Made by a program: the position numbers and the translations under genes. Shown one piece after another: positions 1 to 59,482 of a DNA stretch of 59,482 bases. Numbering within the stretch: position 1 is the stretch's first letter; every line of letters starts with the position of its first letter. The stretch spans positions 1 through 59,482 of the forward strand of contig JALHMH010000029.1 of assembly GCA_022844165.1 (NCBI GenBank), written 5' to 3'. The DNA comes from Lysobacterales bacterium (GTDB lineage: Bacteria > Pseudomonadota > Gammaproteobacteria > Xanthomonadales > SZUA-5). A model generated the notes under the pieces. The model had not been told where the DNA came from. It made no database searches and saw only the letters and a list, made by a program, of their open reading frames with translations.

Positions 1-3000
1 AGCTGCTCAGCTCCACCCGCCCCGCGCGGCGCTGCTCGCGCACCCGCCCTTCCCCATCGCGCACGTAGTGGGTGACGATGCCATTGCGATCCGTGAAGCT
101 CAGTTCGCGATCGAGTGCGTCGTAGGTCCAGAGTTGTGTCGTGCGCGTCGGCGAGGGTGGATCGCGGCTGAGCGTGCGGCGATTCAAGTCGTCGTATTCG
201 TGGTTTGTGACGCGCAGCAGCCGGTCGCGTTCCAGCAGCACATTGCCGACATCGTCGTACTCGACGATCGAGGTGCCGGCGCTGTCGCTGCGGCTGACTT
301 GCCGGCCCAGGCTGTCGTAACCGTAGGTGATGATCGTCGTCGCGCCGCGCGGATCGGTCTCGGTCTTGATCTCGTCGTGTTGCGTGTAGGTGCGCGTCCA
401 GGTGCGCGTCACACCCGGCGCCAGCGTGCGCGTCTCGGTCAGTTGCCGGCCAAGATCGTCATAAGTGTAGGTGGTCACCGCGTTCGCGGCATCTGTGCGC
501 GTCAACACGCGCCCCACTTCATCGTACGTCAGCCGCTCGATATCGCTGATGCCATCGAAGCTGCGCGTGCGGCGATTCAAGACATCGTATTCGTATTGCA
601 GCGGCGTGCGGCTGGGGCGCGTCTCGCTGAGCAGATTGTTCGCCGCATCGTAGGTGAACGTGCGCGCGCGGCCTGAGCCGGGCAGCGTTTCCGTGATGCG
701 CCGACCGCGCGGGTCGTAGCTGTAACTGGTGGTGCGGCCGGTCGGATCCGTGGCCGATGTCATTTGCCCCTTGGCATCGTAATCGCTCAGCCACGTTGCG
801 CCGCTGCGATCGGTGCGCGTCTTCTCGCGGCCACGTGGGTCATAGGTAAACGTGCGCGTAAACGGCCCGACGGTCTCGCTGGTCAATCGACCCATGCCAT
901 CGTAGACCAAGGTCCACACGCGCAGCGGCTCGACGCGGCTGGTCACGCGGCCAAAACCATCCAGCGTCAGCGTTGTGGCGCGCGCCAGCGGATCGACCAT
1001 GCCGGTGAGCCGGCCCTCGCCATCGCGGCTCTCAGTGGTGAGCAACTCCTCGCTGCCGAGCAGCGCGATCTGCGCGGTGCGCGCATAGCGAGCGTGCTGA
1101 TAGCGATAGCGCATCGTGCGGACCTCTGCGCCACTGCCCACGCGCTGCTCGATCAGATTGCCGACGCGGTCGTAATCGCGCTCGGTGCGGCGGCCCAGCG
1201 GTTCCACACTGAGCGCGCGCCGATCCAGGCTGTCGTACTCGTGCGTGGTCACCTCACCAGCGAAATTCTGTTCGCGGATGATGTTGCCGACTGCGTCGTA
1301 ACCGGTGGTTTGTGTATCGCCATCGGCGTTGACCCGCGATTCTTCGCGGCCGAGTTCGTCGAGGTGAATCGTTGTGATGCGCCCCAGCTCATCGCGCTCG
1401 ATGCGTTGATCGCTCGCATCGTTGTAGTCCACCGTGCGTTTGGCGCCGCCCGGGAACTCGGTCTCGGTCATGCGATCCAGACCATCGTACCGATAACGCT
1501 CAATCGCACCCAACTCATCGCGCCGCGAAATGCGCCGTCCGCGGCGATCGTTGTCGAACTGCACGAAGCTCGCATCGGCATACGTCTCGCGCACGAGAAC
1601 GCCTTGCGCGTCATAGTTGTACGTTGTCTGCGCACCACTGAAATCGCGCCAACTGCTGATATCGCCGTTGCTGGCAATGCCCCAGGTCTCGCTGATGCCA
1701 GCGCGGGTACGACCAACGCGATTGCCGCGGCTGTCGTACTGATACAAATCGCCATCGCCGGCAAAATCGATGCTGCTCGCCATGCGATTCTTGATCCACG
1801 GCCGCGTGAAACTGGTGTGCTCGCGATACGTGGCGGTGCGCACCAATGGCGTGCCGCGACCCGCGTGACGCTCCAGCGTGAGGTTGCCGAAGGCATCGTA
1901 CTCGTACGTAACCGTTACACCTTCGCGATCGATGCGCGAAGCCGGCAGACGCTGTGCCAGATTCCACGTGGTGGTTGTCGAACCAATGGGATCGGTCACC
2001 AGGTCCACGCCGCCGAATCCATTCATGCGATACGTGGTGTCGATGTTGCGCGGATTGCTTACCACCGTCGTCACCGGCTGACCCAGACCCCGCAGCCCTT
2101 GGAAATCGAAGGTGGTGGCTTGCGCCAACGCATTGCGTTTCTCGATCACGCGCAGCTCGGGAATCGGGATGATGTTGCCACCATCCGGGATGTTCACCCA
2201 CTGCTGCTCGTAGTCCAGCGACAAAATCTGGCGACCGCGAATCTCATCCCTGACGGCAACCATTCGCGAGCCGAGGCGGTGGAAGCTGCCATCGACTGCG
2301 ATCACCGCACCAAAGTCGTTGTACGCGTAAGACTCGCGATAGTTCGCACCCACACGGCGCGCGTCGATCAGCTGCGCCTTGTCGTCGTACTCGAACGACA
2401 AATCGAACCCTTCCGGCCCGGTGACACGCACGATCAGCGGCATCAAACCGACTTCGCCCGGCTCATTGCCCGTGGATCGTTCTTCGTACGTAAACTCGAT
2501 GCGACCACGATCGCTGACCAGCGCACTGACGACAGGCAAACGGCCCAGGCGGATGTACTCGCGCTGCACCCGATTGCCGTTGGTGTCTTCGACGAAGTCC
2601 AGGCGGATCGCCTTCTTGCCGTGCAACGGACTGATGTACGTCAGGCTCGGCGGGAAGTGGTAACGCGTGCCGTCTTTGGCGTACACATCGTAGGCACCAC
2701 TGGCATCGCGAACCAACGTGCCGTGATAACCGTTGGTGGCGCGATACAGGGCGCTGCCATCCGGCCCGGCGCCGTCGAACACAAACTCCACACCCGCACC
2801 TTCGGCGCCGGTGACCATGATCGTGCACGCGCCTTGTGTCAGCTCGCTCTCAAGATCGGTCTGCCAACCGCGGCCCAGCACACTGACTTCGTTGCCACGC
2901 GCGCTGGCCCAGGTTCGTGCAAATCGCAGCGACGGGCCGCGGCCTGCCAACTCCAGATCGGCGCGCGAAACGGTGGTCTGGCCATCGAACAAATCGACAT

Positions 3001-6000
3001 CGGCGACCACGGTGTGACCCAGCGCCAGATGGTCGCGCCGGTTTTGCTTGTGCACCAGATTGGCGGTCATCGTTTCCGACTCGCCGTCTTCGTCGGTGGC
3101 GGTGATGCGCAGCTCAAACTCGCCGATTGGTGCGTCGCTGCCGATCTCTTCGCGAACCGTGCCGGCGTCGAACCATTCATCGCTGATCAGCGTTGCGGCG
3201 GAGATCGGGGAAACATTGCCGAATTGGTCTTTGCGATAGGCGTCGACGCGCAAGCGCGCGCGGGAGGCCAGGAAGACGATCAGCTCCCCGCCGGCATCGC
3301 AATAGGAGCCGCTGCTGACGTTGATGTCTTTGCTCAGCACGCTGTTGCCCCCGAGCAACGCCAGCGCACGCGCTTCGTTGTTGCTCAGCGAGGCCGCTGC
3401 GCCCGAGTGCACGCTGACACCGGCCAGAATGTCAGTTTCAAAACTGAGTGTGAGCGGCTCGGCTTCGATGCGATAGGGCGTTTGTTCGTTGATCGCGAAC
3501 TTGAGCTTGTAGGTCTTGCGGCGATCGTAGGACCACCCTCGGCGGAAAAGCACAGAGTAGTCCCCTTGTCCTGCCCATTGCTGGACAGAACTCTGCACAT
3601 CACTGTCCGCCAATAGCTCTAGATTCGTCTGGCCTGAAAAGTACTGACCCGGGGCGATCGATAGATTGGCAAGAAAGCCGGATGAAACCTCGCCGACAAG
3701 CCCTATCGGAATAATTTGAGGCGAAGTCGACACAATCCGCGGAAGTACCGAATAGACGTCGGGGAAGTCCCCTTCGAGTCGGTAGCGTAATCCTGCAGGA
3801 CCTTCCTTTTCAAACTTGTATCCACTGCGCGCAGCGCCTGGTTGACTGGGCACGCGGTTGTTGAACTCGATCTTCCCTGCTCCGACAAAAGATGGGCCGG
3901 AAATAGAGCCAGTATCCGCGCGCAGAGACAGCGAAGACAGGTCAAAGCTTACGTAATCCCCGGTCGAAGTATCGATGTACAACCTTGGGAAACCGTACTC
4001 CCACTGCGCAACCCCAGAGGGCGAGTCGCTGGGCCTCAAGAAGTAAACACTCCTCGGAACTGGCAACCAGTGGTTGGGGAGCGCGGCTTCGATGGTGTTG
4101 CCAATACCGTACGCTCCGTAGGTCGCGGAATGACCAATCCGGCCAAACAGCCCCTGAATACTGTTTGCATCAGAATCCTGCAGAACAACAGGCCGTACGA
4201 TCACTGTAGATGTAAGCTGAAGATAGCAAGGGTCCGAATTCGGTTCGTCGAGCAACACTGGTTTCGATATCGGGCTCAGTCCGCCGGTTGAAACGGTCAA
4301 CTGCAGGTTTGCATAAACCGCGTCCGGCGGGACGACGTGGAAAAGGCTTCGTCGGCTTAAGGTACGCAGGCGCAAGGTTGGGCGGACACAGCCATGACCT
4401 GTCAGCAGAACTTCCTGTGTCGGACAATCTCCTGGTTCGAAAAAACCGCCCGCATTCACCGGCCCTTGATTCGGGCATTGACTTAAGAGTGCGTATTCCG
4501 AACGCAGATCCACAAACTGGTTGGCGATGTAGTTTCCGAACTCGTCCTTGACGCCAACGCTCCAGGTGTAGAAACCAATACCGGGAATCATTCGCAACGG
4601 GGCATTCGCATCGCCTGTCCTGGGTGGAGGAATCAACTCCAGCTCATGTGGATCGCCCGGCCTCGCATAGGCAAAATAGTCCTCCCCCGCTACAACACCT
4701 GCGTTCGAATAGCGCGAATTCGCGCGAATCCGAACTTCGTTGTACAGCATGAACTGCGGGTAGTCGTCCGGCGCGTCCGGGTTGCTGATGTATCTGCCGA
4801 AGGTGCTCGTGGTCCCGAGTTTGAAGCCGGCGCTCACAAGCCCGCGCTGATCGCTGGTGAGCGCAACGGTGCTGGCCGATCCGGCGGCGGAACTGAGCGA
4901 ACCATTGCCCTGGGTGACCTCAAAATGCACCGTGGCGCCGACCACGGGGCGACCGGTGGGATCTTCCACTCGCGCGCGAAGCGGCGTTTCTAACACTTCA
5001 TCGACGGTGCCCAACTGATCCTGCGAATCGTCGAACAAACGAATCGCAAACACCTCCATCGGATCGGTGTTTGGCCGCGGCGCGTAGGGGCTCGATACCA
5101 ACGCGGCAAGGCTGGGCAAGAACCACTGATCGATCGGGATAATGGTGATGCCACCCGCCAAACCGCCGCTGAGGAAATAGCCGCTGGAACCGTTGGCTGC
5201 GGTGGTCTGCCAACCCGAGCCGCGCCATGGCCCCTGGATCAGCGGATTGACCGGAATACGAACCGTGTATCCCTGCGTCAGTTGCGCCAGCAGCGTGGCT
5301 TTGACGCTGTCTGGGTGCCCCAGACCCGCGACCTGCGCCGCGCCGGCCGATCCGCTCAGCTCAACCATCGGCTGGCCAGCGACATGCGCCAGCGCCAGCA
5401 CACGATCGGCAGACAGCGACGGTACCGCCCACTGCTCTTCGAACACCAGGTGTTCGCGATAGCTGCCATCGAGCGCAGCCAGACTCAGCCAGGCGCTTTG
5501 ATCGGCCCCTGGGCCAAGAACGGCCACGCTGCGCGCCGCGGCGTCGAGCGCAACACTATCGAACCGCAAAGCGGTGGCCACACCACCCTGACGTTCGACA
5601 TCGAATTGTGTGAGCACCAGCGCGATGGATGGCACCGGCTCGATGACTGTCACGCCCAGCAGGTTCGCCAGTTCCTGACTATCGCGCCGCCACTCGGACG
5701 AGTAACGTGCACCGAGATTGGCGAACACCCGCGAGGCGGGCGGCTCGCCGTCACCCAGGACCGTGTCTGCCACTTCAACCGCAGGCCGCGGCGCGCCGGC
5801 ATCGAGCACCACCGCCGCCATGCCACCGGCGATCAACTGCTGCTCGATGACTCGCTCCTGCCCAATGGTGCTCAAGCGCACGCGGATCATCAGCGCATGA
5901 GCGGCGGCGACCGAATCACCGGTAGCGAGCACGTTGCCATCGACGCTGATGCGCGGCCGCAACTCGATCAGAAACGGCGGCACGGAATCCAGTCCGCCGC

Positions 6001-7453
6001 CGAAGCTGTTGATCAGATTCTGGTCGTCGGCACTCGCCGCCTGGAACGAAACGATGACGCGTTGCTGCGTGAGTGCGCTCACCGGGCGCGTGCTGCTCAA
6101 CAGCAGCCGATCGCCATCGCGGATCTCGATCGTCAGTTGTGGCGAGTGCGCGGGGATCAATCCGGCACTCTCCGACGACACGCCGAGCACCTCAAAGGGC
6201 AAACTGGCGGGCAGCAATTTCAGCGCCTGCTCGCTCGGCAGCACCTGAGCCAACTGCGCGTCGTAGTTGCCCAGTGCCGGATTGGAGGATAAGTACGCTG
6301 TCACCAATGCCCGCAATCGGACCAGTGGCGTCTGCTCCGGGTCGGACTGGCGATAGGTCTGCATCAGCGCCGCCAGATCGATGCTGGCCGCAGGGACGAT
6401 GCGACTTGCGTCACGCGCCGTGTGCGGCTTATGCGCAGGCGCCAGCGCGATCCAGCTCTTGCCCGCGCCGCTGGCGGCGCTACCGCGATAGGCCACATAA
6501 GGCACATAGGCCGACACCCAGGTGGTTGCCAGCTCGATGCTGCGAATCTGACCGCCGCTGACCACCGGACGATGTGCTCGCAAAGATCGGTTCAGCGCCT
6601 CAAGCACCGCATCGGCACCCCGCACGCCAAGACTCGACTCCAGTTCCGCCAGCGGTAATCGCGCGACGCCGTGTACGTAACGCGCCGGCGCGCTGGCGGC
6701 GCGCAGTAACGCGATCAGCAGACTGGCCTGATCGACATCGTTTCCAGCCCGCGCGCGCAACGCCCCGAGCGCACCGCGCTGCGCGCCCGGATACCACTCG
6801 GTGCGAATGTTGTTGCGCACGAAGTCGTAGATGCGCGTGTATTCGTAACCAAGTTCCTGCGCCTTGTCGACGATGTCGGCATGCAACGGCGCGTCGGTCG
6901 AGGCCCCCATGTCGGCGGCGACCGGCGCGGCCGCAGCCGACGCGTAGCTCGGTGCGATGCCTGGACCTGGCACCGTCAGTGCGGGCGCCGTCCAGGCAAT
7001 ACGTTCCAGGGGCAATGCACCGTACGTTGGCGCGGCGATCGGAGCCTGCGGGGCGCCGGCCAAAGCTGTATCGATGCCGGCCAGCGCTTGTGTTCGCGCT
7101 TGCTGCAAACGCTGCTGACCGAGCGCCGAGTTGCCGATGCGTTTGGCCCAGGTATCGAACGCGGCGGCCGTGAGCAGTCGCTGTGCGCGTAACTGGGTGG
7201 TGCTCTTTGCGGTGACCTGCGCGGGCGCAAATTCAGTGGAATAGGCACCGTGACGCGCCTGCTCCGGGCGCACGTGGTGACGCGCATCGATGTGATTCTG
7301 CAACTGCGTCAGCCAACGATCCGCATCGGGTGCCGAAGCTGAAGGCGGCGCTGATCCCACCGCGCTGCACATCGCGAGCAGCGCCAGCGCCCAGACCGAG
7401 CGCCAGCCCGATCGCTGCGTTTGCAAGATGATTCGTGATCGCTCAGCGCGCAT
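1..7453 (-). CDS. RHS/YD-repeat protein with signal peptide, catalytically degenerate transglutaminase-like domain, invasin-type Ig domain and DUF6531-like pre-RHS domain; 3' end truncated by the window edge (>2480 aa)
   Basis: ATG at 7453 overlaps the end of the upstream giant gene. No minus-strand ORF in this frame is listed between 1 and 7453, and I found no stop by hand across the AT-richer 3600-4700 stretch. Translation gives MRAERSR..VWALALLAMCSAVGSA, IYDFVRNNIRTEWYPGAQRGA..GNDVDQASLLIALLRAASAPARYVHG, VDLFDGQTTVSRADLELAGRGPSLRFARTWAS..LGRGW, then many YD repeats (e.g. WTYDALDRELSFTDRNG). Confidence 0.9.
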   Translation of the reverse strand, partial: MRAERSRIILQTQRSGWRSVWALALLAMCSAVGSAPPSASAPDADRWLTQLQNHIDARHHVRPEQARHGAYSTEFAPAQVTAKSTTQLRAQRLLTAAAFDTWAKRIGNSALGQQRLQQARTQALAGIDTALAGAPQAPIAAPTYGALPLERIAWTAPALTVPGPGIAPSYASAAAAPVAADMGASTDAPLHADIVDKAQELGYEYTRIYDFVRNNIRTEWYPGAQRGALGALRARAGNDVDQASLLIALLRAASAPARYVHGVARLPLAELESSLGVRGADAVLEALNRSLRAHRPVVSGGQIRSIELATTWVSAYVPYVAYRGSAASGAGKSWIALAPAHKPHTARDASRIVPAASIDLAALMQTYRQSDPEQTPLVRLRALVTAYLSSNPALGNYDAQLAQVLPSEQALKLLPASLPFEVLGVSSESAGLIPAHSPQLTIEIRDGDRLLLSSTRPVSALTQQRVIVSFQAASADDQNLINSFGGGLDSVPPFLIELRPRISVDGNVLATGDSVAAAHALMIRVRLSTIGQERVIEQQLIAGGMAAVVLDAGAPRPAVEVADTVLGDGEPPASRVFANLGARYSSEWRRDSQELANLLGVTVIEPVPSIALVLTQFDVERQGGVATALRFDSVALDAAARSVAVLGPGADQSAWLSLAALDGSYREHLVFEEQWAVPSLSADRVLALAHVAGQPMVELSGSAGAAQVAGLGHPDSVKATLLAQLTQGYTVRIPVNPLIQGPWRGSGWQTTAANGSSGYFLSGGLAGGITIIPIDQWFLPSLAALVSSPYAPRPNTDPMEVFAIRLFDDSQDQLGTVDEVLETPLRARVEDPTGRPVVGATVHFEVTQGNGSLSSAAGSASTVALTSDQRGLVSAGFKLGTTSTFGRYISNPDAPDDYPQFMLYNEVRIRANSRYSNAGVVAGEDYFAYARPGDPHELELIPPPRTGDANAPLRMIPGIGFYTWSVGVKDEFGNYIANQFVDLRSEYALLSQCPNQGPVNAGGFFEPGDCPTQEVLLTGHGCVRPTLRLRTLSRRSLFHVVPPDAVYANLQLTVSTGGLSPISKPVLLDEPNSDPCYLQLTSTVIVRPVVLQDSDANSIQGLFGRIGHSATYGAYGIGNTIEAALPNHWLPVPRSVYFLRPSDSPSGVAQWEYGFPRLYIDTSTGDYVSFDLSSLSLRADTGSISGPSFVGAGKIEFNNRVPSQPGAARSGYKFEKEGPAGLRYRLEGDFPDVYSVLPRIVSTSPQIIPIGLVGEVSSGFLANLSIAPGQYFSGQTNLELLADSDVQSSVQQWAGQGDYSVLFRRGWSYDRRKTYKLKFAINEQTPYRIEAEPLTLSFETDILAGVSVHSGAAASLSNNEARALALLGGNSVLSKDINVSSGSYCDAGGELIVFLASRARLRVDAYRKDQFGNVSPISAATLISDEWFDAGTVREEIGSDAPIGEFELRITATDEDGESETMTANLVHKQNRRDHLALGHTVVADVDLFDGQTTVSRADLELAGRGPSLRFARTWASARGNEVSVLGRGWQTDLESELTQGACTIMVTGAEGAGVEFVFDGAGPDGSALYRATNGYHGTLVRDASGAYDVYAKDGTRYHFPPSLTYISPLHGKKAIRLDFVEDTNGNRVQREYIRLGRLPVVSALVSDRGRIEFTYEERSTGNEPGEVGLMPLIVRVTGPEGFDLSFEYDDKAQLIDARRVGANYRESYAYNDFGAVIAVDGSFHRLGSRMVAVRDEIRGRQILSLDYEQQWVNIPDGGNIIPIPELRVIEKRNALAQATTFDFQGLRGLGQPVTTVVSNPRNIDTTYRMNGFGGVDLVTDPIGSTTTTWNLAQRLPASRIDREGVTVTYEYDAFGNLTLERHAGRGTPLVRTATYREHTSFTRPWIKNRMASSIDFAGDGDLYQYDSRGNRVGRTRAGISETWGIASNGDISSWRDFSGAQTTYNYDAQGVLVRETYADASFVQFDNDRRGRRISRRDELGAIERYRYDGLDRMTETEFPGGAKRTVDYNDASDQRIERDELGRITTIHLDELGREESRVNADGDTQTTGYDAVGNIIREQNFAGEVTTHEYDSLDRRALSVEPLGRRTERDYDRVGNLIEQRVGSGAEVRTMRYRYQHARYARTAQIALLGSEELLTTESRDGEGRLTGMVDPLARATTLTLDGFGRVTSRVEPLRVWTLVYDGMGRLTSETVGPFTRTFTYDPRGREKTRTDRSGATWLSDYDAKGQMTSATDPTGRTTSYSYDPRGRRITETLPGSGRARTFTYDAANNLLSETRPSRTPLQYEYDVLNRRTRSFDGISDIERLTYDEVGRVLTRTDAANAVTTYTYDDLGRQLTETRTLAPGVTRTWTRTYTQHDEIKTETDPRGATTIITYGYDSLGRQVSRSDSAGTSIVEYDDVGNVLLERDRLLRVTNHEYDDLNRRTLSRDPPSPTRTTQLWTYDALDRELSFTDRNGIVTHYVRDGEGRVREQRRAGRVELSS

Positions 7454-10400
7454 GATCGGCCTCCGCAGGCGCATGGCCAATCCAGGGGAAGCGCCCCGAC
7501 TCGAAGACGCTGGACGATGATCGGGTTGCTCCGCGTTCGGACTTATCATCTGCCTTGTCGTCTGCGGATTCGGCACGCGATGTGCCTTGCGCATCGCTGG
7601 CGCGCGAGGTTTGCGAGCGCTTGCCCCAGGATTCGATCCAGTTCTTCAACACCGCTGGCATTTCCGTGCACGTCGACTTTTCAAATCCGGTGGCGCCGCT
7701 GCGCGCTTCGAAACCGTCGGCAAAACCGGTCCAGACTTCGTCGCGGCAGATCGGAATCGGGCCGACATCGCGGCGATTGCCGGCGCCGTCTGTCGCACGC
7801 ACCATCAGTACATACGGACCTGGCGCCGGTAGCGACAGTGTTCCGCGCCAATGGTCCGGTGGGCCGGTCTTCACCAGCGGTTGCCAGTCGCCATCGCCGA
7901 CACGCACGGCGACTGTCGCAACGCCGCTCAGCGCGTCCTGTGCCGTCGCCGAAACCACAACAGGGTTGGCAACGATCGCGCCCACGGCAGGTTCGGTGAC
8001 GGTCAACGTTGGCGCCTGCTCATCCAGCACGCCCAGCGCCCGCGTGGCGATCAGGGTAAACGGCGTTGTTGGTGCAATCGCGCGTCGCCAGTGCACGTTG
8101 ACCTGCAGCGTACCGGCCGGCCAGGTAGCGCTCGGCAACGAAAACGGCAGGTCGACCGCCTCACCCAAGACGAGCATTCGTGACCACTGCAAACTCACGA
8201 CATTGCTGCCGTCGGCGCGATTGACATCCAGGCGCAACTCGTCGGCCTGCGGGCCAGCGTTCTGGGTGGACGTGACGCGCAGATTGCCGATCAGCTCCTG
8301 GCCATGCGGCAGCGATTCCGGCAACGTCAACGCGGCGGTGATCGGCGCGGTGTTGTCGCCCAGCCGCAGCACGCGCACCTGGCGGATGCTGCTCAGGTTG
8401 CCGGCGCGGTCGCGCGATTGCAGCCGCAACGTGTTTTCGCCGGGCACCAGCCAGATGCCGGGGAAGGTCGCGATACCTTGAGCGTTGCTGCGCACCAGAT
8501 AGGGCGGGTTGGTGTCGAGCAACACCACGTCGGTGTTGGGTTCGGTACTGGCGATCAGCGTAATCACAGTCTGCGGCGTAGCGCTGCCATCCACCGGCGA
8601 GGTAATGGCCAGCGGCGGCGGCGTCAGATCGATCGTAAACCGTAGCTCACGCTGATTGCTGTTGCCAACAGCGTCGGTGGCCTCAACACGCAACAGGTGT
8701 TCGCGCTCGGCGTTGATGGTGGTGCCGGAGACAAAGAGCTGACCATTCAGCGTGACCGACTGACTGCCCGGATTGGCGTCGCTCACGACGATGACTGGTG
8801 TCAGCGGCGACGCGCTCAACTGGCCATCCAAGACGCCGCTGATGTCGATCGTCGGCGGCGTGCCATCGATGCGGAACGTGCGCGCCTGCGGCGGTTCGGT
8901 GCGCTGATTGCCGGCACCATCGAGGGCGCGCAACTGCGCGGTGTGGTCGCCATCGCTCAAGCCGCTCATCGACGTCGAATAGGCCGAGCCGCCGGAGGGC
9001 GACATCGGACGCGGCGCTTGGGCATCGATCACCAGTTCGACGCGATCGATTGGGCTGAGTGCATCGTCGACAGTCGCTGCGGCGACGAAACTGGCCGGCA
9101 GCAGCTGGTTCGTCGCTGGCGTGACCAGCATTGCGTTGGGCGGCGTGAGGTCGGCCAGCGTCAATGCTTGCTGCGCCAGGGTTGCCCAGACCAGTTGGCC
9201 ATTGCTGTCGCGCAGCTCGGCCTCAAGCAGCAGCGCATAACCGCCGAGCGGCAAGGTTGCGGTTGCAAAACTGAAGGCAAAGGGCTGCGCCACATTCGGT
9301 ATATAGGTTTGGGTCCACTGCCGCTGCGCAATCGACTGTCCGGTCGCGGTGGACAACAACGACAAACGGGCCGCGACGTTTTCCAGCGGACTGGCGGCGC
9401 TGGAGGTCAGCACCGCGGTACCGGACAAATCCGAACCCGGCTCCATGCTCGTTGGTGCGGAGATGCTTCCGGTCAACAAACCAACCGTCGCGGTCAGCCT
9501 CGTGACCGTCAGTTCGGCGGGCGTCGGCGAGGCGTTGCCCGCACGATCGACCGCCGTGGCGCGGAACAGATTTGCGCCTTCATTCAACGGCACGGCGCTG
9601 AACAACGCGCTGCCATTGGCGCCAGCGGTGGCCTGCCACTGAGTACTGCCGCGTTGCAGTTGCACCTGCGCCAGGGCTTCGGTTTGTACGCGCACGTCGG
9701 TGCTCGCGGCGTTAATCACAGCATTGGCGGCCGGGAACGTAAAGGCCACCGTCGGCGCTGTTCGATCGACGACAAAACTGCGCGTCTCCTGGCTGCGATT
9801 GCCGGCGCGATCGAGCGCAATCACCACCAACGTGTAGTCGCCATCGTCGCTGATCGTGGTGCCGGAAGTAAAGGGCTGGCCGTTCAACAGCGTGGTGGTC
9901 GACGCCAGATGCAGATCGGTCGCTTGTACGACCGGCGTCACTGGATTGGCATAAATTTGTCCTTCGCTCACGCCGCTGATGACGATCACGGGCGGCGTGC
10001 CATCGACGATCACGCTCCAAGCCGGCGTGCTGCCGACATTGTCGTACGCATCGCGAGCTCGCGCGCTCAGAGCCAATGGCCCATCGTTGGCCACGCTGAC
10101 GAAGCCACGGTATTCACCGCCGCTGCCGCCGCTCAAGCTCATCGCCTGGAATGCGCCACTCGCAACACTCAATTCGGTGCGACTGACAAAACTCTGCTGA
10201 TCCACCGCGCGCACCAGCGCGTCGAACTGGCGGCGCACGATGGCACCGGGTTGCGGCGCGACGATGCTCACCAGCGGCGGCTCGCTATCGACGACCAACA
10301 CCGTGCGTACATCCAATACACCGCGCAACGGCCCGCTTTGAACTTCAAGGATCAACAACAGCGCGCCAGGTGTCATCGCGCTGGCCGGCAAAGCAACGTT

Positions 10401-13400
10401 GCCGCTCTGCAGCGCGCCCGGTTGCAGGCTAAGGCTTACGTCCGTCGTCGCCAATGGCGTGTCAAGCAGCTGTCGGCGCACGGTTGCGCGCACCGGCACA
10501 TCGGTGAGCGCAACGCCGCCGGTGTTGCGCACTTCGAATCCGATGCTTGCGCCCTGCCCCGCGCTCAGCGGCGCGCCCGGCAACACCCATCGGCCGGAGA
10601 GCGCTGGCGGTGCGGTACTGGCGAGCAGCGTCACCGCCGCTCCACCTTCGGCAAGCTGGCCGCCTGCCCAGATTTCGCTGCGAATCTGATAAGCGCCCGG
10701 CGCCAGATTCGCGCTGATGAAGGCGATCGGAACGCTGCCGCTGAAGCCTGGTGTCATCGTCGCCAACGCCTGTGTGCGCGTCGCCACTGTGACGCCGCTG
10801 GCGTTCAACAGCTGCGTGCGCAACTCGGCGCCATCGACCACCGCATTGCCCACGACGTAACTCAGCGCTGCCGACACATCGATGGACGTGCCAATAGCGA
10901 TGGCTTGTTGGCTCGGCGTCAGCGTTAGCGTCAGCAACCGCAGCGCGCTCACATCGACCGGCAGCTCGCGTTCGCGCACGATTTGCCCGCTGGTCGAGTA
11001 CAACGTCGCGCGCACCAGATAACGCCCTGCCACGACGTTGCCGGGCGACCATTGCAATCCACGATCCACGCTGGCGCCCGGCGTGGTGAGGTTGATCGAC
11101 TGTTGCAACAACTGCGTGACCAACACTTGTTGCGCGTCGAACACACTGATACGCAACTGGCCATTGAACGCGGCGCCGCCAGCGCTGACGATGGCGTTGC
11201 CAAGCAAGGTCTCGCCCGGCACCACGACCGGGCGATCGAGCGTTAACGTCAGCTCGGGCAGACCATCTGCGTTGACGATCAGCGAGCGTGTCGCCGCATT
11301 GTTGGCGAGCGACGATTCGGGCATCGACGCGCCCGGGTTGACGCGCGCGGTTAACGAATATGCGCCGCTGTCCTGCAGCACTGGCGTGTCGGCTGCGACC
11401 ACGCGTTCTGCGCCCGACGCGAGCGGCGCGACCGCCACAACGATCGGCGCAAGCGACACGCCGCTCGGCGTTGCCAATTGCAGCTGCAACGTAGTTGCCT
11501 GACTGCCGGCGCTGCCAATGTTGCGCACGCGCGTGAAGATGCGCACAGACGATCCCGGTGTACCGGTCGCGGGCTGCAACGTGATGTCGCTGGCGCGCAG
11601 CGCCAGATCGGGCAGACCATCACTGGGCACTGTTACCGTGATCGGCAACGCTGGCGGGCTGTCGGGCTGCCCCGGCAGGGTGGCGATCGCGGCCAGAATA
11701 TTCTCACCGAATTGCAGCGGCTGGCTGTCGATGCGGAAGGTGCCCGGCGCCTGCACGATGCGCGTTTGTTCGCTGAACGTCAGGCGCCATTCGTCGCTGG
11801 CCAACTGCCGGAGATCGTTGGCATCTTGCGTCGGCAGCGACGCGACGGCGGCCAGATCGGGCCAGCGCAGCAATCTGAATTCACTGGCGCTGAGCACGCC
11901 CAACAACGTGTCGTCGCTGTTGAAGTCAGCGTGCGACGCGCCTTCGACGCTGATCCGCGTCGCGGCGCCGGTGCCCAGGTGCACGCTATACACGCCGGTC
12001 ACCGCGCCAACACGGCCGACCACCAATACGATCGGCGCGCGTTTGGCGAAGCTTGGCCGGGCGTTGCCGGTCAGTTCCACGGGCAGATCCAACGTGGTCG
12101 CGGTTTCGACATCGAAACGCTTCAATCCGGCCGCAGACTGCCAGACGATCCAGCGACCGCTTGGATCGAATCGTGGTCCCCATGAGATGCCTGAGGCCGC
12201 GGCAATCGTCTGCCACTGGCCGTTCGGCTGTAGCCGCCACTCGATGCTGGTCGGACCGATGACGGCAAGGCGCCGGCCATCGTCGCTCAATCGGAATCCG
12301 AGTATCTGCGGCTGCTCCAACAAGGTGTCGCGATGAAGGCTCGGCAGCCGGATTCGATCGATCCGCGCGCGATCGCTGAAGACTTCGCAAACCAGCAGAT
12401 CGTGCGCATTTAGCCACTGCGGATCGCCGCATGGCGGGCCGAGCGCGGCCAACATCGCGCTATCGGTCGCACGGCGCAGCGCCTGCGACACGACGACATG
12501 CCGCGCGTCCGGCGACCAGTCGCCGACCAGCGAAAAATTGCGTGAGGCCATTTGTGTGGCCACCATGGCCGAGGCGATGTTTCTGGCCAAACCCACTTGC
12601 ACCGTTGAGCCGGGCTGCCCGCGCCCGGTCACCACCGTTTGGGTCTCTGGCACGGTTACGGATTGACCGTAACGTGTGGGGAACACGAACAACGGCGAAA
12701 TCACCGGGTTATCGCTGAAGGGCACGGCCGATGCGGTGTTGGACTCGGCACTCAAGTTGCCGATCGCATCGCGCGCCTGCACTCGATAGTAGTAGCGCGT
12801 GCCGTTGGTCAATCCCGTATCGCGATGCTGGTTGGTGGCGACGTCGGTGAGAGTGGTGAAGGGTCCGTCCTGCGCCAGCGAACGTCTGATGCGGTAACCC
12901 GCGGGCGTCAATCCCGCGCCCGGTTGCCACGCCAAATCGATCGCACCACCACCGGCGACCGCCGTTGCGCTCAAGCCCACGGGCGGCGACAAACTGCCGA
13001 CATCAATGGTCAAAACCACCAGATTGGATTCCGCTGTATTGCCAACGGCGTCCACGGCGTACACCTGATAGCCGTAGGCGCCGTTGAGCAACTGCGGATC
13101 GTCGTAGCTGCGCCGCGTGATGTCGGTGAGTGTGGCGATACGCGTGCTGCCGCGGAACACCCAAAACGCCGCCAGGTCGGTGCCTGGATGCGTCCAGGTC
13201 AATTGTGCTGTCGAACTATTCACCGAACCGCTGAGCACCGGCGCTGCGGGCGGCGTGGCATCGCCGACGTCGACATCGTGGAACTCGGATGCGGCACTGC
13301 TGAAGGCATGCTCGTTGATGGTCAGGACGCGGTAGCGATGGCGCCCGTCGGTCAAGGTTTCGGTCAGTTCCGTGGCGCTTTGCACCGGCCGGGTGCGAAC

Positions 13401-16400
13401 ACGAACTTCCCGCAGTTCGTAGTCTGCCGCCGCAGCCGCCACATCGAGTCGCAGCCGTGTGCTTCGATACGGCTGCGCCAGCGTCAGTCGCAGCGAGTGG
13501 CTTTCGGTTTGTGTCGATGCCGTCAACGGCACCAGTACCGCACGCCATCCGGCTCGTAGCTCGACCTGCATCGTTGCTGGTGCCGCAAACAGCAGCTCGA
13601 TCTCGGTGATCATTGCGACCGATGCCAGGTCAATATCGATGCCGAGCGGCGTCTCGGCGGGGATACCGAATCCGCTATCGAGATCCTCGTCGTTCAGTTC
13701 GGGCGCCGGGAGCGGCGGCTCCTGTCCGTATTGCACGGCTACGGTGGTGGGTGTCGTCGTCACGTCCGGCGCCACCGGCAAACCACCGCGCAAGACGCGG
13801 AATCCGAGCGGATACAAGTGATTCGCGACCGTCCAACCTAACGTCGCGACGTAGCCGTTGACGGTCGATGTCAATCCGGTTGGCACCGGAGGTATCGCGC
13901 TTTTCAACACCGAAATCTCGGTGGCTTTGCTGCGTTGACCTTGGGCGTCGCGGATCACAAAGCGGAACAGATTTTCGCCGTCGCTCAAGGCGAGGGTGCG
14001 CGGGCTGATTTGCCCCGCGCCAATCGACGTCGGTGGCAAGGAAACGGTGCCGCTGGCAGTGGTCTGTTCGATTTCCACGTTGCCCGCCACCGGCGAGCCG
14101 ATGCGCACCTCGCTGCTCGATTCCAAAGTGGGCGCAAACGGTTGCGAAACGCTGGGTTGGTAGATCAGTGCCGACACCACCGGCGATGGCACCGAGCGAT
14201 TGTCGAAGCTATCGACGGCCAGTACCCGATACCGATAGGGGCCGTTGGCAAGGCCCGCGTCGACGTGACTGAGCGTGCTGCTGGAAACGGTGGTCAGCAG
14301 CTGGAACTCACCGCCGCCAGGCGCCCGCTCGACGCGGTAATTCGCCAAGTCCTCGGCCACGACTGCCGTCCACGTCAACGTTGCATCGCCACCATCGACC
14401 GCCACTTGCAGTGCTGATGGCCGCGGCGGCGCGGTCAGATCGCGATGTTCTACTGTGATCTCCGGCGGCGCCGCATCGATCAAACCTTCGCTGTCGCGCG
14501 ACCGCGCGCGCAGCTGATAGGGCCCGAACGCGCGCGGCGCCGGCACAAAGTCGCTATCGAACGGCGGCGACGAAAATGCGGGCGCGAAGGGTGCCCATGC
14601 GCCTGTTCCGCTGCGCGACTCGAAAATCACTTCGACCAGATCCTGATCGGCGCTCTGGCCACGAACGGCCACACGCGTATCGAACTGAGTGCCATCGAGC
14701 GGCCGGATCAAATTGACCCGCGGCGGACGACCGCTGCGGGTCAGGCTCGCCGGATCGGAAAACGCGCTCAAGTTTCCGGTGGTATCGATCGCCGCAACGC
14801 GCCACGCGAATACGCCATCGCCAACACCCACATCCAGCCAGTTAGTTTGCGCGATCGCAAGTTGTCGCAAATCGCCATCCGGTGAGCCTTGCAACAGCCG
14901 CGCATCGCGATACACGAGATACCCACGCAAGTCGGTTTCGGTGTTTGCATTCCAGGTCACGCGCACGTCGCCACCCTGCTCCACCACGGCAACGCCCGTC
15001 GGCGCGGCGGGTGGTTCATTGTCGATGATCACTTCGGTACTGACCTGCGCTGCGTTGCCCGAAACATCGAGTGCGCGCAGATGGAGTCGCACCGGTGCGG
15101 TGGCGATGGCGGAGCTGTCCCAGGTACCGAGCAGGCCGCCGAGCACCGCGCTGGCGCGTTGCACGATCGACGACGGTGCTGTGGGCGGCTGCAGCACTTC
15201 CACCGACAGCTCGTAACGATCGAAATCATCGCGTGCGTACGCGCGGCCGGCGATGGCGATGTTGCCGCCAATCCGTTCGCCTGCGCCCGGCGCGGTAATC
15301 AGAACCTCGGGCGGCGTGCTATCGATGCGCACGCGCGCCTCGTTGCTCGGCGTCGACGCATTGCCGGCGCGATCCAGCGCCTGCACACGATATGCGTAGG
15401 TGCCATCGTTGAGATCGCTGTCCAGGTACGTGGTGGTTGACGTTTCGCCGATGGCCGTGCCGTTGCGCAATACGCGCCATGCCACGACGTCGGGATGTGC
15501 GCTGGCCTGAATCGTCAACCGCGCGGCACGTTGTCCCTGCCGCTCTGCGCTTAAGCCGTTGGCCGGCGGCGGCGGGGTTTGATCGATTTGCACATCGACA
15601 AAATCTTCGGAGACCGTTCCGGCCTTGTCGGCCACGCGCAGTCGCAGCGCATAGGCGCCATCGTTGGTTGGCGCACCGACACTGGCGATTACACCGCTGG
15701 CATCTTCGTTGCCCAACGCCAGCGTGGTGAAGCTGCCGTTCGGACGCGGTGCGATGGCGATCTCGTAGCTGTCGATATTGGCATCGGTGGCCGCACCGGC
15801 GACATCGAAAATCGCACCGACAAAACCGTTATCGCTGGGCGCATCGATACGCGCCAGCGGCGGGGTGTTATCGAGCACGATGGGGGTTTCGGCAAAACCG
15901 CTGTTCCCGGCGGTATCGCGCGCAAGCAGGCGCAAGCGATACGCCCCATCGGCGGCCACGCCATTCCACTGCACCGTCACCGGACCGGAGGCCGCATTGT
16001 TTTGTGTGGCGATACTGCTCGACGAAGCGCCTTCGAGCGTCAGCTGCCAATCGGCAAGTCGCGTATCACTCGCGGCACCGACAACCGCGATGGGTCCACG
16101 CAGCCGCGTCACGTAGGCATTCGCCGCTGGCGTTGTCAGCGAGGTTTCCGGTGGCGTGCGATCGATGATCATCGGCGCCACCAGCGTGCTGCGATTGCCG
16201 CCGGCATCCTCAGCGACCAGGTTCAACTGATAACTGCCTTCGGGCACATCATCGAGATTGACCAGATCGATGTTGCCGGCGCCATCGAACTGTGTCAGCA
16301 ATCCGGGCAACGGCGGCGTGGCGCTGGCCGTCAATAGCCGGGGATTGGCCTCCACCAAATTGATCGTGAAAGCGCCGCGACCGTTGCTGATACTGCCGGC

Positions 16401-19400
16401 TGGCGCCAGACGCTGAATCACCGGCGCAGTGCGGTCGACGATCACCGGGAAATCGGCAACGTCGACCAGCGCCGCCTGATCCGGATCGATCACGCGCAAG
16501 CGCACGAAGTAGCGGCCGTCGGGCAGCACCGTGCTGGCATCGTTGCGCCCATCCCAGCCGCGCGTCTGCGTGCCGTTCAACAGCGTTTGCGCTTGCACGG
16601 TGCGCAGTGTGTTACCACCCTCATCGACGACCAGCACACTGGTGAAACCGGTGCGCGATTGTTGCCAGTTCAGCTCAGTCGCATCGAGCACACCATCGCC
16701 ATTCGGCGATATCAGCGGCACCGTGAGCGCCGCCTGCGTGATCAGCGGCGAACGTTGCGGAATGATCACCTCACGTTCGACCATCGATTCATGGCCGACC
16801 CGGTCGACCGCTTTCGCGCGCAGCCGATAGGTGCCCGGCGGCAGCGGGTTGTGCCAGAGGTGGGTCGCGACAAACGGACCCTCGTGGCCTTCGCGTACAT
16901 CGATACGCGCGATTTCCGTGTAGGTACTCGCGCCCTGGCCACGCACGGCAAACTCAACCGCGCGTAAGTAGACATCGCTGGCCGTTGCTCGCAAGTTCTC
17001 GAACAGCGCAATCGTCGCCCCGGCTGCCGGCGCGTTCCAGGCGATGGTGGGGGGCGTGGTGTCGATGCCAACCGGGACGACAAATCGCAATTCGTGCCCA
17101 CAAGTATCGATCGCATTGAGCACAAACACATACTCGCCGTCGGCTGCAGCCGCGCCATTGATACGACCATCCCACGCCCATGCCACGTCGCCACCGGTCG
17201 TTTCACGCGTCGGCAGCGTCACCAACGCAGGCCCCTGCGCCGACCATTCGCCGATCCAACCGACACTAGTCAACGTGGGTCTCGAGCCAACCGCGTGCAC
17301 TGCTGCGGTAACCGTCATCGCTTCGAACGCCGTGGCGACAACATGCGCAGCCTGCTGCAAGTTCGGCGAAAACAGGTAGGCACTGCGCGCCAGCCCTGCA
17401 GTCATTACAGTTGGTAGGATCACCGCACTGGGCGAGCGTCCGATGCGGGGTTGTGCAACAGAAACACGGCTATCGACGATGACGGTGCGTTGAACTGCGG
17501 GTGAGAGGTTGCCGCAAAACTCGCTGCGAATGCTGAGCTGAGCAGTTCCGTCGTCACCCCCGGACACAGGTTCCACTCCGAGGGAAAAGGCAGCGGGATT
17601 CGCATTTGCTCTTCCGACCCCATTCGGACGTGGCAATCGTTCAACCCCTGTGAAAGTTCTAGAAGAGCCGCCGTCGATCAACGCCTCGACCTCAATCGAA
17701 CGAACGAACATGGAACGAACTTCGCCCGCGACGGCGTTGTTATCGCCGAGACACACTCGATCGCCGTTCAGCGGCTGATCGATCACCGGCGACGGTGGCA
17801 TCGCTTCGCTTCGACCCACCGTCGAGCGGTATTGGCCATCGGCTGTGACGACATCGACGTTAAACTCGCCGGTGGGCAATCCAGTCAGATTTAGGCGAGC
17901 ACGTCCCGGCCGCTGCTCGATGATTTGCAACGCAGTAGTTTCGCCATTTCGAGGGTCCGTCCAATGAGCGCTTATGGCGCTCTGCAGCAATGGCACTGAC
18001 ACCCAGGCACTACTCGCACCCACCGCTTCGCACAATTCGACCTGGTTTCCTGGAGCATTGCCGCCACTGCCACCTGAGGTGCTGTCGCCAGGCGGCGGGT
18101 CGATTTCGACCATGTTGGAAGTTTGCCCGTTCGGGCCGCGAAAACGAAGTTGCACCTTTGCGCTCGTCAGCCACCCTAACGGCACTCGCGCATAAAATTC
18201 CGAACGCGCAAAGCAGCTCGTCTCTCGCTCGGGAACGTCGGATGCGGCGACCAGTTGGAATGGCGTCGAGATCCAAGCCGAAGAACCAGTGCGCCGTTCC
18301 AGAACCCAACCGATTGGATTGGACGTCAACAGCTCCAAGTCCATCCTTGGCGGAGTTGTTTCCGGCCTTTGAAGCACAACCAACTCACCGCGACCCGGCA
18401 ATGACCAGTTCTGCGCTTGAAGCCGCCCAGACTGCACACCGAGCCCAGACAACGCCACCGACTGTGATCGCAGGTTACCGCCGCGATCGGTGCCCAGCAC
18501 TCGGAACTCGCCAGATCGCACTTCGGCCGGTGTCAGCGATGCCGTGGCTTCGATGACGCCGTTTGAACCAAAATTGCCGATCGCGTAGATGTTGTTCCAA
18601 ACACCCGCGCGGCGCTCCTGCAACCTCACCTCACCCCAGTTCGCATCACCCGCGTGAATGGATAAAACACCCGCAAAACCACGCACAAACGGCCCAGTAT
18701 CGGCATTTTGGCAAGTGGCGCTGCCCGGTAGCGATTCGCTCACTTGGATCACCGGCAAGCTATTGTCGATGGTGACCTGCACGGCTCGATCGTTGACCAG
18801 CAGGCGATACAGCCCATCGGGCAAGACCTCGCCGCTCGCGCGACGACCGTCCCACGTGTAGGTGTAGGTTCCGGCGCTTGCGTGGGTGCGTTCCACGGTG
18901 CGCACCAAAGAGCCTGCGTCATCGACGATGCGGATCGAAATCTCGGCGGGCGAACGTAGCTCGTAGGTCAGCGTCACGCTGTCCTGCACACCATCGCCAT
19001 TCGGCGAGATGAACTGGCGATCGGCGCGCACCAGGCCCAGGGCCTCGATGGAAAACCACACGACTTCGCGCTCGCTGATGGCTTCATTGCCGGCACGATC
19101 CTGCGTTCGCAGGCGCACACGATAGCGGCCTGGCGCGGGTGGCGACCACGCGCCCAGGATCGTGTCATCCAAGGGCTCGATACCGGCAAAAATTTCGGTC
19201 CACGTCGATTCGCCGGTGCGCTGGTACGCAACACTGTAGCCTGCGAGATTGACATCGTTCGCATCGCCACGAATCAGCAAGGTTCGTAGCGCTGCCTCGT
19301 ATTCGATGCGCAACCCGGCCAGCCCATTGGCGATCGATGACAGGGCCTCAACGCGCTCGCCATCGCATTGCGGAGATGAACCGAACGCCCGCATCCAGGC

Positions 19401-22400
19401 GATGCGCCCATCGCCTGCCAGTGCCTCTGGATCCTGCGTCGCTGGTGTCGCGATACCGGGCCGCAAGGGCCACTCGCCGAGACCTCGTTCCACAGCAACA
19501 CCGTTATCGCGACCTAACAATTGAAGCTCGCCATTGAGCCAATGCTTGGGCAGCAAATCGTCGAACGCATGCGTCTCACCGTTGGGCAAGATCATGAACC
19601 CACGCGAAGCGATGGCACCCGCCGTGGATCGATCGATGTCCTGATACGCAACATAAGTGCCGGCCACATGCGATTCGTCCGGCGACCAGAGAACATTCTC
19701 GACATGAAGTCCCAGCGGATAGTCCGCATTAAACGGCTCAGCATCCGGATCGGCCGGACTGAGATCGACTTCGGTGTGCGTACCGCTCTGCAAATCCCAA
19801 AGCCGGGCGCGGGCCGCTTTGCCATGCGTCGTCAGCATTCTTGCGCCCGAAGGACTAACGCTGACCGAATAGTTCTCCTGGCCAAATTCTGCGCTGAAAA
19901 GCGCGGTCAGCGAGCCGCTCTGTTCGTCGATGCGCAACACGCGCTCCGGATCAGCGCCCCGAAAGACTGGTGTGTCCTCAGTCGCCCAATAGAAGGCTCT
20001 GGAAAATCGGCTGTACTTAAACTCACCAAACTGCGGATGCGGCGTGACCCCGGTATCGACATCCATCGCACCGTTCAAGCCAATCAGCTTAAAGCGCAGC
20101 GGCTCGCCCAGAAGGCGAATCAATACCCGTTCACGACCGACTACCGGCACGGTGGCCGAATCCATCCCCGCGCTCTCGGGCAACGACTGCGCCTGACCCG
20201 ACGGACTCACCGCGATCAGCGTCGCACCCAGAAAGATCCGATGCCCGCTCTGCAATTGCCCAAGGTAGCGAACGGCATTTGGCACGATCAGCGGTGGATC
20301 CAGCGCGCTGCCGTCGCGACTGCTGATGCGTCGCAGATGCAAACCATCGGCCGCTCGGAACGTCAGCGACAGCGCGTCGGCGCTGTCCATCCACAGATGC
20401 CAGCCCTGAAAATCGAAAGTATCGGTTGCACTTCGCGCCAGCAACAACCTCGGCGGCGAACCATCTTCGGCGATGCGATAGATGCCCTCGCTGGCCGGCG
20501 CGCCGGTGCGATTCGCCGCGCGCACAAAAGCCACGTTCGACCCAGGGTAGGTAACCGCACCCACCGGATAAGTAGATGCGCCGGGCCAGGCGTTGATGTC
20601 GCAACTGAGCGGCGTCAACCGCGCGTGGCCGCTGTTCGCGGCGAGCACCAGCGGCGAGCGATTGGTGTCGAGCACCACTTGCAGGCGTTTGAGCTCCTGG
20701 TGATTGCCATCGGTCAGGATCACATCGTAGCGGTCGTCGAGCGCAACGCGATTGTCGGCGCGGCGGCCGTTCCACGTCGCGCTGAATTGCGCTACCGCAC
20801 CGCCGCTCTCAAAGCTCGCCACTTCCTCGCCCCAACTTGCGACGATTCGCAATCGCTGCACGCTGGGCGTCGGCAGTCTGGACACGATCACGGTGGCATC
20901 AGCGATGCCATCGCCATTCGGCGAGAAAAACGGTTCGCTGGCGTAAAAGTCGGCATCGACCGGGGCCAGATTCAGCACTACCTTGTTGTCGTCCTCGCGG
21001 CCTTCGGGCACAGAATTAGCGCGATCCACCGTCAGCTCGATTCGCGCACTGGAATTCTGCGGGCGCGTGAAGTTGAACGTGACCGTTCGGCTTTCGCCGG
21101 CCGCCAGATTGCTCAATGTTTGTGCCGGCGCCAACGCCACATCGGCAACGGCATCGCGCAGATCGATGCTGGCGCTTGCCACGGGCTGCTGACCGGTGTT
21201 GCGGACGATCGAGGTCAATTCGACACTGGCACCGGGTGCAGGTGCACTCGGATGGGTTCGGGTGTCGACGGCCGTCAGCTGCAGATTCGGCAGCGCCAAT
21301 ACCGGCAGCGTTTGCAGACCATCGTTATCGCTTTCGTCGGCTTCGACAATGGCATTGTCGACATCGGCGCGCGCCAGCAGCTGTTGATCGCCAGCCGCTG
21401 CGATGCTGGCGATGGCCACCACAACATCGACGCTGGCGCCCGCTGCGAGTGCACCGACGGGCGCCCTGCCCAGCACCGTGAAGTCCGACGTAGCGATGGG
21501 CGCGGAACGCAGCTCCAAAGTCGACTCGACGGCGTTGTGCGCGCTGTTGTTGTGGACCCGGACACGCACTGTCGCCGGCTGTCCTTGCAGCGCCGGCGAT
21601 GGCGACGATTGCCAGCCTGCCGGATCGATACGCAGATTGGGCAAAGTCGACGCGGCGACATCGAACGCCAAATCGACGTTGTTGTTGTCTTCGCGAATTT
21701 CGACCACGGCATTGTCGGGATCGACCGCTGCCAGCAGCCGATGCGCGCCCGATTGTGTTGGCGTCAGCGGCAGATTACGCGTCGTCGAACCGCCTGCGGC
21801 CACCTGAATTTGCGGTTCGCCCAAGATCACAACCGAGTTGTCTGGCCGGCGCACGCTGACACGCAACCGGGTCGTCGGCGAATCACGCGTACCCAGATTG
21901 CGCACCACCAGCGTCACGCTCGTCGGCGTACCCTGTTGCGGATTTTGCGGCAACACGACTTCGGCGGTTAACAACGCCAGATCGACCGTCGGCTGGCGAT
22001 CGATGGTCGCCTCGGCGCGGTTGTTCGCCTCGTTGGCTTCCACTGTCGCATTGTCGGGATCGATCTCGACATTGATTCTCGAAATATCCAGATCGTCGAT
22101 GGTGATCGAAGTGCTGATCGCAACTCGCCCTTGCGCAGGCAACGTGCGGATGATGGTGGCCAACGCACGGAGCTCGCCAAAGCGCCATCCATAGATGCGG
22201 ATCGGCACATCATCAACTGCTGCCTGCCCGAGGTTCTCTGCGACAAAACTCACGTTCAACGTTTGCGGAACCGTGGTGACCACATTCGGCGCCAACTCAA
22301 CGCGGCCAAGGGCAACGGCAAAATCCGGCAGCGCTGGCGCGGGCGAGATCGTCATGCTTCGCGCCGCCTCGTTATTGGCTTCAATGCCCTCGTTGATGGT

Positions 22401-24563
22401 GTTATCGGCATCCAGCCGCACACGAATGTTTGGACTACCCGGAACCAGCACGGGCGCAGCCAGATCACGGATGATCGTGCTGCTGGCACCGGCAGCCAAC
22501 AATGGGACGTCGCCCTGATCGAGTATTTGCCAGGCCCCGGCGTCGTAACGCACCTCAATGGCGTAACGCGAAACCGGCGCCGGTTGTTCGCCGCGATTCA
22601 TCGCGGTGAATCGCACTTCGATGTTCTGTCCCTGCACCGAAGGATCCGGTCGCACACCCAACTCACCTTGGACAGCCAGATCCGGCAACGACCGAATCGC
22701 CAGGTACTGCACGGCCCGCGCCGTTGCGGCGATGCCGCCATCCCAACTGCCATCGACTCGCTGCGTCGCCGTCAAGTGCGACTCGGCACTGATGACACGG
22801 GTGTCGGCGAGCATTGCGGCGGCACCGAATGCGGCGAGCGCGGTCGCGGTTTCGATCGCTGTGGCCGTGGCATCGCTGCCAAAACCGCCACTGATACGCT
22901 GCCAACGGAACAGCGCGTCTGCGTGGTGAGTTGTAGCGCTGGATCTGGCCAGCGCATGGACGGCCGCAGCCGTGGCCAAGAAGTCGCATGCACCGCCCGG
23001 TTGCAATGGCCAGCAGTTGTCTGTGGCATTGCGCCAGGCAAGCAAACGCGACTGCGCCGTTTGCAACGCCGAATTCGGAATGCTGCTCAACGTAGCGCGC
23101 GCTTCCGCCAACGCCCGCAGCGCGATGGCGGTGTCGAGAATCGCGCCGGTGTGCGCTGCGTCGAAACCGAAAGCACCGTCGCTGAGCTGACTCGCCAGCA
23201 GCGTATTGGCCGCCACTGTGCGCGCTTCGATACCGAGCCGATCGGTTCGCAACAAGGCCGCCAACTCATCGCGATTGTTGGCATTGGTTGCAACAAGGCG
23301 CGACGCCGCCGCAATCAACGCAGATTGGTGCGCTGTAGCCGCCGTTTCCAATGCGAGCACGGTATCGACGCTATCGACGATGCGCGTCGCCGCTTTGTCT
23401 TGCCAAAGATCATCGTTGCGTTGCGCCACCAGGAACTGGCGAGCGAGCGCCAGATCGGCGGTCGTTCGCAAGCCAGCAGTAGAACCGACGCCGATGGGCA
23501 ATCCACGTGGCGGCGCTTGCGAATCCGGCAAGGTGCCGAGCACCAGTTGGCCGCGCCCCCGAGTGATCGCCGCAAAGCGCGTTTGTGCATGCCCGCGCAA
23601 TTGCGTCACGCGATCAATGACCACGTCCGACGGCGGCCGATTGGCAGCCACCAGCAGTACCAGCGCTGCGGTGAACGACCGTTGCGTGTTCGGGTAAGCC
23701 GGCGCCCTGGGTCCGAGCGCCGCTAACACGCCGGCGGCGCTGACGGTCGCTTCGCTGCCCGACACCACTCTGCCGACGCTGGGAATTTCATCGCCGCTCA
23801 AGTCCGCCGTGACGATCAGGTGCGTGTCAGGCAGTTCATCGGCATCGAGAAATCCGCCCAGGTACAAATCCAGCGGACCGTAGGCATCGTGCACGACAGC
23901 CTCACGAAAGCGACCGTTGGGCAGTGCCTGCCAGCGTGCGCCAAACATGACGGATGCATCCGAATGGTACTTCGACGACCAGTGCCCACCGGCCGTCGCC
24001 AGTGCAACCGCGTCTGCGCCAGCACCGACGGAAAACGGTACATAAACACCCCACTGATGCATCACTTCGTGCATCAGCGTATCCAGCAATTGATCGTAAG
24101 CAGGTGCCGAAAAATTCGGCAACAACAGCCGACCGTGCAGATCGATGACCGCCTTCAAACGCCCTGCGCTACCGAACTCGGCGCTCAGGTCCATGATCGG
24201 GCGGCCAATGCCAACGACGTCGTTCGCGACCTGCCAATGCAATCCATTGACGTTGGCACCCAAATCCACGACGAAATCCGGCGCCACCACGATAAAGTCG
24301 TAGTGATCGCCTAACTCAGCCAGGACGGTCGTTGCCAGTGCCTGACGGCGCGCCGCGTCTGGGGTGCCGTCCGGCAAACGGGCGTCATAGCGGCTGTTGG
24401 TTTCGACGATCAAAAGATGCCCGGATCGCGTCGCTGAAAACGACTTCTGCATCTTCTCCGTCAGCGCCTGCGCTTTGGTCTCGATGACGTCTGCCGAGGC
24501 GCGACTGCCGACCAGGACAAATAACAGCGCGACGAATGGCAGGACGAAACAACGAGCGTTCAT
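7443..24563 (-). CDS. Giant (5706 aa) secreted modular protein: zinc metallopeptidase domain, prenyltransferase/squalene-oxidase-type repeats, CARDB, FlgD-Ig, Fn3/Big and beta-propeller modules
   Basis: Long ORF with Sec signal (..LLFVLVGSRASA); HEVMH at 24057-24071; QxxDG(A/S)(F/W) repeats; CARDB signatures (PDL...N.G...DPDN.V.E..E.NN); three (F/I)SPNGDG motifs; repeated DxTPP/DRAGN Ig motifs. Confidence 0.92.
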   Translation of the reverse strand: MNARCFVLPFVALLFVLVGSRASADVIETKAQALTEKMQKSFSATRSGHLLIVETNSRYDARLPDGTPDAARRQALATTVLAELGDHYDFIVVAPDFVVDLGANVNGLHWQVANDVVGIGRPIMDLSAEFGSAGRLKAVIDLHGRLLLPNFSAPAYDQLLDTLMHEVMHQWGVYVPFSVGAGADAVALATAGGHWSSKYHSDASVMFGARWQALPNGRFREAVVHDAYGPLDLYLGGFLDADELPDTHLIVTADLSGDEIPSVGRVVSGSEATVSAAGVLAALGPRAPAYPNTQRSFTAALVLLVAANRPPSDVVIDRVTQLRGHAQTRFAAITRGRGQLVLGTLPDSQAPPRGLPIGVGSTAGLRTTADLALARQFLVAQRNDDLWQDKAATRIVDSVDTVLALETAATAHQSALIAAASRLVATNANNRDELAALLRTDRLGIEARTVAANTLLASQLSDGAFGFDAAHTGAILDTAIALRALAEARATLSSIPNSALQTAQSRLLAWRNATDNCWPLQPGGACDFLATAAAVHALARSSATTHHADALFRWQRISGGFGSDATATAIETATALAAFGAAAMLADTRVISAESHLTATQRVDGSWDGGIAATARAVQYLAIRSLPDLAVQGELGVRPDPSVQGQNIEVRFTAMNRGEQPAPVSRYAIEVRYDAGAWQILDQGDVPLLAAGASSTIIRDLAAPVLVPGSPNIRVRLDADNTINEGIEANNEAARSMTISPAPALPDFAVALGRVELAPNVVTTVPQTLNVSFVAENLGQAAVDDVPIRIYGWRFGELRALATIIRTLPAQGRVAISTSITIDDLDISRINVEIDPDNATVEANEANNRAEATIDRQPTVDLALLTAEVVLPQNPQQGTPTSVTLVVRNLGTRDSPTTRLRVSVRRPDNSVVILGEPQIQVAAGGSTTRNLPLTPTQSGAHRLLAAVDPDNAVVEIREDNNNVDLAFDVAASTLPNLRIDPAGWQSSPSPALQGQPATVRVRVHNNSAHNAVESTLELRSAPIATSDFTVLGRAPVGALAAGASVDVVVAIASIAAAGDQQLLARADVDNAIVEADESDNDGLQTLPVLALPNLQLTAVDTRTHPSAPAPGASVELTSIVRNTGQQPVASASIDLRDAVADVALAPAQTLSNLAAGESRTVTFNFTRPQNSSARIELTVDRANSVPEGREDDNKVVLNLAPVDADFYASEPFFSPNGDGIADATVIVSRLPTPSVQRLRIVASWGEEVASFESGGAVAQFSATWNGRRADNRVALDDRYDVILTDGNHQELKRLQVVLDTNRSPLVLAANSGHARLTPLSCDINAWPGASTYPVGAVTYPGSNVAFVRAANRTGAPASEGIYRIAEDGSPPRLLLARSATDTFDFQGWHLWMDSADALSLTFRAADGLHLRRISSRDGSALDPPLIVPNAVRYLGQLQSGHRIFLGATLIAVSPSGQAQSLPESAGMDSATVPVVGRERVLIRLLGEPLRFKLIGLNGAMDVDTGVTPHPQFGEFKYSRFSRAFYWATEDTPVFRGADPERVLRIDEQSGSLTALFSAEFGQENYSVSVSPSGARMLTTHGKAARARLWDLQSGTHTEVDLSPADPDAEPFNADYPLGLHVENVLWSPDESHVAGTYVAYQDIDRSTAGAIASRGFMILPNGETHAFDDLLPKHWLNGELQLLGRDNGVAVERGLGEWPLRPGIATPATQDPEALAGDGRIAWMRAFGSSPQCDGERVEALSSIANGLAGLRIEYEAALRTLLIRGDANDVNLAGYSVAYQRTGESTWTEIFAGIEPLDDTILGAWSPPAPGRYRVRLRTQDRAGNEAISEREVVWFSIEALGLVRADRQFISPNGDGVQDSVTLTYELRSPAEISIRIVDDAGSLVRTVERTHASAGTYTYTWDGRRASGEVLPDGLYRLLVNDRAVQVTIDNSLPVIQVSESLPGSATCQNADTGPFVRGFAGVLSIHAGDANWGEVRLQERRAGVWNNIYAIGNFGSNGVIEATASLTPAEVRSGEFRVLGTDRGGNLRSQSVALSGLGVQSGRLQAQNWSLPGRGELVVLQRPETTPPRMDLELLTSNPIGWVLERRTGSSAWISTPFQLVAASDVPERETSCFARSEFYARVPLGWLTSAKVQLRFRGPNGQTSNMVEIDPPPGDSTSGGSGGNAPGNQVELCEAVGASSAWVSVPLLQSAISAHWTDPRNGETTALQIIEQRPGRARLNLTGLPTGEFNVDVVTADGQYRSTVGRSEAMPPSPVIDQPLNGDRVCLGDNNAVAGEVRSMFVRSIEVEALIDGGSSRTFTGVERLPRPNGVGRANANPAAFSLGVEPVSGGDDGTAQLSIRSEFCGNLSPAVQRTVIVDSRVSVAQPRIGRSPSAVILPTVMTAGLARSAYLFSPNLQQAAHVVATAFEAMTVTAAVHAVGSRPTLTSVGWIGEWSAQGPALVTLPTRETTGGDVAWAWDGRINGAAAADGEYVFVLNAIDTCGHELRFVVPVGIDTTPPTIAWNAPAAGATIALFENLRATASDVYLRAVEFAVRGQGASTYTEIARIDVREGHEGPFVATHLWHNPLPPGTYRLRAKAVDRVGHESMVEREVIIPQRSPLITQAALTVPLISPNGDGVLDATELNWQQSRTGFTSVLVVDEGGNTLRTVQAQTLLNGTQTRGWDGRNDASTVLPDGRYFVRLRVIDPDQAALVDVADFPVIVDRTAPVIQRLAPAGSISNGRGAFTINLVEANPRLLTASATPPLPGLLTQFDGAGNIDLVNLDDVPEGSYQLNLVAEDAGGNRSTLVAPMIIDRTPPETSLTTPAANAYVTRLRGPIAVVGAASDTRLADWQLTLEGASSSSIATQNNAASGPVTVQWNGVAADGAYRLRLLARDTAGNSGFAETPIVLDNTPPLARIDAPSDNGFVGAIFDVAGAATDANIDSYEIAIAPRPNGSFTTLALGNEDASGVIASVGAPTNDGAYALRLRVADKAGTVSEDFVDVQIDQTPPPPANGLSAERQGQRAARLTIQASAHPDVVAWRVLRNGTAIGETSTTTYLDSDLNDGTYAYRVQALDRAGNASTPSNEARVRIDSTPPEVLITAPGAGERIGGNIAIAGRAYARDDFDRYELSVEVLQPPTAPSSIVQRASAVLGGLLGTWDSSAIATAPVRLHLRALDVSGNAAQVSTEVIIDNEPPAAPTGVAVVEQGGDVRVTWNANTETDLRGYLVYRDARLLQGSPDGDLRQLAIAQTNWLDVGVGDGVFAWRVAAIDTTGNLSAFSDPASLTRSGRPPRVNLIRPLDGTQFDTRVAVRGQSADQDLVEVIFESRSGTGAWAPFAPAFSSPPFDSDFVPAPRAFGPYQLRARSRDSEGLIDAAPPEITVEHRDLTAPPRPSALQVAVDGGDATLTWTAVVAEDLANYRVERAPGGGEFQLLTTVSSSTLSHVDAGLANGPYRYRVLAVDSFDNRSVPSPVVSALIYQPSVSQPFAPTLESSSEVRIGSPVAGNVEIEQTTASGTVSLPPTSIGAGQISPRTLALSDGENLFRFVIRDAQGQRSKATEISVLKSAIPPVPTGLTSTVNGYVATLGWTVANHLYPLGFRVLRGGLPVAPDVTTTPTTVAVQYGQEPPLPAPELNDEDLDSGFGIPAETPLGIDIDLASVAMITEIELLFAAPATMQVELRAGWRAVLVPLTASTQTESHSLRLTLAQPYRSTRLRLDVAAAAADYELREVRVRTRPVQSATELTETLTDGRHRYRVLTINEHAFSSAASEFHDVDVGDATPPAAPVLSGSVNSSTAQLTWTHPGTDLAAFWVFRGSTRIATLTDITRRSYDDPQLLNGAYGYQVYAVDAVGNTAESNLVVLTIDVGSLSPPVGLSATAVAGGGAIDLAWQPGAGLTPAGYRIRRSLAQDGPFTTLTDVATNQHRDTGLTNGTRYYYRVQARDAIGNLSAESNTASAVPFSDNPVISPLFVFPTRYGQSVTVPETQTVVTGRGQPGSTVQVGLARNIASAMVATQMASRNFSLVGDWSPDARHVVVSQALRRATDSAMLAALGPPCGDPQWLNAHDLLVCEVFSDRARIDRIRLPSLHRDTLLEQPQILGFRLSDDGRRLAVIGPTSIEWRLQPNGQWQTIAAASGISWGPRFDPSGRWIVWQSAAGLKRFDVETATTLDLPVELTGNARPSFAKRAPIVLVVGRVGAVTGVYSVHLGTGAATRISVEGASHADFNSDDTLLGVLSASEFRLLRWPDLAAVASLPTQDANDLRQLASDEWRLTFSEQTRIVQAPGTFRIDSQPLQFGENILAAIATLPGQPDSPPALPITVTVPSDGLPDLALRASDITLQPATGTPGSSVRIFTRVRNIGSAGSQATTLQLQLATPSGVSLAPIVVAVAPLASGAERVVAADTPVLQDSGAYSLTARVNPGASMPESSLANNAATRSLIVNADGLPELTLTLDRPVVVPGETLLGNAIVSAGGAAFNGQLRISVFDAQQVLVTQLLQQSINLTTPGASVDRGLQWSPGNVVAGRYLVRATLYSTSGQIVRERELPVDVSALRLLTLTLTPSQQAIAIGTSIDVSAALSYVVGNAVVDGAELRTQLLNASGVTVATRTQALATMTPGFSGSVPIAFISANLAPGAYQIRSEIWAGGQLAEGGAAVTLLASTAPPALSGRWVLPGAPLSAGQGASIGFEVRNTGGVALTDVPVRATVRRQLLDTPLATTDVSLSLQPGALQSGNVALPASAMTPGALLLILEVQSGPLRGVLDVRTVLVVDSEPPLVSIVAPQPGAIVRRQFDALVRAVDQQSFVSRTELSVASGAFQAMSLSGGSGGEYRGFVSVANDGPLALSARARDAYDNVGSTPAWSVIVDGTPPVIVISGVSEGQIYANPVTPVVQATDLHLASTTTLLNGQPFTSGTTISDDGDYTLVVIALDRAGNRSQETRSFVVDRTAPTVAFTFPAANAVINAASTDVRVQTEALAQVQLQRGSTQWQATAGANGSALFSAVPLNEGANLFRATAVDRAGNASPTPAELTVTRLTATVGLLTGSISAPTSMEPGSDLSGTAVLTSSAASPLENVAARLSLLSTATGQSIAQRQWTQTYIPNVAQPFAFSFATATLPLGGYALLLEAELRDSNGQLVWATLAQQALTLADLTPPNAMLVTPATNQLLPASFVAAATVDDALSPIDRVELVIDAQAPRPMSPSGGSAYSTSMSGLSDGDHTAQLRALDGAGNQRTEPPQARTFRIDGTPPTIDISGVLDGQLSASPLTPVIVVSDANPGSQSVTLNGQLFVSGTTINAEREHLLRVEATDAVGNSNQRELRFTIDLTPPPLAITSPVDGSATPQTVITLIASTEPNTDVVLLDTNPPYLVRSNAQGIATFPGIWLVPGENTLRLQSRDRAGNLSSIRQVRVLRLGDNTAPITAALTLPESLPHGQELIGNLRVTSTQNAGPQADELRLDVNRADGSNVVSLQWSRMLVLGEAVDLPFSLPSATWPAGTLQVNVHWRRAIAPTTPFTLIATRALGVLDEQAPTLTVTEPAVGAIVANPVVVSATAQDALSGVATVAVRVGDGDWQPLVKTGPPDHWRGTLSLPAPGPYVLMVRATDGAGNRRDVGPIPICRDEVWTGFADGFEARSGATGFEKSTCTEMPAVLKNWIESWGKRSQTSRASDAQGTSRAESADDKADDKSERGATRSSSSVFESGRFPWIGHAPAEADHAR

Positions 24564-24994
24564 GGCTGCGGCGTTTCCTGGTTCGCGGCTTTCGGAGTTG
24601 CCTGGTCGCCATCAGCGTTCGTCACAACCGCTTTGACCCTTTGCATATGCAGCGCTGCAACCGGTTCCGCGGGTGGCGAATGGTCGTCGATCAGGATTGG
24701 CGCAACCGATGGACTCAACGACAGCACAAAACGCTGGCTCGGTTGCAAGATTCGGCGCAGCTGCACGGTGCTTGCAGTGACGCGCTCCAGGCGCCATTGC
24801 ACCCCAAGATTGTCATCGCGCGCCACCAGCAACAGTTCGCCATCCAGCGAAAACACGGCATGTCCGAGCGCCGCGTCGGTCGCAATCAGCTGCGGCAACT
24901 CGGGCAATTGGTCGTCAGAAAAGCACCAGATCGGCCAAGCGCAAAAAAGCGACAAAGCTACGCGACGCAGCCAAGGCATCGGACGAGTGAACAC
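24560..24994 (-). CDS. Small exported or membrane-anchored protein, possibly GspC/PilP-like beta domain
   Basis: GTG start preceded by strong RBS (TAAGGGGG); N-terminal hydrophobic segment; ATGA overlap with the giant gene start. The fold similarity is by eye only. Confidence 0.7.
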   Translation of the reverse strand: MFTRPMPWLRRVALSLFCAWPIWCFSDDQLPELPQLIATDAALGHAVFSLDGELLLVARDDNLGVQWRLERVTASTVQLRRILQPSQRFVLSLSPSVAPILIDDHSPPAEPVAALHMQRVKAVVTNADGDQATPKAANQETPQP

Positions 24995-25018
24995 GTAACC
25001 CCCTTACGTGAGTGCTAA

Positions 25019-25170
25019 CACATTGTTGAGAAACGCACTTCCTGTTCGCTTCTCAAGTCGCGCGTCTGGCACATGTCCGGACTCGCTCTCCATGGATCAA
25101 GCACTTACGTGCTCGACCCATGTGCGAACCATCCATGGTTCGCGCCCGCAGGCTGTTTCTCAACAGCCCG
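25019..25170. mobile_element. MITE-like repeat family A, copy 1 (152 bp)
   Basis: Terminal inverted repeat TGTTGAGAAAC/GTTTCTCAACA; CTAA direct repeat on both sides (25015-25018, 25171-25174); near-identical copy at 52898-53049. Confidence 0.8.
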
Positions 25171-25426
25171 CTAAATCAACATCCAGAGCACGCAGTCGTG
25201 CTTAGGAATCAGGTTATTACAATCGACTGGAGTCGTCTACTTTGTGTGAAGATCGTGGCTCAGTCTGCAAACAACATCTGCCTGACACGGACAATGCGGC
25301 GCGCAAACAGAAAATGGCTCACGCCGCCCGACGTTTACCGGCACCGTGAACGAGCCGAAGACCCGTATGAACTCGGTGTCAACACCCGATGCCCGCGGCA
25401 CTATAAAGCTCGAGGCATCCCTGCTC

Positions 25427-25490
25427 TGTCGGAAACAGGCGCTTCTTGCTGTAGGAAAAGCACGCATTGTGTTGTAGGAATTTTCTGACA
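25427..25490. promoter_or_regulatory. Phased TGT(C/A)GGAA direct repeats ending in an 18-bp imperfect palindrome; putative regulator-binding array
   Basis: TGTCGGAA at 25427, TGTAGGAA at 25450 and 25473 (23-bp spacing); TGTAGGAATTTTCTGACA at 25473-25490; lies in the divergent intergenic region between the giant operon and truA. Confidence 0.5.
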
Positions 25491-25561
25491 AAGGAGCTGC
25501 TGACCCGCTCAAAACCCAAAAGCGTTCGATGGCTCGTGGTCGCAAATACGATAGGTACCAG

Positions 25562-25608
25562 AGTCCTTGACGAAGCCGGATCGGCGGTCTGAGGCGAAGC
25601 CTCGCTGG
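25562..25608 (+). repeat. Repeat family B, minimal copy (left and right ends fused)
   Basis: AGTCCTTGACGAAGCCGGATC joined directly to GGCGGTCTGAGGCGAAGCCTCGCT; both ends match the full copy at 53052-53295. Confidence 0.7.
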
Positions 25609-25661
25609 ATTTTGCGTGCACCAAGTGAGGTCCAGCGCCAGCACAAGGTTATGCTGTGGCA

Positions 25662-26447
25662 ATGAGCAACCTCCCCATCCGCCGCTATGCCGCTGGCATC
25701 GAATACGATGGCACGCGTTTTCTGGGCTGGCAGACACAAGACCAACAGCCGACCGTGCAAGCCACGGTGGAAGCGGCAATGTCGTTTGTCGCCAACGAAT
25801 CGCTGATGCTGACTTGCGCCGGCAGAACCGATACCGGCGTGCATGCGTTGGGGCAAGTTGCGCATTTCGAATCGCGCGCTGTGCGCACGCAACGCGCCTG
25901 GATTCTCGGTTCGAACACACGTTTGCCGGATGACGTCGCAATCAAATGGGTGCACGAAGTGCCAGCCGATTTCCATGCCCGGTACAGCGCCGTCGATCGT
26001 CGTTATCGTTATCGCATCGTGCGCTCGTTGACGCGCCCGGTGCTCGATCGGCATCAGGCGTTGTGGGCGTATTACGATATCGATGTGGCGCGCATGGATG
26101 CCGCGGCGCGCGCGTTGATTGGCGAACACGACTTTACGAGCTATCGCACGGTGGCGTGTCAGTCGCCAACGCCGATGCGACTCGTCAAACACATCGGCTT
26201 CTCGGAGACCGGCTGTATTCTTGACATTGAGTTCATCGCGAACGCCTTTTTGCATCACATGATTCGCAATATGGTCGGCAGTCTGTTGTTGGTGGGTCGC
26301 GGCGAACGGCCGGTGTCCTGGATCGGCGAGGTGCTCGCGGGGCGCAATCGCAAACTTGCAGGTCCAACGGCGAGTCCGCAGGGGTTGGTCTTTTTAGGCG
26401 CGCGTTATCCTGCGGCGTTCGGCCTGCCTGCAGAGCACTGCGCATGA
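25662..26447 (+). CDS. truA: tRNA pseudouridine(38-40) synthase
   Basis: YDGTRFLGWQ, CAGRTDTGVHA, FHARYSA, AFLHHMIRN motifs. Confidence 0.97.
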   Translation: MSNLPIRRYAAGIEYDGTRFLGWQTQDQQPTVQATVEAAMSFVANESLMLTCAGRTDTGVHALGQVAHFESRAVRTQRAWILGSNTRLPDDVAIKWVHEVPADFHARYSAVDRRYRYRIVRSLTRPVLDRHQALWAYYDIDVARMDAAARALIGEHDFTSYRTVACQSPTPMRLVKHIGFSETGCILDIEFIANAFLHHMIRNMVGSLLLVGRGERPVSWIGEVLAGRNRKLAGPTASPQGLVFLGARYPAAFGLPAEHCA

Positions 26448-27085
26448 GGCGCGTGCGGATCAAGTTCTGCGGGTTCAAACGAGCGGAGGACGTGCAAGCC
26501 GCGGTTGCGCTTGGTGTCGATGCGGTGGGATTGGTGTTTGTACCTGGTAGCAAACGCGCGGTGGATATCGACGAGGCGCGTGCGGCAATTGATGGCGTGC
26601 CTCCGTTCGTCGCACGCGTCGGCCTGTTCATGGACAGCGACAGCGACCATGTCGGTGCGGTTTTGCGGAGCGTGGACTTGGACGTCCTGCAATTCCACGG
26701 CGGCGAATCGCCGGAATTCTGCGCGACTTTCGGAATGCCGTACATTAAAGCGGTGGCGATGGGCGACGCACCCGATGTGAGCGCCGAATGTACGCGTTTT
26801 GCCGCAGCGCGCGGCCTTCTGCTGGATGCCCACTGCCGCGGGCAACCTGGGGGCAGTGGTCGCGCCTTTGACTACTCGTTGATCCTCCCAGCCCTCGCTT
26901 CGCGTATTGTTCTGGCTGGCGGTCTTACACCGGAATCGGTCGCCGAGGCCATTTTGCAAGTCAAACCCTATGCAGTCGATGTCTCCAGCGGCATCGAATC
27001 GGCGCCAGGTCAGAAAAGCGTCGCGCGCATGCGGTCATTTATCGATGAGGTTGAACGTGCAAGTCGAGAACTTGTCGGCGGATAA
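26444..27085 (+). CDS. trpF: Phosphoribosylanthranilate isomerase
   Basis: [31 protein letters not shown] motifs; follows truA with ATGA overlap. Confidence 0.96.
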
Positions 27086-28286
27086 TGTCGACTACAACGC
27101 GCTGCCAGACGAGCGGGGTCATTTTGGTCCGTACGGCGGCAGTTTTGTGGCAGAAACGTTGATGCAGCCCCTGGCGGAACTGGCCGCTGCGTACGAACAC
27201 TATCGGCATGACCCCACCTTTATCGAAGAGCTGCGCCGCGACCGCAAGTACTATGTCGGCCGGCCGACGCCCATTTATCACGCCGAACGTCTAAGCAGAG
27301 AAGTTGGAGGGGCGCAGATCCTGCTCAAGCGCGAGGATTTGAATCACACCGGCGCGCACAAAATCAACAACACCATCGGTCAGGGTTTGCTCGCCAGGCG
27401 AATGGGCAAACGACGGATCATCGCCGAAACCGGTGCCGGGCAACATGGTGTGGCCAGCGCCACGGTCGCAGCGCGACTGGGCCTGGAGTGCGTGGTGTAC
27501 ATGGGCGCCGTTGATGTCGAGCGCCAGGCGATTAACGTGTTCCGTATGAAACTGCTGGGCGCCACGGTGGTACCGGTGCAAAGCGGCTCGAAAACGCTCA
27601 AAGACGCATTGAATGAATCGCTGCGCGACTGGGTGACCAACGTCGATCACACGTTTTACATGATCGGCACCGTCGCAGGGCCACATCCGTACCCGATGAT
27701 GGTGCGCGACTTCAACGCCATCACCGGCATTGAGGCGCGCGAGCAGATGCTCACCGAACACGGCAAGTTGCCGGATGCCATCGTCGCCTGTGTCGGTGGC
27801 GGCAGCAATGCGATCGGCATCTTCCACCCTTTTCTGAGCGACGCGGGCGTGGCGCTCATTGGCGTTGAAGCAGCGGGCGATGGCATCGAGACAGGCCGTC
27901 ATGCTGCCTCGCTTTCTGCCGGCGTTCCTGGCGTGTTGCATGGCAATCGTACTTATCTGATTACCGATGCGGATGGCCAGGTGATCGAAACGCACTCGGT
28001 GTCGGCGGGACTGGACTATCCCGGCGTTGGGCCGGAACACGCGTACTTGAAGGACTCGGGTCGCGCTCAATACGAACCGATCACCGATAGCGAAGCGCTC
28101 GCGGGTTTCCACCAATTGGCGTTGACCGAAGGCATTCTTGCAGCGTTGGAAAGTGCGCACGCAGTGGCATACGGCGTCAAGCTCGCGAAGACAATGCGCC
28201 CTGATCAAACGGTGCTGGTCAACCTCTCGGGACGCGGCGACAAAGACGTCAACACGATCGCGCGCCTGGAGGGCATCTCGCTGTGA
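27057..28286 (+). CDS. trpB: Tryptophan synthase beta chain
   Basis: [45 protein letters not shown]. Start placed at the GTG after GAGG (the ORF-track start at 26907 is too far upstream). Confidence 0.97.
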
Positions 28287-29086
28287 ATCGCATCGATGCT
28301 CGCTTCCGCGCCTTGGGCGAACAGGGCCGCACGGGACTGATCACTTTTTTGACTGCTGGCGATCCCGATCCAGCGTTGACACATGTTGCGATGGTGGCAC
28401 TCGTTGAACACGGCGCCGACCTCCTCGAATTGGGCATGCCGTTCTCCGATCCAATGGCGGATGGACCCGTGATCCAGCAAGCCAATGAGCGCGCATTGGC
28501 CAAAGGTGTGGGCCTTAAGCATGTGCTCGAAGCCTTGCGCCGGTTTCGCTCGAGCGACGCTGCAACCCCGGTCGTATTGATGGGATACCTCAATCCGATT
28601 GAGCGCTATGGTACTGAGCGCTTTATCGCCGATGCCGCCGCCGCTGGTGCCGATGGTTTGTTGCTGGTCGATTGCCCAATCGAAGAATCCGCCGGCTATC
28701 GACCACTGCTCGACGCCGCGGGTTTGAAGCAGATTCACTTGATCGCGCCGACGACGCCTGCCGCACGCCGCCAACGTATCGCTGCGGAAGCCGCGGGTTT
28801 TTTGTACTACGTATCGTTCAAGGGCATCACCGGCGCTGCACATCTTGAGCAGGACAGCGCGCTCAAGGCGATCGAGCAAATCAAATCTGAAGTCGGCGTG
28901 CCGCTCGCGGTGGGGTTCGGGATCAAAGATGCTGCCAGTGCACGCTCACTGGGCGAACATGCCGATGCCATTGTGATCGGCAGCGCGCTTATCGAACGCA
29001 TGGCGCCCTGTCAGGACGCAGCCGCTTTGCATGTAGCCATCGGCGCGTTTTTACAACCGATTCGCGCAGCGTTGGATGCGACGTGA
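28283..29086 (+). CDS. trpA: Tryptophan synthase alpha chain
   Basis: [43 protein letters not shown] motifs. Confidence 0.97.
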
Positions 29087-29090
29087 AAGA

Positions 29091-29112
29091 CGCATCGCCC
29101 TAGGGCGATGCG
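29091..29112. terminator. Perfect 22-bp palindrome between convergent genes; possible bidirectional terminator or REP-like hairpin
   Basis: CGCATCGCCC-TA-GGGCGATGCG right after the trpA stop; no U-tract. Confidence 0.45.
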
Positions 29113-29160
29113 ATAGTCAAGTGTCGAAGTGCCTCTGCTCGGATGCCCGCAACGCAGGCT

Positions 29161-30507
29161 CTATCTGGGCTCGAAACCGTCCACCATGATGTCGGGATTC
29201 TGGAACGGCGCAGCTGCCACGGGTACATCCGCCGATAAACACCACTCGACGAGCTGGCCGCTGATACCGTTGGCCACCGCGTCATCGATCGTCAAACGCC
29301 AGTTGCCGTTGCCCTGAGCGGTGTCGAACAGCGTCACATTGCCTTCGGCAAACAAACGACCGCCCAACGCCGGTTCAAACAGGTTGCAGGAACCGGCAGG
29401 TGTGCTTCCCGCGCGACCAAAGACCGCTTGTAACCGACGACCAGTGCACGGGTTGCCACCTGGGACAGCAACCGTCGGGCTCATCAGTGTGACCGGGCCG
29501 ATGACCGCAGGTGAGGTCTGCGTCAGCGAAACGCGCAAGTCCCCGACGTTGCCATGGTCGGCATGCACTGTGACACGGAGATTGGGGGTCCCCGAACCTG
29601 GATTGAGTCCGGTGGTTGTGACGTCCATCGACATGCTGCCGCCATCGGGGATGAACTGCCCGGACGAGAAGCAGGCTTGGGCAGTACGAAACACGGGGCG
29701 ACGCACCGGCTCGTTCAACAACTCATCGCTGACGCCGCACACATTGCGTCCTAAGGCACGCCATTCGTAGCGTGTATCGGGCGTCAAAGCCACCGGCAAT
29801 TGATGGGAAGAGGCTGTGCCTGTCCAGCAATACGTGTTGGGTTGGCATACCGAACCGACCGGCTCAAACTGCAAGCCAGAGTCCCCGCACTCCTGGGCGA
29901 ATGCATCCTGTGCCGAACAGCGCGCGACATCGAATCGATAACCCGTAACACCCAACGTCGGATCCCACGAGAAGAACGGCCGTGTTGGCATATCGGTAAT
30001 CAGATTCGGCAACGGCGCGTAGTACTCAATCGGCGGCGGCGGCATGAGGGTTTCCAGCGTCACTGTCATGTTCGCCGTCCGAGCCGGACCAAACTGACCT
30101 GTGGTTCTACCGCGAAACGTCAGCTGGCGAATGCCTGCGGTATTGACCGGCCCGACGATCAAACCCACATCCGTGGTTCGGGTGGTGGGATTGCCGGGTT
30201 GCGCTGCATTCAGCAACGTTGGATTCGGATTGACCGCTTGCATGTAGTAATACGGAAAAAACGACCCCACCGGCTCGGTATAAGCGTAGTCGGTGTAGTC
30301 GTAGCGCCACGTATAGAGCAGCCGCAGCTGCATCTGATCGTTGCGACACATCGTGTATGGCTGCGAATTATCGATCACACCATTGGGATTGTCCGCTGTG
30401 CGTATCAACGCATATTGCGGACGCAGCGAGAAGTCTTGGGCGCTCACTGAGCTGGTCATGACCAGCATCAATGCCGCATACACGAGACGAGGTTTCAACG
30501 CACGCAT
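29161..30507 (-). CDS. Secreted protein with Fn3-like and proprotein-convertase P-domain-like modules and C-terminal DGFE motif (448 aa)
   Basis: Signal peptide MRALKPRLVYAALMLVMTSSVSA after a GGGAG RBS; FSW..GYRF..YEWRALGRNVCG (Fn3-like); HGNVGDLRVSLT..GNWRLTIDD..GQLVEWCL (P-domain); ends PDIMVDGFEPR. Confidence 0.8.
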   Translation of the reverse strand: MRALKPRLVYAALMLVMTSSVSAQDFSLRPQYALIRTADNPNGVIDNSQPYTMCRNDQMQLRLLYTWRYDYTDYAYTEPVGSFFPYYYMQAVNPNPTLLNAAQPGNPTTRTTDVGLIVGPVNTAGIRQLTFRGRTTGQFGPARTANMTVTLETLMPPPPIEYYAPLPNLITDMPTRPFFSWDPTLGVTGYRFDVARCSAQDAFAQECGDSGLQFEPVGSVCQPNTYCWTGTASSHQLPVALTPDTRYEWRALGRNVCGVSDELLNEPVRRPVFRTAQACFSSGQFIPDGGSMSMDVTTTGLNPGSGTPNLRVTVHADHGNVGDLRVSLTQTSPAVIGPVTLMSPTVAVPGGNPCTGRRLQAVFGRAGSTPAGSCNLFEPALGGRLFAEGNVTLFDTAQGNGNWRLTIDDAVANGISGQLVEWCLSADVPVAAAPFQNPDIMVDGFEPR

Positions 30508-30695
30508 GGAGCTACTCCCACCCATACTGGGACGCACATAGGATAAACCATTAGGAATCAAGCACAAAGCACTCATTCCTAATAAATTGCGCAAATAGCG
30601 ATCGAAAACGCGCACCACATCAGTGTGCACCGCCTTGTCTGAACGAATCTGCCAAGTCCGTCAAAGCTCTTGGCAGAGGACTGTACCGAGATGTT

Positions 30696-33600
30696 CTAAG
30701 GGCCAACCTTGGCTACTTGCGCATCAAGCACACCCTGCGCCGCCGACAACTTCTCCTTTGCGTAGGCAATCGCTCGTTCTGCATACCGGCGCGCGGCCGG
30801 CGTCGGCGCATCCATGGCAGCGCCAAGCATCCATTGGGCTTCGCCGAGCCGATCCATCGCCGCGTTCGGTGCGGTATAGCCCTTAACGACCTGTGGGTTC
30901 TGCCAGAGCGTCAGCGCCGCCTCATCGATCGCTTTTGTGGCTTCTGCGATCGTCTTCAGACGGACCTTGACGGCGTGATCGTCGCCCAAAACCAGCGTCG
31001 GATCGCCGCGCAACAGCGCTGCCTGTTCCGCCTCGACCTGCGTATTCTTCAGCCCCCATTGCGCTTTCGCCGCATTCAGAGCGTCCAAAAGATCGACCAC
31101 ACTGGTTTGCACCTTGCCGATGTCCACCAGCGCTTTCTGGCGCGCTGCGAGCGCGTCGAGCGATACGCTCGAGCGCGGATCGGACCGCACCTCCAAAGTG
31201 CCCTCTGCGCGCGCATCGCCGTAGCGCAGCCTGACCCTGTAGTTGCCAGGCAGCACCGACGGACCGGCAGGATCGAACAATCCCGGCGGCGCCGGCGATC
31301 GAGGTGGTGTCATTGCAAGATTCCATACCCAGCGATTGACCCCTTGCTTTGGATCGATCTCGACAAACCGCATCAGCGCGCCGCCGCCATCGCGGATCTC
31401 GATGCCAAGCTTCGCCGCTGGCTTGCTCGGATCGGGTGCCGGCGCCGTGGCTTTGCGCTGGCGCTCGGCGTCAGCATTCGGGTGTGGCAACGTGGCATCG
31501 TTCAGGACCACGGTCAACACAGCGCCTGGGCTTTCGTTTTCGCCCATATAAGCGGAGTTGCCGCCGAATCGCGGACCCGCGGGCTGCTGCATTGAAATCA
31601 AGGTGCCCGGCGTTGTATCGATCAGCGCCAAGGTTGTGGTCGGCAGGCCACGGACCATGGCGCGCAATCCACCGACATCGTCGATTACAAAAAAACCTCG
31701 GCCATGCGTACCCAGCACCAGGTCGTCCTCGCGCCGCTGGAATGCCAGATCCATCACCGACACCGAACTTGGCAGACCATGCGTGAACCGCTGCCAGGTA
31801 CCGCCCGCATCGAAAGACAGGAAAAAACCGAGCTCGGTACCCAGATACAACAACTTCGGCTCCGCAGGGTCTTCCATCAACGCCAGTGCATAACCGGTGA
31901 CGCCCGCCAACGCCAGTTTTGTCGCTCGGGCTCCAAACTCATCGACACGCCACGCGTATGCAGCCATGTCGCCATTGCGATGATTGTCGAGCACCACAAA
32001 GGCGCGACCGGCGACCGACGATGAAGGGAAGATATGCGCGATGTAGCCGTCGTTCGGGGCACCCCGCAAAGCGACTTCGCGCCATTCACCGCCGCCATTT
32101 GTTGTGATATGCAAACGACCATCGTCGCTGCCAGCCCAAAGCACACCCTTACTCAGCTCGCTGGCCGCCAGCGCAATCAACGTGTTGTGATTTTCGGCGC
32201 CGGTGATATCCGGCGTCAGACCACCGTTTTTGCTCTGGTTCTGACGCTGCGCATCGTTGCGCGTCAAATCCGGCGAAATCGTCTGCCAGGTTTCGCCACG
32301 ATCATCGCTGCGGTGAACGAATTGGCTGCCGAAATAGATCGTTCCGCTGGCGAAAGGATCCTGCGCAATCGCAGCATTCCAATGAAAACGCAGTGGCACC
32401 GATTCATCATCTGCCGCCGGGCGAATCATGCGGCGCGAACCAGCTTTGGTGTCGTAACGCACAACGTACCCTTCCTGGCTCATCGCGTAACCGCGTGAAG
32501 CATCGTCAGGGTCGGGCATGGTGTCGAAACCGTCGCCGAAATTGACCTCACGCCAGTGATGATTTTGGATGCCGCCGGCCTCCCAGACTTGACTCGGCCC
32601 TTGCCAGGAACCGTTATCTTGCAGCCCGCCGTAGATGTTGTATGGCTGCTCGTTATCGACGCGCACATGGTAGAACTGGCTCAGCGGCAAATTCGTCACG
32701 TAGCGCCACGTCGCGCCGCGATCGTAGGAAAAACCGACGCCACCGTCATTGCCATTGATCAACAGATCGCCGCGCTGTGGATGTACCCACAAGGCGTGGT
32801 GATCGGGGTGCAAATCGTCCCAACCGATGAAGGTCTCAAACGTCTTGCCGCCGTCGTTCGACACCTCGCCAACCACCGCCAGTTTGTAGACGCGCTCGGG
32901 CCGCTCGGGATCCACGATCAAATCGGAAAAGTAAAACGGCCGCGGGTGAACGTTGACGCTTTCGTTGACCTTGATGAAGCTATCGCCACCATTATCCGAA
33001 CGCATCAGCACGTTCGCCTGCGCTTCGACAAGCGCATAGATTCGGTTGGGTTCGCTGGGCGCCAGCGCCAGCGCGATTCGGCCCAACTCCCCGGCTGGCA
33101 GGCCTTCACCGGGCCCAAGTTTTTGCCAGTTCTCGCCGCCATCGACTGACCGATACAACGCCGAACCCGGCCCGCCAGATTTGAACGAATACGGTGTGCG
33201 CGCAAACTCCCAAAGCGAGGCATACAGCCGATTGGGATTGTGCGGGTCGATGATCAGCTCGCTGGCGCCAGTTCGTTGATTGCCAGTCAGCACCGCGCGC
33301 CACGTTTTGCCGCCATCGCTCGATTTGTATACGCCGCGCTCACCACCGCCGCTCCACAGTTTGCCCAACGCAGCGACCCAGATCGTCTGGCTGTCCTGCG
33401 GATGAACCACGATCCGGTGAATGCGCTCGGAGGTCTCGAGGCCCATCAGCTGCCAGGTTTGACCGGCATCGGTCGAGCGATAAATTCCGCCGCCAATGGA
33501 TGCCGAATTGCGCACATTGCCCTCGCCGGTACCCACCCAGACGGTATTGGCATTCTGGGGATCGAGCTCAATGGCGCCGATCGCATGGATGGCCTCTTTG

Positions 33601-33833
33601 TCAAACACCGGGTTCCAGGTGATACCGCTATTGACACTCTTGAAGACGCCGCCGGTAGCGCCACCGATATAAACGACGTTCGGATCGGCAGGGTCCGCAG
33701 CAATCGCGGCAACGCGACCACTCATCGCGGCAGGCCCGATCGAACGCGCTTTGATTCCGGCCAGCATGTCCATGTCCACGGCAGCGTGCGCGCCTGCCAT
33801 CAAGAGCAAACCGGTGAGCAGCAGAAATCGCAT
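30696..33833 (-). CDS. Secreted BNR/Asp-box (VPS10/sortilin-like) beta-propeller protein, putative glycosyl hydrolase
   Basis: Signal peptide; RSIGPAAMSGRV; many S.DGG.TW Asp-box repeats; YGGLQDNGSW; GTHGRGF. Confidence 0.88.
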   Translation of the reverse strand: MRFLLLTGLLLMAGAHAAVDMDMLAGIKARSIGPAAMSGRVAAIAADPADPNVVYIGGATGGVFKSVNSGITWNPVFDKEAIHAIGAIELDPQNANTVWVGTGEGNVRNSASIGGGIYRSTDAGQTWQLMGLETSERIHRIVVHPQDSQTIWVAALGKLWSGGGERGVYKSSDGGKTWRAVLTGNQRTGASELIIDPHNPNRLYASLWEFARTPYSFKSGGPGSALYRSVDGGENWQKLGPGEGLPAGELGRIALALAPSEPNRIYALVEAQANVLMRSDNGGDSFIKVNESVNVHPRPFYFSDLIVDPERPERVYKLAVVGEVSNDGGKTFETFIGWDDLHPDHHALWVHPQRGDLLINGNDGGVGFSYDRGATWRYVTNLPLSQFYHVRVDNEQPYNIYGGLQDNGSWQGPSQVWEAGGIQNHHWREVNFGDGFDTMPDPDDASRGYAMSQEGYVVRYDTKAGSRRMIRPAADDESVPLRFHWNAAIAQDPFASGTIYFGSQFVHRSDDRGETWQTISPDLTRNDAQRQNQSKNGGLTPDITGAENHNTLIALAASELSKGVLWAGSDDGRLHITTNGGGEWREVALRGAPNDGYIAHIFPSSSVAGRAFVVLDNHRNGDMAAYAWRVDEFGARATKLALAGVTGYALALMEDPAEPKLLYLGTELGFFLSFDAGGTWQRFTHGLPSSVSVMDLAFQRREDDLVLGTHGRGFFVIDDVGGLRAMVRGLPTTTLALIDTTPGTLISMQQPAGPRFGGNSAYMGENESPGAVLTVVLNDATLPHPNADAERQRKATAPAPDPSKPAAKLGIEIRDGGGALMRFVEIDPKQGVNRWVWNLAMTPPRSPAPPGLFDPAGPSVLPGNYRVRLRYGDARAEGTLEVRSDPRSSVSLDALAARQKALVDIGKVQTSVVDLLDALNAAKAQWGLKNTQVEAEQAALLRGDPTLVLGDDHAVKVRLKTIAEATKAIDEAALTLWQNPQVVKGYTAPNAAMDRLGEAQWMLGAAMDAPTPAARRYAERAIAYAKEKLSAAQGVLDAQVAKVGP

Positions 33834-34099
33834 CAGCTATCTCCTTCGTGGGTATGCCGCGTTCGCCACGGCGTGAGGGTGAAGTCTTTGGGAACTGGAT
33901 CATGCCCGCCTTGGCAGCCCGGATGACAGCGGCCGATGCGACAAATCGTCAGATACGCGCCACGAAGCGAGCCGAATTTGACGATGGCATGCGCCGAATA
34001 GCGTGAGCATGTGGGGTAGAAGCGGCACTGCGAACCGATCAGCGGGCTCAGAAAGCGCTGATACTGGCGAATCAGAAACAACAGCGCGCGCGTCACCAT
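33833..34099 (-). CDS. yidD: Membrane protein insertion efficiency factor
   Basis: IRQYQRFLSP..CRFYPTCSRY..RIGRCHP..GGHDPVP signature. Confidence 0.95.
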   Translation of the reverse strand: MVTRALLFLIRQYQRFLSPLIGSQCRFYPTCSRYSAHAIVKFGSLRGAYLTICRIGRCHPGCQGGHDPVPKDFTLTPWRTRHTHEGDS

Positions 34100-34153
34100 G
34101 GCCGAAAGATAGCCGATCGGTCAGAATGCGGCGTGTGATGAGTAGCAGCGCCC

Positions 34154-34702
34154 ATGACCAGATCGCGGAAACCTAAAAAACGCCCGCCCCTGCCGATCGG
34201 CCAATGCCCGACGCTGATCGTTGCCGACGGCGACGGTACCGAGCTTCGGGTGGCACACCTGGCGGCGGCACGCGGTTGGCCGGTACTTGGTTACGTGCCG
34301 CGCGGCCGCAGCGGCAGCGCGCGACGCCCGGGCACGTTCAGCGAACACCCGCTGCAGGCAGTGAAGTGGAACACAAGAGCGGCAGACCTGACGATCGTGT
34401 TGACGGCAGACGCGACGTTGCATGGACGGGCGCGCTGGGCTGCGTTATGGGCTGCGCGCTACCGTAAACCCTGGTTGCACTGGTGGCCTGGCGTCGCAGA
34501 CGATGCGCGCCTGCGGACGTGGCTCAGAACCTATCGATGGCGAAGCCTGCAGATCACCGGCGCCGCCGAGCATCAGCTGGGGCCCGCGGCGGCGCTGATC
34601 GAACCCCTGCTGGCATCAATCTCAGGTCAAGCTTACGGTAGAGTTACCTCTTCACCCACAACGGACCACAACGATGGCTATCAAACCGAAAAGCCACATT
34701 GA
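34154..34702 (+). CDS. Divergent putative molybdenum-carrier/cpYpsA (SLOG) family-like protein
   Basis: GYVPRGR, KWNTRAADLTIV, AARYRKPWLH, WLRTY..LQITGAAE align by eye to the family pattern GWCPKGR, WNVRDSDGTLI, A...KP, WL..LNVAGPRE. Confidence 0.55.
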   Translation: MTRSRKPKKRPPLPIGQCPTLIVADGDGTELRVAHLAAARGWPVLGYVPRGRSGSARRPGTFSEHPLQAVKWNTRAADLTIVLTADATLHGRARWAALWAARYRKPWLHWWPGVADDARLRTWLRTYRWRSLQITGAAEHQLGPAAALIEPLLASISGQAYGRVTSSPTTDHNDGYQTEKPH

Positions 34703-34916
34703 AATCACCATCCATTCGATGAAGGTGTTTCTCGATGACGGTAAACTCGACATCGCCGAACTCAACTTTTTGCTGGGCCTGGCGATGCGCGACAACGGCA
34801 TCGACGAAGACGAACGTCGGGTGCTCAAGAACATTCTGACGCAGGCCGAGAAGAGCCCACTCGATCCGAGCACAAGGGCGCATATCGAACAGGTGCGGAC
34901 CGAGTACAACCTCTAA
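34674..34916 (+). CDS. Small helical hypothetical protein with two acidic DG.(L/I)D..E loops (TerB-like)
   Basis: 80-aa ORF with typical codon usage; DDGKLDIAE and RDNGIDEDE repeats. Confidence 0.7.
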   Translation: MAIKPKSHIEITIHSMKVFLDDGKLDIAELNFLLGLAMRDNGIDEDERRVLKNILTQAEKSPLDPSTRAHIEQVRTEYNL

Positions 34917-35073
34917 CGAGGTTCCACCTCAGACTGCCGAGCATTGTTGGCTTCGCCAGACACCGTATTTCCCACAACCCGCGCTTCGCATTTCCGGCCC
35001 AGCGGCGCAGCCGCCGGGCGTTCGACTCGGCACACGCCTGCAGCGTGTCAGCGCCGAGTCTCACCCCCTTGTA
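34913..35073 (-). repeat. Repeat family B, reverse copy
   Basis: Reverse complement aligns with 53131-53295 (TACAAGGGGG..CGGCGCT..GGCGTGTGCC..GGGCCGGA..GTTGTGG..GCGAAGCCAACAATGCTCGGC..TCTGAGG); its end contains the TAA of the 80-aa gene. Confidence 0.8.
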
Positions 35074-35186
35074 TGTTGCTTTCGGGTGTAAGTTAGGCGT
35101 TGAGAGCAGGAGCATGGGCGACCGTCCCCGCGAGAAACGGTAAGCCGCGATGCAGATGCCTGCGGTCTTTCTGCGCTTCCCAAAGC

Positions 35187-35609
35187 CTATGAGGGACAAG
35201 CTTTAGAGTGCCAGTCGAGCCAAATCAAGCCGGGCACTCGGGAAAACTCACTGGCGTTTCGGGTGACGAGCGTACCTCGATACCGAAGCGCAGTAGCGGC
35301 GATGAGTGTGTCATGCGGTCCGATGGGCAATCCACTGCTCTCCCGTTCAACTCGAATGGCCGCCGCGTGGCCCGCGCATTCGCTGTCGAATGGCAGCACG
35401 ATCATTGGTCGAAGCAATGTCGCCAACGCCGACAGTCGCGGAACGGCCGCCTGGGTCGGCAACCGGAGCAGACCGTAACGCAATTCATATTCGACGATCG
35501 CCGGCACTGCGAGATTGCCCGGCGATTGAGCTTGCATGTGCGCTACGACGACAGGATCGCCTCGAAAATAGTAGCTGACGGTGTTGCTGTCGAGAATCAG
35601 CATCTGCAT
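35187..35609 (-). CDS. vapC: Type II toxin, PIN-domain ribonuclease
   Basis: ILDSNTVSY, EYELRYG, PIGPHDTLIAATAL, LVTRNASEFSRVPGL. Confidence 0.92.
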   Translation of the reverse strand: MQMLILDSNTVSYYFRGDPVVVAHMQAQSPGNLAVPAIVEYELRYGLLRLPTQAAVPRLSALATLLRPMIVLPFDSECAGHAAAIRVERESSGLPIGPHDTLIAATALRYRGTLVTRNASEFSRVPGLIWLDWHSKACPS

Positions 35610-35613
35610 CCGC

Positions 35614-35838
35614 TCAAAAACCGAGACGTGTTACGTCGACGCCCGTCGGTTCAACTTCGCGTAACGGAAAGTCCGGGAAGCTCCCTGCCAAAGCCAGACA
35701 ATCCGAAGGCCATTCGTTTGCTGCGTATTTCCGAATGAGCTCACTGACCCAGCGGCTCTTCGATATACCGTTGGCCTGGGCTGCCTGATCTACGAGCGCT
35801 TGAACAGCAGGGTCCAGGTACAAAGTAATTTGCGACAT
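35614..35838 (-). CDS. vapB: Type II antitoxin, CopG/ribbon-helix-helix
   Basis: MSQITLYLD..AAQANGISKSRWVSELIR; lies directly upstream of vapC. Confidence 0.85.
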   Translation of the reverse strand: MSQITLYLDPAVQALVDQAAQANGISKSRWVSELIRKYAANEWPSDCLALAGSFPDFPLREVEPTGVDVTRLGF

Positions 35839-35898
35839 GAACTCGGCCCATAAAAGTATTATACGCTAGCTTATATGTGGCCGTGCTCGCGGTCAAGC

Positions 35899-37302
35899 TT
35901 AACGTTTCTTGCCCAGTTTTCGCGTCAGCGTATTGCGCCCGCAACCCAGTCGTTTGGCCGCTTGCTGACGATCTCCTGCGGTGAGTTTTAGCGCCTCATC
36001 GAACAGCGTACGTTCCAGCGCTTCTTTGGCGTTATCGAGCAGCTGCGGCGTGTCGGCGATTAGTTGGCCTCGGGCCCAATCGGCCAGCGCCCGGGTCCAA
36101 TGCGTATCGCCAGAAGCGCCCTGCACCAGCGATTCGGCGCGAATTTCGTCCGGCAAATCTGCCTGCAGGATCACGGCGCCTGGCGCCATCAATGCCAGTC
36201 GTTGACACAGGTTGCGCAGTTCGCGGACATTGCCTGGCCATGCGAAGCGCGTGAGCGCAGCCACGACTTCGGCGGATAGCTGCTTGGGTGCAACGCGCAT
36301 TTCGCGCGCCGCTTCGCTCAAAAAGCGGTCCGCAAGCCGGGCAACATCGGACAGGCGCTCGCGCAGTGGCGGCAAGTGGATGCGCACGACGTCAAGCCGA
36401 TGCAACAGATCCGCGCGGAACTCGCCTTTGCCGGCTTTGGCTCGCAAATCCTGGTGCGTTGCGGCGATGACGCGGACATCGCTCTTGATCAACTCGCGCC
36501 CACCAACACGATAGAACTCGCCTTCCGCCAGTACGCGCAGTAAGCGCGTCTGCAAGCCGAGCGGCATATCGCCGATTTCATCGAGAAACAGAACGCCGCG
36601 TTGCGCCTGTTCGAAACGACCTTGATGACGACGGTGCGCGCCGGTGAACGCACCCTGCTCGTGCCCGAATAGCTCACTTTCAAGCAACTCAGGGGCGACG
36701 GCCGCCGTATTGAGCGCTATGAAAGGCCCGCCAGCGCGTGTCGAATGGCGGTGTAAGGCGCGTGCGATCAGCTCCTTTCCTGTACCCGTCTCGCCAGTGA
36801 TCAGTACCGACAGATCCGCACGAGAGAGACGACCGATGGTGCGAAAGATCTCGCGCATCGCGGGTGTGTCGCCCACCAATCCTTCGTCTGACCAGACGGT
36901 TTCCGGCAACGGCGTTTCGCGCGCGGTGGCGCGCCGTGCCATATCGATGGCCTGATCCAGTTCGAAAGGCTTGGGCAGATAATCGAATGCGCCGCGATGG
37001 AACGCAGCAACCGTGCTCGGCAGATCCGTGTAGGCGCTCATGATCACCACCGGCAGGCCATTCGCGCGCTCGCCCAGTTTCTCCAAAAAGCGCATGCCGT
37101 CCATGCCCGGCATACGCACATCCGAAAACACCAGATCGGGACGGCGCTCGCTCAAGGCGCGCAACGCACCCTCGGCGGCATCGAAACTCTCGACGGCAAA
37201 ACCGGCGCTCGCCAGCGCTTTCTCCAAGACGAAGCGTATCGAGCGATCGTCGTCGACCAACCAGACCAGTCGTCGATCCAGCCCTGGCGCAGGCGCGCTC
37301 AT
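35899..37302 (-). CDS. ntrC: Nitrogen regulation response regulator NR(I), sigma54 activator
   Basis: REC domain (VDDD, DVRMPG), GETGTGKE, GAFTGA, FLDEIGD, WPGNVREL, C-terminal HTH GRNTLTRKL. Confidence 0.96.
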   Translation of the reverse strand: MSAPAPGLDRRLVWLVDDDRSIRFVLEKALASAGFAVESFDAAEGALRALSERRPDLVFSDVRMPGMDGMRFLEKLGERANGLPVVIMSAYTDLPSTVAAFHRGAFDYLPKPFELDQAIDMARRATARETPLPETVWSDEGLVGDTPAMREIFRTIGRLSRADLSVLITGETGTGKELIARALHRHSTRAGGPFIALNTAAVAPELLESELFGHEQGAFTGAHRRHQGRFEQAQRGVLFLDEIGDMPLGLQTRLLRVLAEGEFYRVGGRELIKSDVRVIAATHQDLRAKAGKGEFRADLLHRLDVVRIHLPPLRERLSDVARLADRFLSEAAREMRVAPKQLSAEVVAALTRFAWPGNVRELRNLCQRLALMAPGAVILQADLPDEIRAESLVQGASGDTHWTRALADWARGQLIADTPQLLDNAKEALERTLFDEALKLTAGDRQQAAKRLGCGRNTLTRKLGKKR

Positions 37303-38357
37303 ACAGACACTGGCAACAACAGCGAAAACACTGTCGCTCCCGGACGCGAGGTAAAGGCCAGCGTGCCACCGTGCTCACGAGCGATCGCCAACGCCACCGG
37401 CAACCCTAATCCAGTGCCTTCAGTACGACCGGTCACAAACGGCAAGAACAGATGGTCGCGCACATCCTCGGGGACGCCGCCTCCATCGTCGATGACATCG
37501 ATTCGTATCGCCAATCGCTCGATCCGTTCGCCGATGCGCACGCGATGTTCGGCCCTGGTTCGCAAGTTGATCCGAGTCGCGCCGGCCTGCAGCGCGTTAC
37601 GCGCGAGATTTAGCAGCGCCTGGTGCAACCGATCTGCGTGTCCGGTGATGTCGGGCAAGCTCGGGTCATAATCGCGAACCACGACCGCACCACCTTCGGC
37701 CTCGGTCAGAGTACGCACGCGCTCCAGAACTTCATGGACGTTAAACAGCTCTCCTGTACGCAAACGATCGGGCGCCAACAGCAGCCGGTCGACCAGACGT
37801 CGGATGCGATCGACCTCAGTGCGAATCACCTGCGTGTACTCGGTCAAAGCGCGATTCGGCAACTCGCGCTCCAACAATTGAGCGGCGCCATGCAATCCGG
37901 CCAGTGGATTCTTGATCTCATGCGCCAGCGCGCGAGCGATTTGTTGCGCCGCCGGCTCTGGCGCCGGCAGCGCGCCCTCACCTAAGTCTTGATCCGCTTC
38001 GGCGAAGAGGTGAAATTCGACCATCGTGTCGCCACTGCGCAACGGCGTGACCTGGACATCGAATCGCCGTGGATGTCCTCGCTTCATTTCCAGCAGAAGC
38101 CGGCGCGCCACCAGTTGTTCGCCGCCCTCAATGGCACGATCGATCAATTCGAGCAGTGAGTCTGCGCCATACGCCAGCACCGCAACCGACTGCTGCACCA
38201 GCCGGCGCTCGCACAAGCCTTCGACCAGCGCCGCATTCGCTTTAACGATCACCCGCTGGCGGTTCACCACCGCCAGCGGAGTCTGCATCGCATCAAGCAA
38301 CTCCTCCGTACCCATCACGGTCTCTTCTCTGCCGCGAATGGCCCGGAGCAAACGCAT
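37299..38357 (-). CDS. ntrB: Nitrogen regulation histidine kinase NR(II)
   Basis: LAHEIKNPLAGLHGAAQLL, DYDPSLP, NLARNA, GTGLGL; between glnA and ntrC. Alternative start at 38315. Confidence 0.94.
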   Translation of the reverse strand: MRLLRAIRGREETVMGTEELLDAMQTPLAVVNRQRVIVKANAALVEGLCERRLVQQSVAVLAYGADSLLELIDRAIEGGEQLVARRLLLEMKRGHPRRFDVQVTPLRSGDTMVEFHLFAEADQDLGEGALPAPEPAAQQIARALAHEIKNPLAGLHGAAQLLERELPNRALTEYTQVIRTEVDRIRRLVDRLLLAPDRLRTGELFNVHEVLERVRTLTEAEGGAVVVRDYDPSLPDITGHADRLHQALLNLARNALQAGATRINLRTRAEHRVRIGERIERLAIRIDVIDDGGGVPEDVRDHLFLPFVTGRTEGTGLGLPVALAIAREHGGTLAFTSRPGATVFSLLLPVSV

Positions 38358-39766
38358 CAGATCGAGTAGTACTGGTTAATTTCGATCGGGTGTGTGTGCA
38401 TGCGCAATGCCGTGACTTCCTTCATCTTCAGTTCGATGTAACCGTCGATGAAATCGTCGCTCATCACGCCGCCCGCTTTCAGGAACTCACGGTCGGCATC
38501 GAGTGCATCGAGCGCCTGATCGAGCGAGTGGCACACGGTTGGGATCAGCTTTTCTTCCTCCGGCGGCAGATCGTACAAATCCTTGTCCGATGGCGCGCCC
38601 GGATCGAGTTTGTTTTTGATGCCATCGAGGCCCGCCATCATCAACGCGGTAAACGTGAGATACCCGGTGTTGATCGCATCCGGGAAGCGCACTTCGATGC
38701 GTCGAGCTTTGGGATTCGAGACCCACGGAATGCGACACGAGGCCGAGCGATTGCGCGCCGAGTAGGCGAGCAGCACCGGCGCTTCAAAGCCCGGCACGAG
38801 GCGCTTGTAGCTATTGGTCGTCGAGTTACTGAAGGCATTGATTGCGCGAGCATGCTTGAAGACACCGGCGATGTAATGCAGCGCCAGCTTCGACAGGCCG
38901 CCGTACTCGTTGCCGCTAAACAGGTTCTTGCCACCTTTGTTGATCGATTGGTGCACGTGCATGCCGGAACCGTTGTCGCCGACGATCGGCTTGGGCATGA
39001 AGGTGGCGGTATGACCATGTTGGTGCGCGATGTTCTTGACGACGTACTTCAGCGTCAGCAGTTCATCGGCTTTTTTGACCAGCGTGTTGAAGCGGGTGCC
39101 AATTTCGCACTGCCCAGCCGTGGCGACTTCATGATGATGGACTTCGACCGGGATGCCGAGCGCTTCGAGCGTCAGACACATCGCCGAACGCAAATCCTGG
39201 AACGAATCAACCGGACCGGTGGGAAAGTAACCGCCTTTGATGCCTGGGCGATGGCCGGTGTTGCCATGTTCGTATGCCTTGCCGGAGTTCCATGCCGCTT
39301 CTTCCGACTCGATTTCATAGAAGCTGCCTTTCATCGACACGTCGGAGCGCACGCTGTCGAAAATGAAGAACTCGGGTTCCGGTCCGAAAAACGCCGTGTC
39401 GCCCACACCGCTCGCCTTCAGGTAGGCTTCGGCGCGTTTGGCAATGCCACGCGGACAGCGGCTGTAGGGCTGCATCGTTGAAGGTTCCAGCACGTCGCAG
39501 CGCAGGACCAGCGTCGACTCGTCGGCGAACGGGTCGATGAATACGGTCGATGCGTCCGGCAGAAGCACCATGTCGGACTCGTTGATGCCTTTCCATCCGG
39601 CGATCGACGAACCGTCGAACATCTTGCCGTCCTCGAAACACGCTTCGTCCAGCGTCGACGCCGGGATCGACAAATGTTGCTCGCGCCCGGTCATATCGGC
39701 GAACCTGAGATCGGCGAACTTAACGCCGTTATCCTTTATGAGTTTTTTGACTTTTTCGACAGACAT
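38357..39766 (-). CDS. glnA: Glutamine synthetase type I
   Basis: [67 protein letters not shown]. Confidence 0.98.
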
Positions 39767-39810
39767 GAGGCCTCCATGGGGCGCGGATTGAAATGGTGCA
39801 CAGCAAGCAC

Positions 39811-39826
39811 AGCAATCGTTGTGCCA
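39811..39826 (-). promoter_or_regulatory. Sigma54 (-24/-12) promoter of glnA
   Basis: Minus strand reads TGGCAC-AACGA-TTGCT, matching the TGGCAC-N5-TTGC consensus. Confidence 0.88.
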
Positions 39827-39867
39827 TGCACAAAACGGCGTTGCGACCGAGAATCATCGCATCGCAT

Positions 39868-39915
39868 TGCTTCATTATGGTGCACGCGTGCGTCAACTTG
39901 CACCAATGAGGCGAT
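39868..39915. promoter_or_regulatory. Tandem NtrC enhancer sites
   Basis: TGCTTCATTATGGTGCA (39868-39884) and TGCACCAATGAGGCGAT (39899-39915), centres 31 bp apart; consensus TGCACCA-N3-TGGTGCA. Confidence 0.75.
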
Positions 39916-39978
39916 ACAGAACGCATTGTGCTGCGTTCGGATGGCTGCCACAAACCCTGAGCCCGGCGAGCGATCACC

Positions 39979-40617
39979 ATGAACACCTTAGAAGCCCTGC
40001 TTGAGCGCCGTCTCCGCGAGCTGGCTGTGAATCTGCCGGGCGATACACTGGCTCATTTGCTCAAGTATGTAGAGCTGCTCATGCGCTGGAACCAGACCTA
40101 TAACCTTACGGCGGTTCGCGAGCCATTGGCGATGATCGATCGCCACATCGTCGACTCATTGGCGGTGCTGCCGTATTGCCAGCGAACGGATTTGATCGAC
40201 ATCGGTACCGGACCCGGTGTTCCTGGCCTGGTGCTCGCACTGACTCAACCTTATGAGCAGGTGTGGTTAGTCGATAGTAATGGCAAGAAGGCGCGATTTC
40301 TGCGCGAGTGCCTGCGCCACTTCCCATTGCCTCAGGTGACGGTGCACGAGTGCCGTGCGGAACAGCTCCCGACGGCACAATTTGGCCAGATTATCTCGCG
40401 CGCGTACAGCGACCTGTCGACCTTTATTGCCAATACGCGTCAGTTGCTCGCGCGGGATGGTCGCTGGCTGGCAATGAAAGGAAAGATGCCGCATGCAGAA
40501 ATCGCGAAGCTTCCGGCAGATGTAGTGGTCGAGTCGAAAATCGCACTGCAGGTGCCTGGCGCAGACGGCGAGCGCTGCCTTGTGACGATCGGACGTCGCG
40601 CCGACCCGCATTCTTGA
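39979..40617 (+). CDS. rsmG: 16S rRNA m7G527 methyltransferase
   Basis: WNQTYNLTAVR, HIVDSL, DIGTGPGVPG, VDSNGKKARFL, ISRAY, LAMKG. Confidence 0.95.
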   Translation: MNTLEALLERRLRELAVNLPGDTLAHLLKYVELLMRWNQTYNLTAVREPLAMIDRHIVDSLAVLPYCQRTDLIDIGTGPGVPGLVLALTQPYEQVWLVDSNGKKARFLRECLRHFPLPQVTVHECRAEQLPTAQFGQIISRAYSDLSTFIANTRQLLARDGRWLAMKGKMPHAEIAKLPADVVVESKIALQVPGADGERCLVTIGRRADPHS

Positions 40618-40935
40618 CAGAGGGGAATCCACGACTGCAAACGCCCTGCGACTTGCCGCCGGGCCGTCGCGTTGGAATGTGGAGCGCGGGGTTGTGGCGA
40701 GTACGGTGTCGGACGAAGCCAGCAATGCTCGTCGGTCTGAGGCGAAGCCTCGCTAGCGTCCTGGATGGAGCTGGATCTTGTTAGTTGAGTCAAATGTCTT
40801 CGGAGCGGCTTTGGCTGTTGAAACCCCCTTAAATTAAGGGGGCGATCGAGCGCGCAGCGCTCAATGGGGGTTGTGGAAAGTACGGTGTCTGGCGAAGCCA
40901 GCAATGCTCGGCGGACTGAGGCGAAGCCTCGCTAG
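40609..40935 (+). repeat. Repeat family B, two tandem internally deleted copies (about 40609-40756 and 40757-40935)
   Basis: Both end in GAAGCCAGCAATGCTCG.CGG.CTGAGGCGAAGCCTCGCTAG; the last CTAG is the stop of the convergent GTPase gene. Confidence 0.82.
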
Positions 40936-42203
40936 GCTTTGAGCTTGGCAAGAATCTCTGCTCGTGCATCGCGCAAAATAGAATCGCGGTCGAGGTTTTT
41001 CAGAATCTCCTCGACAACGCGCTTGGGCCCGCGTTCGCCCCAACTCTTCCCGCCAACCAGATATGCCTGCGCTGCGCGTCCGGTGATGTAGGTGGCGAAG
41101 TAGGCCAGTGCACCCTGAGCACCGGCGGTCAGCGCGGTCGACAGACCCGCGCTGACACCCTTTAGCGCACTGACCAGCGCATTCACTCCCCAGATCGCCC
41201 CCATCAGCACCGCGACCTGTGCGGCAATTTTCAGCACCAGTTCGCCTGCTTCTGCCTTGGTCAGAGGTAGCCCATAGACTTGACTCAAATGCACGACGAG
41301 CGCGACATCGAGCCCGGCTGCAGCTGCGAGATCCGCCAGCGGAACGGGAGTTAAACCCACCGCCACACCCTTACCAAGCGCGTAATTGCGAATGAGCTTG
41401 TCCGCAACATCGCGGCGCACCTCGGTGATACGGGAACCGAGCTGATCGCTGATGCGACCGGCAAACAGACCTGCGTTCAACGCCGCCAATGTCTTGCCAT
41501 CGTTAGACAACACCTCGACGATCGCCTGGCGCACGGCATTGACGTCCGCCAACGGCTGCTCAAAGGTTTCTCGCTCGCGGCTTTCGGCATCCATGCGAAT
41601 GACTCGGCGCCTGGACGGCAGTGCGCTGGCCGTCAGTACGTGTTCGGCGCGCACGAATCCCCGCGAATGCTCGCGCAAACGCTCGAGCAATGCGCCAACC
41701 TCGGTTGATGAGTAGCGATCCGCCTTATTCAGGACCAACAACATTGGCCGGTCGATTCGAGACAGTTCGCGCAGCGCTTGCGCCTCGACGGCAGTCAAGT
41801 CGCCATCGACCACGAAAATCACCAGATCTGAGCGCCCTGCAACTTCGTGCGCCAACTTCTCACGCGCCTGACCGTCGATTTCGTTGATCCCGGGCGTATC
41901 GATCAGATGCACTCTGGCGCCGTCGATCGTGGTCCAATGCGTGCTCTCCCGTGTGGTGGTCGTGCCATGCAGCACACCCACCTTGAACGCCTCACTTCCG
42001 GCCAATGCATTCAATAGCGCCGACTTGCCAACGCTAACGCGTCCAAACACCGCCACATGGATGGCACGTTGGTTCAGCTTTTCGATCAGAGCCTCAATCT
42101 CCAGGAACTCAGGTGCCAGCGCCTCACGCACTTCCCTGGGCAGCGACGGATCGTCGATCAAAGCTCGTAACGAATCTACAGTTTGAGCGAGCGGTTCAGT
42201 CAT
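40932..42203 (-). CDS. Era-like GTP-binding protein with C-terminal DUF697-like domain
   Basis: GRVSVGKS, DTPG, NKAD motifs; hydrophobic C-terminus PVPLADL..LSQVYG..GKSWGERGPK. Confidence 0.85.
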   Translation of the reverse strand: MTEPLAQTVDSLRALIDDPSLPREVREALAPEFLEIEALIEKLNQRAIHVAVFGRVSVGKSALLNALAGSEAFKVGVLHGTTTTRESTHWTTIDGARVHLIDTPGINEIDGQAREKLAHEVAGRSDLVIFVVDGDLTAVEAQALRELSRIDRPMLLVLNKADRYSSTEVGALLERLREHSRGFVRAEHVLTASALPSRRRVIRMDAESRERETFEQPLADVNAVRQAIVEVLSNDGKTLAALNAGLFAGRISDQLGSRITEVRRDVADKLIRNYALGKGVAVGLTPVPLADLAAAAGLDVALVVHLSQVYGLPLTKAEAGELVLKIAAQVAVLMGAIWGVNALVSALKGVSAGLSTALTAGAQGALAYFATYITGRAAQAYLVGGKSWGERGPKRVVEEILKNLDRDSILRDARAEILAKLKA

Positions 42204-42300
42204 GGTGATCGGCGCTTTGACGGTGCTCGCGCAAGTATGGCCGCAAAGTCGCAGTTGCAACAAAACATCGCGATTACCCAAGAACCGCTAACATCTGCGT

Positions 42301-42915
42301 ATGACCGAACAATCACAATCCAGATGGCCGCCATTTGTGCTGCGCGCAATCGAGCGCTCTTTGAACATGGCGCTAAGCCTTGATCCCGACAGCGCCGAAA
42401 CACTCGCCGCCTTAGACGGAAAGCGTGTGGCGCTGATGCTCAAACCGCTACGAACGCCGGTCATTCTGACATTACGCGAAGGCGCACTCATCGCCAGCGA
42501 CGAAGGCGAATCTGACCTGGCGATCAGTGCAACGCCAGGCGCGGTACTGTCCATGCTGGCAGAGCGTGGTGGCCTCGAATTGCCAGCCGGGAAAATCAGC
42601 CTGTCGGGCGACGTCGATCTGGCCCGGCGACTGCAAAGAGCCGCCGAGCGGCTCAACCCGGATTGGGACGCCCCGATCGCGCGTCTGTTTGGCGACGTCG
42701 CGGGTCATCAGATCGCAAAAGGCCTGCGTGGGTTGTTCGACTACGCGCGCAGCAGTGCGCAGTCGATGCTGCACAACACCACCGAGTACTTGCGCGAAGA
42801 ATCGCGCGATCTGATCGCCAGCGGCGAACTTGCGGAATTCACAGATGCAGTCGATGCATTGCGCGACGACGTCGAGCGGGCGGCCGCGCGTCTCGATCGC
42901 CTGGCGAAACGCTGA
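42301..42915 (+). CDS. ubiJ: Ubiquinone biosynthesis accessory factor (SCP2 domain)
   Basis: LNMALSLDP, ISLSGDV, PDW..FGDVAGH, EYLREE, LRDDVER; directly upstream of ubiB. Confidence 0.9.
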   Translation: MTEQSQSRWPPFVLRAIERSLNMALSLDPDSAETLAALDGKRVALMLKPLRTPVILTLREGALIASDEGESDLAISATPGAVLSMLAERGGLELPAGKISLSGDVDLARRLQRAAERLNPDWDAPIARLFGDVAGHQIAKGLRGLFDYARSSAQSMLHNTTEYLREESRDLIASGELAEFTDAVDALRDDVERAAARLDRLAKR

Positions 42916-44585
42916 TGCGCTTTAAGTCGATACAAGCAGCCCTGAGCGTCTGGCGCATTGCACGAGTGCTGGTGCGGTATCGGCTCGACGAAGTCACACC
43001 CGCTGCGCGTTTGTTCACGCCACTGACGTGGATGCGTGCACTGAGTGTCGACACCATCGGCGCAGCAACCATGAAGCGCGGCGAGCGACTGCGGAGAGCG
43101 CTTGAAGCGCTGGGGCCGATATTCGTCAAGTTTGGCCAGGTACTATCGACTCGCCGCGACCTCTTACCAGCCGATGTCGCAGATGAGTTGGAACAGTTGC
43201 AAGATCGCGTGGCGCCGTTTCCGGGCGTTCAGGCGCGTGCGCTGATCGAAGCCGAACTTGGGGCGAAAATTGAGCAGCACTACGCTTTTTTCGATGAGAC
43301 ACCGCTCGCCTCTGCATCGATTGCGCAAGTGCACGCGGCACGCCTCAAGGAAGATGGCCGCGACGTCGTCATCAAGGTCCTGCGGCCGGAGATCGGCGAG
43401 CGAATCGAGGGCGATCTGGCGCTGCTGAAGACGATTGCGCGCATTGCCGATCGCCGTCTGCCGCAAGCGCAGCGCATTCGCCCGATCGATGTGGTCGCCG
43501 AGATCGAACGCACGCTTCTATTGGAACTGGATTTGATGCGTGAGGCGGCGAACGGCAGCCTGTTGCGTCGCAACTGGCTCGGCTCCAGGGAGCTGTATGT
43601 TCCTGAAATGATCTGGCCGCTGACCAAGACGCGGATGATCACGATGGAACGCGTCTACGGCATCCCGCTGAACGACATCGAGTCGCTGCGTGCCGCGGGC
43701 GTGGACTTTGAGCGCCTTGCCAAACGTGCAATACAGCTGTTTTACACGCAGGTGTTTCGCGACAACTTTTTCCATGCAGATCTGCACCCAGGCAATGTGT
43801 TGATCGCCCGCGAAAATCCGGCGGATCCGAAGTTCATTGCCCTTGATTTCGGCATCATGGGTACGCTGTCGCCGACCGATCAGCGCTACCTCGCCGAGAA
43901 CTTCACCGCAATGTTCACGCAGGACTATCGGCGTATTGCTGAACTGCATATCGAGGCCGGCTGGATGCCCGCGCATGTGCGGGTCGACGATCTCGAAGGT
44001 GCTGTACGCGGCGTTTGCGAGCCTTACTTTACGCGCCCATTGAGCCAGATTTCGCTTGGCGAAGTGCTGATGAAGCTCTTTGGCGTCGCGCACCAGTACC
44101 AGTTGATCATCCAGCCGCAGTTGATATTGCTGCAAAAGACACTGCTCAACATCGAAGGCCTGGCACGCACCCTGTTCCCGACCCTCGATTTATGGGCTGT
44201 TGCCAAACCAGTGCTCGCTCAGATCATGGCGGAGAAATACAGTGTCCAGGCGGCTGCCAGGGAGATTCGCACACGGCTGCCCAGCTGGATCCAGAACGCG
44301 CCGGAGATTCCGCGTCTGTTGCACGAGTACTTGAAGCAAGGTGTCGGGGGAGAACATCAACTGCGCATGCGTTCCCCAGACATCGAGAAGCTCATTGAGG
44401 TCACGCGTCAGGGGCAGCGGCAGACCGTATTGGCGATACTCGGCAGCGGGCTCGTTATCGTGGCTGCCTTGATGTATGCCTTCGAGGCTGGCGGACCGAA
44501 GTTTCTGGAATTGCCACTCGCGACGCTGATTGCCGCCCTTGGCGGCCTATGGGCCTTTGTTGCCGCATGGCCGGGCCGGCGCTGA
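42915..44585 (+). CDS. ubiB: Ubiquinone biosynthesis protein kinase-like protein
   Basis: LGPIFVKFGQVLSTRRDL, ASASIAQVH, FFHADLHPGN, LDFGIMG; TGATG overlap with ubiJ. Confidence 0.95.
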   Translation: MRFKSIQAALSVWRIARVLVRYRLDEVTPAARLFTPLTWMRALSVDTIGAATMKRGERLRRALEALGPIFVKFGQVLSTRRDLLPADVADELEQLQDRVAPFPGVQARALIEAELGAKIEQHYAFFDETPLASASIAQVHAARLKEDGRDVVIKVLRPEIGERIEGDLALLKTIARIADRRLPQAQRIRPIDVVAEIERTLLLELDLMREAANGSLLRRNWLGSRELYVPEMIWPLTKTRMITMERVYGIPLNDIESLRAAGVDFERLAKRAIQLFYTQVFRDNFFHADLHPGNVLIARENPADPKFIALDFGIMGTLSPTDQRYLAENFTAMFTQDYRRIAELHIEAGWMPAHVRVDDLEGAVRGVCEPYFTRPLSQISLGEVLMKLFGVAHQYQLIIQPQLILLQKTLLNIEGLARTLFPTLDLWAVAKPVLAQIMAEKYSVQAAAREIRTRLPSWIQNAPEIPRLLHEYLKQGVGGEHQLRMRSPDIEKLIEVTRQGQRQTVLAILGSGLVIVAALMYAFEAGGPKFLELPLATLIAALGGLWAFVAAWPGRR

Positions 44586-44668
44586 ACCGGCCTTTCGTCA
44601 ACGCAATGCCCGAGTAGTGTGCTTCCGGCTCCGGTTATGATTCTCGCCATTCGCTTCGGGTGCCTCAT

Positions 44669-46135
44669 ATGACGATCGATCTTAACGCGTTGCGCGACCA
44701 GGGCATGACACGCGTCCCCGTGGTGCGCCACGTGCGCGCCGACCTCGACACGCCGCTGTCGGCATATCTGAAGCTGATTGACGCACCGGATGCGTATTTG
44801 CTGGAGTCGGTTGAAGGCAGCGATGTTTGGGGACGCTACTCGATCATCGGCCTGCCGGCACGCGAACGCATTGACGTGCGTGGCAACCTATGGTCTCGGT
44901 TTGTCGATGGCACTCGTGTCGAGTCGCGCGAAGTGGAAGATCCTCTGGCGGAAATTCGCGCGCTGTTGCGTGCAGAGAAGGTGCCCTCGCATCCTGACCT
45001 GCCAGCCTTCGCCGGCGGCTGGGTGTGTTGCTTCGGTTTCGAAACGTTGGCCTACATCGAAGCGCGCTTGAAGAGCCCACAAAAAGACGAATTGGGCACA
45101 CCGGATATTGTGTTGCTGCGCTCGGAAGAACTGGCGGTGTTCGACAATCGGCGTGGTCGCTTGTCGTTGATTGTGCACGCCGATACAGCCGAAGACGGCG
45201 CCATTGAACGCGCCGAACGCCGACTGGATCGCCTGCACCGCCGATTGCGTTCGCCAGCGCCTGGCTATCCCGAAGTGCTCGATCCAATCGCACTGGAGGA
45301 AGGTGAGTTCAAGTCAGGGATGACGCGCGATGCCTTCGAATCCGCGGTGCGCCGTTGCCAGGAATTTATCCTCGCCGGCGATGCCTTTCAGATCGTACTC
45401 AGTCAGCGCATGAGCGTGCCTTTCAAGGCGCGCCCGATCGACGTCTACCGCGCGCTGCGCAGCCTCAACCCATCGCCATACATGTATTTCATCGAACTAT
45501 CCGACTGCCATATCGTCGGCTCGTCGCCTGAAATCCTGGTGCGTTTGAAAGACAACGAAGTGGTGGTCCGCCCGATTGCCGGCACACTGCCACGCGGCAC
45601 CGATTCGGCAAGCGATGAGGCCAACGCCCTGGCGCTGCTGAATGACCCGAAAGAGCGCGCCGAACATCTCATGTTGATCGACCTGGGCCGGAACGATGTG
45701 GGTCGCGTCGCACAATCCGGCACCGTTCGGCTCACGGATCAGATGATCATCGAGCGTTACTCGCATGTGATGCACATTGTCTCCCAGGTCGTCGGTCAGC
45801 TGCGCGGCGATCTTGACATCATCGACGTGCTGCGCGCCACCTTCCCCGCTGGCACGCTCTCGGGCGCACCCAAGGTGCGCGCGGTGGAGATCATCCAGTC
45901 TTTGGAGCCGGTGAAACGCAACCTTTACGGCGGCGCCGTGGGTTATATCAACTGGCAAGGAGAGGCCGACCTTGCCATCGCCATCCGGACCGCACTGATC
46001 AAAGACCAAACGCTGCATGTGCAAGCCGGTGCCGGCATCGTGGCCGACTCTGACCCGGCCAAAGAATGGGAAGAAACCATGAACAAGGGGCGAGCGGTTT
46101 TTCGCGCCGTGGCCGAAGCCGTCCGCGGACTATAA
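44669..46135 (+). CDS. trpE: Anthranilate synthase component I
   Basis: ADLDTPLSAYLK, GRYSIIG, FQIVLSQR, NPSPYMY, EHLMLIDLGRND, TFPAGTLSGAPK, EWEETMNK. Confidence 0.96.
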   Translation: MTIDLNALRDQGMTRVPVVRHVRADLDTPLSAYLKLIDAPDAYLLESVEGSDVWGRYSIIGLPARERIDVRGNLWSRFVDGTRVESREVEDPLAEIRALLRAEKVPSHPDLPAFAGGWVCCFGFETLAYIEARLKSPQKDELGTPDIVLLRSEELAVFDNRRGRLSLIVHADTAEDGAIERAERRLDRLHRRLRSPAPGYPEVLDPIALEEGEFKSGMTRDAFESAVRRCQEFILAGDAFQIVLSQRMSVPFKARPIDVYRALRSLNPSPYMYFIELSDCHIVGSSPEILVRLKDNEVVVRPIAGTLPRGTDSASDEANALALLNDPKERAEHLMLIDLGRNDVGRVAQSGTVRLTDQMIIERYSHVMHIVSQVVGQLRGDLDIIDVLRATFPAGTLSGAPKVRAVEIIQSLEPVKRNLYGGAVGYINWQGEADLAIAIRTALIKDQTLHVQAGAGIVADSDPAKEWEETMNKGRAVFRAVAEAVRGL

Positions 46136-46145
46136 AGACCAGCAA

Positions 46146-46586
46146 TTACCGCGAACGACCTTCACGACCGGCCGCATCATGGTCGCGCACGCTGCGCGCT
46201 ACCAGACCGATTCCGACAGCCACCATGCCCAGCATCATCAGGGTGTTGTAGAGGCTGGTTGGGGCGAAGTAGACGCGCAGATTGGCGATCACGCCAGCGA
46301 CAATAACGATGACACCCGCGGACACCAGCAGCCAACCCATCTTCGATTTACCGTCGTAGAAAACGATGCCGAGTCCGAGCAAGAACGGTACCAGCGACAG
46401 TCCAAAACTGTTGTAGCCCCATAATGTCCAACTGCCCCCGGTCACAATCACCTGTTGCAGGAACAAATAGCCGCCAGCAACCAGCAATCCCAGACCCACT
46501 AGAAACTCGCCCAAACCGCCAGGTGTCCCGCCTGCACCACGCATCGTTTCGCCTCCGTGCTCTTCGCCCTCTTCAGTATCAGCCAT
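46146..46586 (-). CDS. Hypothetical integral membrane protein (about four helices)
   Basis: GAGGTPGG leader followed by hydrophobic segments; overlaps the upstream small gene. Confidence 0.75.
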   Translation of the reverse strand: MADTEEGEEHGGETMRGAGGTPGGLGEFLVGLGLLVAGGYLFLQQVIVTGGSWTLWGYNSFGLSLVPFLLGLGIVFYDGKSKMGWLLVSAGVIVIVAGVIANLRVYFAPTSLYNTLMMLGMVAVGIGLVARSVRDHDAAGREGRSR

Positions 46587-46797
46587 TCGGCGTCGGCAAG
46601 CGATCCTCGTTCGACTTGGCCTCCTGCCAACGAGCCAGAATCAGAGTTGCCAGTCCCAGCAGTATTTCATCAATAAATGGCACAAAGTCAGGAATGGCGA
46701 CGTTGACCAGGAACAAGACGGCTGTCAGTGCGAGCAGCTTAGGAAAGCGCAAGCCCTTGGCCCAGACAATCAATGGAGATATGAACCAGGTCGCCAT
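46579..46797 (-). CDS. Small membrane protein, DUF6116-like
   Basis: LRFPKL..LF..IPDFVPFIDEILLGLATL motif; GAGG RBS before the ATG. Confidence 0.7.
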   Translation of the reverse strand: MATWFISPLIVWAKGLRFPKLLALTAVLFLVNVAIPDFVPFIDEILLGLATLILARWQEAKSNEDRLPTPNG

Positions 46798-46910
46798 TTT
46801 TTCCTCGACTGTGTCAGTTGGCGCCAACCATTCCCGTCGGAGACAGGATCGGCATCTGAGATATGGGGATGCTATGGTGTTCGCCGCAAAATGTCTGCCT
46901 TCGGAGAGTC

Positions 46911-47369
46911 ATGAAAACAACCACCGCAGAGCTCGCTGAACGCTGGTTCGGCATGGTCTGGAATGCGCGCCAGCGACATCAGATCGACGAATGGATGGAT
47001 GAGCGTGTACAGGGTTTTTCGGGCGGCCAGACAATCGTCGGTCGTGAGACTTGGAAAATCGGTGTGTACGACGTCTTTGTTGCGGCCTTTCCGGACTTGC
47101 GCTTTGAGTGCCTGACCGTGATGGGGAACGACAACGAAGCGATGGTCAGATGGGTGTTTACCGGAACGCACACGGGCACGGGGCTGGGTGAGGCTACGGG
47201 GCAGCGGATCGAATTGCCCGGTTTCACGTGGCAACGCTTTGCCAACCAGCGAATCGTCGAGGGTCGGGATGGCTTCGATGCCACAGGCCTGAGAATGGCA
47301 CTCGCAAGCGGCGAATCTCAAGTGGACGTTTCGATTGTGGCGGCAAGCTCGTCGCTCGCCGCCACTTAG
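46911..47369 (+). CDS. SnoaL-like ester cyclase (NTF2 fold)
   Basis: AFPDLRF, VRWVFTGTHTG..LG..ATGQRI..G; GGAG RBS. Confidence 0.82.
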   Translation: MKTTTAELAERWFGMVWNARQRHQIDEWMDERVQGFSGGQTIVGRETWKIGVYDVFVAAFPDLRFECLTVMGNDNEAMVRWVFTGTHTGTGLGEATGQRIELPGFTWQRFANQRIVEGRDGFDATGLRMALASGESQVDVSIVAASSSLAAT

Positions 47370-47390
47370 ACCGCTCAGCCAAGTCTTCCA

Positions 47391-47490
47391 GTTGGCTGTG
47401 AGAAACCGCCTGCTGGTGCGAACCAAGGATGGTTCTTACATGGATCAAGCACGTGAGAAATGCGCAGAAAGTGCATGTCTCAACAACATG
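47391..47490 (-). mobile_element. MITE-like repeat family A, inverted and internally deleted copy
   Basis: Reverse complement CATGTTGTTGAGACATGCACTT..CCATGTAAGAACCATCCTTGGTTCGCAC..GCAGGCGGTTTCTC matches copies 1 and 2; abuts TTAG, which holds the autotransporter stop. Confidence 0.7.
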
Positions 47491-48786
47491 TTAGAACTCG
47501 AAGCGCAGGCCAAGATCGAATTGCTGGGTATCGAGCCGGTCGTCGCCAAAGTTTTGCCGATAACTGGCAAAGCCGGCGATACCGTTGGCCCACTGCGCAC
47601 TCACGCCCAGCGCAACCGTTCCATAGCCATCGTCTTCGTCATCCGCGGCCATCAAGAACTGCAACGGACTCTGGCCCACGCTGGCAGATTGGTCACCCAA
47701 ATAACGGACGTTTGCGGCATCAGCGTCAAGACCAGAAACGTTGACCCAGGCGATGTCCAGGAACGGCTGGTACACGCCGTTCGCGCCGCTGATGACGTAG
47801 GACCCGCGGAAACCCGCCGAAAGCCGCGTAAAGTTTTCGTCCAATTCATCGACGACCACAGCCCAGCCGGCACCGTTGGCCTCCGGCGCTCGAGAACGTT
47901 CGGTGTACCCATCGGTGCTGGCATCGACTGCTTCGATACGCAGATAGGGATTCAGATTTAACGTGCCTCGATCGATCCGGAATCCAGCCGTCAACGCCAG
48001 CAATCGCTCATCGCTATCGAAATCGGCATCGAAACTCTGGTTGACGCCTGTGGTGCCGACCGAGTATGCAATCCGACGAACTTGCTTTGCATCGCTGCGA
48101 GTGAGTCCCGCTAACCCATCCAGATGGAACCCACCATCGCTTTGCCAGCCAGAATAAATGTGAAAGGCCGCATCGTCGACTTCCAAGGTGCCGGAGTCAT
48201 CGCTGTAGTCGGCGTCGCTGCGATGCACCGACACGGCGCCGCCGACATAAGCATTGGCACCCATGCGGCGGTCGACCCCGACCGTCACGCCGCGCGCATC
48301 GCGTTCGAATCCATCTTCGTTGGCACTCGCTTGCCGATCATCATTATCGAAGCGCAACTGTGCATAGGCCGACCACGGGCTCTCGCCAGCATCACTGCTC
48401 AGCGCCAGTGCAACGTCGTCCTCTTCGGTCCACAACGACCCCCACCCGGGCCCGGAGGATGCACCGGGCACTCGAATCGGCGTGAATTTGCCAAGCGCGG
48501 ATCGGTCGATGGGGATCGTAGCGTTGTCGGGGGTAATGCGGCTCAGCGCAGAAGCCACACCAGGCGCATTCTGGAATGCCGCGCCAACGAGCGCATTGCA
48601 GTCGCTTTGCAGCCGCGCGCTCAGTCGATTTCCGGCAGGGCACAATACGCCGATGGCGCGTGCCGATTCGCGTTGAGGTCCGGTAGCTGCGAACCGATTG
48701 AGCGTATCGATGACGGTACTCTGCGCAAGCGCCAACTCACCAAACAGTGCCGAACAAATCAAAAAAACCAGTGGCGATCTACGCAT
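47491..48786 (-). CDS. Autotransporter-type outer-membrane beta-barrel protein with very short passenger
   Basis: Signal peptide; amphipathic strands (GVTVGVDRR, LNPYLRIE, YTERS); C-terminal LGLRFEF. Confidence 0.82.
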   Translation of the reverse strand: MRRSPLVFLICSALFGELALAQSTVIDTLNRFAATGPQRESARAIGVLCPAGNRLSARLQSDCNALVGAAFQNAPGVASALSRITPDNATIPIDRSALGKFTPIRVPGASSGPGWGSLWTEEDDVALALSSDAGESPWSAYAQLRFDNDDRQASANEDGFERDARGVTVGVDRRMGANAYVGGAVSVHRSDADYSDDSGTLEVDDAAFHIYSGWQSDGGFHLDGLAGLTRSDAKQVRRIAYSVGTTGVNQSFDADFDSDERLLALTAGFRIDRGTLNLNPYLRIEAVDASTDGYTERSRAPEANGAGWAVVVDELDENFTRLSAGFRGSYVISGANGVYQPFLDIAWVNVSGLDADAANVRYLGDQSASVGQSPLQFLMAADDEDDGYGTVALGVSAQWANGIAGFASYRQNFGDDRLDTQQFDLGLRFEF

Positions 48787-48880
48787 TTTCTTCTCCAAAG
48801 TCGAGCTTAGCGTGCGGCGGAGCATTAGCGCTCTTGCATTGCTTTGCAACAGTAGACGTCAAACTGAGAGACTTTGCGAC

Positions 48881-50434
48881 ATGAAACTTGTACTCGAAGT
48901 CCTCAGCGGTCCGTCGCTTGCTGTGAAATGGCTGGAACTGGATCGATTGCGCATGCTTGGGCGAAGCCCTGAGTGCGACCTGGTTTTGCCGGATCCCGGC
49001 GTCTCCAGGCGCCACGCGAGCATCGAACCGCACGGCGAAGATCTGGCACTCGTCGACCTGGGCAGCCGAGCCGGAACGCTGGTGAACGACGCAGCGATTT
49101 CCGCAAACACCGTGCATATGCTCAGCGAACACGACCGACTGCGCATCGGCCCGTGGCGTTTCCGGGTACGTCGCGAAGAAGCCAAGGCAGCGACAACCGG
49201 CCCGGTTTCGCTGGGCTCGGTCACGCACATCGCGGCACCGATTCTGGCCGCCGAACGCCGCCTCGAGCTGATCGTCGAATTTTCTGCCCACACGGTGAAC
49301 GCCATCGACCGCGCAACTGTCGTCGAGCAGCTGGCCGACTTTGCGCAGCGCGGAACTGGCGCGCGCGTGGCCAGTGTGTTTCTCGACAACGACGGCGACT
49401 TACAGTTATCGGCATCCATGCCAGCAGCCGTGCCTGCGTTGGTACCGTTACAGGCACTGACCGGTGCCGCGCGGGACGGTGGCGTGGTGCAGGCCGATGT
49501 TGAATTGCCGGGCTTGGACGGCGTGCGTCCGATGCTGGTCGCAGCATTGCGCGTCGATAAAGACGTGCGCGGTTATCTGCTGATCGAACAGCTGCGCCCA
49601 GAACCGAGGCAACGCGCCGACGCTGCTGAGTTTGTTCATGCGCTTGTGCGCCTGGCGGGCATGACGCTGGGCAACGTACAGCGCCGCGAGGTAGAGCGCC
49701 GCGTCGAACGTTTGCATGCCGATCTCGATCAAGCGCGCGAAGTGCAACGGCGAATCCTGCCGCCCGCATCTGGCATTTGCGCCGGCACTCGTTATGCGTT
49801 TCACGTGCATCCGGGACGATTGGTGGCCGGCGACATGGTCGACGTGATTGCGCTCGATTCGCATCGCTGCGCGCTGATCCTGGGCGATATCGCTGGCGCA
49901 GGTGTCGGTGCCGGCTTCTTGATGTCGAGCGTGCAAGCCTATCTGCATGCCGAACTGATGGCCACGGGCGATCCTGCAATCGCTGCAATGCGCTGCAATC
50001 GTTACGTCAGCCGCGTCGGCGGAGGGCGATTTGCCACGGCCTGGATTGGCGTCATCGATGCGAGAACCCGTGAGATCCGCTTTGTCGATGCTGGTCACGG
50101 CCTGGGCAGAATCGTCGATGCTTTCGGCGTACCGCACGCACTTACGGCGCGCGGCGCCATTCCGATCGGCATCGATACCCACGTCGAATTCAGCAACGAG
50201 ACCCTGAATCTGGCTTCGGGTGAGCGCGTTGTCCTGTTCAGCGATGGCGTGTCTGAAATTCGGAACGCGAGTGGCGGCGTGTTTGCGCCGGACGAGCTGG
50301 ACCGTACCCTCAAACGATCTCGACAACCCGAATCGGATATCGCAGCCATCATTGCCGGCATGGAGATCTTCGCTGGCGGACAGATGCCGGGCGACGATGC
50401 CTCAGTGCTGTCATTCGATGTTGCCGAAGGCTGA
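48881..50434 (+). CDS. FHA + GAF-like + SpoIIE/PP2C protein phosphatase
   Basis: LGRSPECDLVL..VSRRHA..DLGSRAGT (FHA); VAGDMVD, LGDIAGAG, DAGH, FSDGVSE, DDAS (SpoIIE). Confidence 0.88.
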   Translation: MKLVLEVLSGPSLAVKWLELDRLRMLGRSPECDLVLPDPGVSRRHASIEPHGEDLALVDLGSRAGTLVNDAAISANTVHMLSEHDRLRIGPWRFRVRREEAKAATTGPVSLGSVTHIAAPILAAERRLELIVEFSAHTVNAIDRATVVEQLADFAQRGTGARVASVFLDNDGDLQLSASMPAAVPALVPLQALTGAARDGGVVQADVELPGLDGVRPMLVAALRVDKDVRGYLLIEQLRPEPRQRADAAEFVHALVRLAGMTLGNVQRREVERRVERLHADLDQAREVQRRILPPASGICAGTRYAFHVHPGRLVAGDMVDVIALDSHRCALILGDIAGAGVGAGFLMSSVQAYLHAELMATGDPAIAAMRCNRYVSRVGGGRFATAWIGVIDARTREIRFVDAGHGLGRIVDAFGVPHALTARGAIPIGIDTHVEFSNETLNLASGERVVLFSDGVSEIRNASGGVFAPDELDRTLKRSRQPESDIAAIIAGMEIFAGGQMPGDDASVLSFDVAEG

Positions 50435-50529
50435 ACATTTTCCAGGGCTTGGGTGAGATTCACCCATGGTTCGGCTGCAATCTCCTATCAATACCGCGTG
50501 TTCTCACCGTTATCTAAGGATCGAGTCTT

Positions 50530-51396
50530 ATGCGTCTTGTGCTGCTGAGTCTTTTGCTGCTGTCCGGCGGTGTTTTCGCCAGCGAAACGATCGATACGAA
50601 TGACGTAACGGACTTGATGGCCAGGGGCAAAATGGAAGCCGCATATGAGGCGGCGCAAGCGTGGACGGAGCGCGCGCCGAACGATGCTGACGCTGCTTAT
50701 TGGGCCGGCGCCACGGCGGGTCGCATGGCGATGCAGGCCAGCATGTTCAGCGCCATGGGCTACGCCAAAGAGTCGCGGACCGGGTTCGAGCGCGCCCTGG
50801 AGATCAACCCCGCCCATGAGGATGCCGCATTTGCGCTGATGCAGTTTCACCAGATGGCGCCCGGCATCGTCGGTGGCGACAAGGACCAGGCGCAGACGAT
50901 CGGCGATCGTTTGATCGCAGCGTCGCCGTTGACCGGACATTTTGTGCGTGTGCAACGCTACAGCCGCGCCAAAGAGCCCGAGAAAGCGCTGGCCGAACAG
51001 GCCAGCGCTCTGAAGTTGTCGCCAGCTCACCCCAGGGGCATCGGCTTTATGGTGGGCTATTACCTGGAAAAGAAAGACTTCGCCAGCGCCAAATCGTATC
51101 TTGACGCGGCGCTTGCAGCCGACCCGGACAGCAGCGTCGTGCAGTACCAGGTCGGTAAGTTTGCGGCGATGACGGGGGAGAATCTGGACACTGGGCTGGC
51201 GGCAATCGAAAAATTGATCGCGCTTAGCCAGTACCCAGAAGGATTCTCGCTTTCCGGAGCACACTGGCGCCGCGGTCAAATCCTGAAAGCGATGGGACGC
51301 AAGAGCGAAGCCATGGCAGCGCTCGAAGCGAGCCTGAAAATCGAACCAGAATCAAAGCCCGTCAAAGACGAACTCAAGGCGTTGAAAAGCGCCTGA
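50530..51396 (+). CDS. Exported tetratricopeptide-repeat protein
   Basis: Signal peptide; FERALEINP, APGIVGGDKDQA, ALEASLKIEP TPR-like helices. Confidence 0.8.
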   Translation: MRLVLLSLLLLSGGVFASETIDTNDVTDLMARGKMEAAYEAAQAWTERAPNDADAAYWAGATAGRMAMQASMFSAMGYAKESRTGFERALEINPAHEDAAFALMQFHQMAPGIVGGDKDQAQTIGDRLIAASPLTGHFVRVQRYSRAKEPEKALAEQASALKLSPAHPRGIGFMVGYYLEKKDFASAKSYLDAALAADPDSSVVQYQVGKFAAMTGENLDTGLAAIEKLIALSQYPEGFSLSGAHWRRGQILKAMGRKSEAMAALEASLKIEPESKPVKDELKALKSA

Positions 51397-51402
51397 TTCT
51401 AA

Positions 51403-52119
51403 ATGGGGCTGGCGCACCTTCCGCTCGATCGCACGGACCAATTTCCGCCGATCGAGTGCGCGCGGCAAGATTTGAATGGACTGCTGGCGATCGGCGGCGA
51501 TTTATCGCCGCAACGACTGGTGGGTGCCTATACGCGCGGCATTTTTCCCTGGTTTTCGAAAGGTGAGCCGATCGCCTGGTATGCACCTGCCCCGCGCATG
51601 GTGTTGTTCCCCGGCCAGTTTGCAGCGACACGCAGTCTCGCCAAGCGGCGACGCAACAGCGGCCTCATCGTTGGCTGCGATCGTGCTTTCCTTCCCGTCA
51701 TACATGCTTGCAGCACCATGCCCCGCAACGGCCAGAATGGCACCTGGATCACCCGCGAAATGATGGTTGCATACTGTCGTATGCACCGGCTCGGTTACGC
51801 GCACAGCGTGGAAGTCTGGCAAGGCCGCACGCTGGTCGGCGGTTTGTATGGTCTGTATTTTGGCCGGATGTTCTTCGGCGAATCCATGTTCAGCCACGTC
51901 CCAGACGCCTCGAAACTGGCGCTCTGGGCACTGAGCGAGGCGCTGGAACCGGCCGTCGGCGCCGTCATTGACTGCCAGTTGCACACAGAACACCTTCAAT
52001 CGCTGGGTGCGCGTCTGATCGATCGAAGTGAATTCGACCGGCAACGGCGCACAGCATTGGCCCAGCCAGCCCCATGGCCGGCAGATGCACTACGCGACTT
52101 TTCTGCAAAGCGTTTCTGA
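51403..52119 (+). CDS. aat: Leucyl/phenylalanyl-tRNA--protein transferase
   Basis: GLLAIGGDLSP, AYTRGIFPW, GTWIT, AHSVEVW, LVGGLYG, FFGESMFS, IDCQ. Confidence 0.96.
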   Translation: MGLAHLPLDRTDQFPPIECARQDLNGLLAIGGDLSPQRLVGAYTRGIFPWFSKGEPIAWYAPAPRMVLFPGQFAATRSLAKRRRNSGLIVGCDRAFLPVIHACSTMPRNGQNGTWITREMMVAYCRMHRLGYAHSVEVWQGRTLVGGLYGLYFGRMFFGESMFSHVPDASKLALWALSEALEPAVGAVIDCQLHTEHLQSLGARLIDRSEFDRQRRTALAQPAPWPADALRDFSAKRF

Positions 52120-52228
52120 ATGACCGGCCAGGGCCGGCGACGATGCGTGATTGATTTCGCCCCACTACACCTTACAGTCACTTTGCGGTTAGCATCCTTC
52201 CCACTCCGACTCACAGCGAGGAAAAGCC

Positions 52229-52888
52229 ATGGCCAATGCCATACCGATGACCCGCAGCGAAGTCGCTGCGTTCGAAACCACCAAGACCATCCGCAACGCG
52301 TATTTGTTGCTGACGATGATCATGGGTGTCAGTGCCGCAACCGCGTGGTACGCGATCAGCAGCGGCGCCGGCATGATCAATATCTGGGTATTCCTGGCAT
52401 TCATGATCGGCATGCCGTTCTTGATCCAGATGACCCGCAACAGCCCTCTTGGACTGGTGATGGCCTTTGCCTATGCGGGTCTGCTGGGCTACTTCCTTGG
52501 GCCCGTCGTTGGCGTCTACCTGCAAATGGATTCCAACATCGTTGTATACGCGCTGGCCTCCACAGCGGTGATCTTTTTCGCATTAAGCGGTTACGCGCTG
52601 GTGTCGCGCACGAATTTCAACTTCCTCGCCGGTTTTGTGTTTGTCGGCTTCCTGGTGATTCTGGTCGCTGCCATTGCGAACATCTTCCTGCAAATTCCGA
52701 TTTTGAGCGTGGTCATTTCCGCAGCCGCCGTGTTGCTGATCTCGGCCGCCATCCTGTGGGAAACCAGTCAGCTGATCCACGATCCGGATGCCAACTACAT
52801 TGTCATCGCCACCAGCCTGATGGCCAGCATCTGGGTGTTGTTTATGCACCTGATGCGTCTGTTCTCCTTCTTCGGCGGCGAAGACTGA
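52229..52888 (+). CDS. yccA: Bax inhibitor-1/YccA family membrane protein
   Basis: IRNAYLLL, LGP....Y, FFALSGYA, ILWET..I..NYI; about seven hydrophobic segments. Confidence 0.85.
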   Translation: MANAIPMTRSEVAAFETTKTIRNAYLLLTMIMGVSAATAWYAISSGAGMINIWVFLAFMIGMPFLIQMTRNSPLGLVMAFAYAGLLGYFLGPVVGVYLQMDSNIVVYALASTAVIFFALSGYALVSRTNFNFLAGFVFVGFLVILVAAIANIFLQIPILSVVISAAAVLLISAAILWETSQLIHDPDANYIVIATSLMASIWVLFMHLMRLFSFFGGED

Positions 52889-52897
52889 GCGCACTAG

Positions 52898-53049
52898 CAC
52901 GTTGTTGAGAAACACACTTCCTGTGCGTTTCTCAAGTCGCGAGTCCGGCGCATGTCCGGACTCGCTCTCCACGGATCAAGCGCTTACGTGCTCGCCCCAT
53001 GTGAGAACCATCCATGGTTCGCGCCCGCAGGCTGTTTCTCAACAGCCTG
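52898..53049. mobile_element. MITE-like repeat family A, copy 2 (152 bp)
   Basis: Preceded by CTAG; same TIR and internal sequence as 25019-25170. Confidence 0.8.
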
Positions 53050-53051
53050 CC

Positions 53052-53295
53052 ACAGTCCTTGACGGAGCGGGATCTGGACAAATGAGTCTGTTTCTTCAAA
53101 GCGGCTTTGGCTCTTGGAGCCCCGTTGAGTACAAGGGGGATAAGGACCGGCGCTTACGCCGATAGGCGTGTGCCAATCCGAACGACCGGCGGCCTTGCCG
53201 CCGGGCCGGAGATGCGCGAAGCGCGCGGAGTTGTGGCAAGTGCGCTGCCAAGCGAAGCCAACAATGCTCGGCGGTCTGAGGCGAAGCCTCGCTAG
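53052..53295 (+). repeat. Repeat family B, longest copy (about 245 bp)
   Basis: Starts AGTCCTTGACGGAGCGGGATC, ends GAGGCGAAGCCTCGCTAG; sub-segments match the copies at 25562, 34913, 40609 and 40757. Confidence 0.82.
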
Positions 53296-53310
53296 CTTTG
53301 ACCTACCCAA

Positions 53311-53338
53311 AGAGGCCGCGACACGCGGCCTCTCTTTT
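53311..53338 (+). terminator. Rho-independent terminator
   Basis: AGAGGCCGCG-ACA-CGCGGCCTCT stem-loop followed by CTTTT. Confidence 0.65.
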
Positions 53339-53404
53339 GCGCAACTCAACACACCTTAATTCGCCGCTACACGTTGCAGGTCTCAAGATTGCTATCGTGT
53401 TGCG

Positions 53405-53872
53405 ATGATCGTGCGCGCCCTCCTGATCCTGATATGGCTGACTTCGACGCTGTCACTGGCAGCGCCCGTGACAGCTGCGGATGATTCCCCCGATCTTTAC
53501 GCACAACTTGAGGACATCGCCGGTGAGGACATCGAAAAGGCCAGCTATTACCGCCTGATGTTCTGGAAAGCGCTGGACGAACGGACACTGATTTTATGGC
53601 TGGGCCGTGAAGAGCCGTACCTCGTGAACCTTCGCGAGTTCTGCTACAACCTGACGCGCGAAGATCGGGTTTCGCTGTCGAATTACATCAGGCCAGGGCG
53701 CAACGTCGTGCGTGCCCGCTGGGATTACGTGCTGACGCGGGAACATCGCTGCCGCATCGTGCGGCTTCGACCTCTGGATTTGGGAAAAATGTACGCGATG
53801 GGCATGGACTTGGCATCGATGCGCAGCCGTCGACGCGAGGAGGAGAAGAGCGATGCGGTTACTGATCGTTGA
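53405..53872 (+). CDS. Exported protein, DUF6491-like
   Basis: Signal peptide; W.ALD..L..W....PYL..L...C..L...CRI..LRP pattern. Confidence 0.65.
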   Translation: MIVRALLILIWLTSTLSLAAPVTAADDSPDLYAQLEDIAGEDIEKASYYRLMFWKALDERTLILWLGREEPYLVNLREFCYNLTREDRVSLSNYIRPGRNVVRARWDYVLTREHRCRIVRLRPLDLGKMYAMGMDLASMRSRRREEEKSDAVTDR

Positions 53873-54545
53873 AGACGACCGCCACACCCGGGAATTCGTC
53901 GAACGCGCGCTGCGCGAAGCGGGCCATACCGTCGATGCGGTCGGCGACGGTCGCCAAGGCCTGATCCTCGCGACCAGTGAACCTTTCGAACTATTGATTC
54001 TCGATCGGATGTTGCCGAATGTGGATGGCCTGACCATCGTGCGCACGCTGCGTGCCAGCCACATCGATACGCCAGTCTTGATCTTGAGTGCGCTGGGCGA
54101 CGTTGATGACCGCGTCGCCGGGCTGCGCGCTGGCGGCGACGACTACCTAGTCAAACCATTCGCACTCAGCGAGTTGTTGGCGCGCGTCGACGTGCTCGGG
54201 CGACGCCCGCGTGGCGGCAATGCGGCCTCCGCCGAACCGATGCACCTGCGTGTCGCCGACATCGAACTCGACCGGTTGAAACGCAACGTCCGGCGCGGCG
54301 CCCGCAAGATCGACCTGCAGCCCAAAGAGTTCCAACTGCTGGAGTACCTCATGCGCCACGCAGGCCAGGTGATTACCAGAACCATGCTGTTGGAAGGCGT
54401 TTGGGACTATCACTTCGATCCGAAAACCAATGTCATCGATGTGCATATTTCCAACCTGCGCGGCAAAGTCGACCACACCGGCGAACCGCCACTGATCCAC
54501 ACCGTTCGAGGCATCGGCTATCGCTTCGGCATTGATGCTTCATGA
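53853..54545 (+). CDS. OmpR/PhoB-family response regulator
   Basis: LIVEDD, LDRMLP, GGDDYLVKPF, EFQLLEYL, NVIDVHISNLR, IHTVRGIGY. Confidence 0.95.
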   Translation: MRLLIVEDDRHTREFVERALREAGHTVDAVGDGRQGLILATSEPFELLILDRMLPNVDGLTIVRTLRASHIDTPVLILSALGDVDDRVAGLRAGGDDYLVKPFALSELLARVDVLGRRPRGGNAASAEPMHLRVADIELDRLKRNVRRGARKIDLQPKEFQLLEYLMRHAGQVITRTMLLEGVWDYHFDPKTNVIDVHISNLRGKVDHTGEPPLIHTVRGIGYRFGIDAS

Positions 54546-55858
54546 AACGTCGCGGCGCCCTGTTCCGGTTCGCCGTAGGCGTGCCGCTGCTGGGGGCGCT
54601 CATCGCGGGCGCTCTTTTTGTTCCCATCTACCGCGAAGCCGTCAGTCATATCCGTAGCGAGTTGCGCGCGAGTGTCGAACGCGACAGTTGGGATCTGGAA
54701 GTCGAATTCCACGAGGGTGGTCTTGGCGGCTTGAAAGATGCCATCGCCAAACGCACAGAGCGCGACCTGGATCCCCGCGCGATTTATGGTCTGCGCGACG
54801 GCAGCGGAATCCTCGCGGGAAATGTCGCCAACTGGCCGTCGACAAAAAAGGGCGAGGAATGGCGCGTGTTCGAGCTCGTCGATGGCAGCGCCGAAGGCCA
54901 GATCGTGCGCTTGTTCGGCGGCCGGGAACTGCTGGTGGCGAGGCGCTCGCCGTTGCAACTATTCGACCAGCATATGGCAACGCAACTGGCGCTCGCAGTG
55001 CTCGCAGTGTTCACCCTGTCGTTTGGCGCCACGCTCTTGATGTCTCGCCGGCTGCGACAACGCGTGCGGCGTCTCGGCCTTGCGGCTGATGCGATCCGCC
55101 AGGGAGATCTGGGACGGCGCCTTGAGCTGTCTTCTGCGCGCGACGAGATCGATGGTCTCGCGGAGCGATTCAACCAGACGTTTGCCGATCTTGAGCGAAC
55201 CGTCGATGGCATCAAACAAGTCGGTGGTCATCTGGCTCACGATCTACGGCGGCCATTACAGGCACTGAAGCGAAGGCTCGAGTCTTTGTTGCAAAGCGCA
55301 CCCGATTCGGCCACAGAAACCGGCCTGATGGAGTGCATACATGAGCTGGACGAACTGTTGGAGACCTTCAGTGCTCTGCTCCGCCTGGGGAAACTTGAGG
55401 CCGGTGGTTATGCGCTGCACCTCGAACATATTGACCTGGCCAAAGTCATCAGCGACGCCGTGGAGTTTCTGGCGCCCCTTGCCGAACAAAGCGGCAGGAC
55501 ACTGAACGCAAATCTTGCTTCGGTGCCCTATGAAGGCGACCGCCACCTTTGGTTTCAGTTGGCGCAAAACCTCATCGGCAACGCCATTACGCACGGTGCG
55601 GGCGACATCCAGATCGAACTCGACGCCGACGAACTCACGGTGCGCGATCATGGGCCGAATCTTGACGTCGGTACGCTGCTGCAAATGGGCCAACCCTATT
55701 TTCGCGCCGACCGCGCGCGATCGTCGCCCGGCATCGGCATCGGCATGGCCCTCGCGCGTGCGATCGCCGAGGCCCACGGTGGCGAGATGCTCTGCGAGAA
55801 CGCCGATACGGGGTTGCGCGTACGCGTTCGCTTGCGTGCTCCCGTCGCGAACCGTTGA
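54542..55858 (+). CDS. HAMP-domain sensor histidine kinase
   Basis: Two TM segments, HAMP (DEIDGLAERFN), LAHDLRRPL, NLIGNA, GIGIG. Confidence 0.9.
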   Translation: MKRRGALFRFAVGVPLLGALIAGALFVPIYREAVSHIRSELRASVERDSWDLEVEFHEGGLGGLKDAIAKRTERDLDPRAIYGLRDGSGILAGNVANWPSTKKGEEWRVFELVDGSAEGQIVRLFGGRELLVARRSPLQLFDQHMATQLALAVLAVFTLSFGATLLMSRRLRQRVRRLGLAADAIRQGDLGRRLELSSARDEIDGLAERFNQTFADLERTVDGIKQVGGHLAHDLRRPLQALKRRLESLLQSAPDSATETGLMECIHELDELLETFSALLRLGKLEAGGYALHLEHIDLAKVISDAVEFLAPLAEQSGRTLNANLASVPYEGDRHLWFQLAQNLIGNAITHGAGDIQIELDADELTVRDHGPNLDVGTLLQMGQPYFRADRARSSPGIGIGMALARAIAEAHGGEMLCENADTGLRVRVRLRAPVANR

Positions 55859-55876
55859 CGAGGCAGTTGACCAGCC

Positions 55877-56815
55877 TCAAAAGCGCAGCGCATCGAAATC
55901 GACATTACCGCCCGAGAGCAACACGCCCACGCGCCGGCCGCTGAACTGCGCCGGATATTTGAGTATTGCCGCGAGTACCGTGGCGCAACTGGGTTCGATC
56001 ACGATCTTCAGGCGCTCCATGATCATGCGCAGCGCGCGCAGCGTTTCGTCGTCGCTGACTGTGAGGATGCATGCGCGACAGCGTTGCAGGATGTCGAAGT
56101 TCAGACGGCCGATATCGGCGCGCAGACCATCGCTGATCGTGTGAACTGAAACGTTCTTCAGCGGCTTGCCCGCCGCAAAACTGCGCGCCGCATCATCCGC
56201 ACCTTGTGGTTCGGCGCCGATGATTTGCGCACCTGGGCACAAGCCGGTGACGGCAACGGCATTGCCCGCGAGCAATCCTCCCCCACTGATGGGCGCGACG
56301 AACACATCGATGTGACCCACCTCGCGGATCAACTCGAGCGCTGCCGTACCCTGCCCCGCCATGACCTGCTCGTTCTCGAACGGATGAATAAAACTGGCGC
56401 CCGTTTCGGCGACAACGCGATTGAGCGTCTCGATGCGCGCCGTATGGTTGTCGGCACAAAAGACGATTCTGGCGCCCAGGCGCTGCACCGATTCGATTTT
56501 CACGCGCACGGTATTTTCCGGCATTACCACGGTGGCATCGATGCCACGCAAGCGCGCAGCAAGTGCCAGCGCCGCAGCATGATTTCCACTGGAATGTGTG
56601 GCGACACCGCGCGCCGCGTCGGCATCAGTTAATGCAAATATTGCGTTGCAAGCGCCGCGAAATTTGAAGGCGCCGATGCGCTGAAAATTCTCGCATTTGA
56701 ACAGCAGCTCAGCGCCACTGTCTGCATTCAGGCTTCGCGAGGACAGCACGGGCGTCTTGTGCGCATAGGGCGCGATGCGCGCTGCGGCTCGCCAGATGTC
56801 GTCTAAGGTAGGCAT
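55877..56815 (-). CDS. PLP-dependent serine/threonine dehydratase or serine racemase-like enzyme
   Basis: FKCENFQRIGAFKFRGA, HSSGNHA, HPF..AGQGT, SGGGLL, LSGGNVD; GGAG RBS before ATG 56815. Confidence 0.92.
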   Translation of the reverse strand: MPTLDDIWRAAARIAPYAHKTPVLSSRSLNADSGAELLFKCENFQRIGAFKFRGACNAIFALTDADAARGVATHSSGNHAAALALAARLRGIDATVVMPENTVRVKIESVQRLGARIVFCADNHTARIETLNRVVAETGASFIHPFENEQVMAGQGTAALELIREVGHIDVFVAPISGGGLLAGNAVAVTGLCPGAQIIGAEPQGADDAARSFAAGKPLKNVSVHTISDGLRADIGRLNFDILQRCRACILTVSDDETLRALRMIMERLKIVIEPSCATVLAAILKYPAQFSGRRVGVLLSGGNVDFDALRF

Positions 56816-57031
56816 CGTTCTCCGCCAATGGATCGATTCGGCGCATGATGAACCATCCGAGTGCGCGTTGCAGTGCCGCAAGTCCGATCTGCAACACGCG
56901 CTCATCATCTCGCTGCGATGATCCGCTCACATAGGTCAATGCCGCACATACACGCCGGACACGCGACTCGCATGTCTGATCACCGAGACTGTTTTTACGG
57001 CGCAATGTCGCGCCTCAATCGGAGATCCGTA

Positions 57032-57520
57032 ATGAAAACTTTGGCCCTCTTCTGTGCGGCAGCCTTGGCCTTTACTCCCATCGCTTTTGCCGACAACCAT
57101 GCAAAGCCGACGCAAAACGTGGTGCAAATCGCCGCCAGCAACCCAGACTTTTCGACCCTTGTGACAGCCGTCAAGGCGGCCGGTCTGGCAGAGACTCTGA
57201 GCGGGACCGGCCCGTTTACGGTGTTCGCGCCGACCAACGATGCCTTCGCCAAGCTCCCAGCAGGAACTGTCGAGAATCTACTCAAACCGGAGAACCAGGA
57301 TCAGCTGGTCAAAATCCTGACCTACCACGTCGTCGCAGCGAAGGTGACCGCCGCTGACGTGGTGAAACTGGATACCGCGACCACCGTGCAGGGCGGTGTG
57401 GCAGATGTCACCGTGTCGGACGGCAAAGTCATGATCGACAACGCCAACGTGGTTCAGACCGACATCATGGGCAGCAACGGCGTGATCCACGTGATCGACA
57501 GCGTCATCATGCCGAAGTAA
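57032..57520 (+). CDS. Fasciclin (FAS1) domain protein
   Basis: Signal peptide; [44 protein letters not shown]. Confidence 0.93.
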
Positions 57521-57595
57521 TGTGATTGGATCACCAGCGCGCGGCAATCGTGCCGCGCGCCAGGTGTGTGGACGTGGACCCGCCGCAACAACGCA

Positions 57596-58339
57596 TCAAT
57601 CCATAAAATAGCCGCCGTTGACCGGCAGGTTGGCGCCGGTGATGAAACCCGCATCTTCGGCCGTCAGAAAATCGACGGCACGAGCGATCTCAGACGGCTC
57701 GCCCAGACGGCCCACCGGAATCTTGGCGATGATGTCGTTGCGGATATTTTCGGCGATGTTCATCACCAGCTGCGTACGGCAATAGCCTGGCGAAACCGAA
57801 TTCACGGTCACGCCCTTACGCGCCACTTCCCGCGCCAGCGCCATCGTAAATCCATGCAGCCCCGCCTTTGCTGCCGAATAGTTGGTTTGTCCGAACTGCC
57901 CGGTTTGACCATTCACTGAGCTGATGTTGACAATGCGACCGAACCCGCGATCGCACATGCTGTCGATGAATTGGCGTGTCACGTTGAACGCGCTGTCGAG
58001 ATTCACTCGCATCACGTCCTGCCAGAAGCTCAAGTCCATTTTTCGCAGGGTGGTATCGCGCGTGATCCCAGCTGCGTTCACCAAAATGTCGACAGCGCCG
58101 AAAGTGGCCACCACATCATCGGCAAACGCCTTGCACGCATCGAAACTCGATACGTCGATCGGTCGAAACTCAATTTGCGTGCCGTACGCGCCAACCTCAT
58201 GCTGGAATGCAGCAATGCGCTCGGCGCGAGCGCCCAGATCGGCGGCAATCACGCGCCGCCCGCTGGCCGCCAATTGCATGCAGATCGCTGTACCCAGCCC
58301 ACCAATTCCACCCGTCACCACCGCCAGCCGTTGACTCAT
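57596..58339 (-). CDS. phbB: Acetoacetyl-CoA reductase
   Basis: VTGGIGGLGTAIC, AGITRD, NISSVNGQTGQFGQTNYSAAKAG, IPVGRLG, NGGYFM. Confidence 0.9.
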   Translation of the reverse strand: MSQRLAVVTGGIGGLGTAICMQLAASGRRVIAADLGARAERIAAFQHEVGAYGTQIEFRPIDVSSFDACKAFADDVVATFGAVDILVNAAGITRDTTLRKMDLSFWQDVMRVNLDSAFNVTRQFIDSMCDRGFGRIVNISSVNGQTGQFGQTNYSAAKAGLHGFTMALAREVARKGVTVNSVSPGYCRTQLVMNIAENIRNDIIAKIPVGRLGEPSEIARAVDFLTAEDAGFITGANLPVNGGYFMD

Positions 58340-58499
58340 TGCCTCACCCTGTTGCACCGCAGCAAAACGCGCGATGCTACTGGGGTTTTGATTGACGCGC
58401 CATAGCCCTTCCCTTGATCCGCTCCTGCGTGGAGGCGAATCACCGACGGCCTGTGGATCGCGCGATCGCGCCACCCACAAAGCCGCGTGCGGCGAGTTC

Positions 58500-58746
58500 A
58501 CTGAGAGACGATTGGGAATCTACCAGGACGTCAGATCCGGCCCACAGGCGCGGCGCCTTTGCAGCGTCCCAGCCGCCCGCCTTGCGGCGAATGGGGCTCG
58601 ATCCTGCGCATTGGACGGGACAGGTGAAAGGCATTGGTACAGCGTACTGGCGCAGCGTCGAGGCCATGGTGAAGCATGACAAAGCCATCGACCAAAACTG
58701 GATCAAGGGCAGCGGCTACGCCAGGTGGCTTGCGAAAGCGCGATGA
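58500..58746 (+). pseudogene. C-terminal remnant of a RAYT/Y1-type (HUH) transposase-like gene
   Basis: DW..R....RRGAF....PPALRRMGLDP..W..QVKGIG..YWR..QNWIKG.G resembles the C-terminus of gammaproteobacterial RAYT-like transposases as I recall it; no N-terminal HUH domain or credible start is present. Confidence 0.55.
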
Positions 58747-58958
58747 GCTCAGCCGCCAAGGACGACTAGACGCCGCGGGCGTCTGCCGGCGTTGATGCCG
58801 CGACCGCCGCACGGGCAGTTTCACTGAGATGCGATCGGCAACAGACGCTGCCAGACGCAACGCACGTCGATCGTTGGGCATCGCAAGCATCCGAAAGAAC
58901 CAGACCGCCAGCATGCCCATCCCGCCACACCTGTCAGTCAGCATTCCTCGCGACAAAA

Positions 58959-58976
58959 TGTCAGAAAAATCCGACA
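58959..58976. promoter_or_regulatory. 18-bp imperfect palindrome, same motif as 25473-25490
   Basis: TGTCAGAAAAATCCGACA; 16/18 identical to the reverse complement of 25473-25490. Confidence 0.45.
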
Positions 58977-59082
58977 AGTAGGACGGAACCAGCGCGCCGT
59001 GGAAAAATGACAATGCCGCCATCCACACGCGCGGAATCCGCCATCCGGCCCCCGACACACCATCGTCCATCGTGCCGTGCGC

Positions 59083-59129
59083 GTAGTGGTGGAATCCGCA
59101 CGATGAAGCGTGTGCGGGTTCCACCCTAC
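59083..59129. repeat. GTAG-family REP inverted doublet
   Basis: GTAGTGGTGGAATCCGCAC..GTGCGGGTTCCACCCTAC; the arms are inverted repeats that begin with GTAG. Confidence 0.6.
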
Positions 59130-59220
59130 ACGGAAATCCGCCTTACGCGGGTTGTATCTGGCTCTGTTTAGCCGGCATCTGGCGCCGCAGCGGCAGCGCT
59201 GTTTCTTAACAACCTGCTAG

Positions 59221-59378
59221 TGTGGTGTCCCAGAAGTAAGTTGAACTAAATTTCCGATGGATTTCGGTCCGAGGCAAGGCGAGAGAAGGAGCCATAGCAG
59301 CGCTATGGCGACGACGAACAACGCAGCATTCGGGTCGAAAGACGCGGAAATTGTTCACCTTACTTTTGGGACACCACA
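59221..59378. mobile_element. MITE-like repeat family C (158 bp)
   Basis: 26-bp TIR TGTGGTGTCCCAGAAGTAAGTTGAAC (24/26 match), flanked by CTAG on both sides; internal hairpin GCCATAGC-AGC-GCTATGGC. Confidence 0.85.
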
Positions 59379-59382
59379 CTAG

Positions 59383-59482
59383 TGTGGTGTCCCAAAACTA
59401 ACTTGAACTATTTGTGGCGAGGTTTGTCTTTGTAGAGTACCTCACAGAGACTCTCGCGATGCGCAAGAAAGGGCGGCCGGTA
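59383..59482. mobile_element. Second, tandem family C-related element, truncated by the window edge
   Basis: After the shared CTAG the sequence restarts TGTGGTGTCCCAAAACTAACTTGAACTA, with a different interior. Confidence 0.7.

Follow-up and report, generated by a model that had tools for sequence, protein, structure and literature searches.

RHS proteins that combine a signal peptide, an inactive transglutaminase domain and RHS repeats were delineated by Zhang et al. 2012 (Biol Direct 7:18). In the available part of that survey, the class is assigned to Sec/T2SS export, its inactive transglutaminase is suggested to bind peptides and so to anchor the toxin, and no signature neighbour genes are given (Table 1, '-'). 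The RHS protein studied here, R, is alike in its signal-like N-terminus, its lost Cys/His/Asp triad, its bacterial Ig domain, its RHS repeats and its variable toxin end. However, compared with the class as presented there, the locus adds a conserved giant of ~5,700-6,400 aa (G) and a gene for a GspC-HR-like protein (S). The sequence-only reading of this locus had known of no characterised system of such composition. The union of signal peptide, inactive transglutaminase and RHS was in fact already in the survey, and the part of the claim that stands concerns the giant and S, which are undescribed in the literature that we found, as far as its available text goes. Our literature search, made outside the supplements (which may list such neighbourhoods), returned no paper on a trio of giant, S and RHS protein.

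Two further systems, compared by description from the available text of their sources, are close to this locus. Bcn-A of Xanthomonas perforans is a 1,398-aa antibacterial toxin of the RHS family whose immunity gene lies downstream (Marutani-Hert et al. 2020, PMC7259588). Its activity is extracellular, being found in cell-free supernatant, and is lost in a mutant of xpsD, which encodes the T2SS secretin. Like R, it is an RHS toxin of Xanthomonadales, but that text reports neither a giant nor a GspC-like partner; the accessory ORFs 2-4 described there are small ones lying downstream, and transglutaminase is mentioned 0 times. The gspG-linked Rhs families XRhs F VIII and RRhs F II of Xanthomonas and Ralstonia are predicted T2SS cargo (10.1101/2025.05.08.652813). 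As in our trio, a paralogue of a T2SS component adjoins the Rhs gene; in the text available this partner is the pseudopilin GspG, whereas in the trio it is a GspC-HR-like protein accompanied by a giant.

Other polymorphic toxins share parts of this architecture. The Rhs effectors of the T6SS (RhsA 7q97, Tse5, Tre23, Tse15) have in common with R the RHS shell, DUF6531 and the DPxG core, but are linked to PAAR, prePAAR or VgrG, which R lacks, having a Sec-type N-terminus instead. CdiA/CdiB can be likened to the trio in function: a long surface filament whose central parts vary, a polymorphic toxin at a C-terminus, a gene for immunity and orphan cassettes. They differ in their TPS domain and TpsB, since the trio has no TPS domain and its fibre and capsule would be two proteins. 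WapA and the bacterial teneurin-like proteins are, in the sources as available, Sec-exported YD/RHS toxins. The teneurin-like proteins consist of an FN-plug, an NHL propeller and a YD shell, and those of Gram-negatives are predicted Sec/SPII lipoproteins whose outer-membrane route is unnamed in the available text (PMC13018210); R has no NHL match in Pfam.

A three-gene operon cut by the end of its contig

The window, a stretch of 59,482 nucleotides from a Lysobacterales bacterium, is an entire contig (C29), so the sequence to its left sits on another contig. The ORF listing of the window holds three co-oriented genes on the minus strand, as are all their features given below: S (24560..24994, 144 aa, GTG start), G (7443..24563, 5706 aa) and R (2..7453), whose first 2484 codons are present, the contig end cutting the 3'-open gene. 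The stop of S and the start of G share the ATGA at 24560-24563, while the stop of G (TGA, 7445-7443) and the start of R (ATG, 7453) give an 11-nt overlap at 7443-7453, so that both overlaps read exactly as first claimed. The Shine-Dalgarno-like sequences AAGGGGG, AGGAAA and GGAGG can be read ahead of the three starts. The ATG at 7453 is favoured as the start of R by the homologues, in which the signal-like segment comes right after. The ATG at 7594 was discarded, since a start there would mean a 152-nt overlap with G and 47 residues ahead of the signal segment. A 249-aa ORF at 25509-26258 was also discarded as a fourth operon gene: it belongs to no family, is Arg-rich, and lies in a flank that is not conserved. 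In the leader upstream of S we found neither a sigma-70-like promoter nor an Rfam family, and the tRNA search of the window found none.

A hydrophobic N-terminal segment, followed by small residues in positions -3/-1, is present in each of the three proteins. The signal calls are those of a hydropathy heuristic only (Kyte-Doolittle values and the -3/-1 residues), and by it the signal-like N-termini proposed for S, G and R hold, as they do for 19 homologous N-termini: in all 22, the Kyte-Doolittle mean over 12 residues reaches at least 1.75 within ~30 residues.

The RHS protein and its probable continuation on a second contig

Pfam recognises in R a Transglut_core, a Big_1 domain, DUF6531 and RHS repeats. 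The signal-like N-terminus, MRAERSRIILQTQRSGWRSVWALALLAMCSAVGSAPPSASA (7331..7453; hydropathy heuristic only), is separated by ~150 aa from the transglutaminase-like core (6629..6877; Transglut_core E 5.2e-10). There, the catalytic triad Cys/His/Asp reads Asp239/Thr311/Ala. These replacements are conserved in 10/10 sequences, and the motif GNDVDQ (nt 6728-6745) is invariant in the same number. A PDB search with the first 1000 aa gave only marginal transglutaminase matches (E 0.12-0.24). A conserved pre-RHS region of ~1100 aa contains the Big_1 Ig-like domain (4832..4990), and DUF6531 (2783..2998; E 8.9e-09) lies just ahead of the N-terminal part of the RHS/YD repeat shell (2..2737; RHS_repeat PF05593, E 6.7e-62, 9 stretches). 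Among solved chains, this shell comes closest to Rhs proteins of the T6SS and to teneurin-like proteins: 7q97 at 1e-30, followed by 8h8a, 8qjb, Tse5 and 9ifo, with the teneurin-like chains 9ifo and 9pt5 at E 1.6e-17. The homologues of R have open frames of 3400-3700 aa. From these motifs and profile matches, R is an RHS capsule protein with a signal-like N-terminus followed by a transglutaminase fold predicted to be catalytically dead, which bears out the earlier designation as a pseudo-transglutaminase RHS protein.

The end of R lies very probably on contig C57, a join inferred from sequence matches, in a MAG where repeats can be mis-assembled. The assembly broke at a repeat (1..155 of the window) that recurs with 98.7% identity at C57:5436-5590, where an orphan RHS-CT fragment has its 5' edge; within C57, positions 1-1088 recur at 6409-7496 (98.6% identity). 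These matches imply an in-frame gap of 819 nt (273 codons) between C29 and C57, and five full-length homologues predict a gap of 272-279 aa. A contig from a public run carries the window from position 156 onwards (reverse complement) and continues for 177 nt, as far as the counterpart of C57:5767 (2 differences). None of the Logan contigs spans the whole gap, and one of 1395 nt, with 14 differences, fits neither copy on C57.

On C57, an Rhs core bearing YVDPDGR is followed by a putative toxin C-terminus of 318 aa (CT1), a 184-aa candidate immunity gene and then the orphan RHS-CT cassette. TIGR01643 is matched on the RHS parts of C57, and Rhs_assc_core (TIGR03696) is present in both RHS ends, with YVDPDGR in one and FLDPDGR in the other. 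On C57:1-2046 TIGR03696 scores 50.3 bits (cut-off 32.5) at NPTVYVDPDGR, an end whose assignment to R rests on this join and which has the form PxxxxDPxG, the motif of the Rhs autoproteolysis site. Past DPxG, the sequences diverge among the 7 compared C-termini, and His motifs of HNH-like type stand at the end of two homologues. For the final 158 aa of CT1 there are 9 matches at 49-67% identity, some of them in proteins with RHS, PT-HINT, PT-TG or DUF4150 domains. CT1 is accordingly a variable, putative toxin C-terminus recurring in other polymorphic toxins. The 184-aa candidate immunity ORF starts 10 nt past CT1, and another candidate, of 138 aa, 4 nt past the C-terminus of the orphan cassette (CT2). 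Neither the two C-termini nor the two candidate immunity proteins have a Pfam match at E<=10, and CT1 and CT2 have none in the PDB at that threshold. If C57 continues R, the core end, the DPxG, the variable C-terminus and the small downstream gene that the sequence-only reading had suggested seeking left of the window are all found there.

A colinear giant with a putative metallopeptidase domain

The homologues of G have 5836-6417 aa, are colinear along their full length (occupancy is mostly 0.9-1.0 in an alignment of 9 giants), and are named only 'Ig-like domain repeat protein' in the source records. Pfam finds in G the families CARDB, FlgD_ig, Big_13/Big_3/Big_7 and fn3. A putative signal peptide, MNARCFVLPFVALLFVLVGSRASA/DV (24492..24563; the slash marks the cleavage), has a hydropathy maximum of 3.15 and an ASA/D site, by the heuristic only. 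It precedes an N-terminal domain (aa 28 to ~350; 23514..24482) that is putatively zinc metallopeptidase-like and belongs to no described family: Pfam, NCBIfam and PDB profile searches gave no match to it. Its HEVMH is at aa 165-169 (nt 24057-24071), and one HExxH stands at this conserved position in all 9 homologous sequences; H165, E166, H169, H194, W195 and D232 are invariant in 9/9 aligned sequences. Alpha/alpha-toroid-like repeats follow (aa ~360-640; 22644..23486), with weak PDB profile matches to squalene-hopene cyclase repeats, and PF13243/PF00432 are present in some homologues. A thioester (alpha-2-macroglobulin-like) reading of this region was rejected, there being no CxEQ motif.

The CARDB array (aa ~650-1195; 20979..22616; CARDB E 2.3e-55, 5 stretches) leads into the body of G (7446..20978), where a Pfam segment scan identified FlgD_ig/CHU_C-like, Big_7, Big_13, Big_3, fn3 and CARDB domains. 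Three poorly conserved inserts without family break this body (aa ~1300-1800, 2000-2400 and 4000-4300). In the conservation profile, the least conserved part of G is its C-terminal 300 aa, adjoining the start of R, and there is therefore no obvious docking site on G.

S resembles the HR domain of GspC

In S, a signal-like segment at the N-terminus is followed by a beta domain resembling GspC HR (~aa 30-85), and the tail is rich in Pro. At E<=0.001, the family of S comprises 218 representatives. Aligned by hhalign, the family matches GspC HR at 96% (E 4e-9) and PilP at 58%; as yardsticks, the established GspC-PilP relation gives 57% and the controls 0.3-0.4%. The best match in a PDB profile search with S is GspC 7oio (E 0.031), with 2lnv, 3oss and the PilP 3jc8 also listed. 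Against the single PilP, XpsN-like and GspC sequences of this genome the S profile is weak (3-15%), and all three align at the HR region. S itself (P0003) has no Pfam or NCBIfam match and falls below the threshold of Pfam T2SSC, a family matched weakly by 8/60 members of the S family; a PF11356 search of the genome found only the GspC on contig C16. The description of S as GspC-like therefore holds at the level of the domain only.

What S shares with GspC is the signature of the HR beta domain, solved for GspC together with GspD N0 (PDB 3oss). GspC has ~300 aa, whereas S has 144, no PDZ or coiled-coil, and probably a cleavable signal in place of the membrane anchor: signal sequences of the cleavable type are found in 9 members of the family, and S looks soluble. 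S is also placed beside G and outside the gsp operons. Given these differences and the sub-threshold T2SSC match, S may act otherwise than GspC. Orphan truncated GspC homologues exist, such as XphA of P. aeruginosa. A complex prediction of S (aa 28-144, 60 rows) with the N0-N1 part of the C16 secretin (24 rows), run without controls, gave no answer (0.00) and counts neither way.

The trio is conserved across relatives

Among 39 relatives, 9 others have the N-domain of G and the N-terminus of R on one contig, 17-20 kb apart, and G016 contributes two further modules, which are cut. A small ORF homologous to S lies directly upstream of G in 8/9 such clusters, the ninth having masked letters there, and the order S-G-R is kept in 9/9 where readable. 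The homologous clusters repeat the 4-nt start/stop overlaps. The same order is found in 6/6 modules of five further genomes, and in named Rhodanobacteraceae/Lysobacterales records a giant open frame lies directly upstream of 27/31 RHS loci for which upstream sequence is available. The upstream flank is not conserved, which suggests that the trio moves as a unit. The three genes are coupled in translation and inherited together, and the idea that they form a conserved unit was well founded.

The same genome has a second transglutaminase-RHS locus, on contig C31, which follows another big protein (NHL, MG2, CARDB, pAdhesive_15) and has no S gene; a 208-aa ORF on C31 has no Pfam match at E<=10. 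Sequences near-identical to the window occur in public runs labelled drinking-water and activated-carbon metagenomes. No RNA run is listed among them, which is uninformative on expression.

Secretion systems of the genome and of other carriers

The genome is 99.97% complete. TssC, Hcp and PAAR were sought throughout it and not found, although the searches did match the E. coli controls, and TssC is present in 1/11 carriers among the 39 relatives and in 1/5 further carriers. R has no PAAR or VgrG domain in Pfam. Hence, from gene content, the RHS toxin module appears to be independent of the T6SS, as the sequence-only reading had supposed. Its observation that the window lacks PAAR, VgrG, TpsB and TcA is reproduced in the 13 ORFs scanned with Pfam (three operon proteins and ten upstream window ORFs), and no TPS-type Pfam match occurs in G or R. 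Genome searches for TpsB (ShlB) and for TcA_TcB_BD gave no match, with controls that were silent everywhere too, and R lacks the SpvB and TcdB mid-N domains in Pfam.

The genome carries two T2SS clusters plus PilQ. Among the 39 relatives, GspC is found in 11/11 carriers, but the co-occurrence is uninformative since 24/28 non-carriers also have it.

Possible roles of the three proteins

These results show that the trio is a real, conserved, T6SS-independent RHS toxin module, for which we infer a T2SS route and a fibre-carrier role of G. Our preferred reading, to which we give an even chance, is that the trio as a whole is a polymorphic-toxin operon, conserved among Gammaproteobacteria of the Xanthomonadales type, that depends on Sec and not on the T6SS. 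S, G and R would all cross the inner membrane by Sec. With its ~40 Ig-type domains and three variable inserts, G would form a long surface fibre, and the dead transglutaminase domain of R may fasten the capsule to this fibre or to the envelope. As a GspC-HR-like domain in the periplasm, S would couple the cargoes to the secretin of one of the two T2SSs, the HExxH domain of G may process or release a component, and the toxin would act on neighbouring bacteria without the immunity protein. The T2SS route is made plausible by the two T2SS clusters and PilQ, by the match between S and GspC HR and, as far as the available texts go, by the loss of Bcn-A activity in the xpsD mutant and by the gspG-linked Rhs families. 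A more specific version, which we regard as unlikely, is a secretin-dependent 'fibre-and-capsule' machine in which S would be a soluble, cargo-dedicated stand-in for GspC HR, G an Ig fibre of ~600 kDa that binds receptors on target cells with its three variable inserts and to which the loaded capsule of R is clamped by its dead transglutaminase domain, and the HExxH domain the agent of release on contact. A fibre of 600 kDa and an RHS capsule far exceed the typical size of T2SS cargo, which speaks against the T2SS route.

The three genes might also be merely co-regulated, with proteins that work independently: G as an ordinary adhesin or biofilm giant, R as a free bacteriocin of the Bcn-A type, and S as a chaperone or inhibitor for the HExxH domain. 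A small beta protein whose gene neighbours that of a metallopeptidase is often its inhibitor, and the apparent solubility of S, with the cleavable-type signals of its family, would suit this role. The different big protein and missing S gene of the C31 locus favour such independence, as does Bcn-A, which, in the available text, works from cell-free supernatant without a giant partner (PMC7259588). Yet co-regulation does not usually preserve so strict an S-G-R order, codons that overlap and colinearity of all three across a bacterial order, and the trio seems to move as a unit within a flank that is not conserved. We rate this explanation as rather unlikely.

Export without a T2SS, whether in vesicles of the outer membrane, through lysis or along an outer-membrane route not yet recognised, would fit the sizes of G and R, which speak against passage through a secretin. 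The HR-like fold of S would then bind a partner other than the N0 domain of a secretin, in line with its lack of the anchor and C-terminal domain of GspC, and Gram-negative teneurin-like RHS lipoproteins offer a parallel in having no named outer-membrane route in the available text (PMC13018210). However, S is closer to GspC HR (96%) than GspC HR is to PilP (57%), and the T2SS dependence of Bcn-A, as described in the available text, is experimental and comes from the same order (PMC7259588), so that we consider this route decidedly unlikely. It is highly improbable that the locus encodes a Tc (ABC)-like toxin against eukaryotic grazers, with G in place of the A component. RHS capsules do form the BC part of Tc toxins, and the drinking-water and activated-carbon habitats in whose metagenomes near-identical sequence was found also hold protists. 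But R lacks SpvB and TcdB_toxin_midN, there is no TcA match (though the control was silent), and G is all-beta and Ig-type, with no family of TcA-like helical channels. The immunity-type genes, the orphan CT cassettes and the HNH-like C-termini of homologues point to bacterial targets, as proposed in the polymorphic-toxin reading.

Implications for RHS delivery

On how RHS capsules leave Gram-negatives that have no T6SS, the texts available to us offer a single experimental hint, the T2SS dependence of Bcn-A. The trio raises the hypotheses that a cargo-linked GspC-HR paralogue couples cargo to the secretin, that a giant partner protein serves as carrier, and that the long-noted 'inactive transglutaminase' domain is the link between capsule and carrier. 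If the trio is indeed a secretin-dependent fibre-and-capsule machine, it would do the work of CdiA with separate proteins and give Gram-negatives a T6SS-free way of delivering RHS toxins. Two unannotated families are added, namely that of S (218 representatives) and that of the N-domain with HExxH in the giants. The operon is a defined, conserved genetic unit for studying T6SS-free RHS delivery and is present in culturable isolates; by record title, these carriers are Tahibacter soli, Tahibacter aquaticus and Dokdonella fugitiva.

Organization of the operon and of the giant protein

The window is an entire contig (C29) of a genome of 59 contigs that is 99.97% complete. Its positions 2-24994 are filled by three minus-strand genes: S (24994..24560), which has a GTG start and encodes a small protein of 144 aa, G (24563..7443), which encodes a giant of 5706 aa, and R (7453..2), which encodes an RHS protein and is open at its 3' end at the contig edge. 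The overlaps claimed in the sequence-only reading, an ATGA at 24560-24563 and 11 nt at 7443-7453, were confirmed, and a purine run of Shine-Dalgarno type lies upstream of all three starts. ATG 7453 is likely to be the start of R, rather than ATG 7594, because the signal-like segment of the homologues directly follows that position. The hydrophobic signal-like N-termini ascribed earlier to the three proteins were found with small residues at -3/-1, as they were in the 19 homologous N-termini (22/22 in all), these calls being made by a heuristic and not by SignalP. The G+C content is mostly 0.62-0.66 in the operon (window 1-24000) and 0.58-0.62 in 24001-59482, making the operon slightly higher. 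Further along the window, at 29161-33833, a gene for a 1045-aa BNR/Sortilin-Vps10 repeat protein and an adjoining 489-aa ORF without family sit between the trpBA and glnA-ntrBC genes.

The giant starts with a putative signal peptide, followed by a domain of ~320 aa with an HEVMH motif, alpha/alpha-toroid-like repeats, five CARDB domains, and a mixed Ig-type body made of FlgD_ig, Big_7, Big_13, Big_3, fn3, and CARDB domains. In the HEVMH domain, H165, E166, H169, H194, W195, and D232 are invariant in 9/9 homologues, and searches of this HExxH domain against Pfam, NCBIfam, and PDB gave no match. Nine giants of 5706-6417 aa align colinearly from end to end, with the lowest conservation in three family-less inserts (aa ~1300-1800, 2000-2400, and 4000-4300) and in the last 300 aa. 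In the closest relative (genome G002, locus L014), the giant is encoded by two ORFs, one of 442 aa with the HExxH domain (1638-2966) and one of 5289 aa (2954 onward). The break falls near the domain boundary and may reflect either a frameshift or a genuine split.

Conservation of the three genes

To study the distribution of the module, we used a set of 39 genomes drawn from its genus, family, and order, including the genome of the window. The first 1000 aa of R were matched in 21 of them and the N-terminal domain of G in 15. In nine other genomes, the N-terminal regions of G and R are encoded on one contig, on the same strand, and 17-20 kb apart. A homologous ORF of 125-201 aa directly precedes G in eight of these nine clusters, the ninth being masked there, and four-base start/stop overlaps are recurrent. 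One relative (G016) has two modules, both cut by contig ends and one with a fragmented giant.

A scan using one genome per species revealed 33 R-like loci, 31 of which have upstream sequence. In 27 of the latter, an open frame of 655 to >3,300 codons, which extends past the edge of the locus, runs into the start of R, and L055, one of the four exceptions, has the N-terminal domain of G where expected. Five further genomes reached via R-like loci have the order S-G-R in 6/6 modules. The record of Tahibacter soli contains two modules ~53 kb apart. By their record titles, carriers of the module belong to Rhodanobacteraceae and Lysobacterales (Dokdonella, Tahibacter, Rudaea), Wenzhouxiangella, and 'Ca. 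Multivoradales'. Among 400 scored genomes sampled evenly across the class, the N-terminal domain of G was found in only one besides that of the window. Conservation does not extend into the flank preceding S, so S, G, and R move together as a unit. The three genes form a co-inherited, translationally coupled operon.

The RHS protein and its probable continuation on another contig

Downstream of its signal-like N-terminus, R has a Transglut_core domain and ~1100 aa of conserved pre-RHS sequence that includes Big_1, and after these DUF6531 and RHS repeats. An alignment of 10 sequences showed that the Cys/His/Asp positions of the transglutaminase are Asp/Thr/Ala, so the domain had rightly been called a pseudo-transglutaminase; the motif 'GNDVDQ' is invariant in the same alignment.

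The gene very probably continues onto another contig of the genome (C57). The 155 nt at the left end of the window (positions 1-155) correspond to C57:5436-5590 at 98.7% identity, and C57:1-1088 repeats C57:6409-7496, with positions 1-896 identical. An in-frame reading predicts that 819 nt (273 codons) are missing between the window and C57:1, and the two parts are separated by 272-279 aa in five full-length homologues. The resulting R would have ~3,438 aa, for 3,400-3,700 aa in homologous open frames. In addition, a contig from a public run holds the window sequence and then extends 177 nt along the repeat with two differences. We stop short of certainty on this join because repeats can mislead in metagenome-type assemblies.

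Along contig C57, an Rhs core (TIGR03696) that ends in NPTVYVDPDGR leads into a C-terminus of 318 aa (CT1), followed ten bases later by an ORF of 184 aa. Then come a PstI-like restriction-modification pair and an orphan RHS fragment, which is truncated at its 5' end and has a separate core (FLDPDGR), a C-terminus of 358 aa (CT2), and an ORF of 138 aa. A DUF4238 gene is next, and after it the genes for an IS21 IstB and for a WYL regulator. Hence, given the inferred join, the core end, DPxG motif, variable C-terminus, and candidate immunity ORF sought beyond the left end of the window are present. CT1, CT2, and the small ORFs gave no family match. The seven C-termini that we compared diverge after DPxG, and HNH-like His motifs stand at the end of two homologues. 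Nine other proteins share the last 158 aa of CT1 at 49-67% identity, several of them with RHS, PT-HINT, PT-TG, or DUF4150 (PAAR-like) domains, so that by this recurrence the tail behaves as a shuffled toxin cassette. With the end of R taken from the join, the operon specifies an RHS capsule whose core has an autoprotease motif and whose toxin is of the cassette type, accompanied by candidate immunity genes and an orphan cassette.

The first ~165 aa after DPxG (C57 1090 to ~1590) are Gly/Ala-rich, hydrophobic, and alignable with the homologues of two relatives (G006 and G028); they may be a pre-toxin or translocation segment, the cassette-like part being limited to the last 115-160 aa of the R C-terminus. 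The restriction-modification pair (C57 2761-5213), an Eco57I-type methylase of 498 aa and a BsuBI/PstI endonuclease of 340 aa, comes after the candidate immunity gene of CT1 and before the orphan RHS-CT cassette. The DUF4238 gene (C57 8934-10142) carries a 97-nt tandem duplication (9719-9908) at 99% identity, which repeats ~31 residues in frame. Sequences near-identical to C57 4800-7600 are found in contigs of runs labelled drinking-water metagenome (share 0.77, in several runs from a single study) and activated-carbon metagenome (share 0.31), and the best-matching run may be the sample behind the window assembly.

The small protein has a GspC-HR-like domain

Alone, S matched no family in Pfam or NCBIfam. 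A profile built from 9 positional homologues retrieved 218 cluster representatives, nearly all of 100-215 aa, whose members are annotated as hypothetical in their source records. Their commonest weak Pfam match is T2SSC (8/60 members, best E 0.0056), and a PDB profile search gave nine matches including the GspC chains 7oio, 2lnv, and 3oss and PilP 3jc8 (best E 0.031). Using hhalign, we compared the family with the aligned HR domains of 18 true GspC proteins from relatives and obtained a probability of 96% (E 4e-9, 57 columns). As a calibration, the accepted relationship between GspC HR and PilP scored 57%, S against PilP 58%, and S against two unrelated alignments 0.3-0.4%. By profile comparison, S thus has a GspC-HR-like domain, which upholds this part of the earlier 'GspC-like' label, but it is not itself a GspC. 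GspC is twice as long, has a PDZ or coiled-coil that S lacks, and is anchored in the membrane whereas S most likely has a cleavable signal; the gene of S is also located away from the gsp clusters of the genome.

Secretion systems and possible modes of delivery

Searches of the whole genome for TssC, Hcp, and PAAR were negative while E. coli controls were positive. Of the 39 relatives, 2 have TssC, one being a carrier and the other not, and so does 1 of the 5 further carriers. On this gene content, the module is therefore not dependent on T6SS. Searches of the genome for TpsB and TcA were empty as well, with controls that were silent too. The genome encodes PilMNOPQ together with two T2SS clusters, and in one of these Pfam recognises a GspC. 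GspC is present in 11/11 carriers among the relatives, and also in 24/28 non-carriers, so that the co-occurrence says little.

Part of this picture is already in print. Zhang et al. 2012 (Biol Direct 7:18) describe polymorphic toxins in which a signal peptide or TM helix is combined with an inactive transglutaminase, in some cases with bacterial Ig domains, and with RHS repeats; they list the class as exported by Sec/T2SS, propose that the dead transglutaminase domain anchors the toxin via peptide binding, and give no signature neighbour genes for it in their table. A 2025 preprint (10.1101/2025.05.08.652813) reports that large Rhs families in Xanthomonas and Ralstonia are linked to a gspG gene and predicts T2SS export, and a 2026 paper on bacterial teneurin-like proteins (PMC13018210) predicts Sec export for Gram-negative YD-shell toxins. 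Hence, the earlier statement that no characterised system has this composition does not hold for the RHS architecture or for T2SS-linked RHS toxins. It stands for the partners: our literature search found no account of a giant or of a GspC-HR-like partner of an RHS toxin, although supplementary tables might list such neighbourhoods. What appears to be new is that the RHS protein has two conserved partners, a giant Ig fibre, whose HExxH domain belongs to no described family, and a soluble GspC-HR-like protein.

Considering the three genes together, a distinct delivery route remains plausible from their sequences. S, G, and R would all be exported by Sec, G would form a long fibre at the cell surface with variable inserts that may bind targets, and the dead transglutaminase domain would hold R to the fibre or envelope. 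The HR-like domain of S would couple the cargo to a T2SS secretin, the HExxH domain of G would process or release a component, and neighbours without immunity would be killed. We give this scheme, taken whole, an even chance. Another reading, clearly less probable, is that G is an independent adhesin, with S as its chaperone or inhibitor, and R a freely secreted bacteriocin like Bcn-A, the 1,398-aa RHS protein of Xanthomonas perforans that is active in supernatant and inactive when produced in an xpsD mutant (Marutani-Hert et al. 2020, PMC7259588). Release without T2SS seems unlikely, and a Tc-like toxin against eukaryotes is very improbable.

A second transglutaminase-RHS locus

The same genome has a second transglutaminase-RHS locus on another contig (372-18317 of L002, which is C31:38157-58156). 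A protein of 3107 aa, with NHL/Vgb_lyase propellers, MG2, CARDB, and pAdhesive_15 domains, is directly followed by a transglutaminase-RHS ORF of 2006 aa, an RHS ORF of 653 aa, and an ORF of 208 aa; no S-like gene was found upstream in this locus. Between the two RHS ORFs, which share a frame, lies just one TAG (L002 15695-15697), and this may reflect a nonsense mutation, an error in the assembly, or a site of read-through. RHS proteins of this class may in general have big partner proteins.
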